IMG/VR virus record: IMGVR_UViG_3300023174_000040
Span: 186,001 to 250,000 of that record
Direction: 5' to 3' (one strand)
Length of the DNA: 64,000 bases
In this document: positions 1-64,000 of the stretch, piece after piece
Numbering within the stretch: position 1 is the stretch's first letter
How the letters are laid out: every line of letters begins with the position of its first letter
Position numbers and translations under genes: made by a program
The notes under the pieces: model-generated
What the model was told of the DNA's origin: nothing
What the model saw: the letters and a program-made list of their open reading frames with translations, nothing else
Databases searched by the model: none

Positions 1-168
1 GGTATCCAGGAGTCTATTGCTGAAAAATTGGGTGATACACCAAAAACTTCGAGTTCTCTTTCCATAGAGGCTTTTCAACTAATGAAAGATATTGCTCCTT
101 ATTTGAAAAACTATACCAAAGAATGCATCGATGAGGCATTTTATGTAATGTCTCACTGGAATCAGTAG
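1..168 (+). CDS. 3' end of a hypothetical protein (partial at window edge)
   Basis: Open frame from position 1 (GIQESIAEKLG...MSHWNQ) to TAG at 166-168; translated by hand. Confidence 0.55.
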   Translation, partial: GIQESIAEKLGDTPKTSSSLSIEAFQLMKDIAPYLKNYTKECIDEAFYVMSHWNQ

Positions 169-193
169 AATATTTTCTTTGTATTTAATATTT

Positions 194-288
194 CGGAGGC
201 TGACGCTGGTTATGTGAGGAAATTAAAAGGGAAATTAAAACCTTCCCTTTTAATTTCCATTCGAGAGAAATATCTTTTCGGTTTTTTT
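194..288 (+). repeat. Copy 1 of a conserved intergenic element, with a 16-bp perfect inverted repeat
   Basis: CGGAGGCTGACGCTGGT, then an IR (GGAAATTAAAAGGGAA 218-233 / TTCCCTTTTAATTTCC 243-258), then ATTCGAGAGAA-N-TTTTCG. Homologous to 1345-1423. Confidence 0.75.
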
Positions 289-303
289 GAATGACTGGTC
301 TTA

Positions 304-339
304 GCCAGTGTAGCTCAGTTGGTAGAGTAGCAGTTTTAT
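304..339 (+). pseudogene. Truncated tRNA 5' half (acceptor 5' strand, D arm and anticodon 5' stem only)
   Basis: GCCAGTG-TA-GCTC-AGTTGGTA-GAGT-A-GCAGT-TTT is a canonical tRNA 5' half. It stops in the anticodon loop; no T arm or 3' acceptor strand follows. Confidence 0.7.
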
Positions 340-411
340 TGCCCGGTAGCTCAAAGATAGAGCGGCTGACTTTGGATCAGCGGGTTGCAGGTTTGAATCC
401 TGCCCGGGCAT
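340..411 (+). tRNA. trnQ: tRNA-Gln(UUG), CCA not encoded
   Basis: Cloverleaf: TGCCCGG/CCGGGCA acceptor, GCTC/GAGC D stem, GCTGA/TCAGC anticodon stem with loop CT-TTG-GA, GCAGG/CCTGC T stem with loop TTTGAAT. Followed by TCT, not CCA. Confidence 0.9.
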
Positions 412-413
412 CT

Positions 414-1274
414 TTAATTTTTTGGTTTGGTCCAACCCAATGATGATTTAATTTTTCCTCTTAAAAGAAGCATAATATTTCCTCTGTTTAAATTATTGTC
501 TCGGCAGAATTTATTTAAATTTTTTATTTTAATTAAATTTCCATTTGGATCAATTATACTAAATTCTTTAGCATATTTCTCAGCTAATTTTTTGTGCCCT
601 TTTGCCCTACCTTCCTTGTTTCTTGGGTTATTTTGATCGTGTATTCCATTTTTATTTTCATGAGCTTTTTTGCCGCCAATTTTTCCACCATTTGCTCCGA
701 TTTTTTTGTAGTATTGATAGATGTCTGATTCGTTTAATCTATCCAATCTTTTTAAAATTCCTCTTCTTTGTATTGATTTTCTTTCCTCGTTTGACATTTT
801 GCCCAATCCAGCCGCATATGCTCTCTTGGCATTTTCACGTAGCTGTTCTTTTGTCATTGAAAACAATCCTTTTTTTAAAGTCTTGCATTTCATTCCAATT
901 TCCCTAAGAGTTTCAATATCACAAGTCGGAGAAAATCTACTTCCATTCAGGCAACCTTCTTTGCCATAATGTTCTTCTGTTAGTTTATTTTCAAAATCAG
1001 AACATTTTATTTCGTCGCAAAACAAGCATATTATCTCTTTTATTATTTTGTTGTTTTTTTCTATTTGTTCTAAAAATACTTTTCTGTTAACTTTGGGGCT
1101 TCCAATATATTTGTCACTTAAAATATCCCCTTTAAACTTTCTTTTTCCGTAATAATACGGAACAACTCCATTCTCTATTGCATCTGGGAAACTTGTTTTA
1201 TATATGTAAAAATTACCTTCTACTTCCTTGTAAGATAATTTTATTTCTACATTACTGTAAAAAATTCTTTTCAT
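414..1274 (-). CDS. Free-standing GIY-YIG (T4 Seg-like) homing endonuclease with C-terminal NUMOD1/IENR1-like DNA-binding domain
   Basis: FYIYKT...YYYGKRK...DKYIGS motif; C-terminal IIDPNG...NLNKFCRDNNLNRGNI...KSSLGW. Probable start is ATG 1274 (MKRIFY), not 1481 as in the ORF track. Confidence 0.8.
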   Translation of the reverse strand: MKRIFYSNVEIKLSYKEVEGNFYIYKTSFPDAIENGVVPYYYGKRKFKGDILSDKYIGSPKVNRKVFLEQIEKNNKIIKEIICLFCDEIKCSDFENKLTEEHYGKEGCLNGSRFSPTCDIETLREIGMKCKTLKKGLFSMTKEQLRENAKRAYAAGLGKMSNEERKSIQRRGILKRLDRLNESDIYQYYKKIGANGGKIGGKKAHENKNGIHDQNNPRNKEGRAKGHKKLAEKYAKEFSIIDPNGNLIKIKNLNKFCRDNNLNRGNIMLLLRGKIKSSLGWTKPKN

Positions 1275-1344
1275 AATTATATAATAGTTATTAAAATCCA
1301 ATCCCACTCTTTTTTTATCTTTAATCTTTGCTATAATATGTTCT

Positions 1345-1423
1345 CGGAGGCTGATGCTAGTGATCTGTATTGAGAAATTAAAATCTTCATTTTTAATTTC
1401 CGTTCGAGAGAATAACGTTTTCG
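1345..1423 (+). repeat. Copy 2 of the conserved element, with a 10-bp inverted repeat
   Basis: CGGAGGCTGATGCTAGT...GAAATTAAAA(1374-1383)/TTTTAATTTC(1391-1400)CGTTCGAGAGAATAACGTTTTCG; preceded by TATAAT at 1332-1337. Confidence 0.75.
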
Positions 1424-1448
1424 CCATGGAGGGCGATGAGGGCAATTT

Positions 1449-1631
1449 ATGCTTAACCTCGAAAAAATTAGTGATTTTCATTATAAAAGCTTTTACGGAT
1501 ACTTTTTATTTAAAAAGAATGAATCTAGCTGGGTGTTCATTCCTTTTGAAAAAGAATTTAACACCGAAGAGTTGATGGAAGTATTTGGTATCTTAAAGAG
1601 TCTTGATAATCAAAAATTTTCAAATAGTTGA
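1449..1631 (+). CDS. Small hypothetical protein (60 aa)
   Basis: ORF with upstream GAGGG; fills the gap between opposite-strand genes. Confidence 0.55.
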   Translation: MLNLEKISDFHYKSFYGYFLFKKNESSWVFIPFEKEFNTEELMEVFGILKSLDNQKFSNS

Positions 1632-2276
1632 TTCTTTATTTCCGTTCGAAGATAAGACCTTTTCGCCGGTGTTTTTGATGTCGTAGTAAAAAGAATCGGT
1701 GTCTTCTGTTGTCCACCGGTCTGCATTCTCACAAACGAATATTTGTTTATCCACTTTATATTTAGGAATATTGTCGATCTTTAATGGGTTATTAATAAAG
1801 TTGCTATCTCTCCATAGTATTCTATTGTTTGGCTGAAGAGCAAAGTGTCCATTATCAAGTTTGATTAGGTGTGCATTTTTATAATCTTGGGGAGTATCGC
1901 TATAAGAGTTATTTTCCCAATCAAAGGTCATCATGTATGTTCCCCATACTAATGATTTATCTTTTAATATAACTTCACATCTTTTATTAACAAGATAAGT
2001 GAATACTATAACATTTATTTCATTTCCAAAGCAATCCCATAATTCTAATAAATCAAGTCTATATCCTGGGTGGTCTTTTTTATGAACAAGAGCACTTATT
2101 GGAACGTTGGCTCTTTGAGCACCGTTCTCTAACATTATGTGAAATGTTAATGCTCTTGCTGCTGTGCTTCTTGCTGCGAAAACAAGACAATATTCATATT
2201 CATCAAATCCTGATTGATATTCAAAAAGATGTTCTTTTTTTACAAAACAATAAAACGGGTTTATATTAACGTTCAT
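1620..2276 (-). CDS. Conserved phage hypothetical protein
   Basis: 218-aa ORF. The NPFYCFVKKEHL...FHIMLENGA...WDCF...ALQPNNRILW pattern resembles a family I recall from aquatic phages; function unknown. Confidence 0.7.
   Translation of the reverse strand: MNVNINPFYCFVKKEHLFEYQSGFDEYEYCLVFAARSTAARALTFHIMLENGAQRANVPISALVHKKDHPGYRLDLLELWDCFGNEINVIVFTYLVNKRCEVILKDKSLVWGTYMMTFDWENNSYSDTPQDYKNAHLIKLDNGHFALQPNNRILWRDSNFINNPLKIDNIPKYKVDKQIFVCENADRWTTEDTDSFYYDIKNTGEKVLSSNGNKESTI
1635..1665 (+). repeat. Copy 3 (core only) of the conserved element
   Basis: TTTATTTCCGTTCGA-N10-TTTTCG, inside the 3' end of the minus-strand ORF 1620..2276. Confidence 0.6.
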
Positions 2277-2763
2277 GGGTAACTTCTGGGTGATTCTCTA
2301 TTAACCAATTATTAAATGATTCCACTGCTCTTCCAAAGTCTGGACTTGATTTTACTCCTGATGGCAATTGCGGGAGCTGTCTTTTTGTTGGATCAAACTT
2401 ATTAGTGGGAGCTTTAGTTGCTTTTACCTTGCCCCCTATTATTTGAGCTTTTCCCCTTGAAACAACTACATCTTTTCCATTTACTTTTTGCGTACTTGTT
2501 TTCATGGGAACTTTTTTAGCCATATCCAACATTTCTGCTTTTTCGTCTTCAATATCTTGTTCTTCATCTGTGAGTTTGGAAGCTACGGGTTTTTTAATGG
2601 GAGGAGCTGCACTTGCTTTATTTGATATTCCCAAACCTATTCCTGCGAGACTTCCTGCTACCAATGCGCTCCTTAGTAGTTTATTCTTTCCTAATGAGTC
2701 TAAGATTCCTTCGTCTATTATCTCTGGGTGTTTTTCTATTAGCCATTCATTAAATGTTTTCAT
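2266..2763 (-). CDS. Putative internal virion protein (CTS-like N-terminus plus hydrophobic segment)
   Basis: Starts MKTFNEWLIEKHPE; a similar motif ESFNNWLIENHPE recurs at the C-terminus. Confidence 0.7.
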   Translation of the reverse strand: MKTFNEWLIEKHPEIIDEGILDSLGKNKLLRSALVAGSLAGIGLGISNKASAAPPIKKPVASKLTDEEQDIEDEKAEMLDMAKKVPMKTSTQKVNGKDVVVSRGKAQIIGGKVKATKAPTNKFDPTKRQLPQLPSGVKSSPDFGRAVESFNNWLIENHPEVTHER

Positions 2764-2766
2764 GTT

Positions 2767-3060
2767 TTATATTTCTATTTGATATTCTGGATCTTTGACC
2801 ATGCTGTTGTATTTATTAACAAAGAGCTTCAAGTCTTCTTCTGCGTCGTGTTCACTATTAGTGTGACTGTTAAATATTTTTCTCCACTTTGGAACTAATT
2901 GCTTTACATCTTTTTTTAGATCTTCTAATCCTTGTGGGTCGTTTTCTTTGCACCATTCAATTTGCTCCAACACATACATGGCTTCCCCGTATGCTTCATC
3001 TTCTGCCCAACCATCATTGTTATTTTCTTTAATTTCTAACCATTCATTAAATGTTTTCAT
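2767..3060 (-). CDS. Putative internal virion protein (CTS-like N-terminus)
   Basis: Starts MKTFNEWLEIKE; acidic, 97 aa. Confidence 0.7.
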   Translation of the reverse strand: MKTFNEWLEIKENNNDGWAEDEAYGEAMYVLEQIEWCKENDPQGLEDLKKDVKQLVPKWRKIFNSHTNSEHDAEEDLKLFVNKYNSMVKDPEYQIEI

Positions 3061-3088
3061 GTTTTTATATATGAATCAAATAGTTAGA

Positions 3089-3121
3089 TTTTAATTTCCA
3101 TTCGAAAGACAAAAGTTTTCG
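3089..3121 (+). repeat. Copy 4 (core only) of the conserved element
   Basis: TTTTAATTTCCATTCGA-N10-TTTTCG followed by a T-rich run. Confidence 0.65.
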
Positions 3122-3134
3122 GTTTTTGTTTTTC

Positions 3135-3163
3135 TTGACTTTTTCTCTATTTTTTATTATTAT
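3135..3163 (+). promoter_or_regulatory. Sigma70-type promoter
   Basis: TTGACT-N17-TATTAT upstream of GAGG and ATG 3187. Confidence 0.65.
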
Positions 3164-3186
3164 GGTTTCTTAACCTGAGGTATTTT

Positions 3187-3393
3187 ATGGAAATTAAAAC
3201 AAGTAAAGAAATAGTTTTATCGGCGGAAGATGTTGAAAACTTAATTATTAAAGGTTTATATCACTCTCAAGGTCTTAGTGGAATATTTAATATAAAGTTT
3301 AAGATTGCTAGAGAGCTCTCTGAAAAAGAGGGAGATTATAATTTTGTTTTCGATGGAGCCGAGGTAAAAATTAGTGAAAATATAAGAGTCTAG
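3187..3393 (+). CDS. Hypothetical protein (68 aa)
   Basis: ORF with promoter and SD-like GAGG. Confidence 0.65.
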   Translation: MEIKTSKEIVLSAEDVENLIIKGLYHSQGLSGIFNIKFKIARELSEKEGDYNFVFDGAEVKISENIRV

Positions 3394-3409
3394 TAATATA
3401 TAAATTACT

Positions 3410-3775
3410 ATGAAAACATTTAATGAATGGCTCTCCGGTAAGTTAGAAGAAAATCAAAGTGCTGATGGGTTTAGTTTTAAAAATCATCCCATAGCAACTC
3501 AGCAAATTGCTTCGACAGTTGTTAGTCTAGTTCCAATTGATTTTGAACATAGTCCGAGCTACGGAGAGAGAAGTTCTGATTTTGGGTTATTAATCAAGAA
3601 TCAGCATGGTGAGGCTAAAGCTTATCTGAGTCCAAACAAAAGCGTTGCCATGAATTACTACAATGAATTCATATCAGTCTTTAATCATTTAGTCACTCAA
3701 AGTAGTGAGAATGAGGTCGTTATTATGCAACCTCATACACTAGATAAATTACTTGCCCACATTGGCGTTAGATAG
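3410..3775 (+). CDS. Putative internal virion protein (CTS-like N-terminus)
   Basis: Starts MKTFNEWLSGKLEE. Confidence 0.7.
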   Translation: MKTFNEWLSGKLEENQSADGFSFKNHPIATQQIASTVVSLVPIDFEHSPSYGERSSDFGLLIKNQHGEAKAYLSPNKSVAMNYYNEFISVFNHLVTQSSENEVVIMQPHTLDKLLAHIGVR

Positions 3776-3776
3776 T

Positions 3777-4001
3777 TCACCAGTGATGAATAACGTTTGC
3801 TATAACAAAAGCACAGGTTATAAAATTTATAATAACTATAAAGAACTTAATAAAGAAGCTGATTAGTGCTTCTTGCATTGTGAGTATGGGAATATCTGGG
3901 GTGTCTGAGTCTGTTTTTCCCACTCTATGATCTATAGTCCTTGCTAACACAAGAAAGAATCTGTGTATGGTATTTGATTTACTCATGTTTTTATTATACA
4001 A
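3777..4001 (-). CDS. Small membrane protein
   Basis: 74 aa with a C-terminal hydrophobic helix (FFIKFFIVIINFITCAFVIANVI). Confidence 0.6.
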   Translation of the reverse strand: MYNKNMSKSNTIHRFFLVLARTIDHRVGKTDSDTPDIPILTMQEALISFFIKFFIVIINFITCAFVIANVIHHW

Positions 4002-4010
4002 TATGTAACT

Positions 4011-4181
4011 ATGAAAAACAATAAAAAAAATCTAAATCTATATTTGTATGTTTTTAGTTTTGGTATGGCACTATGGGCATATTATAATTTATACTTATTG
4101 GATGGATTTTGGATGGCGGCAAGTATTTTCATTGCAATATGGGCAAATAATATTCAATGGAATTTAAGAGAAAAATTATAA
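4011..4181 (+). CDS. Small membrane protein (56 aa, not in ORF track)
   Basis: MKNNKKNLNLYLYVFSFGMALWAHYNLYLLDGFWMAASIFIAIWANNIQWNLREKL*; two hydrophobic segments; translated by hand. Confidence 0.55.
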   Translation: MKNNKKNLNLYLYVFSFGMALWAYYNLYLLDGFWMAASIFIAIWANNIQWNLREKL

Positions 4182-4215
4182 AATAATTAATATCTAATAG
4201 CGAAGGAGATTCGCT

Positions 4216-4341
4216 ATGGACATAATACAAATTTGCGCAACAGTTCTGATAGTTTCTTTTACAACAGTCTTCAGTGTGGGTTGCTTTTGCCTCACCTGTG
4301 GTATGATAATGGTGTTGTTGGGAAAAGACAAAGATAACTAG
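4216..4341 (+). CDS. Small Cys-containing membrane peptide (41 aa, not in ORF track)
   Basis: Strong SD AAGGAG upstream; MDIIQICATVLIVSFTTVFSVGCFCLTCGMIMVLLGKDKDN*. Confidence 0.55.
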   Translation: MDIIQICATVLIVSFTTVFSVGCFCLTCGMIMVLLGKDKDN

Positions 4342-4353
4342 TGGCCAACTATC

Positions 4354-4773
4354 GTGTACCCTTTCTCCTCTACAGGTATTGTTGAATACTTTGAGGATTA
4401 TTGCGTACTAAATATAGACCAGGGAATTAGCGACTATTATAGAAGCCTGATACCTAAAAGCTTTTATGTTAAGCCTCAGATGAAAAAAGCGCACATCACA
4501 ATAGTGCGAAAAGGAAAAGAAAAAGTAGAATCTTATGAATCTTGGGGGAAATACTCTGGAAAGATTCTAACTTTTAATTACAGTCCAATTATTCAAAGTG
4601 ATAATACTTATTTTTGGCTAGACTCAGTTTGTAGTGAGATAGGAAGCATAAGAAAAGAACTTGGTTTAAACGAATATCGTGATGATACTTACTTTGGCGG
4701 AGTAAAAAGAAATTGTTATCACATAACAATAGGAAATATCAAAGATAAACTTGTTAAAGGTCATCATCGGTAA
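4354..4773 (+). CDS. 2H phosphoesterase family protein (T4 57B/Acb1- or LigT-like)
   Basis: Two HxT motifs (AHITIV and YHITIG) about 75 aa apart in a 139-aa protein. Confidence 0.75.
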   Translation: MYPFSSTGIVEYFEDYCVLNIDQGISDYYRSLIPKSFYVKPQMKKAHITIVRKGKEKVESYESWGKYSGKILTFNYSPIIQSDNTYFWLDSVCSEIGSIRKELGLNEYRDDTYFGGVKRNCYHITIGNIKDKLVKGHHR

Positions 4774-4924
4774 AAATAATATTTGTCTCATATTTATTGT
4801 AATAATTATTTTTTGGAATATCTCTTCGAATAATCTTTGTTTCCTTGGGCGTGAAAACAGAATCAAGAATCAAAGATAGAACGCCCAAAACAAATAATGA
4901 TAGAATTATAACTAAAACAATCAT
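4754..4924 (-). CDS. Small membrane-anchored protein (56 aa, not in ORF track)
   Basis: MIVLVIILSLFVLGVLSLILDSVFTPKETKIIRRD...DDDL*; N-terminal TM helix. Confidence 0.55.
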   Translation of the reverse strand: MIVLVIILSLFVLGVLSLILDSVFTPKETKIIRRDIPKNNYYNKYETNIIFTDDDL

Positions 4925-5005
4925 TATAATTTTCTCTTTTCTGGTTCTTTGACTCTGGGTCCGTTTGTCAAGGGATATGATTTTACTTTATTCATAGTTA
5001 ACCTT

Positions 5006-5431
5006 TCAGTTTGAGCCTAATATAAAAACTACCATACCAATTACAACTAGTAAAGTTCCAATAGTTGAAATTAAAGATAATTGAAATTGTCCTGTTGCTA
5101 AAAACGCAAATAAAATACAAAATAAAGGATAAGAGATTTCAATTATACTTGCGTGTGTAGCGCTTTTACTTTGTATTGCGTTTATGCAAAGATAGTTACC
5201 TGCTATAGCACTGACAAAGGCCAATATCATCCAAGATATCGACCTGGGAGTAAAGTCGCAATCTATTTTAGTTTTACTGGTCAATAACCAGATCATCCAA
5301 AAAATACAATTAGCGGTGCCGCTTAAAGCTAAATACATTTTTCGGTCTATGCTTTTAAGCACCACTTCGGTGGAACTGTAGGATAGAGCCCAACAAACGG
5401 CGGTAAGTAATGCTGTGATATACCAAGGCAT
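5006..5431 (-). CDS. EamA/DMT-family membrane transporter (single repeat)
   Basis: 141 aa with about five TM helices; ALLTAVCWA...AIQ...ASIIEISYPLF...GTLLVVIG matches the EamA pattern. Confidence 0.75.
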   Translation of the reverse strand: MPWYITALLTAVCWALSYSSTEVVLKSIDRKMYLALSGTANCIFWMIWLLTSKTKIDCDFTPRSISWMILAFVSAIAGNYLCINAIQSKSATHASIIEISYPLFCILFAFLATGQFQLSLISTIGTLLVVIGMVVFILGSN

Positions 5432-5501
5432 AATATTATATTAGTAAAAAGAGACCTAGTGTAGTATATATTTTTATACTAAAATAATTTAGGAGAAATT
5501 A

Positions 5502-8500
5502 ATGCAAACATACACCAGCAATCTTACCTCAATTCCATCTTGGCTCGCAGAATATGGTAATCAAACCGGGAAAACCATAGGTCTCAATTTTGGTTTCAAT
5601 TCCGATGGCATGTTTTTTATTGGAAATGCTGGGGATGAGAGCCCAGCTTATAGCGTAAGAACCAATTTCAACATATCTGAGCATCAGGCTTGCGAGGTGA
5701 TATTTACCGCTGATCACACTAATTTTTGCTCAGATCAAGGCATATGTTTTTACAATGATGGGCAATCTCCCAACTGGCATTGGGATCCAGATCCTTCAAG
5801 AATAGCGTTTCAAATAAATTGTCCAGTTCCACATATTTACGGCACAAACAAGTTTGTAAACAATTCTGGCGAGTATTATGGGAGTTGGGAGCCGGGCAGA
5901 GACGGCTCCGATGTTCTAGAAAGTGGCATCTATACATTTAAGGTAACATACGACCCAGCCGCCAGAACTGTTACCGCCATCACATATGAGGGAGAGAATA
6001 CTTCAGGAACCATGGTGGACACCATTGTTTTGCATGAGAAGTTGATGGATGGTGGACCATACCGAATTGGATTTGATGCCGATAGTGACGGCAGCCTTGA
6101 GCCAGGAGACCCTCCTGGCAATTCCCCTGCGTATTTCAAGAACCTCACGATAAATGTCTATGAAACAAATGGGATATCGGACGACACAGAGTTGAACAAT
6201 CAACTCAATAATCTCAAGACAGAATACGCCCAAGTCACAGATCTTGTGGAAGACCTATACCGTTTCTCAGACGATGCGGACATAGACATGGGAGAAGGCT
6301 CGCCAACAGGAGATGGAACAGACTACAATTTTAGTGAATTGGGATTTGGTAGTGAAATATGCATCCAAGACGATGGCAAAATTGTAGTCGCTGGATATTC
6401 TGGAACTAATGATTATTCAAAAAATATCAGAAGAATAGATGTTTATGGCAAAGAAGATGAATCGTTCACACCGCCAGTTTTCAATGGCCCATTAAGTAGC
6501 GTTGTTCAGATGAGTGACGGAAGGTTGGTTGTGGGCGGTTTTTTTAATAGTCTTGAAAGATTTGATGGACTATCCAACGGCACATCAATATCACAACCAA
6601 GCTGGGATCCCGATATCATATTAGATAATCAAGTCATTATCGGAGGAATGGTTTGCTTAAATCCGGACGGATCAATAAGCAAGAGAGATGGCGGAGATAT
6701 TGGCTTTGAAGATAGAGCCATAAGTGGTATTCCCATTCAAGTTTACACCATAAAATTACTGGACGATAACAGCGTTCTGGTAGGGGGGCATTTTACTCAT
6801 TATGACGATGTGGAATCCCCTTATTTGGCAAAAATAGATAGCGATGGAGTTATAGATGAAGTTTTTGCCGCCAATATTTTAGGCTTGGGATTGCTCCCGG
6901 GAGGTGGCATAAGTTTGAGCGATTCTGTATCCGCAATTGCTGTTGATGATAGTGGGAAAATACTAATTGGGGGCGGATTTGATAAAAGCATCATCAGGCT
7001 TAATGGCGATGGATCACTGGACAGTTCGTTCGATTCCGGGGACGGCTTCACCGGCCAGATGGTGAATGGGGTTTTTGCAATACTTCCATTATCAAGCGGA
7101 AAGATATTGGTTGGACATTCTGGCACAGATTATGACGGGTCTAGTTGTAACCGTGGGTTGGTAAGATTGAACAGTGACGGATCTTTGGACAACACATACG
7201 CCCCAGACCTCTACGAGTCTGAGGGCTTTGGATTTGTAGTTGCCATTGCCCAACAAGAAAATGGAAAGTTGCTTGTAGGCGGAGCCTTTGACATTTTAGA
7301 GGGAGGCAGTCTAAACAAAATAGTCCGATTGAACACTGACGGTTCTATGGATGAAAGTTTCAACAACGGTTTTGGATTTACTTCTGCGGGTTATAATTGG
7401 CCACCACAAACAAATGACATTAAGCTAGACTCGACTGGCAACATATATGTTGCAGGGAACTTCACTGACTACAACCATGCCGCAAGGTTCCAGTATGCAA
7501 AATTGGACACAAATGGGGCACTTCAAGAGTGGAGCGTTCTGCCTGCTTTCAAGCAGATGGGAATAAATGACGGCACGAACGATATGTATGACGGAGCAAA
7601 TTTTTTAAATACAAATCTCACCCAACCTTATCTTGATATAAAGTGCTATGCCAACGATAATCCTGAGGATATCGAGATCAGTGGTGGCTTAGGAGGATGT
7701 ATTTGTCCGCCTTCGTACATCTGTGGCGAGGACTGTTGTGGACCTAGATTTAGCAAGAGTGTCCCCTCCACTCATACTCAAGCATGGGATGAAGACCCAG
7801 AAGAAGACTTCTATGATCCAGCATTAGATCAATATCGATATCTTCCTATTTGTGATAGCCATGTTATGGTTGGAGATGGATATTTCGGAGATGGAAGCAG
7901 CTATTTCACAGCCATGTTTCCCGGAATGTTCGTCCTTGCGGCAAACAACATCAATATCACACAGTTCTCAATAGTTGGAAACATAGGGACAGACGGTGAT
8001 GGTGTTGATGCAGTTGACATCTATCCGATCAATGTTGGTGGATTGACTTACACTGCGTATTTTAAGACTAATTATGGCGACGGTGATCCCTCCATAAACC
8101 ACATCATAATCGTTGATGGCAATGGAGATGGAATCGATCAGTTTTACGATCCAACTTCTAGGGGTGACGAGCATTGTATCACCGGGCTTGAGGGCAAGAC
8201 AAAGCTCTTCTTTCTTTGTTTGAGTAAAGCAGATGCAGTAGCAATGACACCCTCAGAGGCAAAAGACGTTGCAACTAAATTTTTGGATGTTATAGGCTTA
8301 ATCTCTGTTTGCGATCCAATAACGACCACATATGAACTAGATTTGAGTCCGGACCATCCAGAATTATTATCTAATTATAATTACGATGGAGAAGGCAATA
8401 TGGACACTGCCATAATAATCGATCCGGTTAATGGGAAACGTAGATCTATACAGAGAACCTCTTACTTGGAACTCACTGATAATTGCGGAAACAAAAAGGT

Positions 8501-9005
8501 AGTTTCTGCTGATGATGGAAGCTCTCTTAGTGTTAGTTCCAATTTCTTTAATAATCCAAAACCAGTTAGCCAATCTATCAACTATACACAAAGTAGTTTG
8601 TATAATCCTTTGATGGTTGTTGCAACAAAGGAAACCATGATAAATGGTTCGGCCGCCGATAGTCTTGCAACAGGCACGGTTTGTGGTGGTTTCGAGTACA
8701 TTCAAATAGATCTCAATGGAGTTTATAGTGTAAGGGGAGTAGTTATTGGATGTGATTGGTTCGGACCTAATACAAGCGATCCCTTTGACACAAGCCTTCC
8801 AGGATTAATTGGAGACTGGGGTAAGGAATACACCGAGAATAAGAATGTGGAATACTCCACAGATGGTATTAATTATACATTCTTATTCAATACTGGGACT
8901 TTTGAACAACCTATTCAAACATATAATGTCAATGTTAAGGCAAGATATATAAGAATAGTTGGCATAAATGACTGTCTTAGTGTAACTGAATTTTATGCTA
9001 TATAG
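5502..9005 (+). CDS. Large virion/adhesin-like protein: delta-60 (DUF5122) beta-propeller repeats and C-terminal discoidin/F5-8-like domain
   Basis: Repeated QxDGKI(V/L)(V/I)GG...RLNxDGSLDxSF units; C-terminal IQIDLNG...V..STDG...ARYIRI; SD AGGAG. Confidence 0.8.
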   Translation: MQTYTSNLTSIPSWLAEYGNQTGKTIGLNFGFNSDGMFFIGNAGDESPAYSVRTNFNISEHQACEVIFTADHTNFCSDQGICFYNDGQSPNWHWDPDPSRIAFQINCPVPHIYGTNKFVNNSGEYYGSWEPGRDGSDVLESGIYTFKVTYDPAARTVTAITYEGENTSGTMVDTIVLHEKLMDGGPYRIGFDADSDGSLEPGDPPGNSPAYFKNLTINVYETNGISDDTELNNQLNNLKTEYAQVTDLVEDLYRFSDDADIDMGEGSPTGDGTDYNFSELGFGSEICIQDDGKIVVAGYSGTNDYSKNIRRIDVYGKEDESFTPPVFNGPLSSVVQMSDGRLVVGGFFNSLERFDGLSNGTSISQPSWDPDIILDNQVIIGGMVCLNPDGSISKRDGGDIGFEDRAISGIPIQVYTIKLLDDNSVLVGGHFTHYDDVESPYLAKIDSDGVIDEVFAANILGLGLLPGGGISLSDSVSAIAVDDSGKILIGGGFDKSIIRLNGDGSLDSSFDSGDGFTGQMVNGVFAILPLSSGKILVGHSGTDYDGSSCNRGLVRLNSDGSLDNTYAPDLYESEGFGFVVAIAQQENGKLLVGGAFDILEGGSLNKIVRLNTDGSMDESFNNGFGFTSAGYNWPPQTNDIKLDSTGNIYVAGNFTDYNHAARFQYAKLDTNGALQEWSVLPAFKQMGINDGTNDMYDGANFLNTNLTQPYLDIKCYANDNPEDIEISGGLGGCICPPSYICGEDCCGPRFSKSVPSTHTQAWDEDPEEDFYDPALDQYRYLPICDSHVMVGDGYFGDGSSYFTAMFPGMFVLAANNINITQFSIVGNIGTDGDGVDAVDIYPINVGGLTYTAYFKTNYGDGDPSINHIIIVDGNGDGIDQFYDPTSRGDEHCITGLEGKTKLFFLCLSKADAVAMTPSEAKDVATKFLDVIGLISVCDPITTTYELDLSPDHPELLSNYNYDGEGNMDTAIIIDPVNGKRRSIQRTSYLELTDNCGNKKVVSADDGSSLSVSSNFFNNPKPVSQSINYTQSSLYNPLMVVATKETMINGSAADSLATGTVCGGFEYIQIDLNGVYSVRGVVIGCDWFGPNTSDPFDTSLPGLIGDWGKEYTENKNVEYSTDGINYTFLFNTGTFEQPIQTYNVNVKARYIRIVGINDCLSVTEFYAI

Positions 9006-9006
9006 C

Positions 9007-9597
9007 TTATAACCAAAGGCTAATTGGGCACCAAACCTTATTGCTCAATCCTATTTTTCTGAGACCAATATTAACCCAATTATTGCAGGTGTATATGCAA
9101 CTATACCTTAATGAAGAAGAATAGAAATCTCCTTTTTGATAATATGTTTTAAGTTTTTTAATTTTTTTAAAACTCTTAAATGAAACTAAAACATAGTTTC
9201 TCAATATTGATAATTGACTTTTATTTATTTTATACTTTTTAATTTTTTTATTTATTGGTAATTCATCAACATACTCTATTCTAATGATACTTGGGTTAAG
9301 TCCAAAAAAAGCTTTTATAAAGTTAATTGGTTTTAATTTATCCCAAGAACTTGTTTCTAAAAATATTTTACGATCTCCCCATCCGATGATTACATATTTT
9401 TTATTGGTATCAAATAATCCTTTCCAATATTTAGATTCAAAGACAAAATCTGAATGGATATTATCTTTAACGACAAATAGGTTTATATTACCTTTAACAT
9501 TCTTTAGAAAAAATGGATAACGCAATAACACAGAAAGAAAACAAAGTATAATGTATATTAAAAAAGGAGTTAAGAATAAAAGGGATATAATAATCAT
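9007..9597 (-). CDS. DUF2459-like protein
   Basis: N-terminal TM; HSDFV, IGWGDR.FLET..W and Y..IYTCNNW motifs. Probable ATG 9597 gives an ATGA overlap with the upstream gene. Confidence 0.65.
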   Translation of the reverse strand: MIIISLLFLTPFLIYIILCFLSVLLRYPFFLKNVKGNINLFVVKDNIHSDFVFESKYWKGLFDTNKKYVIIGWGDRKIFLETSSWDKLKPINFIKAFFGLNPSIIRIEYVDELPINKKIKKYKINKSQLSILRNYVLVSFKSFKKIKKLKTYYQKGDFYSSSLRYSCIYTCNNWVNIGLRKIGLSNKVWCPISLWL

Positions 9598-9923
9598 TTC
9601 TTTTTTGGCACCCAAAATACAAAGTCATTATCCTCATCACTCCAGCAGCACTCTATTATTCCCTTGGCTGCTAATTTAGACAATCCTGCATCCATTATCA
9701 TTCCTTGTATGTCTTCACATGCATCAAACAATCCTTCCTCATCAATTACTGGTTTGTTGTTCTTTACGCTCGATGAGTGCTCTATTATTAATCCTTTTAC
9801 TTGATTAATAGTTATGTAACTATCAATATCCTCGGTATCATCTGCTCCCATATTGCGTGCGACTATCTCTCTTATTTCTTTTGCAAACTCATCAAACTCG
9901 TTTATGATATATTTTTCTTTCAT
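9594..9923 (-). CDS. Hypothetical acidic protein
   Basis: 109-aa ORF, tightly packed with its neighbours. Confidence 0.7.
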   Translation of the reverse strand: MKEKYIINEFDEFAKEIREIVARNMGADDTEDIDSYITINQVKGLIIEHSSSVKNNKPVIDEEGLFDACEDIQGMIMDAGLSKLAAKGIIECCWSDEDNDFVFWVPKKK

Positions 9924-9926
9924 TAA

Positions 9927-11213
9927 TTATTTTTTTCTTTTAATAAAAACTCTATTCTCGAGAAATTCAACAAACTTTAAAGCGTCCTCTGCTTGATATT
10001 GAGCACTAGGGTTTGAAGATGATCTAAAAACCTTTATATCATCTTTTATCTTTTCTTTAATTTTTTGTATCAAATCTTTAATGTCTTCTACTGGGTCATT
10101 AGGATCAGAAGATACCATATCAACGTAATAAAAAAACGTGTAATAAGAACCAGGAGCGTATCCTTTTTTGACTTTAAATTCTATTTTTTTAGTACTTGGA
10201 TAATAATTAATGACGAACTTTGTATTATTTTTATAATTCTTTTCTATTATTCCCGGATATTCTTTGTCATATTTAAGGCCATAAGTATTGGATATAGCTT
10301 CCATCTTGCTGTAATTATTTGATAATACAGGCTTTCTTTCATTTTTTTCTGTCTTGAGAAAACTTTTAATTTCTTGAATCACGTCGGATAAATCATTATT
10401 GTTCTCTATTACAAACTGTTTTTTGAATTCATCTTTATATCCATATATTGAAACCCAAACAGTATTAGGATGTTCTTTGGAGTTAGATAATTCTATTGTT
10501 GAATATCTATCTTTATCTCTAAGTGTTATTTCTGTTCTACCTTCACTTTGCCACCCCCTTGATTTTTTCTTAAATAATTGGTAATCAGGAAAGTTTTTAG
10601 CTATAGAATATAATATTTTATAATTACCATCATTAGTTATTAAATCTACAACTCTATACGACTTGGGGTCCAAATAAACAACTTGATTGGGTTCATTGCT
10701 ATGAATTACACCCAACCCAGGATCATATAAAACGTTATACCCAGTCTTTTTAAAGAAGCTGTTCCAGGAAGAGTTTCTGGGTAGTCCTTTTTGATTTCTT
10801 ATTCGTTCCAGAACTCCCCAAAAAAGATGACCAGGAGAATCCATGTTTGACTTATGATAAACTTCATCGCTATCTAAAAGACTTTTATCTATACCCATAT
10901 CAATCAAAAGCTTCTCAGCGGTAATCCTGTCCATGTCAAGATTTAAAACTTTAGCACTTTCGGAAGGCTCAATTAGAAACGCATAAGGGTAACTTGCAAA
11001 CATATTATTTTTAAACAAACCATGACCCAGGACATAATCTTTTGGGAAAACATAAACTCCTATTGGGTCAAAGTGGCTTGGATTTGGATTTAAACTCAAG
11101 AAGTCTGTTTTTGAAAAATGAACACCGGAGTATGGACCTTTTAACTGTTTAACTTTTTCAAATAACGCTGGTGAGGATACTTCGCTTCTTTCAAGCCACG
11201 TTTTAAAACTCAT
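9927..11213 (-). CDS. CTS-bearing protein with putative ADP-ribosyltransferase fold (ART-PolyVal-like)
   Basis: Starts MSFKTWLERSE; motif order VHFS...GVYVFP...YAFLIE...GYNVLYD...NEPNQVVYLDP is typical of ART folds. Confidence 0.45.
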   Translation of the reverse strand: MSFKTWLERSEVSSPALFEKVKQLKGPYSGVHFSKTDFLSLNPNPSHFDPIGVYVFPKDYVLGHGLFKNNMFASYPYAFLIEPSESAKVLNLDMDRITAEKLLIDMGIDKSLLDSDEVYHKSNMDSPGHLFWGVLERIRNQKGLPRNSSWNSFFKKTGYNVLYDPGLGVIHSNEPNQVVYLDPKSYRVVDLITNDGNYKILYSIAKNFPDYQLFKKKSRGWQSEGRTEITLRDKDRYSTIELSNSKEHPNTVWVSIYGYKDEFKKQFVIENNNDLSDVIQEIKSFLKTEKNERKPVLSNNYSKMEAISNTYGLKYDKEYPGIIEKNYKNNTKFVINYYPSTKKIEFKVKKGYAPGSYYTFFYYVDMVSSDPNDPVEDIKDLIQKIKEKIKDDIKVFRSSSNPSAQYQAEDALKFVEFLENRVFIKRKK

Positions 11214-11220
11214 AAACTAT

Positions 11221-12300
11221 TTATGATACCAGTGATACAAATTCTTCAAATTTATAGTTGGAAAATTCCTTTACATATTTAATATGGACATTTATTGGAG
11301 AGTCAATCCAGCTTTTTATAAAATCTTTGAGTTCATTCTCTCTATTTCCAAGGTTTTCAGAGATTATTTGTATTTCAAGATCCTCCAGGGTGGTTTGTAT
11401 TATCTTAAACCTTTTAATTCCAAACTTCTCATAGTAATCTCTGCTGCCTATAAGGGGCCATTTTTTGTCTCCGTTTGGAAGAACAAACATATTTCTTACT
11501 CTACCGTGGATTTTTTTGATTGTTTGGAGTTTTCTGCCGCATGTGCATTCTCCAAGTTCTACATGGTCTCCATGCTTATATCTTTTTATGTAAGGATTGG
11601 TGGTAGTAGTTATTATTATTCCACCATCTTCGTCAACCTCTACAATTTGATTCTCCATCACATGCTGAACAGAGGGGTTGTCTGGGCACTGGATGCTTAT
11701 TGTTCCGCACTCCTCGCTGGAGTACATGGACCCTCCCATTTCACTTGTTCCTTTATAATCGATTAAATTTGAAATTTTTGATAAGTCTAACTGGGCGACA
11801 ATGGATGGAGCACAATGCAAGTAATGAGGATTTTTTTCCTCTAACCATTTCTGTAGTTCCGAGACAGAGGAATAGCCTATTTTAAAAGTTTTACCCTGAG
11901 TATTTTCTATGTTCCTTGGTATGCCCCATGAATTCATATCAAGAGTTTTAGAGCCCGGCCTGATAATGGCTATGTTCTTTGACACATCCCATTTTCTCCA
12001 TTTAATTTCTCTTATGTTGGTTGCTAAATACCAAATAAAATCCAATGAAGTTTTTGCAATAGTAACAGGCTCGCCGGTCGAACCAGATGTTCTTGTTCGA
12101 GACAAGTCTTTTCTCATCTCCACTTTTCTTAGATCTTCTCTGGTCATAACTTTAAAATTTTTTAAATATTCATAATTAACTTTGTGGTTCCATTGAGATT
12201 CTTCGAAAATATCAAGTAATTTTTTCACATTATCATAAATTGTTTTGTTCACAGAATCTCCAAATATAAAAAGAGTATTCTTCAAATTTAATATATTCAC
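11221..12300 (-). CDS. Phenylacetate-CoA ligase/CapK-like adenylate-forming (ANL) enzyme
   Basis: P-loop RTSGSTGEP, YSSEECG, RYKHGD, CTCGRKL, GRVRNM. Confidence 0.8.
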   Translation of the reverse strand: MNILNLKNTLFIFGDSVNKTIYDNVKKLLDIFEESQWNHKVNYEYLKNFKVMTREDLRKVEMRKDLSRTRTSGSTGEPVTIAKTSLDFIWYLATNIREIKWRKWDVSKNIAIIRPGSKTLDMNSWGIPRNIENTQGKTFKIGYSSVSELQKWLEEKNPHYLHCAPSIVAQLDLSKISNLIDYKGTSEMGGSMYSSEECGTISIQCPDNPSVQHVMENQIVEVDEDGGIIITTTTNPYIKRYKHGDHVELGECTCGRKLQTIKKIHGRVRNMFVLPNGDKKWPLIGSRDYYEKFGIKRFKIIQTTLEDLEIQIISENLGNRENELKDFIKSWIDSPINVHIKYVKEFSNYKFEEFVSLVS

Positions 12301-12712
12301 TAGGCTTTATAAGAAAATCATTTTCGCTTGGGAAGTGATTGGCTATCTTCATTGGTTTCAACTTATAGTTAAAACTTCTTGTTATAAATACATCAGAAAA
12401 TTTACTACACATATTTAAAACATTGTCGCAAAGTTCTTTTGTAAAATTTAATACACCATCACCAATAATATTGCTGTATTTTTTCTTATTATTAATCCAA
12501 TTACCGACTATTACAGTAGATGAATTATACCAAGGATCAATATCCATTTGATGATCACTAAACTCTATAAGTCTATGTGTGCAGCCGAGAAGTAGAGTTT
12601 TTCCAGGGATCAAATGACTTCTATATATTTTCACGTCACCATCTGAGGGCGATAATGGATGAGGCAAAGAAACAGACCAATAATTTTTATTTATTTTTTT
12701 ATTACTGCGCAC
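12233..12712 (-). CDS. Hypothetical protein, possible class I SAM-methyltransferase-like
   Basis: KTLLLGCT...DID...IIGDGVLN loosely resemble motifs I, II and IV. Confidence 0.45.
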   Translation of the reverse strand: MRSNKKINKNYWSVSLPHPLSPSDGDVKIYRSHLIPGKTLLLGCTHRLIEFSDHQMDIDPWYNSSTVIVGNWINNKKKYSNIIGDGVLNFTKELCDNVLNMCSKFSDVFITRSFNYKLKPMKIANHFPSENDFLIKPSEYIKFEEYSFYIWRFCEQNNL

Positions 12713-12742
12713 TAAATAACTGAGTAGATAACAGGAGAAAAA

Positions 12743-13285
12743 ATGAAATTAATTTTACCTAAAAATTGGGAGATAGTCTCAGAAATAATAAATTTTATAC
12801 CCAATAGCGTGGTTGCTGGTAGTCTGGTTGACAAAATACATTTGTCTGATAATAACTCATTTTTTGGTATATTTAAAGATATTGATTTAGAAATAGATAA
12901 GCAAGATTATCAATTATTGTTGTCTAAGTGCGGAATACCCTACGAAGAGGGAAACTTTGCATCCGAGATAAGCTATCAAGATTTGCATCTAAAATTAGTT
13001 AAATTTGATCTTCATCCTGAAGTCAAGATATATATTGGTTCATATAAGAAAATGCCAATAGACCTCTTTGTTTTAGAAAACAAGAGAGCATCTCAAGAAT
13101 CAATAATAAATGGTTTTAATATAAGGCATCAAACAGTTGAGTCTAGGCAAGAAGTAATAGACAAAATACTGAATATAGGTCCAATGAGATCCCGTAGCAA
13201 GTTAATGGAGAATCTCTGGCTTTGCCGAAAGAAAACATCGCTTTTAAATAAGAGAAAAGCTCTAAACGCCAAATTCAAGAAATAA
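12743..13285 (+). CDS. Putative Pol-beta-superfamily nucleotidyltransferase
   Basis: VVAGS...KDIDLEI...IDLFV arrangement; SD AGGAG. Confidence 0.5.
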   Translation: MKLILPKNWEIVSEIINFIPNSVVAGSLVDKIHLSDNNSFFGIFKDIDLEIDKQDYQLLLSKCGIPYEEGNFASEISYQDLHLKLVKFDLHPEVKIYIGSYKKMPIDLFVLENKRASQESIINGFNIRHQTVESRQEVIDKILNIGPMRSRSKLMENLWLCRKKTSLLNKRKALNAKFKK

Positions 13286-13294
13286 AGAGGAAAT

Positions 13295-16200
13295 ATGACA
13301 AATATAAACAAGAATTTATCCAATTTAAACTCAAAATATCACGAAATAACGAATAGCATAGATAACTTATTCTATTTTAGTGACGACCCAGCAGTCAGTG
13401 ATTTGGGATCGACAAATGTTTCATCGATATCTGTCCAATCTGATGGCAAACTAATTTTAGCAGGAGTTTTTGGAGAAGATATAAGAGGAGCGTGGGGGAC
13501 TACTTTTTTCTTTGAGCATGGGTATGGAGTTATTAGAATCAACCAAGATGGCACTGTCGATGAAACTTTTCAAGCTCCGCAATTTGGAGATTATTTTAAT
13601 TATGGAGAAGGATCCAATGGAGCCGGTGGTGGTGGACAAAGCTTATCAACGGCAATACAATCTGATGGTAAGATACTCGTAGGAGGCAATTTTGGATTCA
13701 TCGCTGCATCTGGTGACGTTGAGCATCGTAATATAGTCAGATTAAACACGGATGGATCTATAGACCAAACATTTTCAGTTTCTTTTGATTACTCAATACA
13801 TCAATTAAATATAACAGAGGATGATTCTATAATTGTAAATAGTTGGGCAGACCCTTTTAATACGCATACAAATAATTATGAAAATAATTCTGTTAGTACT
13901 CCGGTTGCTTCTGTTTGCAAAATACTCAGCGATGCAAATGCAGATGTTCCGGGCGAACTAGATCTCACATTTAATAGTAACTTTTTGGATTTATATGACT
14001 CAGGTTCAAATTATCAATTTAATACAAATAATACAGAAATAGCAAAGGTGCTAAGTAACGGGAAAATACTAATTCCAACATACTCGGAATTATTGTCAAA
14101 GACAATTTTGATTTTAATGAACTCGGATGCAAGCGATGCAGTTGAAATTGATATTTCGATCAATGCAGACGGCCCTTTTCCTGGGATTTTTTGTTTTCAC
14201 GAAGAATCTAACGGAGATGTTTTAATTGGAGGATATTTTAATTTATTAAATGGGGAAGACGGCAATTCACGCTATGATCTAATGCGTTTAAAATCTGATG
14301 GAAACGGTGGATTCCAAGGATTTGACATGGATTTTGCGCCCGGTTTTGAAATTGGAGACGGTATTGACTGGCTACCTCGTGGTGTATATGCGATAGACAC
14401 CCAAGACGATGGCAAGATATTAGTGGGCGGATTTTTTAATAATCTCCTATACGGCCAGGAATTAATTCCCAGCAGAAATATGTGTAGATTAAACACAGAT
14501 GGCACATTGGACAGTTCGTTTGCAACTTCAACTTCTTTTGATTTCGGAGTAACTCAAATTAAATATTTGGGAGACAATAGCATATGGGCTGCAGGACTGT
14601 TCTCTAAACCTAGAAGAAATATTGTAAAATTAAATCATTTAGGTGTTCCCGGCAGCTTTGGATTGCCAATAGAAGTCAACACTCTTGGAATTAAAGATGG
14701 GGGAAATGATTTATATGATTGGGGAAATTTCATTAACACTGACGTCCATCTATATGTCATCGATGAGAACGAAGAAGTTGTGCCCCCATACAGCGATTTA
14801 AAAGAAGGAGGAATATTTGGACAAGATTCCTATGAGCCTGGGGTCACTTTTTACGCCACACCCTCCACTCACACACAAGCGGCCTATCAATCTAATTATG
14901 ATTTTGATAATATTTATTATTACGATTATAAACCAACAGTATTCGACGGAGAAGTCAAAAGTGGAACAGATTATTTTGGAGAAGGAAGTAGTTATTTCAC
15001 CAATATGTATCCAGGGTTATTTGTTTTGATTGCAAGGAATGTAAACATAGGAGAGTTTTCGATAACCGGGGCCGCAGGGAATGGGAATAGATTAACATCT
15101 GCTGATGTATTCGAGGTTAATTCTCGAAATAAGAATTACTCTTGCTATCTAAAATGCACTTTTAATGCACCCACAGCAAATCCTCTTGATGATCCTTCGT
15201 TGAGCCATATAATTATAGTTCCGGGAAGTCCGGATGGAATAACTCAACTATATGATGAAACGTCAGAATTTGATGACCATTGTCTACAGGGTTTATCTGA
15301 TAGGAAGGATATTTACTATTTAATAGTAAGCCTTGGAAATAATACTGAACTTACAACAGAAAATGCTACCATAGTGGCCAAAAAATTCTTAGATGTTATC
15401 TACGATGAAGTTGAGCCAAAATCTTGTGGAAGCACAAATTGTGATACAAATATAAGATGCTTAAAACATAATAAAGATTTAAAAATAGGTTCAACTTTAA
15501 ACTCATGCGGATGCTCCACATGGAAATATGTAGATCCGGGTACCAAGTTAAAAGGATCCCTGTCATCTAGATCATCTAAAAAAGGTGCCTGGATACCCGC
15601 AATAACAGTTTGCTCACAAGTATTGTATTCGTATCCTTCTAAAGTTGTGTCTTCAACAGGTACAACCACAACAGTAGCCCCAACTACAACAACCACAACT
15701 ACAACAACCACAACTACAACAACAGTAGCCCCAACTACAACAACAGTGGCCCCAACTACAACAACCACAACTACAACAACCACAACTACAACAACCACAA
15801 CTACAACAACCACAACTACAACAACCACAACTACAACAACAGTGGCCCCAACTACAACAACCACAACTACAACAACCACAACTACAACAACAGTGGCCCC
15901 AACTACATTACAATTAACATCGTATCTAATGTGGATGAACGGATTAGACGTTGAATATCGCTCAGGTTCAGTATACAATAAATATGAGTATATGTCACGA
16001 TATGGTGGCTCATTAAGTTGGAGTATCAGTAATTTAGTAATAAATGGTCAGCAAATAGTTGGTGGAGGATCAGAATACAACAGAACAATAAATGCTGGTA
16101 GTACGGTCTACAGAGATGACGGCAACGGAGTTGGAATTGCTAACTGCGTCGATATGTTAAATGTAATCATGGATGATTTTGAATTAACAACAAGATTTGA

Positions 16201-16387
16201 AACTTATAGTGAGTCGTTCATTCGTGCCAATTACTACACAGCTGATAATTTCAGTTTAACAATAACTGAATCTTATAGTTTGGTTGATTCCAACGATCCT
16301 TTAAATCCTAGTGTGTATTCGATCTCAGCAGATGGCAGTGGTATAAAGGATGGGATTAGCGCTGCTCCACCTGAATATTGGGGATGA
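13295..16387 (+). CDS. Large virion/adhesin-like protein: delta-60 repeats, shared core, Thr-rich linker and distinct C-terminal domain
   Basis: QSDGKILVGG...RLNTDG repeats; core colinear with 5502..9005 (YFGEGSSYFTNMYPGLFVL vs YFGDGSSYFTAMFPGMFVL). Confidence 0.8.
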   Translation: MTNINKNLSNLNSKYHEITNSIDNLFYFSDDPAVSDLGSTNVSSISVQSDGKLILAGVFGEDIRGAWGTTFFFEHGYGVIRINQDGTVDETFQAPQFGDYFNYGEGSNGAGGGGQSLSTAIQSDGKILVGGNFGFIAASGDVEHRNIVRLNTDGSIDQTFSVSFDYSIHQLNITEDDSIIVNSWADPFNTHTNNYENNSVSTPVASVCKILSDANADVPGELDLTFNSNFLDLYDSGSNYQFNTNNTEIAKVLSNGKILIPTYSELLSKTILILMNSDASDAVEIDISINADGPFPGIFCFHEESNGDVLIGGYFNLLNGEDGNSRYDLMRLKSDGNGGFQGFDMDFAPGFEIGDGIDWLPRGVYAIDTQDDGKILVGGFFNNLLYGQELIPSRNMCRLNTDGTLDSSFATSTSFDFGVTQIKYLGDNSIWAAGLFSKPRRNIVKLNHLGVPGSFGLPIEVNTLGIKDGGNDLYDWGNFINTDVHLYVIDENEEVVPPYSDLKEGGIFGQDSYEPGVTFYATPSTHTQAAYQSNYDFDNIYYYDYKPTVFDGEVKSGTDYFGEGSSYFTNMYPGLFVLIARNVNIGEFSITGAAGNGNRLTSADVFEVNSRNKNYSCYLKCTFNAPTANPLDDPSLSHIIIVPGSPDGITQLYDETSEFDDHCLQGLSDRKDIYYLIVSLGNNTELTTENATIVAKKFLDVIYDEVEPKSCGSTNCDTNIRCLKHNKDLKIGSTLNSCGCSTWKYVDPGTKLKGSLSSRSSKKGAWIPAITVCSQVLYSYPSKVVSSTGTTTTVAPTTTTTTTTTTTTTTVAPTTTTVAPTTTTTTTTTTTTTTTTTTTTTTTTTTTTTVAPTTTTTTTTTTTTTTVAPTTLQLTSYLMWMNGLDVEYRSGSVYNKYEYMSRYGGSLSWSISNLVINGQQIVGGGSEYNRTINAGSTVYRDDGNGVGIANCVDMLNVIMDDFELTTRFETYSESFIRANYYTADNFSLTITESYSLVDSNDPLNPSVYSISADGSGIKDGISAAPPEYWG
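15661..15907 (+). repeat. Coding tandem repeat (15-bp ACAACTACAACAACC units interspersed with ACAGTRGCCCCA) encoding poly-Thr/VAP
   Basis: Directly visible tandem array. Confidence 0.9.
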
Positions 16388-16854
16388 TTTTGATCATGGA
16401 AATAGGAAAAAACTATACTGAAAAAGAATTATTCGATATTTACGGCCCTTTTTGGATGAAAAAACTAAATTTATCTAAAATCCCAGTAATAAAGAATAAA
16501 AAAGAAGTTTTTAATTTCCAGGATTTTGAAGAAGAATCAAAAGAAGTATACATAAAAATTAAAACATATATTGAACAATATAATCAAAATCAAAACATAA
16601 ATTTATGGGCAATAGGTTCACGTGTAATAGGGTCTTGGAAAACTAGGGCCGAGGCTGAACAGTTGGCCAAAGATTATAATACTAAAAAAATAAAGTATAG
16701 TGACTATGATTTTTTAACCGATGCTGAATTTTTACCTTCTAATAAGAATATAGAAAAATTTTTAGGAGAAAATATATTGGTAGATGGTCGTAAAGTAGAA
16801 AATATTGAAAAGATTTTTTGGAGAGCCATTTTAATTGAAGCTATCCCTGTCTAG
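16384..16854 (+). CDS. Minimal nucleotidyltransferase (MNT-like)
   Basis: WAIGSRVIGSW...YSDYDFL (GS...DxD). ATG 16384 overlaps the upstream TGA. Confidence 0.6.
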   Translation: MILIMEIGKNYTEKELFDIYGPFWMKKLNLSKIPVIKNKKEVFNFQDFEEESKEVYIKIKTYIEQYNQNQNINLWAIGSRVIGSWKTRAEAEQLAKDYNTKKIKYSDYDFLTDAEFLPSNKNIEKFLGENILVDGRKVENIEKIFWRAILIEAIPV

Positions 16855-16899
16855 CCTACTTAGAATCAGTTGTGACTCACCGGCAATCAATCAATCTAT

Positions 16900-17847
16900 T
16901 CAATCAGCTGCTATTGGGGATCCGTCTTCGGCGGAGATTACGTCTCTATTCTCGGCCAAAATCCTTGTTACTGGGCTGCCAACATGTGTTGTGCTTAATC
17001 TTAAATTTAATATTTGTTTTGGAAGTCTATATAATGGTCTTTTCCAAAATCTATGGTTCACGTTCTTTGTCAGCTTGTTATGGCCATGAGATCTAATAAT
17101 TTTGGTTTGAGATAACGGAGAAGCCGTAGTTGTGGTGGTTGTTGTGGTTGTGGTTGTTATAGTCTCTTCACATAAAAAACTTGAACCTTCCCAAGAAACC
17201 GATCCGTTGTTAGTGGCAATCTTTCCAAGTCCGCTACTATCATCTAGATAAGCCCCAGAACTATTAGTCAGCAATAAAAGTTTGGTGCCAGTTACAACAG
17301 GTAATTCAGAAGTTGGAACTGTTATTGAGCTCTGTGTTCCGTCGTATACCGAGTTTCCCTTGACCCATCTAAAATTGGTTATTTTACCATTCCAGTAATT
17401 TCCGCTACCGTATCCTATTTGTAATTGATCACTTGAATTTGTTACGTTGTTAGGTGTTGAGACATTTAATATTCTAGTTCCATTTTTATAGACAGAGGAG
17501 ACTCCGCTTTGTCTTACCACTGCAAAGTGGACCCATTGATTTAAATAATTTGATAAAATTACTGGACCATAGTACACACTCCCGTTATTTACCCAAAGTA
17601 AAAAATTGCCACTTTCAATACTTACAGCTATTGAGTGAGTGTTCCACTCGCCCACTTGAAATAATCTGCTATAACTTGGCGGTGATGCTTGTGTTTGATA
17701 TTGCCACCATTCGATGCAAAAATCTCCTGCACCCAAAGCCCAATCATTGCTACCAGCATAAGAAATATACTTGCCACTGGCCCCAAATACAAGGCTACCA
17801 TGGTTACATTCTGATAGGGCTCTGATGGATTTTGGTTGTTTTGACAT
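16900..17847 (-). CDS. LamG/ConA-like jelly-roll protein with Thr linker (putative virion fibre or decoration)
   Basis: DFCIEWW...NQWVHFAVVRQSG...VYKNG...WNGKITNFRW; poly-Thr near 17126-17163. Confidence 0.75.
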   Translation of the reverse strand: MSKQPKSIRALSECNHGSLVFGASGKYISYAGSNDWALGAGDFCIEWWQYQTQASPPSYSRLFQVGEWNTHSIAVSIESGNFLLWVNNGSVYYGPVILSNYLNQWVHFAVVRQSGVSSVYKNGTRILNVSTPNNVTNSSDQLQIGYGSGNYWNGKITNFRWVKGNSVYDGTQSSITVPTSELPVVTGTKLLLLTNSSGAYLDDSSGLGKIATNNGSVSWEGSSFLCEETITTTTTTTTTTTASPLSQTKIIRSHGHNKLTKNVNHRFWKRPLYRLPKQILNLRLSTTHVGSPVTRILAENRDVISAEDGSPIAAD

Positions 17848-17883
17848 ATTTTAAAACCTCCATGAAAAGATTTTTAGGAGGCG

Positions 17884-18696
17884 TTATGGAATAACCAAAT
17901 CGGCATCGGCCAACACATATGGAATCTCTGTTACAGTATTCGGATTGACGTTGGTTCCAGAGTATGTGTAGGTTATCTTTCTGGCAAATGCCCCAGCAAC
18001 AGCACCGGTGGGATACTCTATTATTTGTGTTATTCTATCGCTGCCGTCAACAGTTAATTTTTGGCAAGTAAACAGTCCAGATGCTCTGCCTGCTATCAAT
18101 TCCCAGTCTTGTTTCATATCGGAAGGCGAGAATCCGGCACTCTCTATGATATCTTGATCTGCAGAATCATTTTCATCAAGAAGAACGAGTTGGCCAGCAG
18201 AATCAGGAAAATTAAATCTATTTTCAATTGTGTGTCTTGCAAAATAAGAAGGCAATTCAGAGACGCCAGCTTTTTTATTGAATCTCAAAGATAGTTCGGC
18301 CCCAGTATTACTTATCCATAACTTTATTTCTCTTGTATTTCTATTTGGTTTAGCAGTAATAACTACAGCGGATCCATTTACATTGGCATAAAACATGCTT
18401 GAGAATGTTTCATCAGAGTTTAATGCATTACAAACTTCACTTGCTGTAGTGGCCGATGAATTTGCTCCCGACACATCAATTGAAAGAGCTGAGTAATTTT
18501 TAAATTCAGTGTCATATGCGTAATTTAATGTCAAAATTTCTTTACCGTCTAAATCCCATGGACCAACATTATAAGTTGATTGAAAATTAGAGCTATTTTG
18601 ATTTGCAGGACATGTGAATGTTAGTGAATATTTCTTATCGTCTAAGGTCCAGTTTCCCCTAAATTCCGAATTAAATAAATTTTGAAAAAAAGACAT
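17884..18696 (-). CDS. Hypothetical, probably structural protein
   Basis: 270-aa ORF rich in beta-strand-like and Ser/Asn/Thr sequence; co-oriented with the LamG gene. Confidence 0.6.
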   Translation of the reverse strand: MSFFQNLFNSEFRGNWTLDDKKYSLTFTCPANQNSSNFQSTYNVGPWDLDGKEILTLNYAYDTEFKNYSALSIDVSGANSSATTASEVCNALNSDETFSSMFYANVNGSAVVITAKPNRNTREIKLWISNTGAELSLRFNKKAGVSELPSYFARHTIENRFNFPDSAGQLVLLDENDSADQDIIESAGFSPSDMKQDWELIAGRASGLFTCQKLTVDGSDRITQIIEYPTGAVAGAFARKITYTYSGTNVNPNTVTEIPYVLADADLVIP

Positions 18697-18764
18697 TTTT
18701 ATCCTCTGTTTTGCTTTGATTGTATAAGATGCTTAATCTTATATAGTAATATTTTAGAGAATAT

Positions 18765-19394
18765 TCAATTGATTGGTATGCTAATTATGGCATTTTGGCC
18801 TTTAGTTGCTTCTAAAATATTATTCTTTAAGTTCTCGACTTCTTTCATATTGTTTTCATCAACTTTTTTATCCATATTCTTAATAAAAAACTTTGGAATC
18901 ATTTTCTTTACCAAGAGTTTACTCTCGATTTCAACTAAGGTTTTATCTTTTTGGTCTTCTTCAAAGAATTTTATAGTTCTTTCACATACAATTATGTTCT
19001 TGCCAGGTGAAACTAGACTAGTTTTTATGATCATAACGTTGTTTTTTAGATTAATATCTTGATAAAACTCTAATTTTTGTTTGCCCAAGTCGCTATCCTT
19101 GGTCTCAATAGTAAAAATTAATCTTCCATCAACGTTCCATTGTCTTGGTTTGCGGATTCTCACCACTTCAAGGTTTAAATACTCCCATTTTTTGTCCAGT
19201 AGAACAGCATTGTTTTGCTCAACTATTTTTTCTAGTGAATTTTTTGTTGAAAAATCCTTCAAAACACTAAGATAGGGCTTATTTACCTCAAAAGATTGCT
19301 TGATATTGCTCTGTTTGGTGTGATTTTCATTTAAAAAACACAAAATTGCACAAGAAATCAACAAAATTAAGACTAAGCTCTTGAAAATTTTCAT
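18765..19394 (-). CDS. Hypothetical secreted or membrane-anchored protein
   Basis: N-terminal MKIFKSLVLILLISCAILCFL signal/anchor. Confidence 0.65.
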   Translation of the reverse strand: MKIFKSLVLILLISCAILCFLNENHTKQSNIKQSFEVNKPYLSVLKDFSTKNSLEKIVEQNNAVLLDKKWEYLNLEVVRIRKPRQWNVDGRLIFTIETKDSDLGKQKLEFYQDINLKNNVMIIKTSLVSPGKNIIVCERTIKFFEEDQKDKTLVEIESKLLVKKMIPKFFIKNMDKKVDENNMKEVENLKNNILEATKGQNAIISIPIN

Positions 19395-19545
19395 TTTTTA
19401 TCCTTTTTTGGCCTATGTAAAGCAATTTTACTTTTATATTTGTATATTTTAAGCTAATATTCAATTGATTTTAGTGATTTTGATCAATTTTATTACTATT
19501 TCCATAGTATATATTGGAAACCATCAAATGTTGAGCAAAAATAAC

Positions 19546-20778
19546 ATGAAATTCAAAAATTGGCTACTAAAAGAGGAAGAACAGTACCATGCAATGAGTG
19601 CTTCCATACCAATGCCATCAGAAGTAGATATTTTAAGTGACATATTTAAAAAATTTGGAGCAAAATTATACGCAGTTGGTGGCGCAATAAGAGATTACTT
19701 GTATCACATATTTCATCAAAAGCATGTTCCGTATAATCCGAAAGATGTTGACCTGGCAACGGATCAAACACCGGATCAGGTGATCAAAATACTGAGTTCT
19801 AAAGAAGCAGTAGAGAATGGAATAAAAGTTTTTCCAAAAGGAGAAAGTTTTGGTGTAATAAGTGCCATTATAAATGGAAAAGAATTCGAAATAGCAACAT
19901 TCAGGACCGAGTTTTACGATCCAGAAAAAGGAGATGGAAGAAGACCCGATAAAGTCTCATATAGCAGCCCGGGTTTGGATGCAAAACGCAGAGATCTCAA
20001 CATTAACGCCCTCTTTTATGATTTAAAAGATAAGCAAATCCGTGATTATAACCTCGATCACAAAGGAGAGGGCGAGGGATTCAAAGATATAAAGAATCTT
20101 TCTGTTAGAAGTGTTGGTGATCCCGAGGAAAGATTCAGAGAGGATAAACTTAGAGTGTTGAGACTTGTTAGATTCTTCTCTAGATTCAACGATGACATTA
20201 TTACAAGTCATTTAGATCAAAAAACAATAAGTGCAGTTGAGAAATTCAAAGATTTAAAAGGTGTTAGTGGAGAAAGAATTGCAAATGAATTTTTGTCGGG
20301 GTTGAGTAAATGCAAGAATATTAAAAATTATATTATGAACTATAAGGCGTTAGATTTATTGTCAACAATTTTTCCCGGATTGAATGTTGATTTAAGCTCA
20401 GAGATAGATTCTCACGATCCAATTGCGGTGATGAGTCTAATTTTTAAAAATAATGATCCAAATAAATTAAGATCAAAACTAAATGAATTAAAATATTCAA
20501 ATGAAATAGCAGACACAGTTGCGTTTATTCTAAAAGTAGCTTATGATTTAAATAAATCCAATATCATAAGAATGATAAGGATGAGGGATAATTTAAGCGA
20601 CAAGCTTAAAAAATCTTTTATGGAATTTGGTAAGATAAGTGGTCTACAGAGAGAGATCAAATATTTTTTAATGTATAAGCAAGTCACAAAATCAGAAGAT
20701 TATATGCATTTAAAAGGAAAAGAAATAAGCGACAGAATGAATGATGATGAATATTCTAATTTTAGAAATAATACATAA
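19546..20778 (+). CDS. cca: Class II CCA-adding tRNA nucleotidyltransferase with CTS-like N-terminus
   Basis: Motif A GGAIRD...DVD, flexible loop RTEFY...RRPD, motif B RRDLNINA, motif D EDKLR. Probable start MKFKNWLLKEE at 19546. Confidence 0.9.
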   Translation: MKFKNWLLKEEEQYHAMSASIPMPSEVDILSDIFKKFGAKLYAVGGAIRDYLYHIFHQKHVPYNPKDVDLATDQTPDQVIKILSSKEAVENGIKVFPKGESFGVISAIINGKEFEIATFRTEFYDPEKGDGRRPDKVSYSSPGLDAKRRDLNINALFYDLKDKQIRDYNLDHKGEGEGFKDIKNLSVRSVGDPEERFREDKLRVLRLVRFFSRFNDDIITSHLDQKTISAVEKFKDLKGVSGERIANEFLSGLSKCKNIKNYIMNYKALDLLSTIFPGLNVDLSSEIDSHDPIAVMSLIFKNNDPNKLRSKLNELKYSNEIADTVAFILKVAYDLNKSNIIRMIRMRDNLSDKLKKSFMEFGKISGLQREIKYFLMYKQVTKSEDYMHLKGKEISDRMNDDEYSNFRNNT

Positions 20779-20783
20779 TTTAT

Positions 20784-20987
20784 ATGAATAATTTAATTTA
20801 CACGTTACCGATAATAGTTTTCTTTTCTTGTCTTTTTTCTTACTTGTATTTAAATCATCAGAAGAAGAAATCATTTGTAATAGCAGGAGGATGCACAATT
20901 GGGGTAATTACTATGATCATGGTAATATCTGCAATATGCTCCATAATACAATTCTTCTGGTTTGTATACCGAAATATATTTTACTAG
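20784..20987 (+). CDS. Small two-TM membrane protein
   Basis: 67 aa, two hydrophobic helices separated by HQKKKS. Confidence 0.6.
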   Translation: MNNLIYTLPIIVFFSCLFSYLYLNHQKKKSFVIAGGCTIGVITMIMVISAICSIIQFFWFVYRNIFY

Positions 20988-21016
20988 TTGACTGTTTGTC
21001 AATAAACATATAGAAT
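20988..21016 (+). promoter_or_regulatory. Sigma70-type promoter, probably giving a leaderless mRNA
   Basis: TTGACT-N17-TAGAAT; ATG 21024 lies 7 nt after the -10 box. Confidence 0.6.
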
Positions 21017-21023
21017 TATATTC

Positions 21024-21674
21024 ATGAATATTGAATATAGTTTAAAACAAATATATCCAAGAATTTTTGCGGTAATTATAAAAGATAATTACGATAGAGC
21101 AAATTTATTCTGCCGTGTCCAAGAATATTATGAATCAAAAAATGAAGAGTTCGCCGGCAAGGCATTCTCTATTTTTGATTATTATAGATGGTATAGTAAA
21201 AAGCACGGGGACAGTTTCACCTATGCTTCTGACTGGTCTGGTTTTAATTTACCTTTAAAGACCGCTGTAGACTGTCAGAAAAAAAGTGTTGTTGAGACTC
21301 CATATGATTTGATAATGAATGAAATACTAAGAAAAATATCAAGTATAAACAAAAAAGAAATAGGATATATTATAGGAATCAGATCACTTAACAGCGTCAC
21401 ATTTAGACATGAGCTTTGTCATGCATTTTATTATTCTGATGAGGCTTATAAAAATCAGATGGACGATATAACCAACACAATAAGTAAAAAAGATTTCAAT
21501 AAAATGAAAAAATGTTTAACCGACCTTGGATATAATCCCAAAGTTATTAAAGATGAAATTCAAGCATATATGGCTACAGAAATGGATGCTGAGTTATGCA
21601 AGAGCGTCAGAACAAAAAAAGAACTGCACAATAAATATAAAAAAGTTTTTAAACTATTCTTGACTAGGTATTAA
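21024..21674 (+). CDS. Putative zincin-like metallopeptidase
   Basis: HELCH (HExxH) with a downstream DEIQAY third-ligand motif. Confidence 0.55.
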   Translation: MNIEYSLKQIYPRIFAVIIKDNYDRANLFCRVQEYYESKNEEFAGKAFSIFDYYRWYSKKHGDSFTYASDWSGFNLPLKTAVDCQKKSVVETPYDLIMNEILRKISSINKKEIGYIIGIRSLNSVTFRHELCHAFYYSDEAYKNQMDDITNTISKKDFNKMKKCLTDLGYNPKVIKDEIQAYMATEMDAELCKSVRTKKELHNKYKKVFKLFLTRY

Positions 21675-22592
21675 AATATTTCCCTTACCTGGGATTTTTT
21701 CTCTTGTTTTATAGTCATATATTGGTATTTCTTCTGCTGGGTAGTTTCTGAATAAAAATTCATTTAACATACTTTTATCAGGTACGACTTTATAATATGG
21801 TTGCTGTCCGGATTGAGAGTGACTATCTGCAAACATTTTCAAAAATTGTCCCACTGTTACATCTCTGTTATTTTTTACTTTATCGAAAGTTATTTTTAGT
21901 CTACTTGCAAAAACACCTCTTATGGATAAATCTTCTACGCTAGACGAGCTTATAATAAGAGCTTCTTCATATGCTCCGCTGTCCTCGCCATAGTCTACAT
22001 CGTTATTCTTCAGAATATCAAATATTCCAATAAACGGTCTTGTGTTGCTCCTATACTCTTTTGGAAGTTCGGGGAGCACCGATGCAGGTTTTGCACTTTG
22101 AAGATTCCTAAGTAATTCTCCATTAACATCAAATCCTTCCTGTATCCCTCCTGCAGCATGGCATGTATCGATAAGAACGACCAATCTCTTTACTTTTTTT
22201 ACAGATGCTATTGCCTTTAAAGCTTTGCTAAATTTAAAACTTCCTCCAGCAGCTGTCATTGCAAAATTTTGATTACTACCTCCTCCGTGGCTATTCAAAT
22301 AAAGCAATAGAGTTCCATTATTGCTTAACTTACCTGTTAGTTCTGATATTCTTTTATATATCTCGGCGGAACTAACGTTATGGTATTTCTCTGCCTTGAA
22401 TCCTAATTTACCATCAGAGAAAACTCCGTCTATTAATTCGAGGTTTTTCAGCCTGCCATTTTCATTGGTCATTGTAAATAACCCTGCGAGATTGCTTTCG
22501 CCATAATCAAAAGATAATCCTGTTTCTTTGACTTCAGCAAATAGACTAGAAGAGGCTAATAAGAATATAATTAAATAAATTAAGGTTTTCAT
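21654..22592 (-). CDS. Secreted caspase-like (clan CD; C14/C13-like) cysteine protease
   Basis: Signal peptide MKTLIYLIIFLLASSSLFA; catalytic-dyad motifs LYLNSHGGG and LIDTCHAAG. Confidence 0.7.
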   Translation of the reverse strand: MKTLIYLIIFLLASSSLFAEVKETGLSFDYGESNLAGLFTMTNENGRLKNLELIDGVFSDGKLGFKAEKYHNVSSAEIYKRISELTGKLSNNGTLLLYLNSHGGGSNQNFAMTAAGGSFKFSKALKAIASVKKVKRLVVLIDTCHAAGGIQEGFDVNGELLRNLQSAKPASVLPELPKEYRSNTRPFIGIFDILKNNDVDYGEDSGAYEEALIISSSSVEDLSIRGVFASRLKITFDKVKNNRDVTVGQFLKMFADSHSQSGQQPYYKVVPDKSMLNEFLFRNYPAEEIPIYDYKTREKIPGKGNILIPSQE

Positions 22593-22605
22593 ATAATAGT
22601 ATAGT

Positions 22606-22637
22606 AAAAAAAACAGGAAAGCATTTCTGCTTTCCTG
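22606..22637 (-). terminator. Rho-independent terminator (minus strand)
   Basis: 10-bp stem CAGGAAAGCA/TGCTTTCCTG with a 4-nt loop, followed by 8 T on the minus strand. Confidence 0.65.
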
Positions 22638-22704
22638 CCAAGGTCAACACCTTTGTTCCCATACCCGGAACACCAAACAATGTTGTATGTTAATATATAG
22701 TAGT

Positions 22705-23157
22705 ATGGATGAAAGAGATTTTCTCAATAGTAAAAATATAAAGGAATATAGAGACTTCGCATTTCGTGAAGATATGATGAAGTTTGCTGTTGGGGTTATA
22801 CTTGGAAATTCTTTCAATAAAGTTATAAATGGAATATCTGACTATCTATTAATGCCTATTTTTAAGTTTTTAGTTTCAAAGACAGGAGATGGATGGAGAA
22901 ACTGGGCATTCATTCCGTTTAACGGACTTGAGTTTGAAGTGGGAAGAATGATAGGTGTGCTTGTAGATTTTCTTTTAATTTCTTTTATTTTGTATTTAAT
23001 TTGTCAAAAGGGATTGGGTAGATTAAAAAGAAAAGAAGAGCCCGCAAAAGGTAAAAAATGTGAGTATTGTTGCAAAGAAATAGACACTGAAGCGAAAAAA
23101 TGTCCTTATTGCACCTCTGACGTCACATTACAAACATCAATCCCTCAAGACCATTGA
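22705..23157 (+). CDS. mscL: Large-conductance mechanosensitive channel MscL with C-terminal Zn ribbon
   Basis: IKEYRDFAFREDMMKFAVGVILG..F.K......LLMP (N-helix and TM1), TM2 VDFLLISFILYLI, C-terminal CEYC...CPYC. The ORF track starts at 22687. Confidence 0.85.
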   Translation: MDERDFLNSKNIKEYRDFAFREDMMKFAVGVILGNSFNKVINGISDYLLMPIFKFLVSKTGDGWRNWAFIPFNGLEFEVGRMIGVLVDFLLISFILYLICQKGLGRLKRKEEPAKGKKCEYCCKEIDTEAKKCPYCTSDVTLQTSIPQDH

Positions 23158-23944
23158 AGATAGTATCAAGATTATATTCGTATTTAACGGCATTATTGTG
23201 TAGCATTTCATTATATTCTCTGTATGCTGTTTCATCTACCATATTCTTTGTTCTATAGTTGGGTCTGCCCCAGGCCATCTTTCTGTCTATTATGAGGCTT
23301 TTAGGAAGGTCATTGAATGTTATTTTACCTGATATAATATACTGGGCCAATAGTTCATATACGAACTCATCGCTATTCCTCAGGATATTATTTCTTGCAC
23401 TTTTCATGGTGCCTACAGCTAAGAAGATTGCTTTTCTCTGCTTCTCATAGTCTGGCCGAAGGCTGCTATATCTGCCTGTGCTTATTCCATATACATATTG
23501 TAATATTTCATCGAAGTCTCTTCTGACTTCTTCATTAAAATGTCTTTCAAAAGTTTTATCACGTCTAATCGCATGGCCTAATCTATGGGCCATGGCCCAA
23601 GCTGTCATAGGTATTTTTTCTGCCCCAGTATTATTTGTGAATATAACGGTTATAGAATCTTCTTTTGGCTTTATATCAACTTCTAAATTCTCTTTAACCC
23701 ATTCCGGGGTCACCTGACCGACTTCGACATGTTTACTTGCCTTAAAACTCCTTAAAAAGTAAAATTCAAAATTACTCTTGCTGTTGCTCCAGTGCTTATG
23801 TATTTTTTCAACCGCCTTGGGATTTTCTAGTATTCCCGAGTCTTGTGTGTTATATCCGTATTTTCTCTTAGCTTCAGGTCCCCATTGACCCATTAGTTCA
23901 AAATTGGTTACAGGTGACTCGTTGATAAAATCTTTGAAGTTCAT
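23123..23944 (-). CDS. CTS-bearing hypothetical protein, possible degenerate zincin
   Basis: Starts MNFKDFINES; AHRLGH plus downstream DEFVYE. Confidence 0.65.
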   Translation of the reverse strand: MNFKDFINESPVTNFELMGQWGPEAKRKYGYNTQDSGILENPKAVEKIHKHWSNSKSNFEFYFLRSFKASKHVEVGQVTPEWVKENLEVDIKPKEDSITVIFTNNTGAEKIPMTAWAMAHRLGHAIRRDKTFERHFNEEVRRDFDEILQYVYGISTGRYSSLRPDYEKQRKAIFLAVGTMKSARNNILRNSDEFVYELLAQYIISGKITFNDLPKSLIIDRKMAWGRPNYRTKNMVDETAYREYNEMLHNNAVKYEYNLDTIFNGLEGLMFVM

Positions 23945-24291
23945 TTAGAATTTTTTTCTTGTATTAATAGTTCTCCTAAAACTTCCATTTTACCAAGTAG
24001 TTCCTGGAATGTTTTTTGGTTTACATCTTCTATGTTATCCATCATTGAATGAAGTTTTTCACAAAGCTTTTTATATTCTTCTTTGCTTTTTTCAAAGTCC
24101 ATCTTTCCTTCTAAGGCTTTTTTGTAGTAGGGAAGTTTGACGGCAAAGTGATAATGAGTAAGAAGGGCGGGACCACCTTTTTCTTCAGCCATCTCAGATA
24201 TCTTTTTTGCACCATCAAATCTTTTTTCTGAGAAATTATTAAATTTTTCAACTTGTTCAGTTAAACCGGCGAGTTTTAATATATCGTTCAT
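23941..24291 (-). CDS. Hypothetical protein
   Basis: 116-aa helical ORF; ATGA overlap with the downstream gene. Confidence 0.7.
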   Translation of the reverse strand: MNDILKLAGLTEQVEKFNNFSEKRFDGAKKISEMAEEKGGPALLTHYHFAVKLPYYKKALEGKMDFEKSKEEYKKLCEKLHSMMDNIEDVNQKTFQELLGKMEVLGELLIQEKNSK

Positions 24292-24312
24292 TTTTATCCT
24301 TTTTAATATATA

Positions 24313-24340
24313 TTGATTTGAACTAAAAATAATCTATAAT
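24313..24340 (+). promoter_or_regulatory. Sigma70-like promoter, probably leaderless
   Basis: TTGATT-N16-TATAAT, then 6 nt to ATG 24347. Confidence 0.45.
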
Positions 24341-24346
24341 TAAAGA

Positions 24347-24982
24347 ATGGATAAAATATTACAAAATGAAGATAAATTCGTAATCTACGATAACGTCCTC
24401 ACTCCAGAAGAGTTTAAAGGTATGTGGGATTGGTTTCAAACTCTAGATTATTCTTCTATAAACTCAAATGGATTCATGAAAGTTTGGAAATTGACTGACG
24501 GAAATCCCATGGGGAGTAAGGAATATAATGCTAAAGATTACCCATTCAAAAACCCACTTGATAAGGTTTATGAAAAAATAAACGAAATTAATAATAACCA
24601 TCCAGAAATTTTTGGCAAATGGAGTGAAGTCTTTTTAAGAGCATATATCTATGGAAGAGGAACTAAAATAAATTGGCACAACGACACTGGCTATACAGCA
24701 GCAGTTATATTTTATACTCATCCCTATTGGGGAGCAGGATGGGGTGGCGAGTTAATGTTGGCCGAGACCCCAAACATAGAGTATAAAAAGGAAAATGTAG
24801 GCGGACCTTTAGAGACTTGGTGGACAGATAAAATAATGAACTATGTTGCATGTGGGTATTATGTTCAACCAAAGCCAAACAGAATTGTGGCAACAAGAGG
24901 CGGGGTTTGGCATCAAATAAACAGAGTAGACGAAGATTCCGGGTCCAATTCACGGTGCTCTATAGTTGCTTTTTTCAAATAA
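24347..24982 (+). CDS. 2OG-Fe(II) oxygenase (prolyl-hydroxylase-like)
   Basis: WHND (HxD), WGGEL, PKPNR, distal WH and RCS. Confidence 0.85.
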   Translation: MDKILQNEDKFVIYDNVLTPEEFKGMWDWFQTLDYSSINSNGFMKVWKLTDGNPMGSKEYNAKDYPFKNPLDKVYEKINEINNNHPEIFGKWSEVFLRAYIYGRGTKINWHNDTGYTAAVIFYTHPYWGAGWGGELMLAETPNIEYKKENVGGPLETWWTDKIMNYVACGYYVQPKPNRIVATRGGVWHQINRVDEDSGSNSRCSIVAFFK

Positions 24983-24985
24983 TTA

Positions 24986-27967
24986 TTAACAGCAAATCTT
25001 AGTTAGTGTCATGCTGCCGATCCAGTTGGACGAGCAAGCACCTACCAAAGTCCAGCCACTTCCATTCCAATAACAGTGATTATTGTCCCCGCAACTCGTG
25101 TAATTTGATTTATTTCCTGATCCGGGTGCTTTTTGAGATACGGATAATATTTTATAATTCCTAGGTGATTCTATGCTGGCTATGTAGTCTAGGTTTCTCT
25201 GATCCCACGCCAGTGTACTTGGTGCACCATATCTTGATCTTAGATTAATAGGATCAGTAAAAATAACATTCGGCGTATATGTGGGCGTTGCCGTCAATGT
25301 GATTGTAGGTGTAGGAGTTAAAGTTTTTGTTGGAGTTGGTGTCGGGAAGGGTATATCATAACGACCTCGCAACATCTCGAAATTTTGAAGAACCTCGACT
25401 GCAGATAATCCCCTGTTGTATTGTTTAAATACCCCTACTCTTTGTTGTGACCAATCTGGAACTGGTTGGCTGTTGGCTGCAATTCTAAGAGGATAATTGC
25501 TACTAAAGTCATAATTATTTATCAACGGGCTATTATCGGTAAACATTTTTACTGAATTTTTATATAATCTAAACACGCCCTTAGTTCTGGTGTATACGAG
25601 ATGAACCCAAGTATTAAAATCAGTACTGTCCGTCAAGAGAGAAATCGGATTGCCGCCGGCATCTTGGTATTGCCACTCGGTGGTATTACTATTTATATTG
25701 TTTAAAACACCATTGAATCCGGCCCCCGCCGAGTATTTTCCTTTACCAAAGATTTTACCATAAGTAAAACCTCCATTCTTTGGATAAACCCATATTTCAT
25801 AAGCAAAGTCACCGCTCAAATTATTGATCGAAGCATTGTTGGCAACCTCCGCCCATTGAGTGGTGCTATTGGAATTAAATATCAAAATTCCACCATGATT
25901 AGCACTATAAATTGGCTGACTTATGAGTGTTGCGTGATTACCAAGACCGCTAAGATCTCTCCACACATAGCCAGTTCCAGGGTAACTCGATATATCCCCG
26001 GCATCTAGATGTAGAACTAACCCACTAACAGAAGACAAATATGTGCCTGTTACTGTTTGGGTTAATGTTGGGGTTTTAGTTGAAGTAGGAGTTTGAGTAT
26101 TGGTGGGAGTTCTGGTGTTGGTTCTAGTTAATGTTGGAGTGTTAGTTAATGTTTTGGTGTTAGTTAATGTTGGAGTATTAGTTGATGTTCTAGTGTTGGT
26201 TAAAGTTGGAGTGCTAGTTAATGTTAAAGTTGGAGTGTTAGTTAATGTTGTGGTACTAGTTTGTGTAGGGGTGCTAGTATTGGTCGGTGTTTGAGAACTA
26301 GTTAAAGTTGGAGTTCCCGTTAAAGTAGGGGTATTAGTTAGTGTGGGAGTTAGAGTCGGAGTGAGTGTTGGAGTGCTTGTTAAGGTTGCCGTCTGAGTTA
26401 AAATTAATGTTTGAGTACTGGTCAGGGTTTGAGTGCCAGTTATTGTCGGAGTATTTGTTAAAGTGGGAGTACTAGTTAAAGTGGGAGTTTCTGTTAGTGT
26501 AGGAGTATTTGTTAAAGTCGGAGTACTGGTTTTAATTGGTGTTTGAGTATTGGTGTTTGTTAAACTTATTGTGGGAGTTAGTGTAGGAGTCTCTGTTAAT
26601 GTGGGAGTATTTGTTAGTGTAGGAGTCTCTGTCAACGTGGGAGTATTTGTTAGTGTAGGAGTCTCTGTCAACGTGGGAGTATTTGTTAGTGTAGGAGTCT
26701 CTGTCAACGTGGGAGTATTTGTTAGTGTAGGAGTCTCTGTTAACGTTGGAGTAGATGTCAACGTAGGAGTCTCTGTTGACGTGGGAGTATTTGTTAGTGT
26801 AGGAGTGTTAGTAGGAGTGGATGTTTGAGTATTAGTTGAAGTAAGTGTCTGAGTACTTGTTAGCGTAGGTGTAATTGTAAGTGTCGCAGTTGGGGTTCTA
26901 GTATTTGTTCTTGTGAGAGTTGGCGTTAAGGTTAATGTGGGAGTAAGCGTGGGGGTAAGCGTGGGGGTAGGAGTGGGAACAACAGAGGGAGATAATATCT
27001 TATATGGACTAATATTATTAAAAATAATAGAAGAAGACCCACTGGATAAGGATCCCAATGTCCAAGATTCTTCTGCGTATATTGTTGGAAAATCAAATAA
27101 TCTTATATTTAAATAAGAACCCCCAGATCCATGAGTGGGAGATTCTCCTGCATCGGTGCTAGTGGTGGCCCATCCGACAACTTTATTAGAAGAGTCAATT
27201 AACACAACTTCAAATGATGCATAATCAACTTCTGTGAATTCAGGAAAGTCTTCTTTTGCTTTATTGATTGAATTAGAATAATTGAATTCAAATGATGTGC
27301 CAGAAAATTTTCTATCAATTAGATTATAGTCGCCAATATTTGATCCATAAAAATAAGAAGATGATAAATTAGAAGTATAGTCGTTTGTGCTTGGATTTTT
27401 TAATCTAAAATATCCACCAACGTAATATGCGGACACGGGATATGAAACTTGAGGGAGAGGCAAATCTAAATCATAAGGGGAAAAATTATTTACTCTACTA
27501 AATACAAGATATGTTTTTCCGCAAACAAACTGAGAAAAGCCAGGAAATCCAGTTGGAGTCCAAGATAGTAAATTATTTCCACTGGGCGCCTCTGTTATGA
27601 TCTTGGTAATTCTGGTCTTTACTTCGGGTGAAAGGTCAGAAATATTAAAATTAGATTCCGCTTTGTAGGTAATAAATTGAAATTTTTTATTTATAGCTCC
27701 ACTTTGATCAGGAGAATTTGAATTAATATTCAAAATATAATCAGAAAAATTACTTGCATTTTTTATTATGTATGATTTTTCAGGACCCAACGTACTAAAT
27801 CCAGGAAGTCCTGTTGGGGTCCAAGATAAAAGATTATTGCCACTAGCGGATTCTCCATATACTATATCGACTTGAGATAAACCGGATAGATTATAACTTT
27901 CTCTTGAACTTATTATTTGATATAATTTATTAATTATCATTTTAGTTCTAACCTCAAAGTGAAGCAC
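24986..27967 (-). CDS. Virion fibre-like protein with long Thr/Pro stalk and LamG domain
   Basis: Duplicated N-terminal [16 protein letters not shown]; about 300 aa of TPTLT repeats; GLVLHLDAG...WRDLSG.GNHA...WVHLVYT LamG; Cys-containing C-terminus. Probable start 27940. Confidence 0.8.
26050..26975 (-). repeat. Coding tandem repeat, 18/36-bp units ([12 protein letters not shown])
   Basis: Near-identical contiguous 36-bp units GTGTAGGAGTCTCTGTCAACGTGGGAGTATTTGTTA at about 26581-26796 within a longer degenerate array. Confidence 0.9.
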
Positions 27968-27973
27968 ATAAAA

Positions 27974-29362
27974 TTAAAAATTCACTTCGCCATTTGTAAA
28001 AAATCCAGAATAAGTGCTTCCTGATTTTGTGATTCTAAATGGTAAAGATAAGTAGTTTGGAGATAAAGACACTGAGGCTATTAAAATTCCTCCTGCTTTA
28101 ATATCCATGTTATATGGAATTCCCGAGCTACTCAAAGCATTAAACTCAAATATAGTTTCGCTTTCTGATGTTACTGTGACCCCAGTAGATTCTACGAACC
28201 AGTAACTAGGTGATAGGGGATTTGCCCCCAACACAGTAGTAATAGATGTATTCAAGAAAACAGTTGTTGTCGTAGTGGTTGTGGTAGTGGTTGGTGCCAT
28301 GGTTGTTGTTGGTCCTGCTGTGGTCGTGGTTGTAGTTGTTGGCTCTAATGTGGTTGTGGTTGGGCCAATTGTGGTCGTAGTAACTGTCGGGATATACATG
28401 AAGTGAACATCTATCTCAGCTATCCAATTAACATCACTCCCCAAAACCTTTAATCTAATCTTATCATCTTCAACTCTAATGTTAACATCCCAATCGTCAT
28501 TATCGGTATTTAATGATTTATTTTCTTCCCCCACAAGATATATGTATTGAGTTGAGCTTAATGGGGTATCGGGGTTTATCGATTTCCTATATGTCGCTTC
28601 TATATCAGATGATATTGCGGCATTTCTGTCGAAGTTAGTGCCGCTACATGATATTCTAAACTTGGCCAAAAGATTATCAGGGACATCAAATTCAAAAAAA
28701 GTTTTTTCGCTATTTCCAATTGTTGTTGCCGTGCCTGAGTATGTTATGCTTTTAGATAGATTGTTTCTTTTTTCTAAAATTATTGAATTCTGATTTTCTG
28801 AGAACGGATCACTATTATTCTCTATAGATACATAACCCTTAACATGAAGAGATTTTTCCGATTTACTCCAAACAACATCGTCTGTTACACTTACCGGATT
28901 AGCTCCATCACCGATTAAGAAGCTGCCTAAGTTAAGAGATGATCTGCCTGTTCCTCCCCAAGAAACATCAACTGGGGTGGCTTCCCACGTGCCAGAGAGA
29001 ATGGTTCCGACTTGCGTTAGTTTAGAATAACTAACGGTATCTCCCAGGGAGTATTGATCCAACACTAAGTCCCCATCAATTTTATATGACTTATAAAGAC
29101 TTAAATTAAAGCTTTCACTACTTGTCCAAGAATGTTTGGTATAGTCGAATAATATGGTTTTAGGGGTTGCCGCATTTACCTTGATTCCACTTTGATCCGC
29201 ACCAAGGTCACTTGTATTCAAAGAGCCTATTACCAATTGATTATCGGCAGATAAGAAAATACTAGTTACAAAATCTCTCATATCCTGGGCGGATATATCG
29301 CCAGAAGAATTATTGTAAAATAAGGATAATATATCTGTTCTTGTTCTTAGTGTGTCTGTCAT
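27974..29362 (-). CDS. Tail-fibre-like structural protein with Thr-rich linker
   Basis: LTQVGTILSGTWEATPVDVSWGGTG fibre-type motif; poly-Thr/Pro at about 28261-28387. Confidence 0.65.
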   Translation of the reverse strand: MTDTLRTRTDILSLFYNNSSGDISAQDMRDFVTSIFLSADNQLVIGSLNTSDLGADQSGIKVNAATPKTILFDYTKHSWTSSESFNLSLYKSYKIDGDLVLDQYSLGDTVSYSKLTQVGTILSGTWEATPVDVSWGGTGRSSLNLGSFLIGDGANPVSVTDDVVWSKSEKSLHVKGYVSIENNSDPFSENQNSIILEKRNNLSKSITYSGTATTIGNSEKTFFEFDVPDNLLAKFRISCSGTNFDRNAAISSDIEATYRKSINPDTPLSSTQYIYLVGEENKSLNTDNDDWDVNIRVEDDKIRLKVLGSDVNWIAEIDVHFMYIPTVTTTTIGPTTTTLEPTTTTTTTAGPTTTMAPTTTTTTTTTTVFLNTSITTVLGANPLSPSYWFVESTGVTVTSESETIFEFNALSSSGIPYNMDIKAGGILIASVSLSPNYLSLPFRITKSGSTYSGFFTNGEVNF

Positions 29363-29405
29363 TAAGGATATATATTGTTTTCATCTAAAATTACTATGTT
29401 ATTAA

Positions 29406-30503
29406 GTGAAAATACTTTTTTTAGCCTATACTAGCAAATATTATAATGGGAGTGGGATTAAAATAGAGAATCCTGGACTGACACGAAAAATGTCTTGTTT
29501 AGAGACATGGGTCCCAAAAATAGAGTCTTTGGGCCACAAAGTGATATTTTTTGATGGAGGCAACAAAGAAGTATCTTATGATAAAGACAACAAGATACTA
29601 CACTTAATAGCCAATGAATCTTACGACTATCCCAATACTGGGCTGGGGTCGTTTATGATTGAAAGATTGAAAGAGGCTGTACTATGGTCATTAAAAAATG
29701 AAGAGTTTGATTACATATTCAGGACAGATGATGGATCTTATTTAAATCACTACGTGATGGATGATTTAATGAAGGAGATGGAAGGATTCGATGTATTGAG
29801 GGCAAAATTTGGTGGCGGCGGCGGAATTTTAATGTCCAAAGAAGTTTGTCGAGAATTTATAAAATTTGAAAATACCTCAAATATAACATTAGAAGATATT
29901 GCTTTTTTTAATTTTTTAGCAATTAAAAAGTTTAAAACAAAAGTCACCAATTTATTATCTTGTTTTTACATACTTGGTGAAAAACTATTCTCTATTCATT
30001 ACACAAATGGCAAAAGACAATATTTTGTAAATAATATATTAGATTATTACTATGGCGGAAATCCAGTAGATAGAAAAGTTGTGGTGAACAGTCCCGCAAA
30101 TTTTGGAAAACTATTCCCCGTCAAGACTTGGAATTGGGATTGGGGAGGAACACCATTTTGGTATTCTTATGAAAAAGATATTTATAATTGGGAATATTAT
30201 ACGGGTCAAACAAGATGCCAATATGAACACAGGCAATGCTGCCCATTTGGGGAGGGGGCATTGTCCAGATTGATGTTTTATAATTTTGATTATAATCTAG
30301 AACATCAACCTGAAGAGGCTGTATTCAGAGAACACATATCTTCTTTAAAAGAAAATGGTTTGGCATATATTCCCGATTCCGATTTGTACAGAGACAGAAT
30401 ATTTGAAATCTATCCCGGCTCAGAGATCACAGACAATATTAAAGAAAATATAGAATTATTGGAAATCAATAAGAACAAATGGATATTAATCCGAAAAAAT
30501 TAA
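29406..30503 (+). CDS. Glycosyltransferase (GT31/galactosyltransferase-like)
   Basis: DYIFRTDDGSYLN (DDD-type motif), GGGGILMS, EDIAF; GTG start. Confidence 0.6.
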   Translation: MKILFLAYTSKYYNGSGIKIENPGLTRKMSCLETWVPKIESLGHKVIFFDGGNKEVSYDKDNKILHLIANESYDYPNTGLGSFMIERLKEAVLWSLKNEEFDYIFRTDDGSYLNHYVMDDLMKEMEGFDVLRAKFGGGGGILMSKEVCREFIKFENTSNITLEDIAFFNFLAIKKFKTKVTNLLSCFYILGEKLFSIHYTNGKRQYFVNNILDYYYGGNPVDRKVVVNSPANFGKLFPVKTWNWDWGGTPFWYSYEKDIYNWEYYTGQTRCQYEHRQCCPFGEGALSRLMFYNFDYNLEHQPEEAVFREHISSLKENGLAYIPDSDLYRDRIFEIYPGSEITDNIKENIELLEINKNKWILIRKN

Positions 30504-31033
30504 AAAGCATAGAGAGGATATTTGTCTGGTGAAACATCTGTCTCTATGAAGTCAATAATAGTCCTTAGCTGGTCGTATATGTCTCTCTTAGAGTTCAGGA
30601 TGATTGACTTGCGTTCTTCGTCCATGAAAAATCCTTCGGGATCAACTAGCACGACAGGGATCTTATCATTCAATTTGAGAGCAAATGGTGCGGACTTACC
30701 GACAGCAACAATTATATCGGGCTTGAATTTGGCGAAATCAATGTCCAGTTTACTTGTATTCTTAGATTCAAAAACGGTGCAATCTATATTTTGAAACTTC
30801 TTCAATAAAGGATGCTTCATCAAGTAAGAAAGATAGCCAGTGTCATTCATGAAAAAGATTCGAGTACCATCCCAAACAGGATCTTCATCCACTATTCTCT
30901 TGTAATACTTTTCACTGCCATTATCATAGTTTTCATATAATGGGTAATATTTTCGCTTCTTTTTCTTTGTCTTAGAAGAATTGTCTTCAATTTTATATTT
31001 GTTGATATCAAAATCAAACGATTCCAAATTCAT
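30500..31033 (-). CDS. Hypothetical protein
   Basis: 177-aa ORF; PDIIVAVG...PVVLVDP suggests a Rossmann-like alpha/beta fold. Confidence 0.6.
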   Translation of the reverse strand: MNLESFDFDINKYKIEDNSSKTKKKKRKYYPLYENYDNGSEKYYKRIVDEDPVWDGTRIFFMNDTGYLSYLMKHPLLKKFQNIDCTVFESKNTSKLDIDFAKFKPDIIVAVGKSAPFALKLNDKIPVVLVDPEGFFMDEERKSIILNSKRDIYDQLRTIIDFIETDVSPDKYPLYAF

Positions 31034-31120
31034 TGCGGCACCTTAGTATAGTGTGTGGAGAAATACTACTCCTCACAGGATGGATATTCAAGATACCGTA
31101 CCAAAAAGAAACTTAAAGAA

Positions 31121-31573
31121 TTAGTTTTCCCAAGGAAAAACTATCCATCTATTTTCTTTTTCTCGATCTATTTTTCTTGCAGTGTAGTCTACTGTAAAAG
31201 ATTGTCTTATATTGTAGAACAGGCATGCTGAATATATGTTTGAAAAACCTTCTGAAGTCAGACGTGATCTTATTCTTTGTAGAGTATCCCCGCTATCACA
31301 AATTTCGTCTACCAATAGTAGATTAGAAGATTTAGACACATCTTCTAATTCTATAGTTATATTATCTTTATAAATTGTTGCTACTCTAAGAGGAACAGAG
31401 AGTATGTGGCTGAATTTAATAGAAGGAACTAATCCTCCTCGTTTAATACCAATTATAAAATCAGGCATTACACCCGACCCAGATACACGACCAGATAAGA
31501 TTCTCATATCTGAATCAAAATCTTGCCAAGAGTATATTATTTCTTGTAGCATAATGATATTATTATAATGCAA
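31121..31573 (-). CDS. Type I phosphoribosyltransferase (Gpt/HPRT-like)
   Basis: IIGIKRGG, LLVDEICDSGDT (PRPP loop), WIVFPWE. Probable start 31552. Confidence 0.85.
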   Translation of the reverse strand: MHYNNIIMLQEIIYSWQDFDSDMRILSGRVSGSGVMPDFIIGIKRGGLVPSIKFSHILSVPLRVATIYKDNITIELEDVSKSSNLLLVDEICDSGDTLQRIRSRLTSEGFSNIYSACLFYNIRQSFTVDYTARKIDREKENRWIVFPWEN

Positions 31574-31579
31574 AAATAA

Positions 31580-32398
31580 TTAAAAATCAACTAAAGAAAT
31601 CTCATCATCAGATATTTCTCTGCCGAATTTATTAATAAATGCTTTTTTGATAACTTCTATCGGCTTGCCTTTTAAGTATAAGATAAATTCTTTTGGATCA
31701 TCTATGGAAGTTTTCTTTCTGCTATTAATAATTTTATTTTTTTCTAATAATTTATACGCAGAATTTTTAAAACCTTGTATGGCGTCTAGCGCCCCATTTT
31801 CACCGCCCTTATTCCCAGATATTCTTCCAGTCCAATCCATTGTTATTATATAAAGAAGAAGTTTAACTTTTCTTTCATTTTTATAATTTCCATCTTGATC
31901 GAAAACAACAGAAGACACCTTCTTGGAAAAAGATCCATTTCCAAGACTCATGTGATAATCAATACAGAAGTATATATCTTGTATTTCATCAGGGGATAGT
32001 ACCGATAACATAGGACTCCACATTGAACCAAGCTTATCTATCATTGGCTCGTAATGGTGGGATTGATCGTGCTGGTGTGCTGATATCTTACCGGATGTGT
32101 CGGCGGCATCTTTCCAATGAATGCCGTCTACAGTTGTCGCACTTGCTTTTCCAATATCGTGAAGCCAAGCACAAATCTTAAGAATTTTCTCTTCTTTATC
32201 AGACAGATCAAAGTTTATTTTTGAAAAGGGAAAAATTCCTTGCTCTTTCTTAAGTAGTCTTTTGGCAACTTCAAGAGAATTTCTGACCATTCTTGTGTGT
32301 TTGAAAACATCGCCCTCTGCGTGGTGTTCGGGATTTTGAGGGACATCCTTAAGTAAATCCCTAAGACTAGATTCGACAAGCCAAAGTTTAAAATTCAT
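31580..32398 (-). CDS. Stand-alone HD-domain phosphohydrolase of the CCA-enzyme-associated type, with CTS-like N-terminus
   Basis: QNPEHHAEGDVFKHT...AWLHDIGK...YHM...DWTGR; starts MNFKLWLVES. Confidence 0.8.
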   Translation of the reverse strand: MNFKLWLVESSLRDLLKDVPQNPEHHAEGDVFKHTRMVRNSLEVAKRLLKKEQGIFPFSKINFDLSDKEEKILKICAWLHDIGKASATTVDGIHWKDAADTSGKISAHQHDQSHHYEPMIDKLGSMWSPMLSVLSPDEIQDIYFCIDYHMSLGNGSFSKKVSSVVFDQDGNYKNERKVKLLLYIITMDWTGRISGNKGGENGALDAIQGFKNSAYKLLEKNKIINSRKKTSIDDPKEFILYLKGKPIEVIKKAFINKFGREISDDEISLVDF

Positions 32399-32418
32399 GA
32401 TATACTATATATTATTAG

Positions 32419-32781
32419 ATGTTCAACTTTATTAAAAGTATATTCTTTAAATTATCAAAAGAAGAAATTCAAGCTTTATCTGCACCAAGATCTGGGAAGT
32501 GGAGGACGGTCAGAAAAAATTATCTTGAATCACTTCCGATTGAGCGTAAAGAATGCGCCGTATGTGGTGCAACAAAAAATTTGGTTGTGCATCACATAGT
32601 TCCTGTTCATGTGGACCCAACAAAAGAACTTGATAATGATAATTTTATAGTTTTATGTGAAACGCCCACATTTAACTGCCATCTATTTTTCGGCCATCTA
32701 AAAAATTGGGTTAGATTTAATCCAAATATATTAGAAGATGCTAAAAATTGGAGAGAAAAACTAAATAAAATTTATAGATAA
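32419..32781 (+). CDS. HNH endonuclease
   Basis: W..VR...CAVCG...VHHIVP...NFIVLC...CH...GH. Confidence 0.85.
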   Translation: MFNFIKSIFFKLSKEEIQALSAPRSGKWRTVRKNYLESLPIERKECAVCGATKNLVVHHIVPVHVDPTKELDNDNFIVLCETPTFNCHLFFGHLKNWVRFNPNILEDAKNWREKLNKIYR

Positions 32782-32786
32782 ATTAT

Positions 32787-33230
32787 ATGTTAAATTTTAA
32801 AGATTGGCTTATAAGTGAAGGTTCTAATCCTGGCGGCAAAACTGGTTTGTATCCATTGGGATACGGTGGAATAGGATTATACCCGCCCCAGTGGTACCTC
32901 ACAAGAAGTGCGGATGCAATCTTTTACCTGTCCGTAGACGAAAGAATCTACAATTCAACAGATAAGACATCGTTTGATATAACTCATATACCCGGGGAGT
33001 CAAATACAAAATTAAATAGCGGCGAGTCTGGTTTGTGGAGTATAAGGGGCATAGGTGGTGAATCCACTTCACCAAAAATCAATAAAGATGGATTCTCGGC
33101 AAAATATGGAGAAGGAAAGCCTTGGAGCATAAAGAAGATACCCGGAAAACCTTCTTACACAAAAAACAAAGATTTTGTCCCAGATTCAGGAGACGGCGGC
33201 ATATGGAGCATAAAACATATTAAAAAGTAG
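32787..33230 (+). CDS. CTS-bearing hypothetical protein with internal repeats
   Basis: Starts MLNFKDWLISE; four (W/F)(S/D)IxxIxG repeats. Confidence 0.7.
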   Translation: MLNFKDWLISEGSNPGGKTGLYPLGYGGIGLYPPQWYLTRSADAIFYLSVDERIYNSTDKTSFDITHIPGESNTKLNSGESGLWSIRGIGGESTSPKINKDGFSAKYGEGKPWSIKKIPGKPSYTKNKDFVPDSGDGGIWSIKHIKK

Positions 33231-33304
33231 CTTTTTAAGTTCTAAGTATTTGATGCATAGATAATTATAGGTGAGTTAGGCTTCAAGTTTGCAAGGAGGC
33301 AAAA

Positions 33305-33754
33305 ATGAAAAAGTTATTGTTATCACTTTGTCTATTGACAGGATGTTATAGACATGTAAATATTCCAGAAAAAAAACCGGATACACAACAAAAGTCACAG
33401 AAAGCTTCTGTTACTTTAAGATTACTTGAATTACATAATTTTGAAAGAAATAGTCGAAGCATAAAATCATTGGAACTAGTTAATGATTTGAATAAATATG
33501 CACAAAATTATGCTGAGTACATGGCAAAAAACGACGCACTAATCCATTCAAATATATCAGTTTTGTTGAAGGACTACAATGCATGTGCAGAGAATATTGC
33601 TTCTGGGCAAAGGACACCGGAAGAGGTTGTCAAGGCTTGGATGGGATCTTACGGGCATAGATCCAACATACTGTCTTCAAGCTATAAACATGTAGGATTT
33701 GGTTGCTTCTCAGTAGAAGGTAAAATTTATTGGTGTGCAGTATTTGGAGATTAA
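33305..33754 (+). CDS. CAP/SCP-domain lipoprotein
   Basis: Lipobox LTGC; HNFER...AQNYAEYM...ENIA...VKAWMGSYGHRSNIL; SD AAGGAGG. Confidence 0.85.
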   Translation: MKKLLLSLCLLTGCYRHVNIPEKKPDTQQKSQKASVTLRLLELHNFERNSRSIKSLELVNDLNKYAQNYAEYMAKNDALIHSNISVLLKDYNACAENIASGQRTPEEVVKAWMGSYGHRSNILSSSYKHVGFGCFSVEGKIYWCAVFGD

Positions 33755-33755
33755 A

Positions 33756-34076
33756 TTACTTGTAAATATTTCCAAATTTAGATCCCTGCATACCGCCGAC
33801 ATCGCCCAATAAATCATCGAGAAGAGCAAGCATCTCGGGGTTTCTTCCTACAAATTGAATCAGTTTTTGATATTTATTTCCTTTTTCACCAAGATTACTG
33901 GAAATCTTAGCCAGGTTTTTATTCATTTGTTGTTTTGAGCGAACCTCAGGAGCAGGTTGTTGTGTATTTTGTCCTGGGGTCACGTCGTTGGAAGAATTGG
34001 TTGCCATGGGTTGTTGAAGTCCAACAGCAGGGGGAGCCATTTCGTTTATCAATTTGTTTAGTTTGTAGAAGTTCAT
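33756..34076 (-). CDS. Hypothetical protein (weak CTS-like start)
   Basis: MNFYKLNKLINE, then a Pro/Gln-rich low-complexity segment. Confidence 0.6.
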   Translation of the reverse strand: MNFYKLNKLINEMAPPAVGLQQPMATNSSNDVTPGQNTQQPAPEVRSKQQMNKNLAKISSNLGEKGNKYQKLIQFVGRNPEMLALLDDLLGDVGGMQGSKFGNIYK

Positions 34077-34107
34077 AATAATTATATATGCAGAACTAAT
34101 TAAAATA

Positions 34108-35328
34108 TCACCAACCTATTTTTGTCCTGAATCCAGAGAAAGTTTTTAATCTAAACGTTCTATCTGGGACATCAGGTAGTTTATAGTTTAATATTAAACA
34201 TTTATTGTGTGGAGGCAATGAATTTATACTAGGGTCAGATATGGACAAAACATGCTCATCGGCAACAAAACTCAACTCTTTTTCCAAGATCAAATCTTTA
34301 ACTTTATTTGTAACATCGACTAAATTTTCAGGACCTGGTGGCTGGGCCTCATCTCGCTGGATACCATCAAAACCAAAAAACGCTGAAATAATTTCTGGTT
34401 TTTTTCCTTCAAATGAATATGATCCATCATAAAAAAATCTAGGGCAGTCAGTTCCTTGTGGATCAAACTCATAGTGCCACATCTCATATTTCTTTATTTC
34501 GCTTGGACTTATGTTGCCCTCATGTAGCCATGCCTCTCCATACCACCTATCCCTGTATTTATATTCTATATTTTTCTTTATATGAGAAGATTTGGTCCAC
34601 CAAAAATTACCCCACCACCAGCCAAATATATTTGTGACGCCAACTGTATCGAATCCATTGTTTAATTTATCAACACAATCCTTCCATCTATCGATTGTGA
34701 AATAATCAAGTGATTCAGCCCAGTCATTTATGCTGTTTATTTTTTGTTGAGATATTTCTTTTGTTGAAAAATTCTTGAATTTATTATAAACACCTTTTAC
34801 ATGACTGTATAATAAATTTGTATTATTTCTAGTTTTTCCTAAATCATCTATTTTCTTTATTCCCCAATATTCTGGTATATTATCTGTGTGGTATTCTATT
34901 ATTAATTTACCATATTTATTAAAAGTTGTTCTTATGTCTTCTTCTTGATTATTGGTATCCGTTATGGTCAAATAAATCTCATCAGCAGTGTCATACAATC
35001 CAGAATTTATCATTCTATTTATTTTTGCGATAAGTCTATCTTTCCAATCATTTACTGCCCAACAAAATATGACAACTATTACGCTTTTATCGCCCTCTTC
35101 CTCCAACACATGATCACTTAAAATTAAAGTTTGATTTTCTGGGATCTTTGATTTTTTGCCGTCATGAATTAAATCTAGATATTTAAATACTCCGGGAGTA
35201 GGATCTCCAAATAAATCATTTCCCACTAATACAAAAGATAATCCTTTCTTTATTTTATCATTAAGTATATCTGTGACATCCTTGCCTCCATAAACAGCAC
35301 TTTCTATAAAATTAATTTTTTTTGTCAT
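34108..35328 (-). CDS. Glycosyltransferase-like protein flanked by SUEL/Gal-lectin-like modules
   Basis: N-terminal SAVYGGKDVT...FGDPTPGVFKYL; central YSHVKG...GNFWW; C-terminal ISAFFG...DVT...DP...KCLILNY. Confidence 0.55.
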   Translation of the reverse strand: MTKKINFIESAVYGGKDVTDILNDKIKKGLSFVLVGNDLFGDPTPGVFKYLDLIHDGKKSKIPENQTLILSDHVLEEEGDKSVIVVIFCWAVNDWKDRLIAKINRMINSGLYDTADEIYLTITDTNNQEEDIRTTFNKYGKLIIEYHTDNIPEYWGIKKIDDLGKTRNNTNLLYSHVKGVYNKFKNFSTKEISQQKINSINDWAESLDYFTIDRWKDCVDKLNNGFDTVGVTNIFGWWWGNFWWTKSSHIKKNIEYKYRDRWYGEAWLHEGNISPSEIKKYEMWHYEFDPQGTDCPRFFYDGSYSFEGKKPEIISAFFGFDGIQRDEAQPPGPENLVDVTNKVKDLILEKELSFVADEHVLSISDPSINSLPPHNKCLILNYKLPDVPDRTFRLKTFSGFRTKIGW

Positions 35329-35330
35329 TT

Positions 35331-37616
35331 TTATGTCTTTACTATTACGGAGGTAATGCTTGTAGGACCTAATTTAAAAATTTGAATAGATTTTATATTA
35401 TTCTTTAAATATTCTTTTTCTTCTTCATCTAAATAATCTGATATTATTTCTTTTTTATCTATAAAATTTTCCAACAATTCCAATGTAGTGATTTTTGTCG
35501 GATCTCCCCAACCCCAAACATCACGTTTTTCTGGTATTTTCACCTCTATGCTAGAATGCAGATCTTCTATTATAAATAGCCCTCCACTCTTTAATGATTT
35601 CATAAAAGAAGCAAAGGTTATCTGTTGGTCATGTATATTGTGAGAACCATCATCTATAATGATGTCGTATTCCCTTAATTTAGCAGCATAGTCGGAAACA
35701 AGTTCTTTCTTGGATTGATCCAACCAGTCTATAGTTATTCTCTCCAAATCTCTCAATTGATGTCTCACAATATCCAGTCCTAAAATTTGAGCATTTTTAA
35801 AATAATCACGCCAAACCCTTAGCGAATTTCCAGGCTCCCATCCTGCTTCCTTTAAAAAACCACCAATTCCAATTTCACAAACAAGCTTCACATTGTCTTT
35901 TATTGGGTAAAAAAATTCTTCGTAAACAGATTCATAGTAATTGTGAGTAAAATCTTTGTCGGTGGGGTATTTTTTAGAGATATCCGAAAGACTCTTGTGG
36001 GAGAAATCTTTTTTGCCTAATACCAATTTTTTTCCCTCTGGGATTATCATGGTTTCATTTTTATAATTAACAACCAAGCTCTTGAAGACTCCTGGATTTG
36101 GATCTCCAAACAATTCGTTTCCAACGACAATTGATAAACTTCCATTTATCATTTTTCTAGTCAGAATATCTTTAACATCTTTGCCGCCATAATTAGCGCT
36201 ATGAAGATCTTCATTAGAGTTAGAAAGATCTTCATTGGCAAAAGTTTTATCTTCTAAGCTAGTCTTTTCTATTTGAGAAGGACTAACTCGTTTTTTAATA
36301 ACAGATGTCACACTCGATAATTCTTCTCCCCGCTCATACAATAATTTACAATAATCAATATTGTTTTTAAGATATTCTTTATCGGCATCAGAGATGTAAT
36401 CTGACTGGACGTTGTTGTTTAATAATATTAAATTTTGAAGCATCTCAAGAGTGGTAGTTTTATTAGGATCTCCCCAATTAAACATTTGCTTCCCAGACAT
36501 CTTAGCTTCATGACTGGTCTGTAGGTTCTCTATAATAAATAACCCGCCTGGTTTTAGTTTCCTAAAAAGTTTGGCAAAAGTTATTTGTTGATCTCTCATT
36601 TTATGAGAAGCATCATCCAATATGACATCAAAATCTTCTTGAGTTAAAGCAAATTTCTCAAGATCTTCTTCTTTGCTTTGATCCATCTGGACAAAGTTAA
36701 TTCTCTTTTCATTAATTTTTATTGGGTTAATGTCACATCCAATAATTTCGGCATTATTGAAAAAGTCACGCCACATTTTAAGAGACTCGCCATCTGTGCC
36801 TATTTCACAAAATCTTTTTAAATTTTCTTTTATTGGATTGAATAAATCTTCATAATAATTAGAAATATACTTATGAGATGATTCTTTATCAGTATGGTAA
36901 AATTCCGATATGTCTGCTAAGCTCTTATTGTTGGGGTCCATTTTTATATTGAATACATCATAATAGATTTTATCTATTTTTCTATTTCTTATATGTCCGT
37001 ATCCAAAGGCATGAAAAATAAAATTTCCATCATTGTATTCACGCCAATTTAAACTTCTGTTGGTTATTATCTTGACTTTATTCTTAACATTGGAACTTCT
37101 ATCGTAGAGAACAGTTAAACAAGTTTGATCGTGCCAAAGATTGTTTTTAAAATAACCTTCTTGATTATTGTTTGTTGACAAAGATGAACAATCTCCGCCC
37201 CTCAAATAATTTCCAGCTTCCCACCAATCATTCATGAAGTTTCTGGACCATTCAGAGTTCTTAAACAATAGAACTCCAGCATTCATTTTGCTGTGTGAGC
37301 TATAATCCTCTGTTGCTATTAGATCAAAGTCATCATCTATAAATTCTTCTATTCTTATTGTATTATCTGAGACAACGGCATCCATATCTAAAAATAAAAC
37401 ATAATCACAATCATACTTTTCCATCACTTCTAGTATTAATTTGGGCTTAGCCCAAGTATGCGCCCTGTCTTCTATATAGGTTTTTATCTTATCTGTGTCT
37501 TTCTCAACATGATAGGTATACCCTTTTTCTTCACAGTACTTTTTGTTTATTTCCTCTGAAAATTTTCCATAAGATAGATTCTTTGTATAAAATTGAGCAA
37601 TTACTATTTTTTTCAT
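35331..37616 (-). CDS. Fusion: GT34 (MNN10/GMA12-like) glycosyltransferase, SAM methyltransferase, lectin-like module and second SAM methyltransferase
   Basis: WAKP...LFLDMDAV...NAGV...DQT, then two TDK...EIG...SL..WRD.F.NA.I.G.DI...DQS...I.DD.SH...GGLFIIE domains resembling MycE/TylE-type sugar O-methyltransferases. Confidence 0.8.
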   Translation of the reverse strand: MKKIVIAQFYTKNLSYGKFSEEINKKYCEEKGYTYHVEKDTDKIKTYIEDRAHTWAKPKLILEVMEKYDCDYVLFLDMDAVVSDNTIRIEEFIDDDFDLIATEDYSSHSKMNAGVLLFKNSEWSRNFMNDWWEAGNYLRGGDCSSLSTNNNQEGYFKNNLWHDQTCLTVLYDRSSNVKNKVKIITNRSLNWREYNDGNFIFHAFGYGHIRNRKIDKIYYDVFNIKMDPNNKSLADISEFYHTDKESSHKYISNYYEDLFNPIKENLKRFCEIGTDGESLKMWRDFFNNAEIIGCDINPIKINEKRINFVQMDQSKEEDLEKFALTQEDFDVILDDASHKMRDQQITFAKLFRKLKPGGLFIIENLQTSHEAKMSGKQMFNWGDPNKTTTLEMLQNLILLNNNVQSDYISDADKEYLKNNIDYCKLLYERGEELSSVTSVIKKRVSPSQIEKTSLEDKTFANEDLSNSNEDLHSANYGGKDVKDILTRKMINGSLSIVVGNELFGDPNPGVFKSLVVNYKNETMIIPEGKKLVLGKKDFSHKSLSDISKKYPTDKDFTHNYYESVYEEFFYPIKDNVKLVCEIGIGGFLKEAGWEPGNSLRVWRDYFKNAQILGLDIVRHQLRDLERITIDWLDQSKKELVSDYAAKLREYDIIIDDGSHNIHDQQITFASFMKSLKSGGLFIIEDLHSSIEVKIPEKRDVWGWGDPTKITTLELLENFIDKKEIISDYLDEEEKEYLKNNIKSIQIFKLGPTSITSVIVKT

Positions 37617-37691
37617 AAATTATATTAGTTACTTATTAAGTATTTTTTAAAGAAAAATACAACTATATATTTTAGATTCTGAAAGGTAAAA

Positions 37692-39014
37692 ATGGCCGAT
37701 ACATTAATTCAATTAAAAAGAGCATTATCGTCTAACTGGGCACTGGTTAATCCCTTGCTTCTTGAGGGGGAAGAGGGCCTAGAAACAGACACAAATAGAA
37801 AGAAAACAGGCAATGGAATATCTCGATGGAACGATCTTCCTTATTCTTCTAAACAATTCGATAATATCTACGTAAATGGCAACACAATAAGTTCTCAGGA
37901 TGTTAATGGAAATATATACCTTCGGCCAAACGGAACAGGTAAAGCGTATGTAAACGATGATGAAATTCTAACAAAAGCTAATTTTATAAACAATTCTTCG
38001 ACAACAATACCATCCCAATACGCTCGAAAAGATCAAAACAATGTATTTCCATCGCAATACGGCAATACATTTGCGGGGTTAGTCGATATAACGGGAACTT
38101 TTAGAGTTGGATCCGTCACGGTTAATGCAACTGCGGTAGAATTAAACTATCTTCACGATGTAACACCGGGAACAGCAACTGTAAATAAACCATTATTTGT
38201 TAACAGTAATTTAGATTTATCTGGATTGAGGAATTTATCACTAACCGGGGCTGTAACTTCCGTTGGCGACATAAGATCATCGGGAAGTTTCTATTCAAAT
38301 AATAAAAAAATAGCAACTGAGGAATATGTTGATAACTCAAGGAAAAGTTTTGATATAAAACAATCAGTCAGAGCCGCCACAACAGCCGATATTAATTTGA
38401 CTGGTCTTCAGACAATAGATAATATTTCTTTAGTAGCTGGTGACAGGGTGTTGGTTAAGAATCAAATTCTTCCATATGAAAACGGAATATATGATGTTAA
38501 AATAGGCGCCTGGACAAGATCTTCTGACGCTAACTCTAACAATAATTTTACTACCGGGCTTTTTGTCTTTGCGTCAGAGGGCACAGCAAATATGGACACT
38601 GGTTGGCTGTTAATAACCAACGACACCATCAACTTGGGAGTAACAGATTTAGTCTTTAGTTTGTTTAATGGAGCCAACCAATTAACTGCTGGAGATGGGT
38701 TGACTAGGACTGGGAATTCTTTTTCGGCCAGAGGAACTCTGGGTAGGATAGTCGTAACTCCTTCTGGTATTGATCTAGCCGTCATACCCGGATTAGTTTC
38801 CGGCCCTTATTCAAAGGTCATAGTGGATTATTATGGTAGAGTTGTAGGAGGATCAAATCCAACCACTCTCGCTGGCTATGGGATAACAGATGCCATGCCA
38901 TATAGTCAAAATCTAAATAGCATATCAAATGCCGGACTAGGATCTCCAGGAAAAGTATTGGTGATCGAAGGTAACTACCCAGTTTGGGGGGATATAGATG
39001 GCGGAAGTCCTTGA
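37692..39014 (+). CDS. Tail fibre protein with Mtd_N-like N-terminal domain
   Basis: IQLKR...NPLLLEGEEGLETDT...GNG...WNDLPY; SVRAATT...IDNISLVAGDRVLVKNQ; VDYYGRV...PTTLAGYGITDA; ends IDGGSP. Confidence 0.85.
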   Translation: MADTLIQLKRALSSNWALVNPLLLEGEEGLETDTNRKKTGNGISRWNDLPYSSKQFDNIYVNGNTISSQDVNGNIYLRPNGTGKAYVNDDEILTKANFINNSSTTIPSQYARKDQNNVFPSQYGNTFAGLVDITGTFRVGSVTVNATAVELNYLHDVTPGTATVNKPLFVNSNLDLSGLRNLSLTGAVTSVGDIRSSGSFYSNNKKIATEEYVDNSRKSFDIKQSVRAATTADINLTGLQTIDNISLVAGDRVLVKNQILPYENGIYDVKIGAWTRSSDANSNNNFTTGLFVFASEGTANMDTGWLLITNDTINLGVTDLVFSLFNGANQLTAGDGLTRTGNSFSARGTLGRIVVTPSGIDLAVIPGLVSGPYSKVIVDYYGRVVGGSNPTTLAGYGITDAMPYSQNLNSISNAGLGSPGKVLVIEGNYPVWGDIDGGSP

Positions 39015-39035
39015 AATTTGAACTATAATTAGTTT

Positions 39036-39776
39036 ATGACTTCTGTGGTAGTTTACATAATAAACGGTAATCTAAATTACCATAAAATGGCTCTTAATAG
39101 CATCAAAATGCTTAGAAAATTCAACAAAAACATAAGAATAATATGTTTTTGCACACATGATGAGACCATGTTTCCAGAAGAATTGATGGTTGAAACAAAG
39201 TATGTGAAGAACATAGACCCAGAATACTTCCCAGCAAACAAACAATATCTAGCCGATTTGGACTTTGACAATATATTTTACATAGATAGTGACACTTTTA
39301 TATTTGATGATATAGAAAAAATAATAAATAAATACCCAGAAGATATTGTGGGCTGTGAGAACAAGTGGGCCTATAGTGCAGACTTTAAATTATTTAAGCC
39401 CATTAATTCAGGCGTGCTATTGTTTAGAAATGGATCTAACAAAAAAATATACAAAGACTTTAATGATAAGCTCAATAAAATAAAAGAAACCCACCCCGAA
39501 CTATGGGTTTGGCTTGAGAGATATAATAAATGGGTGAGGGAAGAATTCCTAATGAGTCAAATAGTTCATGATGATAATATAAATAAAAATTATTTTAAAA
39601 GAAATCATGTTAAGATACCAGAAAATATCAATGACTTTGAATATATGGATGCGATAATATTCCATACATACACACACAATTGGGAAAGATTGCTAAAATT
39701 CAAAAATGTTAAAAGAAAAGTTTTGAGGCCAAAATTCAAATTAAACTCATATATATTTCATCATGAGCTTATTTAA
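39036..39776 (+). CDS. Glycosyltransferase (GT8-like, GT-A fold)
   Basis: FYIDSDT (DxD), INSGVLLF, IFH. Confidence 0.7.
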   Translation: MTSVVVYIINGNLNYHKMALNSIKMLRKFNKNIRIICFCTHDETMFPEELMVETKYVKNIDPEYFPANKQYLADLDFDNIFYIDSDTFIFDDIEKIINKYPEDIVGCENKWAYSADFKLFKPINSGVLLFRNGSNKKIYKDFNDKLNKIKETHPELWVWLERYNKWVREEFLMSQIVHDDNINKNYFKRNHVKIPENINDFEYMDAIIFHTYTHNWERLLKFKNVKRKVLRPKFKLNSYIFHHELI

Positions 39777-42678
39777 AAATTACGTAGAGAGTCAAGAAAA
39801 TCTTGTCGGTGGTCCTGGCATACAATTGCTTAAATCCACATTTGATGGAATGTTCAGCAGAGGAGCCCCAGTAGAATATGATGATACAGGATTTAATAAG
39901 CCTGATTTTATGTCTTTTAAGAGAATAACTAGCGATCCAAAATATCATGAAGACACCATACCCGTTGCAATGGCAAATAATATTTTATCAATATTAAACA
40001 GATATAAAAAGACCCAAGTAACTCATTATGAAGATATCAAGGCAGCAGTTAATAAAGACATAAAAGACTCATTGTCGCTCCATGATCAAGAAGATGACAA
40101 AATAACAATTGATAACAATGCTCCTAAACAATACGGCAAGGTGAAAGTTTTAATTCCCGGAGGCATAGATAAAGCTCTATCGAGGAGAATAGAAGCGATA
40201 ATAGTACAAAAAAAGAATCTCCAAAAAACTTTAAATAAATTTGGAAAACATCAATATGAAGCATGGCGATACTTCAGTCAAGATAAAAACACACTAGATA
40301 CATACTATGTTTCGCCCGAAGTCATTGATGAGATAGTGGAACTAGTAGCGGGTGAGAAAAAGATAGGCGTTAAAAAAATAGGAGCATCGGCCGCAGTTGC
40401 CGCCACGGGAATAAACACCGGATCATCCTCAGATGTTAATGTTATAGGAGTAGAAGAAACCCAGAGATATGGCAAAAGGCTTGCCATACAGTTTAATGTT
40501 CCGTTTGAAAAAAGTAAAGCCTTATTTGATGCGGTTAAGGCAGCAGGACTTTCTCCAAGTGGAATGGCATACGAAAGAAACCCAACAAGATTCTTATTAT
40601 CATTGGATAGAAAGATTCACGACCAAGTAATCAAAAAGTTCAGTGAATTTGGAATAGATGCCAAACCAATAGATGATTTTGTGGAAAAGAACCAATTATC
40701 AGTTCAATCTGCGGACGATCCTTCAGAAGAAGAAAAACCAACAAAAGGATCCGAGAGTGCGCCTACCAGTGAGAGAATAGAGTTTACAGATCCTTCCAAG
40801 GGAAGAGACGATAAACTTCATATAAAAATATTATACACAAGAGTATCTCCTCAACAAAAAGAGTTCCTTAGGGAACTTGTGCAATACACATTTCCAAATT
40901 ACGAATGGGATAGAGACAACTATTCTTATATCGTTAGGGGTAATTTTAAACAATATGTATCTTTTGGTGCAACACTTAAAAAATTCGGTTACATGTTTGA
41001 AATAACAGACAATTACACGCAGAACCCAAATAGTCTTAAACTAATCCTACAAACTAAACTTAAAAATGGCGGAGTCAAAAAGACAAAATACGAAGGGGAA
41101 GTTCCAGAAGGATTAAAAGATAAAATAGAAGAAAAACTACCTGAATCTAAGTTTGAATTATATGATCAGCAAAAAGATGGAGTGACCTTCTTGTACGGCA
41201 GACATCACGCAATACTTGGTGATGAAACAGGATATGGAAAAACTGCAATGCTTATAAGTGCTGCGGAGTTGAAGATGCAAGACACTCCTGGCGCAAAAAC
41301 TCTTGTGATTACATTGAAATCGGTTCAACAGCAGTGGGTAGATGAGATAAAAAATGTTGTAGGAGATAAATCCGAAATCTCAACTGATGCATTGAATCCA
41401 AAGAAGTGGACCGTTCTGTACTACGACAATTTTTCAAGTGGAAAACAAGTGGATAATGTTGTCAAGTCAGTCAGCGGGACAAATTTTGAAATAGCAATAT
41501 TTGATGAACTTCACAAACTAAAACACAGCACGTCCAAAAGAAGCCAGAACATACTCGTCGCAACTCAGAACATACCTTATAAATGGGGCGCCAGCGCAAC
41601 AATAAGTGCAAACAAACCAATGGACGTAAAGAATCAATTGGTTATGATCGGCCACCCACTTGGCTCCATAAAAGAAGGAAAGTTTAAAAAAGATTTTGCG
41701 GGCATGGTGCCCGGTGGTTATGGCGGAAGTTATGTTGAGGGAACATTTAGAGATAAGATCAAAGCCGCCGAGAAACTAAATCGATGGTTAAATCTATCAG
41801 GAGTCTATGTCAGAAGAACAAAGAATGAATTAAGAGAAATGCCCAATCTTGAAGTTAACGCATACACAACTGACATAGACACATCGGAATTTAGTAAGAA
41901 ATTAAAAGAAAAACTCAAGGCTTATAAGGATCCCAATTTAGCAATATCAGAATTAATAGCCTCGAGAGAAATCCTTGCTCATCTAAAAGTGGATTCCACA
42001 GTAGATAAAGCCTTGAAAATAATAAATTCAAATAAAGAAAAATCAGAAAACAATTACGCAGCAAGTAAAGTTGTCATATTTACAAACTTCGTTCAATCCG
42101 GTGAACAAATAAACAACAAGTTATCAGCTAAATTAAAAGAAATTAATCCTAATTTTAAAGTAATAACATATCTTTCTAGTACAAAGAAAGCAGAAAGAGA
42201 AAAGGTTAAAGAACTATTTACAAATGATCCTAATGCAAAAGCACTTGTAATGAGTATGAAAATGGGTGGAACTGGGATAAGTTTTCCCAACGCAGCTCAG
42301 AATATGATCGTTAATGACTTTGATTGGACTCCTGAAAGCTCTGAGCAGAGTGAGGGAAGAATATACAGAATCAACACAAACCACTCAGTTAAGATAGATT
42401 ATACACTAGCACCGGGCCTAGACACCGAAATCTATGAAGCAGTTCAGCGCAAAAGGAAGCTTGCAGAAATTATCCAAAGATACAGAAAAGAATACCAGGA
42501 TGTTCAGGCCGATGAAAAGCTGCTACAGAAGATAATTGATACTCAAGTAGAAGCAAATAAAATAGATGAAGAAATTAAGAATTTAATAGCAAAGGCTGCT
42601 TCCAAATCTATGGAGGAAGCGGTATCATTTAGCGATTATCTTAAAATATTAGAATTGGGATTCAACGCAGACACTTGA
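39763..42678 (+). CDS. SNF2/SWI2-family ATPase (SMARCAL1/HARP-like) with long N-terminal extension
   Basis: LGDETGYGKT, IFDELH, GASAT, GISF, QSEGRIYRIN; starts MSLFKNYVESQE. Confidence 0.9.
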   Translation: MSLFKNYVESQENLVGGPGIQLLKSTFDGMFSRGAPVEYDDTGFNKPDFMSFKRITSDPKYHEDTIPVAMANNILSILNRYKKTQVTHYEDIKAAVNKDIKDSLSLHDQEDDKITIDNNAPKQYGKVKVLIPGGIDKALSRRIEAIIVQKKNLQKTLNKFGKHQYEAWRYFSQDKNTLDTYYVSPEVIDEIVELVAGEKKIGVKKIGASAAVAATGINTGSSSDVNVIGVEETQRYGKRLAIQFNVPFEKSKALFDAVKAAGLSPSGMAYERNPTRFLLSLDRKIHDQVIKKFSEFGIDAKPIDDFVEKNQLSVQSADDPSEEEKPTKGSESAPTSERIEFTDPSKGRDDKLHIKILYTRVSPQQKEFLRELVQYTFPNYEWDRDNYSYIVRGNFKQYVSFGATLKKFGYMFEITDNYTQNPNSLKLILQTKLKNGGVKKTKYEGEVPEGLKDKIEEKLPESKFELYDQQKDGVTFLYGRHHAILGDETGYGKTAMLISAAELKMQDTPGAKTLVITLKSVQQQWVDEIKNVVGDKSEISTDALNPKKWTVLYYDNFSSGKQVDNVVKSVSGTNFEIAIFDELHKLKHSTSKRSQNILVATQNIPYKWGASATISANKPMDVKNQLVMIGHPLGSIKEGKFKKDFAGMVPGGYGGSYVEGTFRDKIKAAEKLNRWLNLSGVYVRRTKNELREMPNLEVNAYTTDIDTSEFSKKLKEKLKAYKDPNLAISELIASREILAHLKVDSTVDKALKIINSNKEKSENNYAASKVVIFTNFVQSGEQINNKLSAKLKEINPNFKVITYLSSTKKAEREKVKELFTNDPNAKALVMSMKMGGTGISFPNAAQNMIVNDFDWTPESSEQSEGRIYRINTNHSVKIDYTLAPGLDTEIYEAVQRKRKLAEIIQRYRKEYQDVQADEKLLQKIIDTQVEANKIDEEIKNLIAKAASKSMEEAVSFSDYLKILELGFNADT

Positions 42679-43070
42679 TTAATGGCCTGATTCATTTGAT
42701 CATTAATTGTGTTTCTTATAGCCTCAACTTCTCCCGGAGTGAGAGCCCTTGCAGATCCCAATAAATTTAACACAAAGTCACAATCAAGTTTCTTTAAAGA
42801 CCTTATGCCATTTTTCTTGTATTGTCTAAAAGCCGAAGTTACAAATTTGTCACTCTTTATATTCGGGTAACCAAACATAATATTATTACAATTTTTTTGT
42901 AATAAATTTCTTATATATGGGAAAGTTAAATAATGAACGTTGATTCCCCAAACATAAAAAGAGTCTGCGGCTGTTACCATTACATTTGGATTGGGATCAT
43001 GACCAGCCTTATGGAACATGTAGTTAAAAGAAACTAAACTACCTTTTTTAACATCCTGTATAAGGTCCAT
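42636..43070 (-). CDS. Putative DNA end-protector (T4 gp2-like)
   Basis: G..VSFNY...DP.P.V...WGINVHYL...R.LL resembles the gp2 core from memory. Confidence 0.45.
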   Translation of the reverse strand: MDLIQDVKKGSLVSFNYMFHKAGHDPNPNVMVTAADSFYVWGINVHYLTFPYIRNLLQKNCNNIMFGYPNIKSDKFVTSAFRQYKKNGIRSLKKLDCDFVLNLLGSARALTPGEVEAIRNTINDQMNQAINQVSALNPNSNILR

Positions 43071-43089
43071 CTTTCTCCTTTAATTGGAG

Positions 43090-43476
43090 TTACTTTAAAT
43101 ACTTTATCTTATATATTGTTCTGTAAGTTAGGGCTACAACCTCATCCATAATATTTTTGAGATGAGTGTCTTTATCATTCATGCTATCTTTTCCAAGCAT
43201 GAATATCTTTGCACAATCTTGGAGATAATCTTCAATATCAACATCAGAAATACTAATATCTCCATATCCGTTTAATATTCCATATTGACCTTGATATGTT
43301 TCAATAAAAGAATCCGCTAGATCCAGAATACCATCATAAAATCCATTTAAGGCTTTATGTTGACTATAACTTTTAGTTTGTAAATGGTGAACATGAGCCA
43401 CTTGGCGTGCCTCAAACATTTTCTGAACTAGGCTCTTGACGCTTTTAGAATTTTTATAATCATTTAAACTTATCAT
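43090..43476 (-). CDS. Ferritin/Dps-like four-helix protein (DUF5856-like)
   Basis: AHVHHLQTKSYSQHKALNGFYD...DSFIETYQG..G...LKNIMDE...Y.IKYLK. Probable start 43476. Confidence 0.7.
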   Translation of the reverse strand: MISLNDYKNSKSVKSLVQKMFEARQVAHVHHLQTKSYSQHKALNGFYDGILDLADSFIETYQGQYGILNGYGDISISDVDIEDYLQDCAKIFMLGKDSMNDKDTHLKNIMDEVVALTYRTIYKIKYLK

Positions 43477-43477
43477 T

Positions 43478-43984
43478 TTAATACCCATTGTAAACTTTAG
43501 AGGAATAATCTCCGGATGCACCACCAAACAACTTAGTTGAGTAGTCTGTTCCTTGTGACCTGACCATTAATTTAATGTTTTCAGGATTCTTTTCATATTG
43601 ATATTTGGCACTCATAGTGAAGAATTTTTTAAGTTCAGCACACATGTATTCAATTATATTTTTTGCACAGTCATCTTCTGTTGCATCTTTTTGTCCCATG
43701 AGATTATTATATATTTTCTCAAAGTCCAGCAGATATGGCTTTCCATAAGGATGAGTATTCGTCTTGTTTTGAACCTTGAATGCTATAGAATTAGCAATAG
43801 GATATACTCTAACTCCTTGAAAATAAGTATCGGGATTAGTTGAAAATACAAAAATATGAGGTTCTTGGTCCGAGTCAAATAGTTTATTTTTTATCTTTTG
43901 ACTCTTCAATAGATCACTTATTATCTTAAGCTTCCTATGAGCCTGCATTTCCGATTGGTTAATATAATCAAAAAATTTATACAT
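43478..43984 (-). CDS. Hypothetical protein (CTS-like start)
   Basis: MYKFFDYINQSE. Confidence 0.65.
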   Translation of the reverse strand: MYKFFDYINQSEMQAHRKLKIISDLLKSQKIKNKLFDSDQEPHIFVFSTNPDTYFQGVRVYPIANSIAFKVQNKTNTHPYGKPYLLDFEKIYNNLMGQKDATEDDCAKNIIEYMCAELKKFFTMSAKYQYEKNPENIKLMVRSQGTDYSTKLFGGASGDYSSKVYNGY

Positions 43985-43994
43985 TTTTAATCCC

Positions 43995-45305
43995 TTAGCA
44001 GTTCCTTAAAATTATTTCAGCTGCACTGGGCACACATCTCTGTATGACTTTCAAGTCTGATGGGTTACCGTTAAAGGGAAGTTCTTTAACAATGACTCCA
44101 GGAAAACTTGCAGCAGCCTGCTTAAGAGTATCTAGTTGAGCTGTCACAAATAAAATTCCATCTATCCTCTCAATGAAGTCGGACTCTCCTTTTTTAGGAA
44201 ATCCATTCTCATCAATCTCCCCTGTTTCATATAAATACTTGATCTTTAAATCTACATACGGAACAACATTTCCATCATCATCTATCATAGCCTCACTGTT
44301 TTCCGACTGTATTGTTCTTACTGACAATTTACCGTCCGCATAAGCGGTGCTTAGACAGCTTCCGAGATCTAAACCTACAAAATAAACGGTTCCATCTACT
44401 CCCACTACGTTTATGAGGAAAGATCTTTGCTTGAAATTATCTGCAATAGCTTCCATGATAACTCTTCTTCTTAGAACATCTCTCTCTTCTGGGCTGCCTT
44501 CTTCTAGCCTCTTGAGTTCGGGATCCTCCAAAAATCTTTCTGGGTCGTCTTCCCTTAAGGACCATTTTCCTAAATCTATCATTCCCCATTTTTCATTGAA
44601 TCTTGTTGATATCTTTATTGAATATGTTCTTTCATTGTAAATGATATCTTCGGAGTTTCCTCCACTGCCAACTTGGGCCGCACCTAATAATGAGGCCAAA
44701 TATTTTCTGTGAAGGTCACTCTTCATGCCCAGTGTTCCCTTCAGCTTAATAAATACATTTGTTAAATCAGAATAACTCTGAAGTGAGGTGAAGATGTGAT
44801 TGACAACTGACATCGAGGGATTATTGTTATCCAATTCCTGTCTGATAGATTTTCTTATATCCTTACCAGCTTTTTCTATATTAGAATTTTGTCTTAAAAA
44901 AAGAATCTGTAAATTGTCTTCAACAAACTTTCTTGGATAAGCCTCTAAATCATAATCCCTGATTTTATGAATATCATTTAATAAAAGACTTGTGTCGCCT
45001 TTAACTAGATTTTTAAAATAGCTTATTTTCCAAGTTTCAAAATCTTCTGATTCCTCTTGTTCTTCTGGGATGTCGGGAGATTGTGGTTCTTGCGATAAAT
45101 CTTGCGGAGAATCTTGTTTTGGGAGTTCTATCTCTGTCTCCTCTGGGGCCCCATCTGTATTTTGGTCCTGTGGTGGTTCTTCGGAGGTGTTGTTTTGCAT
45201 CACCACCTGATTGCCGCCAGTAGCATCGGAAGGAGGCTGTCCTCCTGCGGCTTCGCCTGGATTTCCAAGTTCTTCATTAAACCAATTTAAAGTATTAATT
45301 TTCAT
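43995..45305 (-). CDS. Hypothetical, probably virion/head-associated protein
   Basis: 436 aa; MKINTLNWFNEE followed by an acidic Pro/Glu-rich tract. Confidence 0.7.
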   Translation of the reverse strand: MKINTLNWFNEELGNPGEAAGGQPPSDATGGNQVVMQNNTSEEPPQDQNTDGAPEETEIELPKQDSPQDLSQEPQSPDIPEEQEESEDFETWKISYFKNLVKGDTSLLLNDIHKIRDYDLEAYPRKFVEDNLQILFLRQNSNIEKAGKDIRKSIRQELDNNNPSMSVVNHIFTSLQSYSDLTNVFIKLKGTLGMKSDLHRKYLASLLGAAQVGSGGNSEDIIYNERTYSIKISTRFNEKWGMIDLGKWSLREDDPERFLEDPELKRLEEGSPEERDVLRRRVIMEAIADNFKQRSFLINVVGVDGTVYFVGLDLGSCLSTAYADGKLSVRTIQSENSEAMIDDDGNVVPYVDLKIKYLYETGEIDENGFPKKGESDFIERIDGILFVTAQLDTLKQAAASFPGVIVKELPFNGNPSDLKVIQRCVPSAAEIILRNC

Positions 45306-45768
45306 CTTTTGCTTCTTTCTTTGCTTTATTTATCGCTTCTAGTAACTGTCTTTTATTGTTTCCTGAATTTATATTTATTGTATTATTTTGATTGGCTGCT
45401 AAGTATTTAGGGAAGGTATCCTTATCTTTTAACTTTATTCTTGTCATTAAATCTGCCATTTTAGCCATTTTATCCGCTACATCGCTTTTTATCTTAACCA
45501 AACTTACAAGAGCTTCTTTGCTTGCACTGGTGCTGTCGCCCTCATTTATTACGAGATCGGCAAAATTACCTATAAATTCATCTATTTGTTTTCTATCTTC
45601 TCTTATATTATTTAGAATCTCGCTGTAGACTCCAGCCAATTCTTCATCAGAAACTATGTGAGAGAGATCATTTTGATTCTGAACAGACGGAAGGTCTACG
45701 TTCATTTGAGGTATTAATTCTTTTGCATCATCTATTTGACTTATTATAATTTGATCTTGATTTTCCAT
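45295..45768 (-). CDS. Hypothetical helical protein
   Basis: 157-aa ORF with NNNTININ-type tail; position could fit a packaging or head gene, but this is not confirmed. Confidence 0.65.
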   Translation of the reverse strand: MENQDQIIISQIDDAKELIPQMNVDLPSVQNQNDLSHIVSDEELAGVYSEILNNIREDRKQIDEFIGNFADLVINEGDSTSASKEALVSLVKIKSDVADKMAKMADLMTRIKLKDKDTFPKYLAANQNNTININSGNNKRQLLEAINKAKKEAKDEN

Positions 45769-45817
45769 AACTATATATATTAGTGAAAGTTTATAAAGTT
45801 TAAGTATATAACAAAAA

Positions 45818-46093
45818 ATGGTCGAAAAAAGAAAAAATCAATCTGGGGACTTGAGTCGCATCGAGCACAAAATCGAGCATTTTGAAGATAAAATAAAAGA
45901 AATGTCCTCGGAGATGGATTCTTTCTCAAAGAAAATTCAAGAATTTGAAATTAAAATGGAAGGAATTAATCTTAGGACATCAAGATCTCAACAAAATTGG
46001 GATCAACTGATTGATTTTATAGTCAAGATATTCTGGGTGGTTGTTGCTTCATATCTATTGTATAAATTGGGAATACAAAGCCCTTCAGTGTGA
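45818..46093 (+). CDS. Coiled-coil protein with C-terminal TM helix (XhlA/holin-like architecture)
   Basis: Heptad-rich N-terminus, then LIDFIVKIFWVVVASYLLYKLG. Confidence 0.6.
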   Translation: MVEKRKNQSGDLSRIEHKIEHFEDKIKEMSSEMDSFSKKIQEFEIKMEGINLRTSRSQQNWDQLIDFIVKIFWVVVASYLLYKLGIQSPSV

Positions 46094-46138
46094 AAAAATA
46101 AATTAAAACAATATATAACAATAACAAAAGGTGAAAAA

Positions 46139-47344
46139 ATGGGAAAATTTCAAGATTACGTTTTATACAAAGAGAACAACTACAAAGAGAACAATATTCC
46201 GGTAGTTTCAAAAGTTAAATTGGCTAGGAATCCAGGAGTAGAAGATTTCCAACCATTCGTAATCGATAAAGACAACCACCCCAGTTTAAGATTGCTTATA
46301 AAAGCTTTCGAAAATAGCCCACAAATAGGTGTTGGTTACACCACCATGGATAAAACAGATGGTGAGGTTGAACCAAAACTTAAAAAGAAAGTCGTCTACT
46401 TAACAGGTGGGGCAGTTCGTGATCATCTAAAAGGAAAGACCCCGAGAAACTATGATCTTGCAACAGATGCCACATCAAGCGAAATTAAATTAATTTTAAA
46501 GGGAAATGGTTTTGAGGAAACTCAGACTCCGAGAAGTAACAAGAGTTTCTTTGCCAGTAGGATGGATGATAAAAATAAGCCCGTAGAATTCACAGTTGTT
46601 ATTAACGGAGAAAACTTTGAATTATCTCCTTTGTCAAAATCCATTAAGAATAGGAATTTAAATGTTGATGGATTTTCAGCAACATCAAGCTTAGAAGACG
46701 ATGCAGCATCAAGAGACTTTACAATAAATGCAATGTATATTCCACTTAAAAATAGTGAAGGAGAAAACACAGAACTACTTGATGTTTATGGTGGTGCTCA
46801 TCATCTTAAAAATGGTCAAATAATCTCTATCGGGAAGTTCTCAAAAAGAGTTGAAGATGACCCAATGACAGCACATAGATATATAAGAATGCAAGCCAGA
46901 TACGGAAATGAAGACATCCCTGAAGATCACATCGAATCTATGGGAAAAATAAACGATCTAAATAAAAACTATAAAAGGGAATACATTCTTGGTCTCGAGA
47001 ATCCCGAAATAAATGACAGAAAATATTTGGATATGTACAAAAACACAGGTCTTTTAAATACAGTTTATCCTTTAGATAATTTAGCTGTGGACGACGTGCC
47101 AGAAAAAGCTTACAATGATAGATTTTTAACTTCTGCTTGGTTGATGAAAGATAAAGCAATAGAACAAGTTAAATTTGCTTTACTATCAGCGGGGTGGGAA
47201 TCAAGAGAAGTAGAAGATATCGCACATCTTATCAGCATGTATCAAGCAGAAAGAAATAATTACCAGCAGGTTTCAACTCCTTGCGGACTTTCTGATAACA
47301 AAGTTAATAAGTGGAAAAAGATATATTCAACATCAGCCTGGTGA
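46139..47344 (+). CDS. Divergent class II tRNA-nucleotidyltransferase paralog with altered catalytic motifs and CTS-like N-terminus
   Basis: GGAVRD present, but DxD reads NYD, RRD reads SRD(FTINA) and EDxxR reads DDPMT; starts MGKFQDYVLYKE. Confidence 0.8.
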   Translation: MGKFQDYVLYKENNYKENNIPVVSKVKLARNPGVEDFQPFVIDKDNHPSLRLLIKAFENSPQIGVGYTTMDKTDGEVEPKLKKKVVYLTGGAVRDHLKGKTPRNYDLATDATSSEIKLILKGNGFEETQTPRSNKSFFASRMDDKNKPVEFTVVINGENFELSPLSKSIKNRNLNVDGFSATSSLEDDAASRDFTINAMYIPLKNSEGENTELLDVYGGAHHLKNGQIISIGKFSKRVEDDPMTAHRYIRMQARYGNEDIPEDHIESMGKINDLNKNYKREYILGLENPEINDRKYLDMYKNTGLLNTVYPLDNLAVDDVPEKAYNDRFLTSAWLMKDKAIEQVKFALLSAGWESREVEDIAHLISMYQAERNNYQQVSTPCGLSDNKVNKWKKIYSTSAW

Positions 47345-48196
47345 TTCTAGGACCAGCTTTTTAGCATTGTTTAGAATCTTGTCTATGCTTCCCGCAGGTA
47401 TCTTATCTTTGAAGTGATTGTAAGCTCCTTTTATCATTTCATGTTCCGGGTTGCATGTTAATTCAAGCCAACCTACAAAATAATTCCAAATTCTATCCTC
47501 TAGAACAAGAGGGTATTTAACGCCTTCGGGCCTACCAAACCGGTGAACCCACTTTAATTGAGGGATACAAATTGCTTTGCCCCCACGTGTTCTAAATTTT
47601 TCATGAATATAACCTTCTTCTCCGCCAAATCCCTTAAAGTGCTGGTTGAATCCGACCCAATTCTTGGTCTCGCATGAAAAAACACCAAGACCATGCATGA
47701 GAATCTCAAAAGGCTCACCTTTTTTCAAGTTTTCATGATCTGTGTGCCAGGTCCCATACATGGAATGATTCCAGACCGGAGAAAAGCTTGTAGATTCATT
47801 TCGCAAATCGTCATAAAGAAGAGGTCCCTGAACTATGTTTTTGCAATCAGGGTTTTGTTCATAATATTTCAAAAGACTTTCTATTGCACCCTTTTGAAAT
47901 AAAACGTGGCAATCCATTGATATGGTATACTTGCCCTTTGCTTGCTTGAATATTTCATTTCTTACTGCAGTGCTTTTCTTTTCTTCATATGGGATATATC
48001 TTCCTCTGGCCCAACTATTAACAAAAGATTTAACCGGTTCGGCATGTTTACCTTTTGGGTTATTATCTATGACTAAAAATTCAACCTGATCAGTGTTGCA
48101 TACTTCGTGATACATGCGAAGTGCTTGGAGAGAGAAATACACTCCATCATAATCATCATAGGTCGCCATTCCGATAGTCAATAATTTTTCACTCAT
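47333..48196 (-). CDS. GT2-family glycosyltransferase
   Basis: LTIGMATYD...VIDNNP...RNEIF...ISMDCH...F.GFGGEE. Confidence 0.8.
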   Translation of the reverse strand: MSEKLLTIGMATYDDYDGVYFSLQALRMYHEVCNTDQVEFLVIDNNPKGKHAEPVKSFVNSWARGRYIPYEEKKSTAVRNEIFKQAKGKYTISMDCHVLFQKGAIESLLKYYEQNPDCKNIVQGPLLYDDLRNESTSFSPVWNHSMYGTWHTDHENLKKGEPFEILMHGLGVFSCETKNWVGFNQHFKGFGGEEGYIHEKFRTRGGKAICIPQLKWVHRFGRPEGVKYPLVLEDRIWNYFVGWLELTCNPEHEMIKGAYNHFKDKIPAGSIDKILNNAKKLVLESPG

Positions 48197-48238
48197 TATT
48201 TTTCCTTTTTTGTATTATAACAATTAATATATTTTATT

Positions 48239-49930
48239 TCAAGATTCTTTTCTTAATTCTGCCGAGTAGTGTTCGAATCTATTGTGTTCGGTTGGTGTCA
48301 TGAGCAAAAGTCCACCTTGAATATTACCTTTTTTAGTTTCTTGGTAAATATAACTCATCCAAGTTTGTTCGTATGAATGAGCCCAAGTAGTTTCTAAAAA
48401 CATTTTTTTGTTTCCTTCTCTGGAGACTACTTGGGGCCAATTGCAATAGTAAACTTCTCCATTTGTATATGGAACTCCTCGATGACTTTTTATGTTATTA
48501 TAAACAGTCTTGGGAGCATTTGGATCGGTTCCTAATTGAGGAAGCTTTTTATTATTTGGCCAATACTTTTCTCTGACATCTTGGGACACGTTATACCAAC
48601 TCCATTGAGTTCCATTGTCTCCAAAAAACTCAGTATAGTTTAATTTTAAAAAATCAAAACTTTCTTTGTTTGCTATTTCCATTGACTTAGAATAAAGATT
48701 CTCTGTTATTCTATTGAAGCCATTTTTACAAAGAGGTTCATTTTTATTTGAATAGAAGAACATATCATCTTCGAAAAACCAATGAAAATCAAATTCGTTT
48801 TGTTCCGCATGATCTGCTATGAATTGTCGGCCACCACATATCCCCAAGTTATCTTTTTTAATATGCTCGAAATTATATTCTTCACATAGTTTGATGTATT
48901 CATCATTCTTCGACAAGTCTGTTGAGTTATTGAGAAGAAATCTTTTCTTGGGTTTTATAAGAAAATCAGAGTCGTATGCTTCCATGCTTTTTAATAATGT
49001 TCTAAATTGATTGGGGCTGTTAAAAGTTATTACGTAAAGCGCAGTGTTATCTGTATCTGATTGACAATTTAATTTATTTTCTTTTACCTTCTCGTTTGTG
49101 AATTCTTTAAGATTCTCAAAGAAAGGATAAACTAAACCGTTTCCCGGTATTTCGTATCTATGAATCAAAGCAGGGTGCCTATGGCATAGTATTGTAAATA
49201 AACACTCATCTGCGCCCATATTCCCCTCTCTGAGGGTTGATTCCATAACCCCATAATAAAGGCTATTAATTTGAGATACTAGTTCTTTTCTTCCGCCAAA
49301 GAATCCCCCTCTTGCAACATAATCTACATAATTAATACCGCAATATTTTGCCATAGCATTTCTTTCAAAGCCATGTATTTCATCGTTAGCGGTATATGGA
49401 TATGTTATGTGCACAAACTTCTTTTGAATTTTACAATAATTATCAAGATTATCGAGAACCTTATCATGTGTAAAAGTTCCCTGGTGGACTGTATTTGTCA
49501 ATCCTCCATCTATCCAAAAGAAATAATCAGATTTAAATGGATTGTAAATGGACGAATCATTTAACATGAACATTTTTGTGAACATCATTGGATTGTAAAA
49601 TTCCAATGCCGCCTGAGGTGATTCTCTAAGCCAACCCGCTCTAGATAGCCATTCCTCATTTTTTCTTATTTCTTGTATTTTATCAAAGAAAGGATTCCAA
49701 GTTTTAAAGTCTTCATTTTCTTTAAAATATATTCTTGTTGGCTTATCCTTCCTTATGTCCAAAACTTCCTGCTCTAGGAATTTTGGAATCCAAATGCACA
49801 TTTGAGCATCAACTTCCAACATCTCAAAAAATCTGGCCTTGTAGTCGCTAAAGTTTCTTTGTGCCCAGCCGTCTAAGCTTTCTCGATTAAGATCCCAAAG
49901 ACCTGTGACAAGGGTAATATTTTTATTCAT
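48239..49930 (-). CDS. HtrL/YibB (WlaTC)-like glycosyltransferase fused to a second GT-like domain
   Basis: ITLVTGLWD...K.FML...FFWIDGG...GGFFGG...DE; C-terminal FFEDD domain. Confidence 0.7.
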   Translation of the reverse strand: MNKNITLVTGLWDLNRESLDGWAQRNFSDYKARFFEMLEVDAQMCIWIPKFLEQEVLDIRKDKPTRIYFKENEDFKTWNPFFDKIQEIRKNEEWLSRAGWLRESPQAALEFYNPMMFTKMFMLNDSSIYNPFKSDYFFWIDGGLTNTVHQGTFTHDKVLDNLDNYCKIQKKFVHITYPYTANDEIHGFERNAMAKYCGINYVDYVARGGFFGGRKELVSQINSLYYGVMESTLREGNMGADECLFTILCHRHPALIHRYEIPGNGLVYPFFENLKEFTNEKVKENKLNCQSDTDNTALYVITFNSPNQFRTLLKSMEAYDSDFLIKPKKRFLLNNSTDLSKNDEYIKLCEEYNFEHIKKDNLGICGGRQFIADHAEQNEFDFHWFFEDDMFFYSNKNEPLCKNGFNRITENLYSKSMEIANKESFDFLKLNYTEFFGDNGTQWSWYNVSQDVREKYWPNNKKLPQLGTDPNAPKTVYNNIKSHRGVPYTNGEVYYCNWPQVVSREGNKKMFLETTWAHSYEQTWMSYIYQETKKGNIQGGLLLMTPTEHNRFEHYSAELRKES

Positions 49931-49971
49931 GATTAATCTTAATATAGATTATTCTGAATAAAAATTATCGT

Positions 49972-50640
49972 TTATGGTTTACCCGGAGCTTTGTTATTCC
50001 ATTGACCACTTTGGAATTTTGCCATGGAGTCAGAAACTGGTGCTGGCACTGCCACAGCGGCTGGAACACTGATTGTAATCCCTGACTTTTTATTTTTAAC
50101 TAGCTGTTGTCCCACTATTATTGCGTTTGGTTTATACTTAACGGATTTGTCTATTTTAAGCTCAGAATAAATTTTTTGAATAAGAGATTCAATGCTACCT
50201 ATAGTGGCTGGGTCACCTTGTATATGGACATGTAAGGACAATTCTTGTGGAAGAGATTTAATACTAGATTGTAACTTTCTTTCTTCTACAAGTCTGTCAT
50301 ATGTATTTTGTTCGATAAGAACGGCTGCCTCTTTAATATTGAAGAGTTGCTGGTGTCCTTGGGAGGTATCTACATCATCAAAATTGTATGATGGGGCCGA
50401 TCCTCTACTGCACGATTTGCCTCCGCAAGCACCATATTTCAAGGGATTAACAATTGTGTTTTTAATACCACCAACAGTTTTTTGTCCACGACCTACTTTC
50501 TGACCTCGGTAAGCATCGATCCAATCGTTGTCTCTTCCTTGTAGGGTATTGGCGGTTAGACCGGCCGCAGCGCCCAAACCGGTTGCAATCTGATTTAAGA
50601 AGGATTCGTTTGCTTCAATCCAATCAATGAATTTTTTCAT
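49972..50640 (-). CDS. CTS-bearing hypothetical protein
   Basis: MKKFIDWIEANE followed by a glycine-zipper-like segment, IATGLGAAAGLTA. Confidence 0.7.
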   Translation of the reverse strand: MKKFIDWIEANESFLNQIATGLGAAAGLTANTLQGRDNDWIDAYRGQKVGRGQKTVGGIKNTIVNPLKYGACGGKSCSRGSAPSYNFDDVDTSQGHQQLFNIKEAAVLIEQNTYDRLVEERKLQSSIKSLPQELSLHVHIQGDPATIGSIESLIQKIYSELKIDKSVKYKPNAIIVGQQLVKNKKSGITISVPAAVAVPAPVSDSMAKFQSGQWNNKAPGKP

Positions 50641-50731
50641 AAATATATATATTAAAACAAGATATAATTTAAAATAAATTATTATATTGATATATATGTT
50701 TTGTACTCAACTCTAAGTAATTTTTTAATAA

Positions 50732-53700
50732 ATGATAGACAATCTAGGGAGAAATATTGATTCGGGATTAAATGCGCAGGATCTCCGTGGATTAATTTCA
50801 TCATTAGCAAAACAAGACACTGGTCCAGCAAAGCCATTTGGCAAAAAAAACGATAATGATCCCACAACTAAATTACTAAAAGATATGGAAACTCTTTCTA
50901 AAGAGTTTCGGTCATCGATACAAGAAACAAAAAAATTAGCGGTTGCAGTTGGTGATTTTTTGAAATCATCCACTAAAGCATCGAGTGGCGGCAATAATAA
51001 ATTCGGACCTATGCTACCTAGAGACATGGGAAGAAAAAATCCCGGAAACAAGAAGATGGAAGCTTCGATGACCAAACTGGCTGAGCATGGGCTAAAAAAG
51101 GGAAGTATATTTACACACGATTTCAAATTAGGAGAAATAATGAAATCGTTGGCAAAAAGCCTGCGGAAAGGTTTTGGTGCAATGACAGGTGGTACAGGTA
51201 GTGGAACCGGCGGGGGTGGTGGAGGCAGCGGAGGAGGAGGAGGAAGAGGAGGAGGATATGGAGGTTACGGAAGAGAAGACCCAGATCAACTCGCAGCCTT
51301 AAACTCACTTAGAAGAAAAAAGCAATCAATCGGAGATATATCCAGAAGCCTCGCAGTTTCTCAAGAAACAATGCTTGGCTACACGGCTTTCAGCAAAATC
51401 ACAGATGGCATTGTCAAGAAAGAAAGAGAATTCTCACAAAGCGTTAGAGCAGTTGCGTATGAAACAGAAGGTGTAACAAAAAATTCAAGAAGCTTGCAGA
51501 AAACCTATGAAGATATAGGAAGGGTTTCAAAAATAACAGGTTTTGAAAGAGATAAGACACAAGCATCTTATATTTCGAATCTAAAGAAAGGATTCAAAGA
51601 TCAAAAAGCAGCTTTAAATGTATCTAAAACCCAGTTAAACACAGAGAAGATGATAGGCGTGGAAGCTGGAGTGTTAGGGGATACTTTCTCCGGGATGGCT
51701 TTATCGACAGGTATGACTGAAAATCAATTAGCACAATTCGGAAGAAGCATAAAGGAAACGGCAAGAAATACAGGAGTAACAGGAGATAATCTTGCTAACG
51801 CAGTCAAACAAAGTGATCAATTTATAAAAAATCTAAGAAATGGAGCCAGATTAACTACGTCTGCCGCTTCTAATATGGTCGAAATGATGGCTAGCGCAGA
51901 AAAATTTGGAGTATCCGAGCAGATGGGTTCAATAGCAGGTGTTGCAACCAAAGGATTGAGTGGATTGATGGAAGCATCATCTCAACAAAAGGCATTGTTA
52001 TATCAGGCTGCAGGCGCTATGGGAGCAACAAGTGAACTCATGTCGGGCACTCTATTGAGCACTAAAGAAGGAATGAAAAAGCTAGCAGGAGGAATGGAAA
52101 GCATCCTTGGCAACTTTGGAGTAACCTCCTTAGATCAAATAGCCAACATGAGCGATGAACAGAAGTCCACACTAGATGCACAATTAAGATCTGGGTACGG
52201 CATGGGATTGGGAGAATTCCAAAAGAGCATAGAAGCAACAAGAGAAGCCTCAAAGGGACTAGACGAAAAATTAAGTGACATAACAACCAAGCAAAAACAA
52301 AACTTAACTCTGGGTGAAAAAAATCTCCTTCTGGATCAGCAAAGATCATTAACTACAGGCGGATCTTTAGACATAATGTCGCAACTTGACGAAGTTGCTA
52401 AGAGTGCTGGAGATATGGACGCAGCATTTGATAAATTTGGATCAAAACTTCCAGGAATGGACAAAGACTTAAAAGCTCTTGGCATAACTGCAACTGACTC
52501 TAAGGGTGTTGCGAAACAATCTATAGAGACTGCGTTAAAGGGTATAAATGAAGGCTTAAAAAAGGCTAAGAAAAAAGAATTAAATATAACTTCGAGTCAA
52601 ATAGAGAACGCCTTAAAAGATCCCAAGTCATATAGAGAACTAGTTAAAACAATGGGTGATGCCAATGCAGAACTTGGCGTAAAAGAAAAGAGTCAAGTAG
52701 ATGCGTTGACCGATGTAAATCAATCTTTAAATGAATTGAACGATACCTTAAGAGTAACATCTCTAGGAGTTATAGGCGGACTATTAAATCAGCCTGGTTT
52801 GGCTAAGACATTGACAGGGGTTTTTGGGGCGGCGGGTGGCATAGCAGACATAATGGGCAAAGCCACAGATTATCAGATTAATAAATTAGAGGCAATAATC
52901 TATGGCACAGCTAGCGCCGGCGGCGCAGGAGGTGGAGCGGCGGCGAGTGCCATAGTAGCAGCACTGCCCGGGATAGCAGCAGGGGCGGCGATATTGGTAG
53001 GTGTAGCAGGAGCTATAATGGGAAGTATGGCAGCAGGGGAGCAAGCTGCTGAAATATTTGGAATCTCTCAAGAAAAATTAACTACTGCCGAATATTATGC
53101 TGCTAAGGGTGCGGGCGCTGTTACAGGAGCATTAAATTATTTAACTTTTGGAATTTTTGACAGTCTGTTAGGATCGACAGGAACGCTGACTATAGCATTG
53201 GCGAAGTTTAATAAAATGATACCTATATTGAGTGCAGTGATGGCAATCATAGATGCAATAGCAGGAGCAATTTGGGGGTTAATAACTAGTGTGGGGGATG
53301 TTCTTGCGGGAATAGGCGAGATGGTTTATTTTGCAATCGCTCCCATAGGCAGTGTCTTTATTGCTATCGGTGACGCAGTTGGAAGCATACTTGGACCACT
53401 ATTTAATTTTAATTCCAAGATGGAAGAGACTGGTAGTTTCTTTACAATTTTCGCAAATATTTTTGGAGGTATAGGCAAAGCAATACGAACTGTTTTAAGA
53501 GTTGTTGGCATGTTCATTGGTGGAATAGTTAGCTTATTCACGATGGTGTTGGCTCCTGTGATCAGAATTATAGGACAAGCCATAGGACTTGTTACCTCTG
53601 TAATAGGAATGTTGTTAAATTCGTTATACAATAGAGCATTGGGAATACTTCAATTCTTTGAAGGTGTATTTACTTTAAACTTAGGCAAGATTTTTGAGGG

Positions 53701-56263
53701 TATGGGAAGATTTATTGGAGAAACATTGATCTTTACATTCAAAATATTATTTATAGAAATACCAAAAATGCTATTAAATATATTTGCTTTTGCATTTAAA
53801 TTATTATTTGTAGAAATACCCAAAATGATTCTTAATCTATTCATGAGTATTCCAAGAATGCTATATGATAGCTTAGTATCCCTGGCCGCAAGCGATTGGG
53901 CTGGACCAATATTCCAACCTTTCTTGGATATACTGAGTCCAATAGGAGAGGCACTTGGATCATTATATGATGCTTTTGGAGCGTTATTCGATGCGATAGG
54001 AACTTTACTAGACCCTATATTTTATTTATTCGAATCTATTTTTGGAGTAAGTGAGGCCGGCGAATCTGGTTTCAGTGCCATGAATCTATTAAAAGGAGTT
54101 GTGTATGGCTTATCAACAGTAATAGGATCTCTTATAAGAGTGGCTCTTTTCCCTTTACAAATAGTAATTCAAGCTTTGGTGGCTCCAATAAGGGCTGTTA
54201 CATGGGTGATCAATCAAATAACATCGGCAATAAACGCATTAGTATCTTGGGCAAAAGGATTGGTAGATGCAATATTAAGTCCATTCAACTGGCTTTTTGA
54301 TGTCTTGGTAGGTCATTCGATAATACCTGATTTAGCAACTTCAATAGTTTCTATATTTGGAAAAATGGCATTAAACGTGATAGGCGGCATGGCAAAAATG
54401 GCTTCTAGCGTAATAGGGGGTTTAACAAATCTGCCAGGTTTAGCGGTTGGAGCTGTGAGTAAGGTCGGAGGATTGGTAGGCAAAGCTATGAATCTATCAT
54501 CTGATTTATTCTCTGGATTTGTTAAAGGATTTTCAAATGCAAATGGGGCTCAAGAAGGATTCTTCTCATCGATCTCAAAAGGATTTTCAAGTATGATGGG
54601 AACAAGTGGTGCAGCTAAAATAGGAGATTTCTTTAAAGGAATAGGATCAAAAATAAAAGAAACATTTAATCCTTTAGCAAAAGGATATTCAAGATCAAGA
54701 GAACAAGGAGGAGGAATACTATCGTCTATTGGAAAGGGCTTAACAAGTCAAGTAAAATCAACATCCGCCGGTAGAGGAGCATTAAATGTTGCAAACAAGG
54801 GAAAAACCGCAGCATTAAGTACGACTGGTAATTTACTTGGCGGCATTAAAGGAAAAGCAGGCAAATTACTCGGTGGAGTAGGATCTATATTTGGATCTAT
54901 ATTAGATGGAGGGGGAGATGATGCATGTGCGTGCAGTGCAGAGGCAGCACAATCTCTTGAAATTCCTTTATCGAAAGGAATGAAAAATCTAAAGAATCAA
55001 AATGCAAAAAGTTTAGGTAATGCAGCTGAAAAAATAGCCGGTAAGTCGAGCAAAGGATTCTTGGGAGGATTAAAAAGCAAGGTTGATTCAGGCATTAAGT
55101 CTGGAAAGGGTTTAGTGGGAGGATTATTTGGTAAGGCTGGCGGAGCCACCAGTAAGGCTGGTGGTATGTTGAGCAAAGGAACCGGATTGATGAGCGGACT
55201 ATTTGGTAAAGCAAGTGGAGTTGCTGCTAAAGCCGGTTCATTATTCAGTAAAGGCGGTGGCTTAATGGGAAGCATGTTTGGCAAGGCTGGTGGCTTCATA
55301 GCAAAGGCGGGATTGGCCGGTGCAGGTAAAAGCTTGTTAAAGAAGTTGCCAGGCATAGGTGCTTTAGCCGGCGCTGGTTTTGCTTTGTCGGCATTGGTTC
55401 AAGGAAACGTTGGAGGAGCAGTAAAAGAATTGGCAAGTGGACTAGCTGGTGCAATTCCGTTCATAGGACCAGTTCTGTCGGCCGGTATTGACTTCTTTGG
55501 AGATGGACTAATAAGTGGTGCAGGAAAACTAGCGAGCAGTGCATGGGAAGGTGCAAAGTCAATAGCAAGTAGTGCGTGGGAAGGTGCAAAAAATCTTGGA
55601 TCAACATTATGGGAAGGTGCAAAAAATCTAGGGTCTAAACTGTGGGATGGGGCAAAAACTGTTGGTGAGGGCGCCATGTGGTTAGGTCAAAAATATATTG
55701 ATGGCTGGAAGATGATAGGCAAAGGTGCATTATCAGTAGGTAAGTTTGCTCTGGATGCAGCAACACTACCAGCCAGAACACTTGCATCTGCTGCCGGATG
55801 GGCAGGAGGGAAAATTGCCGGGTTCTTCGGAGGCGCAAATAAAGCAGCAGAAACAGGAGCTGCTACGGCCAATAAGATGAGTATGCCAAGTCCGATATAT
55901 CCATTAAACAATACTACAAGCGGATCAGTTCCGGCGTCAACCGCACGGGTTACCGATATTGGTGAGTCTTTACAAAGAGATGCTGTGACTTCGGGAGCGG
56001 CAACAGCAGAAACTTCCGAACTTAGCACAATTGCAGAATCCGGTCAGACTCAAGTTGAAAAATTAGAAAATATGATAACTCTATTACAGCAGATGGTGGG
56101 ATTCATGAAACCATCACAAGGATCGGGAGAGGGTGGGCAATCAGCAGCCAGCACTGCGACCAATTATGTTTCCTCTAGTCCTCCAAAATATTATAAATGG
56201 AAAACAGGTAAACACGGACAAGGCGCATCTAAGGGAATAACAAGCATAGGAACAGTAGGCTAA
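50732..56263 (+). CDS. Tail tape measure protein
   Basis: 1843 aa, Ala/Gly/Ser-rich helical sequence with a hydrophobic middle and 11-aa repeats (SSAWEGAKSIA, STLWEGAKNLG; GLFGKAGG); directly upstream of the baseplate genes. Confidence 0.9.
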   Translation: MIDNLGRNIDSGLNAQDLRGLISSLAKQDTGPAKPFGKKNDNDPTTKLLKDMETLSKEFRSSIQETKKLAVAVGDFLKSSTKASSGGNNKFGPMLPRDMGRKNPGNKKMEASMTKLAEHGLKKGSIFTHDFKLGEIMKSLAKSLRKGFGAMTGGTGSGTGGGGGGSGGGGGRGGGYGGYGREDPDQLAALNSLRRKKQSIGDISRSLAVSQETMLGYTAFSKITDGIVKKEREFSQSVRAVAYETEGVTKNSRSLQKTYEDIGRVSKITGFERDKTQASYISNLKKGFKDQKAALNVSKTQLNTEKMIGVEAGVLGDTFSGMALSTGMTENQLAQFGRSIKETARNTGVTGDNLANAVKQSDQFIKNLRNGARLTTSAASNMVEMMASAEKFGVSEQMGSIAGVATKGLSGLMEASSQQKALLYQAAGAMGATSELMSGTLLSTKEGMKKLAGGMESILGNFGVTSLDQIANMSDEQKSTLDAQLRSGYGMGLGEFQKSIEATREASKGLDEKLSDITTKQKQNLTLGEKNLLLDQQRSLTTGGSLDIMSQLDEVAKSAGDMDAAFDKFGSKLPGMDKDLKALGITATDSKGVAKQSIETALKGINEGLKKAKKKELNITSSQIENALKDPKSYRELVKTMGDANAELGVKEKSQVDALTDVNQSLNELNDTLRVTSLGVIGGLLNQPGLAKTLTGVFGAAGGIADIMGKATDYQINKLEAIIYGTASAGGAGGGAAASAIVAALPGIAAGAAILVGVAGAIMGSMAAGEQAAEIFGISQEKLTTAEYYAAKGAGAVTGALNYLTFGIFDSLLGSTGTLTIALAKFNKMIPILSAVMAIIDAIAGAIWGLITSVGDVLAGIGEMVYFAIAPIGSVFIAIGDAVGSILGPLFNFNSKMEETGSFFTIFANIFGGIGKAIRTVLRVVGMFIGGIVSLFTMVLAPVIRIIGQAIGLVTSVIGMLLNSLYNRALGILQFFEGVFTLNLGKIFEGMGRFIGETLIFTFKILFIEIPKMLLNIFAFAFKLLFVEIPKMILNLFMSIPRMLYDSLVSLAASDWAGPIFQPFLDILSPIGEALGSLYDAFGALFDAIGTLLDPIFYLFESIFGVSEAGESGFSAMNLLKGVVYGLSTVIGSLIRVALFPLQIVIQALVAPIRAVTWVINQITSAINALVSWAKGLVDAILSPFNWLFDVLVGHSIIPDLATSIVSIFGKMALNVIGGMAKMASSVIGGLTNLPGLAVGAVSKVGGLVGKAMNLSSDLFSGFVKGFSNANGAQEGFFSSISKGFSSMMGTSGAAKIGDFFKGIGSKIKETFNPLAKGYSRSREQGGGILSSIGKGLTSQVKSTSAGRGALNVANKGKTAALSTTGNLLGGIKGKAGKLLGGVGSIFGSILDGGGDDACACSAEAAQSLEIPLSKGMKNLKNQNAKSLGNAAEKIAGKSSKGFLGGLKSKVDSGIKSGKGLVGGLFGKAGGATSKAGGMLSKGTGLMSGLFGKASGVAAKAGSLFSKGGGLMGSMFGKAGGFIAKAGLAGAGKSLLKKLPGIGALAGAGFALSALVQGNVGGAVKELASGLAGAIPFIGPVLSAGIDFFGDGLISGAGKLASSAWEGAKSIASSAWEGAKNLGSTLWEGAKNLGSKLWDGAKTVGEGAMWLGQKYIDGWKMIGKGALSVGKFALDAATLPARTLASAAGWAGGKIAGFFGGANKAAETGAATANKMSMPSPIYPLNNTTSGSVPASTARVTDIGESLQRDAVTSGAATAETSELSTIAESGQTQVEKLENMITLLQQMVGFMKPSQGSGEGGQSAASTATNYVSSSPPKYYKWKTGKHGQGASKGITSIGTVG

Positions 56264-56266
56264 AAA

Positions 56267-56800
56267 ATGAATGCAACAACAGGAAAAATACTTGAGAATA
56301 TACCTGACTGCTATATCAAGGTAGAAGGTCGCACAATATACATGAATGTGCTACCAGACATATCAGATAGTAAGTCTGCTGCCTATAACGATGAGCCAGT
56401 GATTGGTCGAAGTTTTCCAATGAAAACCTATAGTCACTCAGAAAACAGGTCTATAAATTGGACCGCTTATTTTGTAGTAACACAAGATAGCGACATACAA
56501 AAAAATTTAACAGCACTAAGAACAATCGAAAGTGCAGTCTACCCAAGAGTAGGTAATTTTGAACCATATGCACCTCCACCAGTATGTGCTTTAAGATGTG
56601 GACATTTATTAAAACCCGGAGGTGAAATAGTTGATACTTGCGCAGTTCTGCGAACATATAGCGTAAAATATCCAACAGATGTTGCCTGGGATAGTGAAAC
56701 AAAACTTCCTTATAAATTTAGTGTGGATATGACATGGGAAGTGGTTTATGAAAGCAGTAACTTACCAGGTCATAATAGAATATTTAAGGTAGGTGGTTAA
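56267..56800 (+). CDS. Tail-tube initiator / baseplate protein (gp48/gp54- or P2 gpU-like)
   Basis: Y.DEPVIGRS.P...Y..S..RSI.W...PP.C.LR.G...V...YSV; follows the tape measure gene. Confidence 0.65.
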   Translation: MNATTGKILENIPDCYIKVEGRTIYMNVLPDISDSKSAAYNDEPVIGRSFPMKTYSHSENRSINWTAYFVVTQDSDIQKNLTALRTIESAVYPRVGNFEPYAPPPVCALRCGHLLKPGGEIVDTCAVLRTYSVKYPTDVAWDSETKLPYKFSVDMTWEVVYESSNLPGHNRIFKVGG

Positions 56801-56802
56801 AA

Positions 56803-57129
56803 ATGTCAAACTATTATGAAGAAACAAATATACAACCTTCTAAATTTGTAGGATTCTCAAGCAGATATGCGGAGAGTGGAGTTGTGTATTATACTGAAAA
56901 TAAACTTCTAACATTTAAAACATATAAAAAAAAGAATCATATTCCAAGCAAAAGTGATAAGTATGCAGTTATAACAAAAGGATATGAGTACAGGCCCGAC
57001 TTGATGTCAAATCAAGCTTATGGAACTCCTGATTTTTGGTGGAAAATATTAGAAGCCAATGGAATGAAAGATATTTTTGAATTTAAGAGTGGCGAAAATA
57101 TAATCATACCAAACAACATATTATTTTAA
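56803..57129 (+). CDS. Baseplate wedge protein, gp53/LysM (P2 gpX)-like
   Basis: YRPDLMSNQAYGTPDFWWKILEAN...G..IIIP. Confidence 0.85.
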   Translation: MSNYYEETNIQPSKFVGFSSRYAESGVVYYTENKLLTFKTYKKKNHIPSKSDKYAVITKGYEYRPDLMSNQAYGTPDFWWKILEANGMKDIFEFKSGENIIIPNNILF

Positions 57130-57140
57130 AGGCCGGTAAA

Positions 57141-58793
57141 ATGGTAAATATAGATTTTCTTAAAGGAATTAGAGACTACGGATGCAATGCAACAGTAGAT
57201 ACTGTAAAGAAACCCATAGGAGGTCACTCCTTTGCACCATTTGTTGAGTTGAGATTATTTAGTAAACAATTTGGTGTAGACATATTAACGGTAGGGAACA
57301 ATTCTTATCCAAAAAACGGAAATACTGCTATAATAAAGTCTATGGAATTTGGAACATCAGAGGGCATGGGTTGTGTAATTGAGATATTTGATGAAATGGG
57401 AGGAAGTTTCGAAAGAGCATTCACGGCACTTAACAAATCTCTTTATGACTCAACAGAAGATGGAACAATGAATTTTGTACTAGACTTTGGTTGGATAGTT
57501 GAAAAAGAAGGTTCTGAGTGTGGTGCTAAGTCGATTGGATTTGATAGAGTGTCGGTGTCTTCACTTCACGGTGGAGATGGAGGCTTTATAAGATTGATCC
57601 CTATAAGTGCAAAAATAGCATATGAGCAAGGTAAGATAAAATATACAATAGAGGCAACAGATGCACAAACAAGAATAGCAGAAGCGAGAGTTGAGTGCGT
57701 AATAGGAAGCGACCAAAAAAAAGTAGATTTAAAACAAGCTATAAGAGATTTGTTCGAGAAAAAAGAACCGGGACCACAACTTAAAGTAAAATTCTTAGAC
57801 GCAGAGGGAAAATCAGAATTTAAATTTAAAGTTTCAGATGGAAATGGAGGCAAAGATGGAACCGACAATGGCAATGGACCCAAAGGCGTGTGGACCACCA
57901 ATCAACAAAACAAATTAGCTGCTGTTAGAAGGTGGATAGCCCCTTTAACAACAACTAATAATAAAGGACTAATAATGCACTGGGATGGTAAAAATGAAGG
58001 AAAAACTCCGGAGATAGCAGGAACCATAATAATACAAGAAGATCCCGGTCCAGATCTATGCGATAAAAAAATAAGATGTGAAGACAGAAATATTGGAACA
58101 TATATTGTAAACGGAGGAGATCTTAGTCCTGTGCTGAGTTTCAATCCTAGTGTTAATTGGCAATTCGCCTTCTCTGCCAAATCGGGTGGTTCGCAATCAG
58201 CAGTTAGTGGAAATTATGCCAAAATGGAAGGAAATAAAAATTGTCCGGGAGGCGACAAGCGAGCCAAGGGCGGAACAAGCACGAATTCATCGCCAGGAGG
58301 ATCACAAATGCATTACAGAGATCCTGGCAGTCAGGCAAAGGAAACAGCAATCTCCGATGCAGCGCATCAAGCAGCAAATAGTCACATGGAAGGACTTAAT
58401 AGTATTGAGGCAGAATTAAGAATACTTGGAGATCCGAGTTATTGCTTTCCCGTGGGAATGAAAGGGAAATCTTTGGCCCTTGTTGTAATTAATCCTTTTC
58501 ATATAAGAAAGCATGGCTCTTCTTTTTCCACCTTGTCTGGACAGGCTAATAGAGCAACAGATATAGATTGGTTATCTGAACCATTATGCAATCCTATATT
58601 TAGCAACAAAAATTGGCAAATAAATGGAATAAGTCATCAAATAAGAGAAGGACAATTTTCTACTACATTAAAGTTATTCCTAGCAGTACCAGGATCAGAT
58701 TTACAACCCAATGCTAAATTAGGAGGAGGGGATGACGGACCAGCCTTCAGCATACGTGCCGAGACCGACCCTAATAGATGTGATAAAAAATAA
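57141..58793 (+). CDS. Baseplate hub protein (gp27/P2 gpD-like)
   Basis: Synteny, plus C-terminal AELRILGDP...W.I.GISHQI..G.FSTTLKL. Confidence 0.7.
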   Translation: MVNIDFLKGIRDYGCNATVDTVKKPIGGHSFAPFVELRLFSKQFGVDILTVGNNSYPKNGNTAIIKSMEFGTSEGMGCVIEIFDEMGGSFERAFTALNKSLYDSTEDGTMNFVLDFGWIVEKEGSECGAKSIGFDRVSVSSLHGGDGGFIRLIPISAKIAYEQGKIKYTIEATDAQTRIAEARVECVIGSDQKKVDLKQAIRDLFEKKEPGPQLKVKFLDAEGKSEFKFKVSDGNGGKDGTDNGNGPKGVWTTNQQNKLAAVRRWIAPLTTTNNKGLIMHWDGKNEGKTPEIAGTIIIQEDPGPDLCDKKIRCEDRNIGTYIVNGGDLSPVLSFNPSVNWQFAFSAKSGGSQSAVSGNYAKMEGNKNCPGGDKRAKGGTSTNSSPGGSQMHYRDPGSQAKETAISDAAHQAANSHMEGLNSIEAELRILGDPSYCFPVGMKGKSLALVVINPFHIRKHGSSFSTLSGQANRATDIDWLSEPLCNPIFSNKNWQINGISHQIREGQFSTTLKLFLAVPGSDLQPNAKLGGGDDGPAFSIRAETDPNRCDKK

Positions 58794-58807
58794 AGGATAA
58801 CAAACTA

Positions 58808-60919
58808 ATGTTCGCTAATGAAAAAGAATTAAAAGCACTTGATCTCAGGCTTTCAATGATAGAAGAACGATTTGGTGCAATGAGATATGAAACCAAGTCT
58901 GTTGTACAAAGTGAATTGAATGACGGACTTAAGATACATATGCAGGATGAGACTTTATTTGGTGTTTACATAGCTCTTTGCGTAGAGACGATAGATATAT
59001 GGAAGATGAATAGAATAAGGTTCTTTTGTCCATTATTACACAACCCAAAAACACCGATAGATGAACTGCCCTGGGCGATGCCTATATCTAGCATGGGAGG
59101 ATTCGATGATTGCGGTTTAAATTGGGTGCCTCCAGCAGGATCTGCTGTGGTGGTTTCGTTTGAAGGAGGAAACAGAGAATCACCATATTATCACGGAACA
59201 GTATGGAATAGAGATAGAGGACAAGGAAGAGACTCTTGGTCAAATAATATTAAAGAATATCAAGACATACATAAAGGTCACAGAGCAGGATACTTGGTCG
59301 GGAAAAACGATGAATCACAAGTTCTTCCTCCATGGAACACTGAGAGTTACAATGGATTTGATTTAAATTCAGTGGTTGATTTTTCAAGCAATGCAGAAGC
59401 ACAAAAAAGAATAACTTATCCAAATATTTATGGATTCAAAACACCAGAAAAACATATGGTAAAAATGGTTGATGGTGATCCAAAATGCAACAGAAGATGG
59501 AAGAGACTTGAAATAATGTCAAGTTGCGGAAATTGGATGATGTTTAAAGACGACCATATACATTATGCCGGTCAGTGGTCACACCCAAGTTGCGGAGCAA
59601 AACCAGGAGACGTAAGTTGTGTAAGAGGACAAGATGAAGGAAGCCCCAACGACGATGTTGCAAGATTAAGTAGCAAAACAAAGGCAACAGAAAATACAAA
59701 CACAAAGGCTCTTTCATACGACCCAAAAGAAAAAACAAGTTGTTCCGGGGGCAAAAGTAATAGCAAGGTAATTGGCGGGCACCCAAGCACAGGACACCCA
59801 GAATCAAAATATTCAGATAGCCAAGTGGGTGATAATCCATACTTTAAACACGAAAACGAATGCAGACCATACAAAGGTCCGGGCACTCCTCAAAATAATA
59901 GATGTGATTTACCTCAGACGGGCATACAATTTACAAGTATAAGTGGACATACTTTTGTGATGGATGATAGCGTAGAAGAACCAGGCGGAACATTAGGGTG
60001 GGAAAGATCTTTAAAGCCATTTGATTTTGGATGTAATGATAATTTTGCAGGAAGATCGTATTGGAAATCGGCCACAGGCCATTTAATAGAAATGAGTGAT
60101 GTCGAAAAGACTGGGTTGGAAAAATCAAAATTAAGAGCTGAAAATAATTACATAAGAATAAAAAGTGCTACGGGAAATAAAATAGAATTAAATGATCATA
60201 CAGTAGGAAGTGCCAACTGCCCTGGATGTCCTCCTAACATCGCCGGTAGTCAGAGAGGAATTCATCTACAAAGTACATCTAATCACACAATAGATATGTG
60301 TGATGATACAAACGAACAATGTTCTCCATGTAGAAAAGAAGGAGGAAAACCTGAAGCCAAGGCTAAAAAAGCGTATGTTAAAATTAGAAGTGGTTATGGA
60401 CTAGAAATAATGATGAGTGATTCCAATATACAGGAACCAGAAACTCAACAACAATACATACAAATAAAAGCTCCTCAATATACGAATGATTGCGGACCTC
60501 ATTTCTTAAGAATGCAAGAAAGCAAATCTCCTGAGAGGTCATTAATATTCTTGAGGGCAGGAGGAAGATACATAATATCAACCTGCAAAGATAAAATAGA
60601 TATAGTGGGAGACAAGGAAAAGAACCCATCAGATTATATCGAAATAGTCAGTAGATTAAAACTGGTCTCAACAGAGGATTATTACATAAATGTTACTAAA
60701 AAATCTCATTTATTCTTAGCTGATGAAAATATATACCTGTTAGCGGGTAAAGACTGTGTTGCAGAGGATGGATCTCCTGCACCTTGTGTCGGTCCGGCAT
60801 TGGTTTATGTAAACGGATGCGTAAGACTTAGCGATAGAGTTTTTGCAAGCGCCAGTAAGTCGGCACCGGCGGCGAGCATATTCATGCTAGAGCCATTGGT
60901 GAACTGCCCAACTAGCTAG
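58808..60919 (+). CDS. Baseplate spike protein, gp5/VgrG-like with N-terminal OB fold
   Basis: CVETID..KMNRIRFFCP...PWAMP...VPPAGS.VVVSFEGGNRESPYYHG, then repeated SGH/TGH/TGN.IE..D beta-helix-type repeats. Confidence 0.85.
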   Translation: MFANEKELKALDLRLSMIEERFGAMRYETKSVVQSELNDGLKIHMQDETLFGVYIALCVETIDIWKMNRIRFFCPLLHNPKTPIDELPWAMPISSMGGFDDCGLNWVPPAGSAVVVSFEGGNRESPYYHGTVWNRDRGQGRDSWSNNIKEYQDIHKGHRAGYLVGKNDESQVLPPWNTESYNGFDLNSVVDFSSNAEAQKRITYPNIYGFKTPEKHMVKMVDGDPKCNRRWKRLEIMSSCGNWMMFKDDHIHYAGQWSHPSCGAKPGDVSCVRGQDEGSPNDDVARLSSKTKATENTNTKALSYDPKEKTSCSGGKSNSKVIGGHPSTGHPESKYSDSQVGDNPYFKHENECRPYKGPGTPQNNRCDLPQTGIQFTSISGHTFVMDDSVEEPGGTLGWERSLKPFDFGCNDNFAGRSYWKSATGHLIEMSDVEKTGLEKSKLRAENNYIRIKSATGNKIELNDHTVGSANCPGCPPNIAGSQRGIHLQSTSNHTIDMCDDTNEQCSPCRKEGGKPEAKAKKAYVKIRSGYGLEIMMSDSNIQEPETQQQYIQIKAPQYTNDCGPHFLRMQESKSPERSLIFLRAGGRYIISTCKDKIDIVGDKEKNPSDYIEIVSRLKLVSTEDYYINVTKKSHLFLADENIYLLAGKDCVAEDGSPAPCVGPALVYVNGCVRLSDRVFASASKSAPAASIFMLEPLVNCPTS

Positions 60920-60930
60920 AAATTATAAAT

Positions 60931-61347
60931 ATGAATAAATTTTTAGGATCACCATATCCAATTACCAAGGGTCCTCATGGATTTTTTAGAACTCAAAGCG
61001 GAGTAAATCAGATAAAATCTGACTTATTAGTTTTATTGCTAACCAATCCAGGAGAACGTGTATTCCTACCAGATTTTGGCACACCTCTTAAAAGACTAAT
61101 ATTTGAACAAAATGATACTGCTCTAGAGACATTGGCCAGGAATATGATAATATCTTCTATAGAGAATTGGGAGCCCAGAATAGTAGTGAATCAAATAGAA
61201 GTTTCGAGCCAAGCATCTAGAAGCGACCTAAATTCTTACGATACTTACGAGGATATAGAAAATATATTAAGCATAAAAATTATATTCGTAGATCCGGATC
61301 AAATATCTGAAGTTCAAGAATTAAGGTTGCAAATTCCTTTAACCTAA
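60931..61347 (+). CDS. Baseplate wedge protein gp25-like
   Basis: IKSDLLVLLLTNPGERVFLPDFGT.L..LIFE...I..WEPRI.V. Confidence 0.92.
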   Translation: MNKFLGSPYPITKGPHGFFRTQSGVNQIKSDLLVLLLTNPGERVFLPDFGTPLKRLIFEQNDTALETLARNMIISSIENWEPRIVVNQIEVSSQASRSDLNSYDTYEDIENILSIKIIFVDPDQISEVQELRLQIPLT

Positions 61348-61361
61348 GACTATATTATAAT

Positions 61362-62912
61362 ATGAATAATTGCCCATTTGATATAACCCCATATGCTCAA
61401 TCACAGAACATAAGTAAACCCAATATATTTAATTTAAATTATACTAATCAGGATTTCTGGTCCATGAAGACCAGACTTGTGGAATATATAAGGCAAAAGT
61501 TCCCCACAGAATTTAATGATTTTGTAGAATCTTCTGTGGCAATTATGCTAATAGAGAACTGGGCGTTTCTTGCAGATACTCTTAGTTTTAAAATGGATCA
61601 AATTGCCAACGAAATCTTTATAGACACAGTCACAGAAGTAGAGAATGCATTTAGACTATGCAAATTAATAGGGTTTAATCCTCAACCGCCAATTTGTTCC
61701 CGATCACTTTGGACAGCCAAAATAAATAATGTTTTAAATTTTGATTTAAATATACCATCTCCATTTGATATAACAACAACATCGGGCGACCAACTAATAA
61801 GAATAGAATTATTCCCCGCAGATGCTAATAATAATCCAATATTTGATCAAAGCATAGTGGTTCCAGCAGGCGGCTTTGTTAATGCAAGCGTAGTTGGCCT
61901 TGAAGGAACAACAAGATTAGACACAGTGGATGGAACCGGATCGCCAAATCAAACAGTAAGCTTGGTATACCCATCAGTAATATATGATAGCATAAGAGTT
62001 TATGTGGACGGAGTTTCCTGGAATAAGGTGGACTATTTTACAGATAGCCAACCTAGAAGAGAATACAGAGTAGAGTTTGACTCCAATTACTCAGCTTTCG
62101 TTATATTTGGCAACAACAGAGCAGGTTTGGTGCCCTCTGGCGGCTCTGTGATTGAGGTAGTTTACAGAACAGGTGGCGGAACCATCGGAAATATAGTTGC
62201 AGGATCTGTTGAGACTCAAACTATTATTAATCCAACCGGTTATGAGCTTAGCGTTCCGGTTACATTTAATAATTACACAAAAGGAGAATACGGATATAAC
62301 GGAGATACAATAGAAGATATAAGAAGAAAACTCCCTCAATACTTAAGAACACAAAACAGAGCCGTAACTGGCACCGATTACAAGACAATTGCTGAACAAT
62401 TCGCTAGTCCATATCAAGGCCAGATTGGAAAGGCTACGGCGGTCTTAAGAAATTATGGGTGCTCTGCAAACATAGTAGATTTATATATACTGGCTAGGCA
62501 GGATGAGAGTAATTTGGAGCTAGCTAGCGACCAACTAAAATCTGAACTCAGGGGTCACATAGATCAAATAAAGATGATAACAGATTATGTATGCGTAAGA
62601 GATGGAACTGTATTGAACGCCGCTGTTAGTATAGATATCTTTATGGACAGATTGTATAGAAAATTTGAAGACGAGGTAAGAGAAAAAGTAAACAGAAGAA
62701 TGAATAGCTTTTTCCTTATTTCAAATTGGGATTATGGTAAAATATTAAGAGATATAGATATAATAAAACAACTATCTGATATCAAAGACCCAAGTAGATA
62801 CGAAGTATCTTTCACCACAGACGATGGGAATAGCAGTATAATTACACCAAAATTCAATGAAATTATACGCCCAGAATCAATACAAATCAATTTTACATAT
62901 GAGAACAATTAG
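61362..62912 (+). CDS. Baseplate wedge protein gp6 / baseplate-J-like
   Basis: DFWSMK..LV.YI...FP.EFNDF.ESS...MLIE..A...D.LSF; GG..GN; E.IRRK.P....QNRAVT..DY. Confidence 0.92.
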   Translation: MNNCPFDITPYAQSQNISKPNIFNLNYTNQDFWSMKTRLVEYIRQKFPTEFNDFVESSVAIMLIENWAFLADTLSFKMDQIANEIFIDTVTEVENAFRLCKLIGFNPQPPICSRSLWTAKINNVLNFDLNIPSPFDITTTSGDQLIRIELFPADANNNPIFDQSIVVPAGGFVNASVVGLEGTTRLDTVDGTGSPNQTVSLVYPSVIYDSIRVYVDGVSWNKVDYFTDSQPRREYRVEFDSNYSAFVIFGNNRAGLVPSGGSVIEVVYRTGGGTIGNIVAGSVETQTIINPTGYELSVPVTFNNYTKGEYGYNGDTIEDIRRKLPQYLRTQNRAVTGTDYKTIAEQFASPYQGQIGKATAVLRNYGCSANIVDLYILARQDESNLELASDQLKSELRGHIDQIKMITDYVCVRDGTVLNAAVSIDIFMDRLYRKFEDEVREKVNRRMNSFFLISNWDYGKILRDIDIIKQLSDIKDPSRYEVSFTTDDGNSSIITPKFNEIIRPESIQINFTYENN

Positions 62913-62914
62913 TT

Positions 62915-64000
62915 ATGATATTAACAATAGATCAAAATCCCTCTGTGACGGACGAAATATTATTTACATTTAACACAAAAGATGTCAATAATAAAACAAT
63001 AGATCCTTATAAAGTAGATGCACTAAAAATATATTTTATTGAAAGAGATTTTGCCAGCACAGATAATAAAGAATACTCTGCCGAGAGCTATTATAACCAT
63101 GATTATATTCAAGGAGAAATTCACAAAGCAATAACATCTGGTGGTGGGTCGGGCGAAAAAGTCATTAAGTTTATGACAGAGCACTCCCCGATTATAAACG
63201 GAACTCTAAGTGGAACTATTTTCAAAGATCTAAATATAGTAAACACCTTTACTCTAGACAAGAAAAACAGATTTATATTAACAGATATAAGAACGGGCGG
63301 AATTTCTCCTGAATTTAAAGTTAATTGCGGAAGCGTTAACTTAGAAACAGGAGAAATTAGTTTAACTTGGAATAAGGATCCAGGCTCATATAAGATAATA
63401 ATTAACTATGAATACAAAATGCCTAACGGTAACGACTTTTTTTATTACAAAGAAGCAACTCCAGTCGAGATAGTTGGAAGTGAAATTTTTCCTGCTTGGT
63501 TGTCAACAGATCAAGAAAAATCTTTAATTGTAAAAGATAATTGCTCAGAGGGACTTTTTAATTATACATGGAACCCTTCTGGAAGAAGGGAAGGTGACTA
63601 TTTCATATGTTATACTTGGACCCCTTATGCTGGAGCATCTTCCTTATCTAGTCATGAAAGATTTTACTTAAACGGATCAACGATATTAAACACAAGCATA
63701 CCTAGCCATCAAACAGTTCCAGGGAAGTATGAGGAATTACTAGATAGATACCTACCCGAAATGTTTAAAGCACTAATAGCGGACGAAGATAGAACACCAG
63801 ACGTTTTAGATAATTTTAATAAATCAGTGGCCAAGGGTTTTACGTTTCTCGAGGACTTGACCAATCAGATAGTAGATTTATTTGATGCAAATGTAATAAG
63901 TGAATCACTCTTGAGTTATCTCGGAAACACCCTAGACCTTAAACTAAAGAGTTCGGATCCAACTTTGTGGAGAAGGCAAATAAAGGAAGCGGTACCCCTT
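62915..64000 (+). CDS. Baseplate wedge / P2 gpI-like tail protein (partial, runs off window; not in ORF track)
   Basis: Open frame from ATG 62915 (MILTIDQNP...) to the window end; LLDRYLPEMF...IVDLFDAN...LSYLG...LWRRQIKEAVPL; translated by hand. Confidence 0.75.
   Translation, partial: MILTIDQNPSVTDEILFTFNTKDVNNKTIDPYKVDALKIYFIERDFASTDNKEYSAESYYNHDYIQGEIHKAITSGGGSGEKVIKFMTEHSPIINGTLSGTIFKDLNIVNTFTLDKKNRFILTDIRTGGISPEFKVNCGSVNLETGEISLTWNKDPGSYKIIINYEYKMPNGNDFFYYKEATPVEIVGSEIFPAWLSTDQEKSLIVKDNCSEGLFNYTWNPSGRREGDYFICYTWTPYAGASSLSSHERFYLNGSTILNTSIPSHQTVPGKYEELLDRYLPEMFKALIADEDRTPDVLDNFNKSVAKGFTFLEDLTNQIVDLFDANVISESLLSYLGNTLDLKLKSSDPTLWRRQIKEAVPL

What the first reader, a model, noticed from the sequence alone, without database searches (positions are those of the whole stretch)
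194..3121. Four-copy conserved element with fixed spacing and RNA-like hairpin variation
Seen: the core TTT(A/T)ATTTCCRTTCGA-N10-TTTTCG occurs at about 247, 1391, 1635 and 3089, with the spacer exactly 10 nt each time. The CGA...TTTTCG part can pair, and A/G variation opposite T fits A-U/G-U exchange on the + strand. Copies 1 and 2 also share CGGAGGCTGAYGCTRGT and an upstream GAAATTAAAA/TTTTAATTTC hairpin. Copy 2 starts about 7 nt after a TATAAT. Copies 1 and 2 form direct repeats bracketing the tRNA plus endonuclease cassette, and copies 1 and 4 end in T runs. Inference: an unannotated structured RNA leader or attenuator, a protein-binding operator or phage promoter, or a recombination scar of the mobile cassette.
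Basis: partly seen in the sequence, partly recalled or inferred. Interest (0 to 1): 0.6.

Follow-up and report, generated by a model that had tools for sequence, protein, structure and literature searches.

The report
Repeated phage gene-cassette boundary element
A roughly 50-base sequence repeated four times in 3 kb of a large freshwater phage genome marks the borders of small gene cassettes. Related phages have swapped, duplicated and deleted genes at this sequence; it most likely also forms a small RNA hairpin, but that role is not proven.

Summary
The motif occurs four times on the + strand (window 249-280, 1392-1423, 1634-1665, 3090-3121), against zero expected by chance. There are no other copies in the 323-kb virus record. 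The repeat unit is about 50 nt. It is conserved in at least seven related freshwater phage contigs, including ones whose neighbouring protein is only 50-62% identical.

Every copy sits at a cassette boundary: after a stop codon or a promoter-leader, and before a tRNA gene, a ribosome-binding site plus ORF, a convergent gene end or a sigma-70 promoter. The 5' and 3' flank types re-assort freely between genomes. Copy 4 still carries the last codons of the ORF that precedes copy 3. So the element is a recombination joint, as in the PeSL modules of T4-like phages.

It is extended by an outer helix in several subtypes. Covariation and folding z-scores are not significant. No Rfam family matches, and no read data could be obtained.

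Best reading (confidence about 0.4): a modular intergenic RNA stem-loop that acts as a leaky terminator when a U-tail follows it and as an intercistronic hairpin when none does. Its repetition drives cassette shuffling. Rival readings are a phage-specific promoter, a nut/put-like antitermination site, and a DNA-binding site. GIY-YIG identity of the endonuclease is not confirmed.

The parts
193..216 (+). Leader box (TCGGAGGCTGAYGCTRG...), copy 1. It follows a degenerate -10-like TATTTA/TTTAAT.
   Evidence: Direct repeat D3 with 1344-1367, 83% identical. The same box occurs in G002, L090 and L097.
218..258 (+). Upstream hairpin of copy 1: perfect 16-bp arms with a 9-nt loop. Its 3' arm is the first half of the conserved core.
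   Evidence: Inverted repeat I12, 100% complementary.
231..280 (+). Element copy 1 (core 249-280). Flank type b-i: promoter-leader on the 5' side; T-run, GAATGA and tRNA genes on the 3' side.
   Evidence: Orthologues lie before tRNA-Thr in L008, G002, L029, L090, L092 and L097.
257..294 (+). Long hairpin of the tRNA-leading subtype: CCATTCGAGAGA (257-268) pairs with the T-run plus GAATGA (282-294).
   Evidence: MFE -9 kcal/mol. 95% of cells pair across 7 genomes, and one pair reads AU:3, GU:3, GC:1. Arm-flank duplex energy is -10 to -16 against -5 +/- 2 for random 30-mers.
297..339 (+). Truncated 5' part of a tRNA-Thr-like gene.
   Evidence: Compared with the intact tRNA-Thr(CGT) of L029 at 2007-2080 and with L020. 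ARAGORN and Rfam call no gene here.
340..412 (+). tRNA-Gln (UUG).
   Evidence: ARAGORN; Rfam RF00005, 65.3 bits.
414..1274 (-). Homing-endonuclease-like ORF. The start at 1274 is inferred; the open frame runs to 1481.
   Evidence: Residues 231-283 match PHROG 2081 'HNH endonuclease', E = 1.9e-11. No Pfam hit. Unrelated endonuclease genes sit in the same slot in L008 and L097.
1329..1337 (+). Extended -10 promoter element TGCTATAAT, 7 nt before the leader box of copy 2.
   Evidence: Read directly from the sequence. Conserved in L008, L057, L097 and G002.
1344..1367 (+). Leader box, copy 2.
   Evidence: D3.
1374..1423 (+). Element copy 2 (core 1392-1423). Flank type b-ii: promoter-leader on the 5' side; CGCC..GGCG hairpin (1422-1435), ribosome-binding site and the ATG at 1449 on the 3' side.
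   Evidence: The outer helix plus small hairpin folds at -8.5 kcal/mol.
1449..1631 (+). Small 60-aa ORF flanked by copies 2 and 3. It is conserved next to the element in L008, L057, G002, L094, L097 and L098.
   Evidence: No family match.
1616..1665 (+). Element copy 3 (core 1634-1665). Flank type c-iii. It begins at the stop codon of the small ORF and lies inside the last ~14 codons of the convergent gene 1620-2276(-).
   Evidence: The PHROG 3704 match of that gene ends at residue 204 of 218.
3072..3121 (+). Element copy 4 (core 3090-3121). Flank type c(remnant)-iv. Its 5' edge repeats the last codons of the small ORF (TCAAATAGTT).
   Evidence: Compared with copy 3.
3104..3134 (+). 12-bp A/U hairpin of copy 4, with the TTTTCGG box as its loop.
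   Evidence: MFE -9.2 kcal/mol, z = -2.16, only 4 of 200 shuffles fold as well; the minus strand gives -4.8, z = -0.31.
3135..3163 (+). Sigma-70-type promoter TTGACT-17-TATTAT for the + gene at 3187, directly abutting copy 4.
   Evidence: Promoter scan, 10 of 12 matches.

Best explanation
The element is a modular intergenic boundary unit of about 50 nt, belonging to a small clade of large freshwater tailed phages.

Inferred mechanism: it is transcribed on the + strand within host-RNA-polymerase (sigma-70) transcripts. There it folds into a small stem-loop (CGANAG / 7-nt A-rich loop / UUUUCG). The conserved UUUCC box and a GG-containing 3' flank can add an outer helix. What follows the hairpin sets its effect. 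With a U-rich tail (before tRNA-Thr, at the convergent junction, before the sigma-70 promoter) it acts as a weak, leaky terminator or 3'-end hairpin. Without a tail (16-30 nt before a + strand start codon) it is an intercistronic hairpin that would protect or delimit the upstream message.

Shown by comparison: the same 30-50 nt stands in direct orientation at every border. Recombination between copies has therefore swapped, duplicated and deleted the cassettes between them. In this window, copies 1 and 2 flank the cassette of tRNA, endonuclease and promoter-leader. Copies 3 and 4 flank three minus-strand genes.
For: (1) The element is real and local: four copies and no others in 323 kb.

(2) It is deeply conserved. 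The core is intact next to homologues of the upstream 411-aa protein that are only 62% (L090) and 50% (L092) identical.

(3) The flanks re-assort. Three 5' types exist: a (stop codon of the upstream gene), b (promoter plus leader) and c (end of the small ORF). They combine with 3' types i (T-run, GAAYGG, tRNA-Thr), ii (CGCC hairpin, ribosome-binding site, ATG), iii, iv, v and vi. The combinations a-i, a-ii, b-i and b-ii all occur (raw sequences).

(4) Copy 4 keeps the last ~10 nt of the ORF that precedes copy 3.

(5) Similarity between genomes starts and stops at the element's edges: L020 has a different upstream gene, and L008 and L097 carry different endonucleases.

(6) The small hairpin is in the minimum-energy fold of most of the 23 distinct copies. 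The outer helix extends it to -6 to -14.6 kcal/mol in types ii, iii, v and vi.

(7) L098 has TTTTCG changed to CTTTCG, which turns a G.U pair into G-C.

(8) T-rich tails follow types i, iii and iv (6-8 T in the best 8-nt window, but only 4-5 in the iii copies of G002 and L097) but not type ii (1-3 T); type v, which also precedes an ORF, has 4.

(9) The folds work only on the + strand because of their G.U pairs.

(10) PeSL precedent: composite stem-loop/promoter modules at indel junctions in T4-like phages (PMC4122927; PMC2839356).
Against: There is no statistically significant covariation for either hairpin. Two G002 copies carry a T that makes a U.U mismatch in the small stem.

Folding z-scores are -0.1 to -0.8 for copies 1-3. 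The terminator scan calls none of the copies. The genome's other terminators are GC-rich hairpins, so the stems here are unusually weak.

The near-invariance of TTTAATTTCC and TTTTCG is stronger than a hairpin alone requires. TTTTCG is part of a stem in one fold and part of a loop in others. That pattern suggests sequence-specific recognition by a protein or polymerase.

A terminator directly upstream of tRNA genes, and 50 nt downstream of a promoter, is awkward. Copy 4 and the second L090 copy have no + strand gene immediately upstream.

Confidence: 0.4

Rival explanations
1. The element is a promoter for a phage-modified or phage-encoded RNA polymerase, of a middle-mode type. The 16-nt box would occupy about -34 to -19, a weak -10-like nAnnTT would overlap the start of TTTTCG, and transcription would start a few bases after TTTTCG.
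For: In L008, L020, L029, L092, G002 copy A and L094 the element is the only conserved non-coding sequence between an upstream stop codon and a tRNA gene or an ORF with a ribosome-binding site. Position 8 of the spacer is A in all 23 copies and TT follows in 22 (CT in one L098 copy), so the geometry fits a sigma-70-family promoter. The record's tRNA-Lys, -Ser and -Glu genes are each directly preceded by a different promoter-like motif. Copy 4 would then form a tandem pair with a sigma-70 promoter.
Against: Copy-3-type elements in W, L057, L008, G002 and L097, and the second L090 copy, point straight into the 3' ends of convergent genes. Type b copies already have a sigma-70 promoter 50 nt upstream. 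There are only 3-4 copies per genome. No sigma region 2, T7-like RNA polymerase or beta subunit was found in the record, which is 64% complete. The sigma-70 consensus scan did not call any copy.
Confidence: 0.17
2. The element is a cis-acting RNA that modifies the transcribing polymerase (nut- or put-like processive antitermination) or recruits a processing factor. The single-stranded U-rich box would play the part of boxA and the A-rich-loop hairpin that of boxB.
For: Its positions mirror lambda nutL and nutR (from my own knowledge of lambda): one kind of copy sits in the leader about 50 nt after a sigma-70 start, another right after a stop codon. All copies are on the strand of the dominant early transcription. 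A conserved single-stranded box is followed by a short stem with a purine/A-rich 7-nt loop. Several copies contain CTTTAA or TTCTTTA, which resembles boxA. Copies are few and confined to one operon-like region.
Against: No N-like arginine-rich protein was identified; the small ORF after copy 2 is acidic and hydrophobic. The resemblance to boxA is recalled from memory and is weak. There is no covariation and no Rfam hit.
Confidence: 0.15
3. The element is a double-stranded DNA site for a sequence-specific protein: a regulator, a replication or packaging factor, or a nuclease such as the neighbouring 411-aa protein. The hairpin potential would then be incidental.
For: Two boxes (the 16-mer and TTTTCG) are nearly invariant at a fixed 10-bp spacing, whatever the local gene orientation or predicted fold. 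The TTTCCG and TTTTCG half-boxes lie 21 bp apart, which is two helical turns. The copies cluster in about 3 kb, in one orientation. The 411-aa upstream gene is linked to the element in every genome where that gene is found.
Against: The position relative to sigma-70 promoters is inconsistent: about +47 to +78 for copy 2 and about -80 to -49 for copy 4. There is no tandem iteron array and no clear GC-skew turning point at the locus. The 411-aa protein has no family match. The spacer is also conserved and purine-rich, which a bipartite DNA site would not require.
Confidence: 0.18
4. The copies are neutral leftovers of duplications made when cassettes were inserted, and have no function of their own.
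For: Direct repeats bracket the inserted cassettes. L098 tolerates a copy-2-type element that lacks 6 nt of the core.
Against: The core is unchanged between genomes whose adjacent protein has diverged to 50-62% identity, while the flanks and the outer parts of the unit have diverged. Two subfamilies (TAAAAYCTTC-type and ATAGTT-type 5' halves) both keep the same core across lineages.
Confidence: 0.1

Closest known systems
PeSL / PmSL modules of T4-like phages (promoter-early stem-loops; Arbiol et al. 2010, PMC2839356; Comeau et al. 2014, PMC4122927)
   Same: Both are short conserved intergenic units containing a stem-loop, in direct orientation at the borders of small accessory genes in a plastic region. 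Insertions, deletions and replacements between close relatives have their breakpoints in or beside the unit. Copy 4 has the full PeSL layout: stem-loop, sigma-70 promoter, ribosome-binding site, ATG. Homing endonuclease genes lie nearby.
   Different: Only 3-4 copies per genome, against dozens of PeSLs. The conserved part here is a 16-nt box plus TTTTCG, not the promoter. Three of the four window copies have no promoter downstream of the hairpin, and in copies 1 and 2 the promoter lies upstream. The stems are weak and rich in A-U and G.U pairs. The phage is a much larger one, not shown to be T4-like. This same genome has a separate, more PeSL-like composite: a GC hairpin followed by the GTTTCTTTTTGGTACGGT motif, in about 50 copies.
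Intergenic RNase III processing hairpins of the phage T7 early and late transcripts (from my own knowledge)
   Same: Both are a family of similar hairpins with an internal loop, all in one orientation. They lie between a stop codon and the next ribosome-binding site in a polycistronic transcript, and would leave a protective 3' hairpin on the upstream message.
   Different: T7 sites have about 20 bp of helix. Here the outer and inner helices together give only 9-14 bp. No cleavage data exist.
Lambda nut sites and HK022 put sites (from my own knowledge)
   Same: Both are few in number and lie in a promoter-proximal leader or just after a stop codon. Both pair a conserved single-stranded box with a short hairpin that has a purine-rich loop.
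   Different: There is no sequence match to boxA or boxB, no N-like protein, no demonstrated terminators that need to be overridden, and no covariation.
REP/BIME-type bacterial intergenic repeats (from my own knowledge)
   Same: Both are repeated extragenic hairpins after stop codons that can stabilise upstream mRNA and serve as recombination substrates.
   Different: REPs are palindromic, numerous and found in both orientations. This element is asymmetric, rare and found in one orientation only.

Membership tests
PeSL (promoter-early stem-loop) | Stem-loop immediately upstream of a sigma-70-like early promoter | tested here: inconclusive
   Met for copy 4 only: hairpin 3104-3134, then TTGACT-17-TATTAT at 3135-3163. 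Copies 1-3 have no such promoter downstream.
PeSL (promoter-early stem-loop) | Located at insertion, deletion or replacement junctions between closely related phages | tested here: met
   Flank types re-assort and breakpoints lie at the element's edges.
PeSL (promoter-early stem-loop) | Many copies spread through the hyperplastic regions of a T4-like genome | tested here: not met
   Four copies in 323 kb, all within 3 kb. Three copies found in G002 (65.6-kb fragment, 14% complete) and four convincing copies in G001. T4-like affiliation was not examined.
Canonical intrinsic (Rho-independent) terminator | GC-rich stem of at least 5 bp followed directly by a U-tract | tested here: not met
   The consensus scan calls none of the four copies. 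The small stem has two G-C pairs plus A-U and G.U pairs and folds at -2 to -4 kcal/mol in types i and iv. U-tracts are present after copies 1, 3 and 4.
Any Rfam 15 RNA family | Covariance-model score at or near the gathering threshold | tested here: not met
   Only tRNA is found at gathering thresholds. At E <= 5 on 150-3250 only chance-level hits appear, far below threshold.
Conserved structured RNA (general criterion) | Compensatory base changes that support the helices | tested here: inconclusive
   Small hairpin: 97.6% of cells pair, but with zero covariation; one G.U to G-C change in L098 and one U.U mismatch in G002. Long hairpin of type i: one pair reads AU/GU/GC, and 275 of 500 shuffles do as well.
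Lambda-type nut site | BoxA consensus, boxB hairpin and a cognate N-like protein | not tested
   The resemblance is only of layout. No boxA or boxB model was available and no N-like ORF was recognised.
Replication-origin iterons | Closely spaced tandem repeats in an AT-rich origin near replication genes, with a strand-skew switch | tested here: not met
   The start-to-start spacings are 1143, 242 and 1456 nt. Cumulative GC skew only flattens near 185 kb and has no clear extremum.
GIY-YIG homing endonuclease (the neighbouring ORF 414-1274) | GIY-YIG catalytic domain | tested here: not met
   No Pfam match at E <= 1. Only a C-terminal match to PHROG 2081 'HNH endonuclease'.

The most novel reading that the evidence does not exclude
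The element is a new, clade-specific cis-acting RNA signal of large freshwater phages. A conserved single-stranded box plus an A-rich-loop hairpin would reprogramme the host polymerase (processive antitermination, nut/put-like) or direct processing of an early polycistronic transcript that includes tRNAs. Its sequence conservation would then reflect recognition by a dedicated phage or host factor.
Probability: 0.15. Interest if true: 0.6.

Novelty: new variant of a known kind. Interest (0 to 1): 0.35.

Why it matters
The finding gives a concrete, sequence-defined example outside the T4 group of how large phages shuffle accessory genes, tRNA genes and homing endonucleases at short conserved intergenic joints. 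It also marks a place where a small, untested regulatory signal sits in front of phage tRNA genes. If the RNA role holds up, it adds a phage RNA motif that is absent from Rfam. If not, it is still a useful marker for cassette boundaries when annotating related metagenomic phage genomes.

Tried and rejected
- **Hammerhead reading of the leader (CTGAYG...):** rejected. The A9 position is C, and Rfam finds nothing.
- **T-arm or tRNA mimicry of CCRTTCGA:** rejected. No conserved partner strand was seen when reading.
- **My first covariation idea (R = A with a GGT flank, R = G with a GCC flank):** refuted by L008 copy 1 and L057 copy 4, which combine G with GGT.
- **Leader peptide from the ATG in the leader box:** the ATG is ACG in copy 1 and in G002, and the frames are not conserved.
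- **Long purine/T-run hairpin as a universal feature:** it is specific to type i, copy 4 and one L008 copy. It is absent from types ii, iii and v.
- **The T-run plus GAAYGG of type i as a diverged copy of the abundant GGTACGG motif:** the profile search gives no match.
- **Origin of replication:** the GC skew is not informative.
- **Phage sigma factor or RNA polymerase to go with a promoter reading:** none found in the 64%-complete record; only weak helix-turn-helix hits.
- **Homing-endonuclease target site:** unlikely, because endonuclease-bearing genomes keep intact copies on both sides.
- **More relatives:** two further viral-contig patterns added none. Most of the 64 metagenome hits are chance matches in unrelated GC-rich DNA.
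- **Literature search for the motif string:** only unrelated primers.
- **Read evidence:** I did not try to get it another way, and read laying was not used.

Full report
**1. Observation.** The pattern TTTWATTTCCRTTCGA-N10-TTTTCG matches window 249-280, 1392-1423, 1634-1665 (one mismatch) and 3090-3121. All four are on the + strand, and none is expected in 100 dinucleotide shuffles. The repeat finder widens the unit to 50 nt at 60-84% identity.

The window is positions 186001-250000 of a 323,267-bp IMG/VR virus record with 35.8% G+C, which CheckV rates 64% complete. A mismatch-tolerant scan, looser regular expressions and an nhmmer profile built from 13 copies find only these four copies in the record. 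Pfam hits on large ORFs in the window (a baseplate spike OB domain, an SNF2 helicase, methyl- and glycosyl-transferases) indicate a large tailed phage.

- The shared leader box is at 193-216 and 1344-1367.
- The upstream hairpin exists, and in copy 1 it is a perfect 16-bp inverted repeat.
- An extended -10 (TGCTATAAT, 1329-1337) lies 7 nt before the leader box of copy 2.
- T-runs follow copies 1 and 4.
- tRNA-Gln is at 340-412.

The 'GIY-YIG' label is not confirmed. ORF 414-1274(-) has no Pfam hit, and only its C-terminal 50 residues match a PHROG annotated as HNH endonuclease.

**2. Relatives.** Pattern scans of the viral and metagenome collections, plus look-ups through two neighbouring proteins, found the element in the following contigs:
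- G001 (L008, 251 kb): four copies in the same order.
- G002 (L009/L011, 65.6 kb): three copies.
- L020, L029 and L057.
- L090/L091, where the upstream 411-aa protein is 62% identical: two copies.
- L092/L093, where that protein is 50% identical.
- L094-L096, L097 and L098.

All other hits are unrelated, mostly GC-rich DNA, at about the number expected by chance. This gives 23 distinct copies. The core is essentially unchanged across this divergence, while the outer 5' part of the unit and both flanks differ. That argues for constraint on the core and against a neutral scar.

**3. Context.** Every copy lies at a border between units. The flank types are:

| Side | Type | What lies there |
|---|---|---|
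| 5' | a | Stop codon of the upstream gene; the TAA is often the first bases of the unit |
| 5' | b | Sigma-70 promoter plus the TCGGAGGCYGAYG leader |
| 5' | c | Last codons of the conserved 60-aa ORF |
| 3' | i | T-run plus GAAYGG, then tRNA-Thr |
| 3' | ii | CGCC..GGCG hairpin, ribosome-binding site, ATG |
| 3' | iii | 3' end of a convergent gene |
| 3' | iv | Sigma-70 promoter |
| 3' | v | A + strand ORF 16 nt away |
| 3' | vi | Between two minus-strand genes |

The combinations a-i, a-ii, b-i and b-ii all exist in different genomes. Further points on context:
- G002 shows what looks like the simplest layout: gene X, copy A, lipoprotein-like ORF, promoter-leader, copy B, tRNA-Thr, tRNA-Gln, small ORF, copy C.
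- In the window, an endonuclease gene and a second promoter-leader-element lie between tRNA-Gln and the small ORF. Three minus-strand genes lie between copies 3 and 4.
- Copy 4 still carries the TCAAATAGTT end of the small ORF.
- L020 has a different gene upstream of an otherwise identical copy 1.
- L008 and L097 have different endonuclease genes in the same slot.
- L098 has lost the endonuclease, the promoter-leader and 6 nt of the core through a TTTAATT microhomology.

These are the signatures of recombination within or at the edge of a short repeated sequence. The same behaviour is described for PeSL modules of T4-like phages (PMC4122927).

**4. Structure.** It shows no covariation, because the 3' strand never varies. 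Two G002 copies carry a T that gives a U.U mismatch. One L098 copy changes the first T of TTTTCG to C, which turns a G.U pair into G-C.

Folded with 10 nt of 3' flank, the small hairpin is in the minimum-energy structure of most copies. In types ii, iii, v and vi it is extended by an outer helix between the conserved UUUCC box and a GG-containing flank, at -6 to -14.6 kcal/mol.

In the tRNA-leading type a competing long hairpin forms between CCRUUCGAGAGA and the U-run plus GAAYGG. It pairs in 95% of cells, and one pair reads A-U, G.U or G-C in different genomes. The shuffle control is not significant. Its arm-flank complementarity is far better than with random 30-mers (-10 to -16 against -5 +/- 2 kcal/mol), but this holds only for type i, copy 4 and one L008 copy.

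Single-sequence z-scores are weak (-0.8, -0.6 and -0.1), except for copy 4 (-2.16). Minus-strand folds are worse. Rfam has no matching family. The RNA hairpin is therefore plausible and strand-specific, but not demonstrated.

**5. Function.** T-rich tails follow the hairpin in types i, iii and iv. They are absent in type ii, which is followed within about 25 nt by a + strand start codon; type v, also followed by an ORF, has an intermediate 4 T. That fits one hairpin module used either as a weak terminator or 3'-end hairpin, or as an intercistronic hairpin.

Several things argue against a simple terminator:
- The stems are much weaker than the GC-rich terminator hairpins elsewhere in this genome.
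- tRNA genes lie directly downstream of type i.
- Type b copies sit 50 nt after a promoter.
- The two boxes are more invariant than a fold requires.

The rivals are therefore kept. A phage-specific promoter would explain the tRNA genes and ORFs that lack any other promoter, but it fails for the copies that face convergent genes. The other two rivals are a nut/put-like RNA signal and a double-stranded DNA-binding site. No sigma factor or phage RNA polymerase was found in the incomplete record. GC skew does not point to an origin.

**6. Comparison and novelty.** In behaviour the element is closest to PeSL modules, and copy 4 has the complete PeSL layout. It fails the defining points of promoter content (three of the four copies) and of copy number. 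I therefore class it as working like a PeSL, not as a member of that family. It is a new variant of a known kind: a clade-specific cassette-boundary element with a conserved bipartite core.

**7. Verdict.**
- Interest is 0.35.
- The most novel reading that survives is a new cis-acting RNA signal for antitermination or processing, with probability about 0.15.

Noticed in passing
G000 33.6-184.3 kb (upstream of the window); one minus-strand copy at about window 31095: A second, far more abundant intergenic motif, consensus about GTTTCTTTTTGGTACGGT. It has roughly 50 copies, nearly all on the + strand, often right after a GC-rich terminator hairpin. It lies 25-60 nt before start codons and 0-12 nt before tRNA-Lys, tRNA-Ser and tRNA-Glu. 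The invariant core is GGTACGG, and the motif is also present in the relatives L020, L008 and L090. It looks like a phage-specific promoter, possibly initiating at the GG, or a processing signal. The series ends about 0.7 kb before the gene that precedes copy 1.
   Followed up: partly
L008 5581-5773 (minus strand); G000 about 118.9 kb: The relative G001 has a group I intron (Rfam RF00028, 68.6 bits) inside a tRNA gene, between copy 1 and its endonuclease gene. The anticodon-loop context reads CTTCAAA. The window's own record has intron-like sequence just upstream of an odd 'tRNA-???' call at 118976.
   Followed up: partly
G000 113483-113842: The phage record encodes a tmRNA (tag GTVNYAMAA) directly after a tRNA-Leu gene. 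Eight tRNA or tmRNA genes are found in all.
   Followed up: no
window 2740-2768, 3037-3065, 3398-3432: Three neighbouring small genes share an almost identical first 23-29 nt (97-100%), and all begin MKTFNEWL. They are the minus-strand genes starting at 2763 and 3060 and the plus-strand gene starting at 3410. The rest of each gene differs. This may be a second kind of recombination linker, or a conserved N-terminal signal.
   Followed up: no
window 297-339: A truncated 5' part of a tRNA-Thr-like gene lies between copy 1 and tRNA-Gln. The gene is intact in L029 and L090.
   Followed up: partly
window 414-1274; L008 about 4870-5520; L097 820-1389: Three different endonuclease-type genes, all on the minus strand, occupy the same slot between the tRNA genes and the promoter-leader-copy 2 unit in three related phages. 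G002 and L098 have none there.
   Followed up: partly
G000 169-179 kb: A run of small ORFs (76-122 aa) with weak helix-turn-helix matches to sigma-70 region 4_2, E = 0.001-0.1. They lie in the tRNA-rich, motif-rich block upstream of the window.
   Followed up: no
window 1354-1575: A 73-aa ORF starts at the ATG inside the leader box of copy 2, runs through the element and overlaps the 60-aa ORF in another frame. The ATG is not conserved (it is ACG in copy 1 and in G002), so the ORF is probably spurious.
   Followed up: yes

What the first reader, a model, noticed from the sequence alone, without database searches (positions are those of the whole stretch)
2266..50640. T4-type capsid-targeting-sequence-like N-termini on about 14 unrelated proteins: a predicted injected cargo set
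Seen: otherwise unrelated ORFs begin with the same short motif. These are MKTFNEWLIE (2763-), MKTFNEWLEIKE (3060-), MKTFNEWLSGKLEE (3410+), MSFKTWLERSE (11213-), MKFKNWLLKEE (19546+), MNFKDFINES (23944-), MNFKLWLVES (32398-), MLNFKDWLISE (32787+), MSLFKNYVES (39763+), MYKFFDYINQSE (43984-), MGKFQDYVLYKE (46139+) and MKKFIDWIEANE (50640-), with weaker cases at 34076- and 45305-. Established: the T4 internal proteins carry N-terminal capsid targeting sequences (IPII/IPIII MKTYQEFIAE, IPI MKTFKEF...) that the prohead protease gp21 removes after (I/L)xE. Inference: this phage has attached the tag to enzymes (CCA, HD, ART-like, SNF2, zincin-like), so they are packaged and injected with the DNA. The domain set overlaps that of large polyvalent proteins, but here it is split into separately tagged genes.
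Basis: partly seen in the sequence, partly recalled or inferred. Interest (0 to 1): 0.85.

Follow-up and report, generated by a model that had tools for sequence, protein, structure and literature searches.

The report
T4-type capsid-targeting tags on many proteins
About a fifth of the genes in this stretch of an uncultivated huge phage start with the same 10-12 residue tag as the phage T4 proteins that are packed into the head and injected, so the phage's likely injected enzyme set (tRNA-repair enzymes, a helicase and many unknowns) can be read from its sequence.

Summary
The motif is essentially confined to residue 3-4 after Met1 (Poisson p about 3e-23).

The window comes from a 323-kb contig of an uncultivated huge phage. 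About 39 kb downstream, the same contig encodes a T4-type head module: an S77/gp21-like prohead protease with the catalytic His and Ser, a Glu-rich scaffold-like protein, and a gp23-like capsid protein.

The tag is conserved across the clade. A 595-kb relative has roughly 20-40 tagged proteins, and 80 head-module loci have 77 hits against 1.1 expected. A profile built from these tags ranks T4's ipI, ipII and ipIII as the top 3 of 145 T4 ORFs. In one cargo family, 101 of 101 orthologs have Glu at the tag/mature junction and 96 have L/I/F/M at P3, which is the T4 gp21 rule.

Cargo calls:
- Confirmed: two CCA/poly(A)-type nucleotidyltransferases, an HD hydrolase, an SNF2 helicase.
- Not supported: "ART-like".
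- Inconclusive: "zincin-like".

Packaging, cleavage and injection remain inferred, not shown. This is a new variant of a known kind.

The parts
2266..2763 (-). 165-aa tagged protein, MKTFNEWLIE|KHPE. It also carries a second tag-like copy near its C-end.
   Evidence: The C-terminal copy is conserved in the 188-aa homolog of L004. No Pfam or PHROG family.
2767..3060 (-). 97-aa acidic tagged protein, MKTFNEWLEIKE.
   Evidence: Identical in relatives L003 and L004. No family hit.
3410..3775 (+). 121-aa tagged protein, MKTFNEWLSGKLEE.
   Evidence: No family hit.
9927..11213 (-). 428-aa tagged protein of unknown function, MSFKTWLERSE|V.
   Evidence: Of 52 homologs, nearly all full-length ones start with the tag followed by x-[NS]-E. 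AF2 model: mean pLDDT 86.7, with residues 1-7 below 50, so the tag lies outside the fold. No significant PDB fold match. Matches unnamed viral models in BFVD.
17884..18696 (-). 270-aa tagged protein, MSFFQNLFNSE.
   Evidence: Its ortholog in LR756511 (40% identity) starts MFFQNPFGEEF.
19546..20778 (+). 410-aa CCA-adding / poly(A)-polymerase-family nucleotidyltransferase, MKFKNWLLKEE. An upstream in-frame ATG lies at 19528.
   Evidence: Pfam PolyA_pol E = 2.6e-22, domain starting at residue 41. NCBIfam CCA tRNA nucleotidyltransferase E = 2.8e-36, below the equivalog cut-off. Homologs in other phages align only from residue 20-41 onward.
23123..23944 (-). 273-aa tagged protein, MNFKDFINE|SPV. 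Conserved clade family with invariant H120-R-x-x-H124.
   Evidence: 191 homologs. In 101 of 101 parseable orthologs Glu precedes the conserved mature start; P3 is L/I/F/M in 96; the propeptide is 9-12 aa. AF2 pLDDT 91.6, with residues 1-5 below 50. Foldseek best hit E = 0.14, not significant.
31580..32398 (-). 272-aa HD-type phosphohydrolase, MNFKLWLVE|SSL.
   Evidence: Invariant H26, H34, H80-D81, H110, H149 and D188 in 26 homologs, with the tag and a junction Glu conserved. Pfam HD E = 0.073. PDB profile best hit is the Cas3 HD domain, E = 0.068.
32787..33230 (+). 147-aa tagged protein, MLNFKDWLISE|G, followed by a GLYPLGYGGIGLYP motif.
   Evidence: Paralogs in LR756511 are also tagged. The module is fused to the 273-aa family in P0089 and P0117.
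33756..34076 (-). 106-aa probable member with a weak tag, MNFYKLNKLINE|MAPP.
   Evidence: The junction L-I-N-E|M matches the junction type of the 273-aa family. It scores below the profile threshold.
39763..42678 (+). 971-aa tagged SNF2-family helicase, MSLFKNYVE|SQE. The N-terminal 470 aa have no known domain.
   Evidence: Pfam SNF2-rel_dom E = 2.2e-11 and Helicase_C E = 1.4e-12. The N-terminal half has no family.
43478..43984 (-). 168-aa tagged protein, MYKFFDYINQSE.
   Evidence: Its ortholog in LR756511 (33% identity) starts MLEFKEFIDKKE.
43995..45305 (-). 436-aa conserved protein with a doubtful tag, MKINTLNWFNEE, followed by an acidic low-complexity stretch.
   Evidence: Its ortholog in LR756511 (45% identity) starts MTDRINLEDWLDQ. 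It scores 9.1 on the first scoring matrix.
46139..47344 (+). 401-aa second CCA / poly(A)-polymerase-family nucleotidyltransferase, MGKFQDYVLYKE.
   Evidence: Pfam PolyA_pol E = 8.2e-20, domain starting at residue 86. Its ortholog in LR756511 is tagged (MRTTFLEFMGLKE) and lies next to a tagged HAD_SAK_1 RNA-repair protein.
49972..50640 (-). 222-aa tagged protein, MKKFIDWIEANE|S, transcribed divergently from the baseplate module.
   Evidence: The gene at the equivalent position in LR756511 is a tagged 125-aa protein, MKTFAEWMEERE.

Best explanation
The shared N-terminus is a capsid-targeting sequence (CTS) of the phage T4 type.

Proposed mechanism:
1. The tag is a short amphipathic helix with hydrophobic residues at i, i+3 and i+4 (F, W/Y/F, L/I/V). 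This helix is inferred to dock the newly made protein onto the Glu-rich scaffolding core while the prohead assembles.
2. Once the gp23-like shell has closed, the phage's gp21-like (S77) serine protease cuts after a Glu a few residues beyond the helix, with a hydrophobic residue or N/S just before it. This frees the mature protein inside the head.
3. The cargo then leaves with the DNA at infection and acts before any phage gene is expressed.

In this phage the cargo is not small basic internal proteins. It is a broad set of enzymes and unknown proteins: two CCA-type nucleotidyltransferases and an HD hydrolase (an RNA/tRNA-repair theme, reinforced by a tagged HAD 'Swiss-army-knife' RNA-repair protein in a relative), an SNF2 helicase, and about ten proteins of unknown function.

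Shown here: the tag, its position, its conservation, its match to the T4 CTS, and the presence of the T4-type protease, scaffold-like protein and capsid protein in the same genome.

Inferred: docking to the scaffold, cleavage, packaging and injection.
For: 1. Positional enrichment. In the window, 12 of 23 strict matches sit at residue 3-4 (p about 3e-23). A scoring matrix trained only on the window finds 18 N-terminal hits in the independent 595-kb genome LR756511 against 0.39 expected. In 80 head-module loci from IMG/VR there are 77 hits against 1.1 expected.

2. The tagged proteins are unrelated beyond the tag. Orthologs at 33-45% identity keep a tag even though its sequence has drifted.

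3. The window's own contig has the T4-type head module. L107 (contig 275,407-295,967 of JGI 3300023174 Ga0214921_10000024) encodes Peptidase_S77, a 298-aa protein and Gp23 in T4 order. The protease matches T4 gp21 structure 5JBL at E = 1.7e-17. It keeps the His and Ser that read Ala in the 5JBL chain but His and Ser in wild-type T4.

4. Match to the T4 CTS. T4 ipII and ipIII start MKTYQEFIAE and ipI starts MKTFKEF. The clade consensus is M-K-T-F-N-E-W-L-E-E. A BLOSUM-averaged profile of the 52 tags ranks ipI, ipII and ipIII as the top 3 of 145 ORFs across 100 kb of T4, scoring 12.5-12.7 against 7.8 for the next.

5. Junction. In the 273-aa family, P1 is Glu in 101 of 101 orthologs and P3 is L/I/F/M in 96, while P2 varies. 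This holds even where the linker length varies. The capsid-protein site that aligns with T4 gp23 LTE|A is [MFIVY]-N-E in 80 relatives.

6. The 298-aa protein between protease and capsid protein is 17% Glu. It has 12 [LI]xE sites, the 4th densest of 121 genes, resembling T4 gp22.

7. AlphaFold models of two cargo proteins leave residues 1-5 and 1-7 at pLDDT below 50, outside the folded domain.

8. More tagged genes flank the head module.

9. Literature. T4 CTSs are 10-20 residue propeptides that target proteins to the prohead core. They are removed by gp21, which cuts after Glu (PMC5694885, PMC3012670).
Against: - There is no physical evidence. The phage is uncultivated, and no virion proteome or N-terminal mass spectrometry exists for any relative in the collections searched.
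- Only about half of the tags (27 of 52) carry a [LIVMF]-x-E within 13 residues. In the 428-aa family, P3 before the conserved x-N-E is variable. The cleavage rule is therefore not uniform.
- The scaffold-like protein shows no detectable sequence similarity to T4 gp22, so its role rests on gene position and composition.
- T4 Alt, a known packaged protein, is not recognised by the profile (rank 34 of 145). The profile captures the internal-protein type of CTS only.
- A matrix without substitution-based pseudocounts does not rank the T4 internal proteins first.
- Cargo of up to about 1,000 aa and roughly 20-40 species per genome is well beyond what has been shown for T4.
Confidence: 0.72

Rival explanations
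1. The tag is a docking or sorting peptide for something other than the head. Candidates are a shared chaperone or assembly hub, the tail or baseplate, a membrane site, or a degron that times destruction of these proteins by the S77 protease or a host protease.
For: Many tagged genes in the window lie among tail-fibre, baseplate and glycosyltransferase genes rather than head genes. One tagged gene is divergent from the baseplate operon in both genomes. The cleavage motif is not uniform. No packaging data exist.
Against: The profile specifically recovers T4's head-internal proteins. The junction Glu with hydrophobic P3 matches the specificity of the gp21 family, whose known substrates are prohead components. 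The same hydrophobic-N-E site type sits at the predicted capsid-protein maturation site. Tagged genes also flank the head module.
Confidence: 0.15
2. The conserved 5' gene ends are mainly DNA-level recombination handles that let gene cassettes be swapped, as proposed for T-even internal-protein loci. In this reading the peptide itself has little function.
For: The three MKTFNEW genes share 21 identical nucleotides and lie next to one another. The gene at the position of 2266-2763 differs in length and content between 98%-identical relatives.
Against: Outside that trio, the tags use different codons for the same residue classes. Within orthologous families at 33-70% identity, the amino-acid pattern (F, aromatic, aliphatic, Glu) is kept while the nucleotides and neighbouring residues drift.
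Confidence: 0.05
3. The motif reflects a translation-initiation constraint, such as A/U-rich, unstructured first codons on leaderless or near-leaderless mRNAs.
For: A TATATA[AT] promoter-like motif often lies only 4-10 nt upstream of tagged ATGs, and Shine-Dalgarno sequences are often missing there.
Against: The most conserved positions include Trp (TGG) and Glu, and follow a helical i/i+3/i+4 hydrophobic pattern, which A/U richness does not explain. Most genes carrying the same upstream motif are untagged (23 of 35).
Confidence: 0.03

Closest known systems
Phage T4 internal proteins IPI, IPII and IPIII with their capsid-targeting sequence, processed by prohead protease gp21
   Same: The propeptide is N-terminal and about 10-12 residues long. 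The consensus is near-identical (T4 MKTYQEFIAE / MKTFKEF against clade M-K-T-F-N-E-W-L-E-E). The tag ends at a Glu, often with L/I at P3. It is attached to otherwise unrelated proteins. The genome encodes gp21-, gp23- and gp20-type head genes.
   Different: T4 has three small, basic, very abundant internal proteins. Here roughly 15-20% of the genes in a 110-kb stretch carry the tag, including enzymes of 270-1,076 aa. The genome is 323-595 kb, and its capsid protein is only about 33% identical to gp23. Part of the tags do not fit the strict (L/I)-x-E rule. No gp22, gp67 or gp68 homologs were detected by sequence.
Ejection / inner-body proteins of phiKZ-like giant phages (phiKZ, 201phi2-1, SPN3US)
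   Same: Large phages that pack dozens of proteins, enzymes included, into the head. A gp21-related protease cleaves after Glu (PMC5694885).
   Different: In those phages the propeptides are mostly over 100 residues and have no shared short consensus. The motif is S/A/G-x-E or A-x-E. Here the tag is short and shared, and P3 is hydrophobic.
Phage P1 Dar antirestriction system (DarB helicase-methyltransferase packed in the head)
   Same: A large helicase-containing protein is delivered with the DNA to act before phage gene expression. N-terminal regions direct head incorporation (PMC9024508 appears in the CTS literature search; its text was not read). The tagged SNF2 protein at 39763-42678 would be the analogue.
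   Different: No sequence relationship was tested or found. P1 uses ordered protein-protein dependencies, not a common short cleavable tag (from my own knowledge).
Polyvalent proteins of phages and conjugative elements (Iyer et al. 2017)
   Same: An injected arsenal combining helicase, nucleotide-processing and RNA-targeting or RNA-repair domains (PMC7824862).
   Different: Those are single giant multidomain polypeptides. Here each domain is a separate gene with its own tag. The only Pfam LPD hit in the window is a sub-threshold LPD38 match on the untagged 1,843-aa protein.
Encapsulin cargo-loading peptides
   Same: A short peptide on diverse enzymes directs them into an HK97-fold shell (from my own knowledge).
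   Different: Those peptides are usually C-terminal and are not cleaved. The compartment is not a virion and nothing is injected.

Membership tests
T4-type capsid-targeting sequence (CTS) system | A short (10-20 aa) propeptide at the extreme N-terminus of otherwise unrelated proteins | tested here: met
   Tags start at Met1 and run 9-12 aa to the junction Glu. The proteins are unrelated beyond residue 20. The motif is absent from internal positions.
T4-type capsid-targeting sequence (CTS) system | Sequence resembles the T4 internal-protein CTS (MKTYQEFIAE / MKTFKEF) | tested here: met
   A profile of 52 clade tags ranks ipI, ipII and ipIII as the top 3 of 145 T4 ORFs. A stricter matrix without substitution pseudocounts does not. 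T4 Alt is not recognised.
T4-type capsid-targeting sequence (CTS) system | The propeptide ends at a gp21-type site: cleavage after Glu with L/I at P3 | tested here: inconclusive
   Met in the 273-aa family (P1 Glu in 101 of 101; P3 L/I/F/M in 96 of 101) and at the predicted capsid-protein site. Only 27 of 52 tags have [LIVMF]-x-E nearby, and P3 varies in the 428-aa family. Actual cleavage was not observed.
T4-type capsid-targeting sequence (CTS) system | The genome encodes a gp21-family (Peptidase S77) prohead protease with its catalytic residues | tested here: met
   L107 13917-14606: Pfam PF03420. 5JBL match at E = 1.7e-17. GELDHP and SSRG are conserved with T4 gp21.
T4-type capsid-targeting sequence (CTS) system | A gp22-type scaffolding core to which the CTS binds | tested here: inconclusive
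   A 298-aa protein with 17% Glu and dense [LI]xE sites lies between the protease and capsid-protein genes, as gp22 does. phmmer with T4 gp22, gp67 and gp68 finds nothing.
T4-type capsid-targeting sequence (CTS) system | Tagged proteins are physically in the head, processed, and ejected with the DNA | not testable with these tools
   The phage is uncultivated and no proteome is available.
T4 internal proteins (IPI/II/III) as a protein class | Small, basic, highly abundant DNA-associated proteins | tested here: not met
   Cargo here ranges from 97 to 971 aa, is often acidic or neutral, and includes enzymes.
phiKZ-type ejection proteins | Long (over 100 aa) propeptides cleaved at S/A/G-x-E | tested here: not met
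   Propeptides are 9-12 aa with hydrophobic P3. Compared with the description in PMC5694885.
Polyvalent proteins | One giant polypeptide joining many effector domains | tested here: not met
   Each domain is a separate gene. There is only a sub-threshold LPD38 hit, on an untagged protein.

The most novel reading that the evidence does not exclude
A cosmopolitan, uncultivated clade of huge T4-superfamily phages (388 capsid-protein relatives in IMG/VR) uses a sequence-readable CTS to pre-load its capsids with dozens of different enzymes. These include a ready-made tRNA/RNA-repair kit (CCA-adding enzymes, an HD hydrolase, an HAD 'Swiss-army-knife' protein) and a helicase. If so, the injected proteome of uncultivated phages can be predicted from metagenomes alone. 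It would also mean that first-minute counter-defence in huge phages is carried by protein rather than by early genes.
Probability: 0.5. Interest if true: 0.8.

Novelty: new variant of a known kind. Interest (0 to 1): 0.72.

Why it matters
In T4 the CTS is known for three small internal proteins, and it is used as an engineering handle. Here the same tag marks roughly 15-20% of the genes over 110 kb of a 323-kb phage. It marks tens of proteins in a 595-kb relative, and hits are spread over 44 of 80 related head loci.

If the tag works as it does in T4, three things follow:
- It gives a direct, sequence-based list of what huge phages inject. For uncultivated phages this is otherwise unknowable.
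- It points to pre-packaged tRNA repair and helicase activities as immediate counter-defence.
- It supplies many conserved proteins of unknown function with a predicted place and time of action.

In the searchable full-text library, none of the 21 papers containing 'capsid targeting sequence' concerns metagenomic huge phages or this clade.

Tried and rejected
- Chance: rejected.
- Paralogy of the tagged genes: rejected, 50 components from 52 proteins.
- DNA-level conservation as the cause: rejected except for the MKTFNEW trio.
- Megablast of 24 kb against phage GenBank records: no match.
- PHROGs on ten tagged proteins: one family of unknown function only.
- Pfam at E up to 5 on the unknown cargo: nothing usable apart from a weak HD hit.
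- NCBIfam: only the CCA/PcnB and helicase families.
- PDB profile searches for the 273-aa and 428-aa families: nothing.
- Foldseek against PDB: the best hit for the 273-aa model is a zinc-protease toxin chain at E = 0.14 (TM 0.27). The 428-aa model gives PUR/Whirly-like and clamp-like hits at E of 5e-3 or worse with TM below 0.2. Neither supports a call.
- The first log-odds matrix (no substitution pseudocounts) ranked the T4 internal proteins only 3rd, 5th and 6th of 70. It was replaced by a BLOSUM-averaged profile.
- Closest cultured phage by capsid protein (Microcystis phage Mel-JY01, 34% identity): no strong tags in its first 50 kb, only one CTS-like start on a gene between protease and capsid protein. 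It is therefore not a ready experimental proxy.
- tblastn of the 273-aa protein against phage records: no match.
- The portal gene of the window's own genome was not located within the 110 kb examined.

Full report
WHAT IS THERE

The window has 35% G+C and is densely coding on both strands, with 65 genes by a simple longest-ORF call.

A strict form of the motif, F..[WYF][LIV].{0,5}E, occurs 23 times in 20,149 residues. Twelve of those are at residue 3 or 4 after the initiator Met. From the internal rate, about 0.07 would be expected there (Poisson p = 3.5e-23).

Scanning every ATG-started ORF of at least 25 codons in six frames (720 in all) with a tag profile gives ten hits. All ten are starts of real long genes.

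- Of the two 'weak' cases, 34076(-) is probably real, because it ends L-I-N-E|M like other families. 45305(-) is doubtful.
- With the first 20 residues trimmed, 52 tagged proteins from this genome and a relative form 50 BLAST components. Only the two CCA-type enzymes are paralogs.
- The three MKTFNEW genes share 21 identical nucleotides. The other tags encode the same residue classes with different codons.

WHERE THE WINDOW COMES FROM

The 428-aa tagged protein retrieves a 323,267-bp IMG/VR contig at 100% identity. That contig is the same as JGI 3300023174 Ga0214921_10000024, and the window is about contig 186,001-250,000.

There is no nucleotide match in GenBank phages. By protein, the nearest record is the 595-kb 'uncultured phage' LR756511.1, with 44% identity in the baseplate hub and 75% in the capsid protein. 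The nearest cultured phages have capsid proteins only about 34% identical.

The window itself holds tail-fibre-like beta-propeller proteins, glycosyl- and methyltransferases, and a baseplate module with gp5/VgrG-like and gp25-like genes.

THE HEAD MACHINERY IS T4-TYPE AND LIES IN THE SAME GENOME

I walked along the contig with four look-ups. This reached, about 39 kb to the right of the window, a block in T4 gene order (L107):
- a 595-aa protein;
- Peptidase_S77, the gp21 family (229 aa);
- a 298-aa protein;
- Gp23, the major capsid protein (474 aa).

The large terminase lies about 13 kb before this block.

The protease matches the T4 gp21 crystal structure 5JBL at E = 1.7e-17. It retains the His of GELDHP and the Ser of SSRG. 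In the 5JBL chain these positions read Ala, while wild-type T4 has His and Ser, which I take to be an inactivated catalytic pair.

The 298-aa protein has no detectable similarity to T4 gp22. It is 17% Glu and carries 12 [LI]xE sites, the fourth highest density among 121 genes, as expected for a scaffold that a Glu-specific protease degrades.

LR756511 has the same module plus a gp20-like portal. Its capsid protein has 388 relatives in IMG/VR, so this is a large, widespread clade.

THE TAG IS CLADE-WIDE AND EQUALS THE T4 CTS

- A matrix built only from the window's 13 tags finds 18 N-terminal hits in LR756511 against 0.39 expected. A looser pattern lists about 45.
- In 80 independent head-module loci there are 77 N-terminal hits against 1.1 expected, spread over 44 loci.
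- In the 110 kb of the window's genome now in hand, 20-22 of 121 genes are tagged, including six that flank the head module.
- Orthologs shared with LR756511 at 33-45% identity keep a tag although its sequence has drifted.
- The capsid protein, protease and scaffold families are never tagged.

The consensus is M-[KL]-[TN]-F-[NK]-[ED]-W-L-[EN]-[ES]-K-E. Translated from the T4 record, ipII and ipIII begin MKTYQEFIAE and ipI begins MKTFKEF.

A BLOSUM-averaged profile of the 52 clade tags, applied to 145 ORFs in 100 kb of T4, puts ipI, ipII and ipIII in ranks 1-3. They score 12.5-12.7 and the next ORF scores 7.8. An arbitrary set of three ORFs would fill the top three ranks with probability 1 in 497,420. 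T4 Alt is not recognised (rank 34), so the profile captures the internal-protein type of CTS specifically.

THE JUNCTION LOOKS LIKE A GP21-TYPE SITE

The 273-aa protein (23123-23944) has 191 homologs.
- In 101 of 101 orthologs where the junction can be parsed, the residue before the conserved mature start (M-P-I...) is Glu.
- P3 is L/I/F/M in 96 of them, and P2 varies.
- The propeptide is 9-12 residues.
- Where extra residues are inserted, a new hydrophobic-x-E precedes the mature start.
- Gene callers in other metagenomes often started this protein at that Met.

The HD family shows the same kind of Glu junction. The 428-aa family has a conserved x-[NS]-E with variable P3.

In the capsid protein, the position aligned with the T4 gp23 cleavage site (LTE|A) reads [MFIVY]-N-E|[VITA] in all 80 relatives. 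This is the same tripeptide type as F-I-N-E|S, L-I-N-E|M and W-L-L-N-E|M in the tags.

Overall, only 27 of 52 tags have [LIVMF]-x-E close by, so the rule is not uniform.

AlphaFold models of the 273-aa and 428-aa proteins are confident overall (pLDDT 91.6 and 86.7). They leave residues 1-5 and 1-7 below 50, so the tag is a free extension rather than part of the fold.

CARGO

- Two tagged proteins are CCA-adding / poly(A)-polymerase-family nucleotidyltransferases (Pfam E = 2.6e-22 and 8.2e-20; NCBIfam CCA tRNA nucleotidyltransferase E = 2.8e-36). Their catalytic domains start at residues 41 and 86, and homologs in other phages align only from residue 20 or later.
- 31580-32398 has the invariant H..HD..H..D pattern of HD phosphohydrolases, though database scores are weak.
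- 39763-42678 is an SNF2-family helicase with an unassigned 470-aa N-terminal half.
- In LR756511, the tagged CCA ortholog sits next to a tagged HAD_SAK_1 protein, the HAD domain of 'Swiss-army-knife' RNA-repair proteins (E = 1.6e-15).

Part of the tagged set therefore has an RNA/tRNA-repair theme. The other ten or so proteins have no assignable function.

The 'zincin-like' call rests only on an invariant H-R-x-x-H and a non-significant fold hit.

MECHANISM AND RIVALS

The best-supported reading (confidence 0.72) is a T4-type CTS. An amphipathic N-terminal helix docks the protein onto the scaffolding core. The S77 protease removes the helix after the junction Glu. The mature proteins remain in the head and enter the cell with the DNA.

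The rivals are:
- A docking peptide for another structure, or a degron (0.15). This is weakened by the specific match to T4 head-internal proteins and by the shared site type with the capsid protein.
- A DNA-level recombination handle (0.05). This is plausible only for the MKTFNEW trio.
- A translation-initiation constraint (0.03). This is not compatible with conserved Trp and Glu or with the helical periodicity.

COMPARISON AND NOVELTY

This behaves like the T4 internal-protein/CTS system and meets the sequence-level criteria for it. It differs in scale (tens of cargo species), in the nature of the cargo (enzymes up to about 1,000 aa) and in host genome (huge phages with distant gp23 and gp21 homologs).

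It differs from phiKZ-type ejection proteins, which have long propeptides and S/A/G-x-E sites (PMC5694885). It differs from polyvalent proteins, which are single giant polypeptides (PMC7824862).

Twenty-one papers in the searchable library contain the phrase 'capsid targeting sequence'. None of them deals with metagenomic huge phages or this clade. The only giant-phage papers among them concern cultured SPN3US, which has long propeptides. I therefore rate the finding a new variant of a known kind.

The main limit is that everything about packaging, cleavage and injection is inferred from sequence.

Noticed in passing
Upstream of many genes, e.g. window 3061-3075, 3395-3409, 32399-32415, 39745-39762, 50641-50655: A TATATA[AT] motif is about 13-fold enriched in the 50 nt upstream of genes. 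It often lies only 4-10 nt before the ATG and no Shine-Dalgarno sequence is present, so it looks like a phage promoter that would give leaderless or near-leaderless mRNAs. It is present at 12 of 21 tagged genes and 23 of 100 untagged genes (Fisher p = 0.003).
   Followed up: partly
Window 2266-2763 (-), C-terminal about 20 codons (about 2266-2330): The 165-aa tagged protein carries a second tag-like sequence at its C-end (ESFNNWLIENHPEV). This mirrors its N-terminus (KTFNEWLIEKHPEI). The copy is conserved in the 188-aa homolog of the 98%-identical relative L004. Its function is unknown.
   Followed up: partly
Window 32787-33230 (+); LR756511 71311-71550, 502604-502846, 588507-588749; proteins P0089, P0117: A GLYPLGYGGIGLYP-type motif directly follows the tag in a small protein family with several paralogs. 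In two metagenomic proteins this module is fused in front of the 273-aa family, which suggests a functional link.
   Followed up: no
LR756511 580680-582206 and 582920-583582 (L017 34681-36207 and 36921-37583): In the 595-kb relative, a tagged CCA-type nucleotidyltransferase and a tagged HAD_SAK_1 ('Swiss-army-knife' RNA-repair HAD) protein are neighbours. This reinforces an RNA-repair theme among the tagged proteins.
   Followed up: partly
L108 19938-21122 (LR756502.1) and L109 19941-21113 (LR745206.1): CCA-enzyme homologs in two other huge-phage genomes (642 and 635 kb, 29-31% G+C) start MIITKYAKFLES and MILKKYKMFLES. This is a similar Y-x-x-F-L-E-S set a few residues further from Met1, so related tags may exist in other huge-phage clades.
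   Followed up: no
Window 340-412 (+): A tRNA-Gln (anticodon TTG) gene lies at the left edge of the window.
   Followed up: no
Window 63089-63439 (+), inside the 1,103-aa baseplate protein that starts at 62915: A segment of about 119 aa of this baseplate protein is 31% identical (E = 1.6e-13) to residues 149-258 of the LR756511 capsid protein. A surface or insertion domain appears to be shared between head and baseplate proteins.
   Followed up: no
Window 21654-22592 (-): A 312-aa protein with a signal-peptide-like N-terminus and a caspase (Peptidase_C14) domain (E = 1.7e-6) lies among the tail-fibre and cargo genes.
   Followed up: no
Window 34108-39776 and 47333-49930: Clusters of glycosyltransferase (GT2, GT34-like, HtrL/YibB-like) and methyltransferase genes are interleaved with Mtd_N-type tail-fibre genes. 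This may indicate virion or host-surface glycan modification.
   Followed up: no
Right of the window, L099 18432-20124 (window coordinates about 78,100-79,800): A GIY-YIG/NUMOD3 homing-endonuclease gene abuts an actin-like 'Volactin' gene. The length of the called actin-like gene differs between near-identical contigs: 334, 351 and 355 aa.
   Followed up: no
Window 19528 versus 19546 (+): The first in-frame ATG of the CCA-type gene lies 6 codons upstream of the tag's Met (MLSKNN-MKFKNWLL), and this is conserved in relatives. The position of the tag argues that 19546 is the real start.
   Followed up: partly
L110 22429-23595 (Microcystis phage Mel-JY01): In the closest cultured phage by capsid protein, the only CTS-like start in the first 50 kb is MYEYVEYILE. 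It is on a 388-aa gene between the prohead protease and capsid-protein genes.
   Followed up: no

What the first reader, a model, noticed from the sequence alone, without database searches (positions are those of the whole stretch)
13295..49930. Candidate virion glycosylation system: about six GT genes interleaved with mucin-like Thr/Pro-stalked fibres
Seen: GT-like genes at 29406, 34108, 35331, 39036, 47333 and 48239. Four structural-looking proteins have long Thr(/Pro) tracts (13295, 16900, 24986, 27974). The GT genes sit next to fibre genes: 29406 is divergent from fibre 27974, 35331 is divergent from fibre 37692, and GT8 39036 follows it directly. Established: Thr/Pro-rich linkers are typical O-glycosylation substrates; chloroviruses, mimiviruses and some mycobacteriophages glycosylate their virions with their own GTs. 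Inference: a multi-step, O-methylated glycan coat on extended fibres.
Basis: inference. Interest (0 to 1): 0.72.

Follow-up and report, generated by a model that had tools for sequence, protein, structure and literature searches.

The report
Jumbo-phage protein glycosylation gene set
A freshwater jumbo phage carries at least eleven soluble sugar-transferase genes next to its tail genes and sixteen proteins with long threonine/proline stalks, and related phages keep the two kinds of gene side by side, so the phage probably coats its own appendage proteins with sugars, though no experiment shows it yet.

Summary
The observation largely holds. All six flagged genes are GT-A-type glycosyltransferases, with evidence of varying strength. 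Three of the four flagged proteins carry long Thr/Pro tracts; 16900 has only an 11-Thr run. The stated gene orientations are correct.

The window comes from a 323-kb T4-like freshwater jumbo phage. The system reaches beyond the given coordinates:
- a second glycosyltransferase cluster lies elsewhere in the genome;
- 16 of 435 ORFs have Thr/Pro tracts.

No glycosyltransferase and no Thr/Pro protein has a signal peptide or membrane segment. The held sequence has no polysaccharide exporter and no hydroxymethyl-base pathway.

In 80 loci around homologues of 48239 (a highly conserved tandem GT-A enzyme):
- 62 hold same-strand Thr/Pro-rich ORFs;
- 60 hold a GT60 polypeptide-GlcNAc-transferase homologue.

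The cultured phage XacN1 has this operon beside its baseplate genes and a PT-rich giant protein, and its virions stain for glycoprotein.

Glycosyltransferase and Thr/Pro genes here also share a promoter-like TATATA motif.

Virion-protein O-glycosylation is therefore the best reading (about 0.5), but it is circumstantial. This genome lacks GT60, the acceptors are not proven to be virion proteins, and one relative has the operon without Thr tracts. I rate it a new variant of a known kind.

The parts
13295..16387 (+). 1030-aa DUF5122 beta-propeller protein. A poly-Thr tract punctuated by VAP (aa 775-885) links it to a 145-aa C-terminal domain. Candidate acceptor.
   Evidence: Pfam DUF5122 1.6e-29. 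Tract shown. Paralogues at window 5502 and genome 295900.
16900..17847 (-). 315-aa ConA/LamG-like lectin-fold protein with only an 11-Thr run (aa 231-241). Weak candidate acceptor.
   Evidence: Pfam Laminin_G_3 1.8e-10. PHROG baseplate-wedge and virion-structural families 1e-10. Sequence.
24347..24982 (+). 211-aa 2OG-Fe(II) oxygenase of the prolyl-hydroxylase-like group, convergent with TP protein 24986 (3-nt gap). It is the only PF13640 gene in the genome. Possible Pro hydroxylase for the tracts (a lead only).
   Evidence: Pfam 2OG-FeII_Oxy_3 4e-8. Single copy. Invariant H111, D113, H189, R203. Weak profile hit to prolyl 4-hydroxylase 6t8m, E 0.011. Adjacency kept in relative G017.
24986..27967 (-). 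993-aa protein with about 380 aa of (T-x-T-P-T-L)n tracts. Its C-terminal domain is shared with annotated virion structural proteins. Candidate acceptor.
   Evidence: Tracts. PHROG 8510 virion structural protein 1.4e-12. tblastn hits to S-PM2 and Flavobacterium phage structural proteins. Imperfect 18/36-nt repeats with mixed codons.
27974..29362 (-). 462-aa protein with a Thr-rich stalk (aa 315-387) between an N-terminal domain shared with cyanophage virion proteins and a C-terminal domain. Candidate acceptor.
   Evidence: PHROG 6002 7e-13. tblastn hits to S-RIM44 and Sf-CH11 virion structural proteins. The ortholog in G017 is 726 aa with tracts of 144 and 98 aa.
29363..29405 (.). Divergent 43-nt intergenic region with a palindromic TATATA promoter-like motif serving 27974 and 29406.
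29406..30503 (+). 365-aa GT-A glycosyltransferase with a GT31-like fold.
   Evidence: AF2 pLDDT 90.8. Foldseek hits B3GNT2, B3GalT5/6, Manic Fringe and C1GalT1 at 8e-8 to 8e-6. Invariant R106, D108, D109, G110. Sits in an operon with homologues of 35331 and 48239 in relatives.
34108..35328 (-). 406-aa DUF8361-type GT-A-like protein with an N-terminal module resembling a rhamnose-binding (SUEL) lectin (aa 8-72). Replaced by three unrelated genes in a close relative.
   Evidence: Atlas hits. PDB phmmer 5h4s 3.4e-7 over aa 33-57. Module shared with 35331 and genome 143292. Cassette swap. Homologues lie in 25 of 80 operons.
35331..37616 (-). 761-aa fusion protein: GT34/DUF273 glycosyltransferase (aa 25-167), SAM methyltransferase (aa 233-380), lectin-like module (aa 471-533) and a second methyltransferase (aa 543-687).
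   Evidence: Pfam. PHROG 21658 4e-40. Internal BLAST. tblastn hits to mycobacteriophage methyltransferases that sit next to GT genes.
37617..37691 (.). Divergent 75-nt intergenic region with a TATATA motif serving 35331 and 37692.
37692..39014 (+). 440-aa tail fibre protein with a conserved tail-fibre N-terminus and no TP tract. Less conserved than its neighbours in relatives.
   Evidence: Pfam Mtd_N 1.5e-5. PHROG 11518 tail fiber protein 3e-37. 74% identity in L019, where neighbours are 80-95% identical.
39036..39776 (+). 246-aa small GT-A glycosyltransferase of GT8/GT77-like type, co-transcribed with the fibre gene.
   Evidence: PHROG 1962 glycosyltransferase 5.5e-7. Atlas scores 0.96-0.97 with Nucleotid_trans/Glyco_transf_8 neighbours. 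No Pfam hit.
47333..48196 (-). 287-aa GT2 glycosyltransferase with no membrane segment.
   Evidence: Pfam Glycos_transf_2 2.3e-11. No TM segment.
48239..49930 (-). 563-aa tandem GT-A enzyme: HtrL_YibB-type N-domain plus a second GT-A domain with invariant E387-D388-D389. It is the most conserved element of the system.
   Evidence: Pfam. AF2 and Foldseek hits to LH3, LARGE1, Mimivirus R699, K4CP and PmHS2. More than 6000 homologue clusters, the best 120 at 62-100% identity apart from one at 52%. 37-39% identical homologues in cultured XacN1, Xoo-sp13, CM1 and RAS14.
50732..62912 (+). Context: tail tape-measure and baseplate module that the GT block abuts.
   Evidence: PHROG tape measure, baseplate wedge and gp25/gp6-like families. 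Pfam Phage_base_V.

Best explanation
The region is part of a phage-encoded, cytoplasmic protein O-glycosylation machinery. It is probably expressed together with structural genes and decorates the Thr/Pro-rich linker tracts of modular virion-associated proteins with a methylated hetero-oligosaccharide or polysaccharide.

**Proposed steps**
1. About 16 phage proteins carry unstructured Thr/Pro stalks between folded domains. The tracts are shown; that they are exposed is inferred.
2. An initiating transferase puts the first sugar on Thr, or possibly on hydroxyproline made by the adjacent prolyl-hydroxylase-like oxygenase.
   - In relatives and in phage XacN1 this enzyme is a GT60 homologue.
   - In this genome it is unidentified. 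Candidates are 34108, 39036 and 47333 (inferred).
3. Elongation is carried out by the GT31-like 29406, the GT34 domain of 35331 and the tandem GT-A enzyme 48239. The fold of 48239 resembles bifunctional co-polymerases (folds shown, chemistry inferred).
4. The two methyltransferase domains of 35331 methylate or cap the sugars. This is inferred from the fusions.
5. The lectin-like modules of 34108 and 35331 hold the enzymes on already glycosylated stalks. This is an inferred analogy with the lectin domain of polypeptide GalNAc-transferases.

**Likely benefit.** Stiff, hydrated, protease-resistant stalks, and a variable surface.
For: **The enzymes**
- Six GT-A-type enzymes lie in the window.
- Five more GT-like genes and two further methyltransferase genes lie elsewhere in the genome.
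- None has a membrane segment, and no TP protein has a signal peptide.
- The 323 kb held encodes no polytopic exporter-like membrane protein.
- It has no thymidylate-synthase-type hydroxymethylase and no TET/JBP.

**Gene neighbourhood in relatives**
- Homologues of 29406, 35331 and 48239 form one tight same-strand operon behind a PF11397/GT60 gene in distant relatives.
- Of 80 IMG/VR loci, 62 have TP-rich ORFs within 10 kb (29 of the 34 full-length loci).
- 118 of those 121 ORFs are on the operon strand, and 30 directly abut the 48239 homologue.
- 60 of the 80 loci have GT60.
- In 15 long records the TPTxTPT pattern is 3.1-fold enriched in the operon's 20-kb neighbourhood.
- GT60 enzymes make GlcNAc-alpha-O-Thr on mucin-like proteins (PMC9472816).

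**Cultured precedent: XacN1**
- Its operon runs from GT60 (ORF334, 4e-77) to the 48239 homologue (ORF330).
- The operon lies beside the baseplate wedge genes and a 3313-aa PT-rich protein.
- Its virions show at least two Schiff-positive bands.

**Evidence within this genome**
- The GT block abuts the tape-measure and baseplate module.
- TATATA lies upstream of 5 of 7 GT-set and 9 of 11 TP/fibre-set unit-heading genes, against 30 of 197 other genes. None of them carries the other motif class.
- Non-TP domains of 24986, 27974 and genome 252718 match annotated virion or baseplate proteins.
- The GT cassette and the tract lengths both differ in close relatives.
Against: - There is no experimental datum for this phage.
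- This genome, its close relatives G016/G017 and the related huge phages LR756511/LR756501 lack GT60. The link to Thr as acceptor is therefore borrowed from other lineages.
- One 88%-complete relative (G003) has the operon but no TPTxTPT or T6 tract.
- 18 of 80 loci show no nearby TP ORF.
- In 5 of the 15 long records no TPTxTPT tract lies within 10 kb of the operon.
- Most TP genes of this genome lie far from any GT gene.
- The related loci share ancestry, so the counts are not independent events.
- Thr/Pro linkers also occur unglycosylated in many bacterial proteins (own knowledge).
- Some TP proteins carry M43 or S8 peptidase domains and need not be virion parts.
- The Schiff-positive bands of XacN1 were not identified.
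- Two of the GT/TP promoter-motif pairs share one palindromic element.
- The record is estimated to be only 64% complete.
Confidence: 0.5

Rival explanations
1. The glycosyltransferases remodel the infected cell's surface polysaccharide (LPS, O-antigen or capsule). This would block superinfection or change the receptor. The Thr/Pro tracts would then be ordinary linkers.
For: - A comparative study of 224 jumbo phages reads their polymorphic GT clusters in this way (PMC7824862).
- HtrL_YibB, GT2, GT8 and GT25 families are typical of LPS and EPS loci.
- Cassette variability between close relatives resembles O-antigen loci.
- Peripheral LPS-core transferases also lack membrane segments (own knowledge).
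Against: - No undecaprenyl-phosphate priming transferase was seen.
- No flippase, polymerase or GtrA-like partner was found among the 435 ORFs. Only nine ORFs have two or more hydrophobic segments, and none is polytopic apart from the tape measure.
- No nucleotide-sugar synthesis genes were found.
- This reading does not explain the conserved adjacency to same-strand TP-rich ORFs, the GT60 partner or the promoter motif shared with structural genes.
Confidence: 0.17
2. The enzymes glycosylate proteins, but not the Thr/Pro tracts. Possible targets are a few specific sites on capsid, sheath or fibre proteins, or host proteins. The closeness of the GT genes to TP genes would then only reflect both lying among late or accessory genes.
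For: - G003 has the operon without Thr tracts.
- TP genes are scattered genome-wide.
- In mycobacteriophages the acceptors are the capsid and tail-tube C-termini (as cited in PMC12619734).
- GT8 39036 is co-transcribed with fibre 37692, which has no tract.
Against: - In 30 of 80 loci a TP-rich ORF directly abuts the 48239 homologue.
- There is a 3.1-fold local enrichment of TP coding pattern.
- The major capsid protein has no Thr-rich extension.
- The GT60 family is specific for Thr-rich or Hyp acceptors.
Confidence: 0.18
3. Some or all of the transferases hypermodify phage DNA by glycosylating hydroxymethylated bases, which would protect it against host nucleases.
For: - The C-terminal domain of 48239 gives weak matches to Pfam TAGT (E 0.0015, 19 bits, below the 27.5 cut-off) and to the PHROG 842 beta-glucosyl-HMC alpha-glucosyltransferase (2.6e-6 over 60 residues).
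- In many relatives the operon lies next to a family B DNA polymerase gene.
- DNA glycans made by several phage GTs are described in a paper cited in PMC12619734.
Against: - No thymidylate-synthase-family hydroxymethylase and no TET/JBP dioxygenase lie in the 323 kb held. The TET/JBP search rang in no control genome, so that negative is weak.
- The fold of 48239 is a tandem GT-A like LH3, LARGE1 and K4CP.
- The partner GT60 family acts on polypeptides.
- The GT genes carry the motif class of structural genes, not that of the small-gene block.
Confidence: 0.05

Closest known systems
GT cluster of Xanthomonas jumbo phage XacN1 (ORF328-ORF334) and its Schiff-positive virion proteins (PMC5852040)
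   Same: - XacN1 has a full-length homologue of 48239 (ORF330, 39% identity).
- Its GT operon abuts the baseplate genes.
- A giant neighbouring protein carries a PT-rich tract.
- The authors already suggested that phage GTs make the virion glycoproteins.
   Different: - XacN1 has a GT60 (ORF334), a carbamoyltransferase and a GT9. None of its other cluster genes has a BLAST match in this genome.
- The link to PT tracts and to ORF330 was not made in that paper.
Mycobacteriophage virion O-glycosylation (Che8, Corndog, Myrna; Freeman et al. 2023; the paper is not held, so it is known here through the citation in PMC12619734 and my own knowledge)
   Same: - Phage-encoded soluble GTs plus methyltransferases modify virion proteins with O-linked glycans.
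- The methyltransferase domains of 35331 are 26-33% identical to mycobacteriophage methyltransferases annotated next to GT genes.
   Different: - Only the methyltransferase is detectably homologous.
- The acceptors there are short C-terminal tails of capsid and tail-tube subunits. Here the capsid protein has no such tail, and the candidates are long internal stalks of accessory proteins.
- The host phylum and phage lineage differ (T4-like jumbo phage).
GT60 polypeptide alpha-GlcNAc-transferases: T. cruzi mucin O-glycosylation (PMC9472816) and the cytoplasmic Skp1 hydroxyproline pathway of protists (Pfam PF11397 description, own knowledge)
   Same: - In relatives a PF11397 protein (1e-67) heads the operon next to Thr-rich proteins.
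- The enzymes are soluble.
- A prolyl-hydroxylase-like oxygenase and GT8/GT77-like and GT2 enzymes are also present here.
   Different: - No GT60 gene is present in this genome.
- The oxygenase matches prolyl 4-hydroxylase only weakly (E 0.011).
- The acceptor chemistry is untested.
Giant-virus glycosylation machineries (Mimivirus fibrils, chlorovirus capsid; PMC9614988 was listed but not read in detail)
   Same: - These are virus-encoded, host-independent, eukaryote-like GT-A enzymes decorating surface structures.
- Atlas neighbours of 29406, 34108 and 39036 are largely from Nucleocytoviricota.
- Mimivirus R699 is a structural neighbour of 48239.
   Different: - Giant viruses also encode nucleotide-sugar synthesis. 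None was found here.
- This is a tailed phage assembling in a bacterial cytoplasm.
Bifunctional tandem GT-A polymerases (LARGE1, E. coli K4 chondroitin polymerase, Pasteurella heparosan synthase 2) and the collagen enzymes LH3/COLGALT1
   Same: - Two GT-A domains in one chain are the best fold matches for 48239 (2.6e-10 to 1e-6).
- There is a DxD-type E-D-D motif in the second domain.
   Different: - Sequence identity is 8-11%, and TM-scores are low (0.2-0.38) because the domain arrangement differs.
- No activity is known for any HtrL_YibB protein (Pfam: unknown function).
Phage DNA glucosylation (T-even alpha/beta-glucosyltransferases, TAGT/JGT) and Gtr-type O-antigen seroconversion
   Same: These are phage-encoded sugar transferases. 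48239 has a weak local similarity to TAGT.
   Different: - The defining partners are absent: no hydroxymethyl-base synthesis, no GtrA, no membrane-anchored GtrB and no polytopic Gtr transferase.

Membership tests
CAZy GT31-like GT-A enzymes (29406) | GT-A fold with a DxD metal/nucleotide-sugar motif, closest in structure to beta-1,3-Gal/GlcNAc-transferases | tested here: met
   AF2 pLDDT 90.8. Foldseek hits B3GNT2, B3GalT5/6, Fringe and C1GalT1 at 8e-8 to 8e-6. Invariant D108-D109.
CAZy GT31-like GT-A enzymes (29406) | Sequence membership in Pfam Galactosyl_T or Fringe | tested here: not met
   No Pfam, PHROG or NCBIfam hit. The PDB profile search was empty. The protein is GT31-like in fold only.
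GT34 / GT2 / HtrL_YibB (35331 N-terminus, 47333, 48239 N-terminus) | Pfam match above the curated cut-off | tested here: met
   PF05637 46.8 bits (cut-off 23), PF00535 44.3 bits (cut-off 23.3), PF09612 44.9 bits (cut-off 24.1).
   No Pfam hit at E 0.01. Only PHROG 1962 at 5.5e-7 and Atlas neighbours carrying Nucleotid_trans or GT8. It is best described as a small GT8/GT77-like GT-A.
Jumbo-phage GT60-to-HtrL operon (XacN1 type, defined here) | Tandem GT-A HtrL-type enzyme | tested here: met
   48239 is 55-69% identical to the 80 IMG/VR homologues and 39% to XacN1 ORF330.
Jumbo-phage GT60-to-HtrL operon (XacN1 type, defined here) | PF11397/GT60 gene at the head of the operon | tested here: not met
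   No match in the 323-kb record, either by the Pfam model or by an HMM built from 61 operon GT60 proteins (best E 0.07). None in G016 or G017. The record is only 64% complete.
Jumbo-phage GT60-to-HtrL operon (XacN1 type, defined here) | Contiguous same-strand operon flanked by Thr/Pro-rich ORFs | tested here: inconclusive
   Here the three conserved genes (29406, 35331, 48239) are dispersed over 20 kb on both strands. TP genes 24986 and 27974 abut 29406.
Mycobacteriophage-type virion glycosylation | Homologous glycosyltransferases | tested here: not met
   Only the methyltransferase part of 35331 (aa 208-720) matches, at 26-33% identity. The GT34 part has no mycobacteriophage hit.
Mycobacteriophage-type virion glycosylation | Ser/Thr-rich C-terminal extension on the capsid or tail-tube subunit as acceptor | tested here: not met
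   The gp23-like capsid protein (genome 290950-292374) has an ordinary C-terminus. The tail tube was not examined.
Mycobacteriophage-type virion glycosylation | Glycan demonstrated on virion proteins | not testable with these tools
   This needs staining or mass spectrometry. The phage is known only from freshwater metagenomes.
Phage DNA base glycosylation (T-even, TAGT/JGT) | Pathway making hydroxymethyl-pyrimidine (thymidylate-synthase-family hydroxymethylase or TET/JBP) | tested here: not met
   PF00303 and PF12851 are absent from the record. The PF12851 search rang in no control genome, so that part is weak.
Phage DNA base glycosylation (T-even, TAGT/JGT) | TAGT domain above the Pfam cut-off | tested here: not met
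   19 bits against a cut-off of 27.5, over 46 residues.
Gtr-type seroconversion / surface polysaccharide synthesis | Membrane partners: GtrA flippase, membrane-anchored GT2, polytopic transferase, Wzx/Wzy | tested here: not met
   No GT has a hydrophobic segment. No polytopic membrane protein is found among the 435 ORFs. This was a hydropathy scan only, not a dedicated predictor.
Prolyl 4-hydroxylase (24347) | 2OG-Fe(II) oxygenase fold with an HxD...H triad and a 2OG-binding basic residue | tested here: met
   PF13640 4e-8. Invariant H111, D113, H189, R193 and R203 in 20 homologues.
Prolyl 4-hydroxylase (24347) | Specific relationship to peptidyl-prolyl hydroxylases | tested here: inconclusive
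   The best PDB profile hit is prolyl 4-hydroxylase 6t8m at E 0.011, followed by OGFOD1 at 0.3. JGI names two homologues Tpa1-like proline hydroxylase.

The most novel reading that the evidence does not exclude
Aquatic jumbo phages may build a proteoglycan-like coat on their appendages. A prolyl-hydroxylase-like oxygenase and an initiating transferase would prime the Thr/Pro stalks. The ubiquitous tandem GT-A enzyme (48239 family, more than 6000 sequence clusters) would then act as a co-polymerase, growing a repeating methyl-capped glycan on them, analogous to LARGE1 matriglycan or plant hydroxyproline-rich glycoproteins. Swappable GT cassettes and expandable stalks would diversify the virion surface between closely related strains. 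If so, virion glycosylation would be common rather than exceptional among environmental phages.
Probability: 0.15. Interest if true: 0.88.

Novelty: new variant of a known kind. Interest (0 to 1): 0.7.

Why it matters
Glycosylated phage particles have been shown experimentally only for some mycobacteriophages. For one jumbo phage, XacN1, there is only a hint from staining.

If the reading here is right, a distinct and very widespread enzyme set glycosylates mucin-like stalks on appendage proteins of freshwater jumbo phages. That set comprises a tandem GT-A enzyme, usually paired with a GT60 polypeptide transferase, plus interchangeable GT and methyltransferase cassettes.

Possible consequences:
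- It would change how phage surfaces, adsorption, stability, antigenicity and phage-particle interactions in water are understood.
- It would give a function to a protein family with thousands of members and to the unexplained Thr/Pro tracts of many phage proteins.
- It is directly testable in cultured relatives (XacN1, Xoo-sp13, RAS14/CM1).

Tried and rejected
- **PDB sequence searches.** Searches for 29406, 39036 and 48239, as single sequences and as profiles, gave nothing usable. Fold comparison was needed instead.
- **TAGT / DNA-glucosyltransferase lead for 48239.** I followed this lead and set it aside. It is below the cut-off and covers only about 60 residues. The model shows a generic second GT-A domain, and no hydroxymethyl-base genes are present.
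- **Divergent GT60 in this genome.** I looked with the Pfam model, with an HMM built from 61 operon proteins, and by pairwise comparison with the unannotated 436-aa ORF 43995-45305. None was found.
- **Nucleotide-sugar synthesis.** Epimerase/dehydratase and sugar-1-phosphate nucleotidyltransferase genes were not found.
- **Other XacN1 cluster genes.** They have no BLAST match here.
- **Literature.** The key mycobacteriophage paper (PMC10527164) is not held. Literature searches found no description of Thr/Pro stalks linked to GT operons in phages.
- **RNA runs.** No RNA run was listed for the phage, so expression timing could not be checked.
- **NCBIfam.** It added nothing.
- **Prolyl-hydroxylase idea.** It remains a lead only. 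The oxygenase is absent from the 80 operon loci. In other phages it sits between the portal and terminase genes, or is coupled to a GT2 gene.

Full report
**What the window is.** The 64-kb window is bases 186001-250000 of a 323,267-bp IMG/VR virus record that CheckV rates 64% complete.
- It is a tailed jumbo phage with a T4-type major capsid protein at genome 290950-292374.
- A tape-measure and baseplate module lies at window 50732-62912.
- The closest GenBank match is the uncultured huge phage LR756511, through the baseplate hub. LR756501/3 match only methyltransferase and structural domains.
- The same DNA recurs in freshwater lake metagenomes from 2017 to 2025.
- G+C content is about 35%.

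**Checking the glycosyltransferases.**
- Two genes are glycosyltransferases (GTs) by Pfam, above the curated cut-offs.
  - 35331 is GT34/DUF273, fused to a SAM methyltransferase domain.
  - 47333 is GT2.
- 48239 has an HtrL_YibB N-terminal domain.
  - Its AF2 model (pLDDT 86.5) is a tandem of two GT-A domains.
  - The best PDB neighbours are other two-GT-A enzymes: LH3, LARGE1, Mimivirus R699, COLGALT1, chondroitin polymerase K4CP and heparosan synthase 2.
  - It has an invariant E-D-D in the second domain.
- 29406 has no family hit at all.
  - A 32-sequence alignment gave a confident model (pLDDT 90.8) that matches GT31 enzymes, with an invariant R-x-D-D-G.
- 39036 is a small GT-A of GT8/GT77-like type on weaker evidence.
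- 34108 is a DUF8361 protein whose cluster model looks GT-A-like.
- 35331 also holds a second methyltransferase domain and a roughly 65-aa module.
  - 34108 and genome ORF 143292 share that module.
  - The module gives a short match to rhamnose-binding (SUEL) lectins.

**Checking the tracts.** Long Thr/Pro tracts are real in 13295, 24986 and 27974. 16900 has only eleven threonines in a row.
- The tracts are far beyond chance and are encoded with mixed synonymous codons on imperfect repeats, so they are kept at the protein level.
- They are not special to this region. Sixteen of 435 ORFs across the genome have them.
- These proteins combine the tracts with RCC1 or DUF5122 propellers, LamG, fn3, YHYH, M43 and S8 domains.
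- A second cluster at genome 143-151 kb holds a GT2, a GT17, a second DUF8361-like gene, a methyltransferase and a protein carrying the lectin-like module.

**Where the enzymes and tract proteins work.**
- None of the GT or methyltransferase proteins has a hydrophobic segment.
- None of the tract proteins has a signal peptide.
- The genome encodes no polytopic membrane protein that could export a polysaccharide.
- No genes for nucleotide-sugar synthesis were found.
- No thymidylate-synthase-type hydroxymethylase or TET/JBP was found in the sequence held.
- The chemistry therefore happens in the cytoplasm, with host sugar donors, on a cytoplasmic acceptor.

**Relatives.**
- A 98%-identical contig keeps the region as it is here.
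- A 70-95%-identical contig (G017) differs in three ways.
  - 34108 is replaced by three unrelated genes.
  - The 35331 ortholog is longer.
  - The SNF2 helicase is absent.
- In G017 the 27974 ortholog has tracts of 144 and 98 aa instead of 63.
- The 24986 ortholog there is 1183 aa, and an extra tract protein is inserted.
- The prolyl-hydroxylase-like oxygenase 24347 stays next to these genes in G017.
- Contigs from other lakes cover the 34108/35331 stretch only patchily.
- In distant relatives, homologues of 29406, 35331 and 48239 sit in one tight same-strand operon behind a PF11397/GT60 gene.
- One such operon directly follows two large tract proteins.

**The 48239 family.** It is huge (more than 6000 clusters) and unusually conserved.
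- All but one of the best 120 hits are 62-100% identical over the full length.
- In 80 IMG/VR loci around such homologues:
  - 62 have Thr/Pro-rich ORFs within 10 kb, and 29 of the 34 full-length loci do;
  - 118 of the 121 such ORFs are on the operon strand;
  - 30 directly abut the gene;
  - 60 loci carry the GT60 gene, which matches Pfam at 1e-67.
- The middle of the operon varies among GT34-methyltransferase, GT31-like, DUF8361, GT25, methyltransferase and epimerase-like genes.
- In 15 long records the TPTxTPT coding pattern is 3.1-fold enriched in the operon's neighbourhood.
- Five of those records have none within 10 kb of the operon.
- One 88%-complete record (G003) has the operon and no Thr tract at all.

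**Link to experiment.**
- GT60 enzymes that have been studied transfer GlcNAc to Thr of mucin-like proteins (PMC9472816).
- The cultured Xanthomonas jumbo phage XacN1 has a GT60 (ORF334, 4e-77) and a 39%-identical 48239 homologue (ORF330) in one operon.
- That operon lies beside its baseplate wedge genes and a 3313-aa protein with a PT-rich tract.
- The XacN1 authors saw at least two Schiff-positive protein bands in virions and suggested that phage GTs make them.
- The bands were not identified.

**Regulatory hint.** Two promoter-like motif classes stand out upstream of genes.
- GGTACGG lies before 35 genes, 34 of them on the plus strand at genome 33-184 kb.
- A TATATA element lies before 57 genes.
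- Among genes that head a unit, TATATA precedes 5 of 7 GT-set genes and 9 of 11 tract or fibre genes, against 30 of 197 others (p 0.002 and 5e-6).
- None of these GT-set or tract/fibre genes has the other motif.
- This suggests the GT and tract genes are expressed together with structural genes.
- Caveat: two GT/tract pairs share one palindromic element, and expression timing is unknown.

**Interpretation.** The best reading is a phage-encoded cytoplasmic protein O-glycosylation system that decorates the Thr/Pro stalks of virion-associated modular proteins with a methylated glycan (confidence about 0.5).
- Shown: the enzymes, the tracts, the solubility of both, the conserved neighbourhood and the tail-module context.
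- Inferred: the acceptor, the order of steps, the initiating enzyme, the role of the lectin-like modules, and the virion location of most tract proteins.
  - This genome has no detectable GT60, so the initiating enzyme is unknown.
  - Virion location is supported only by domain-level matches to annotated structural proteins.
- Rivals: host surface-glycan remodelling (0.17; PMC7824862), protein glycosylation at other sites (0.18) and DNA glycosylation (0.05).

**Novelty.** Phage virion glycosylation is known in mycobacteriophages, and the moraphage study noted four core GT families without assigning targets.
- Here the enzymes, the acceptor type and the phage lineage all differ.
- In the searchable literature I found no description of the coupling between the 48239/GT60 operon and Thr/Pro-rich proteins.
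- I rate it a new variant of a known kind, with interest 0.7.

Noticed in passing
window 48239-49930 and loci L026-L105: The tandem GT-A protein is 55-69% identical across phage lineages whose neighbouring genes are mostly not detectably homologous to this genome. It has more than 6000 sequence clusters, some fused to FkbM or MT24 methyltransferases. This points to very strong constraint or frequent transfer of a single gene.
   Followed up: partly
genome 33-184 kb (loci L003-L012); window 30500-31033: A GGTACGG(T) motif lies within about 110 nt upstream of 35 genes. All but one are on the plus strand, and many are small. It is a second promoter-like class, distinct from the TATATA class of structural and GT genes.
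   Followed up: partly
window 39763-42678: A 971-aa SNF2-family helicase sits between GT gene 39036 and 42636 here and in the 98%-identical contig. It is absent from the same position in the 70-95%-identical contig L019.
   Followed up: partly
window 19465-20778 and 46139-47344: There are two paralogous PolyA_pol-head (CCA-adding / poly(A) polymerase type) nucleotidyltransferase genes in one window.
   Followed up: no
window 21654-22592, 22687-23157, 31121-31573, 33305-33754: Unexpected accessory genes lie among the GT and TP genes: a caspase-like C14 peptidase, an MscL mechanosensitive-channel homologue, a phosphoribosyltransferase and a CAP/SCP-domain protein.
   Followed up: no
L003:4298-8091 and L005:6792-11696 (genome 21298-25091, 57792-62696): Thr/Pro-tract proteins that carry peptidase domains (two M43 metallopeptidase plus fn3 proteins, and one 1634-aa S8 subtilase), all without signal peptides.
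   Followed up: no
window 5502-9005: A 1167-aa DUF5122 propeller protein with a C-terminal F5/8 type C (discoidin, sugar-binding) domain. It is a paralogue of 13295 and genome 295900 but has no Thr tract.
   Followed up: no
window 50732-56263: The 1843-aa tape-measure candidate has seven hydrophobic segments between residues 735 and 1209.
   Followed up: no
L112:7267-8666: In another phage contig a 42%-identical homologue of the prolyl-hydroxylase-like oxygenase 24347 overlaps the stop codon of a GT2 gene. This suggests coupled hydroxylation and glycosylation.
   Followed up: partly
L109:3986-6487: A T4-type portal gene interrupted by an intein lies in a relative that carries a 61%-identical homologue of 24347, placed between the portal and terminase genes.
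   Followed up: no
genome 295374-298233 (L015:15374-18233): A paralogue of 13295 ends inside its Thr tract. It is followed after 61 nt by a 154-aa ORF that itself ends in a PT tract. This may be a split or recently rearranged gene.
   Followed up: no
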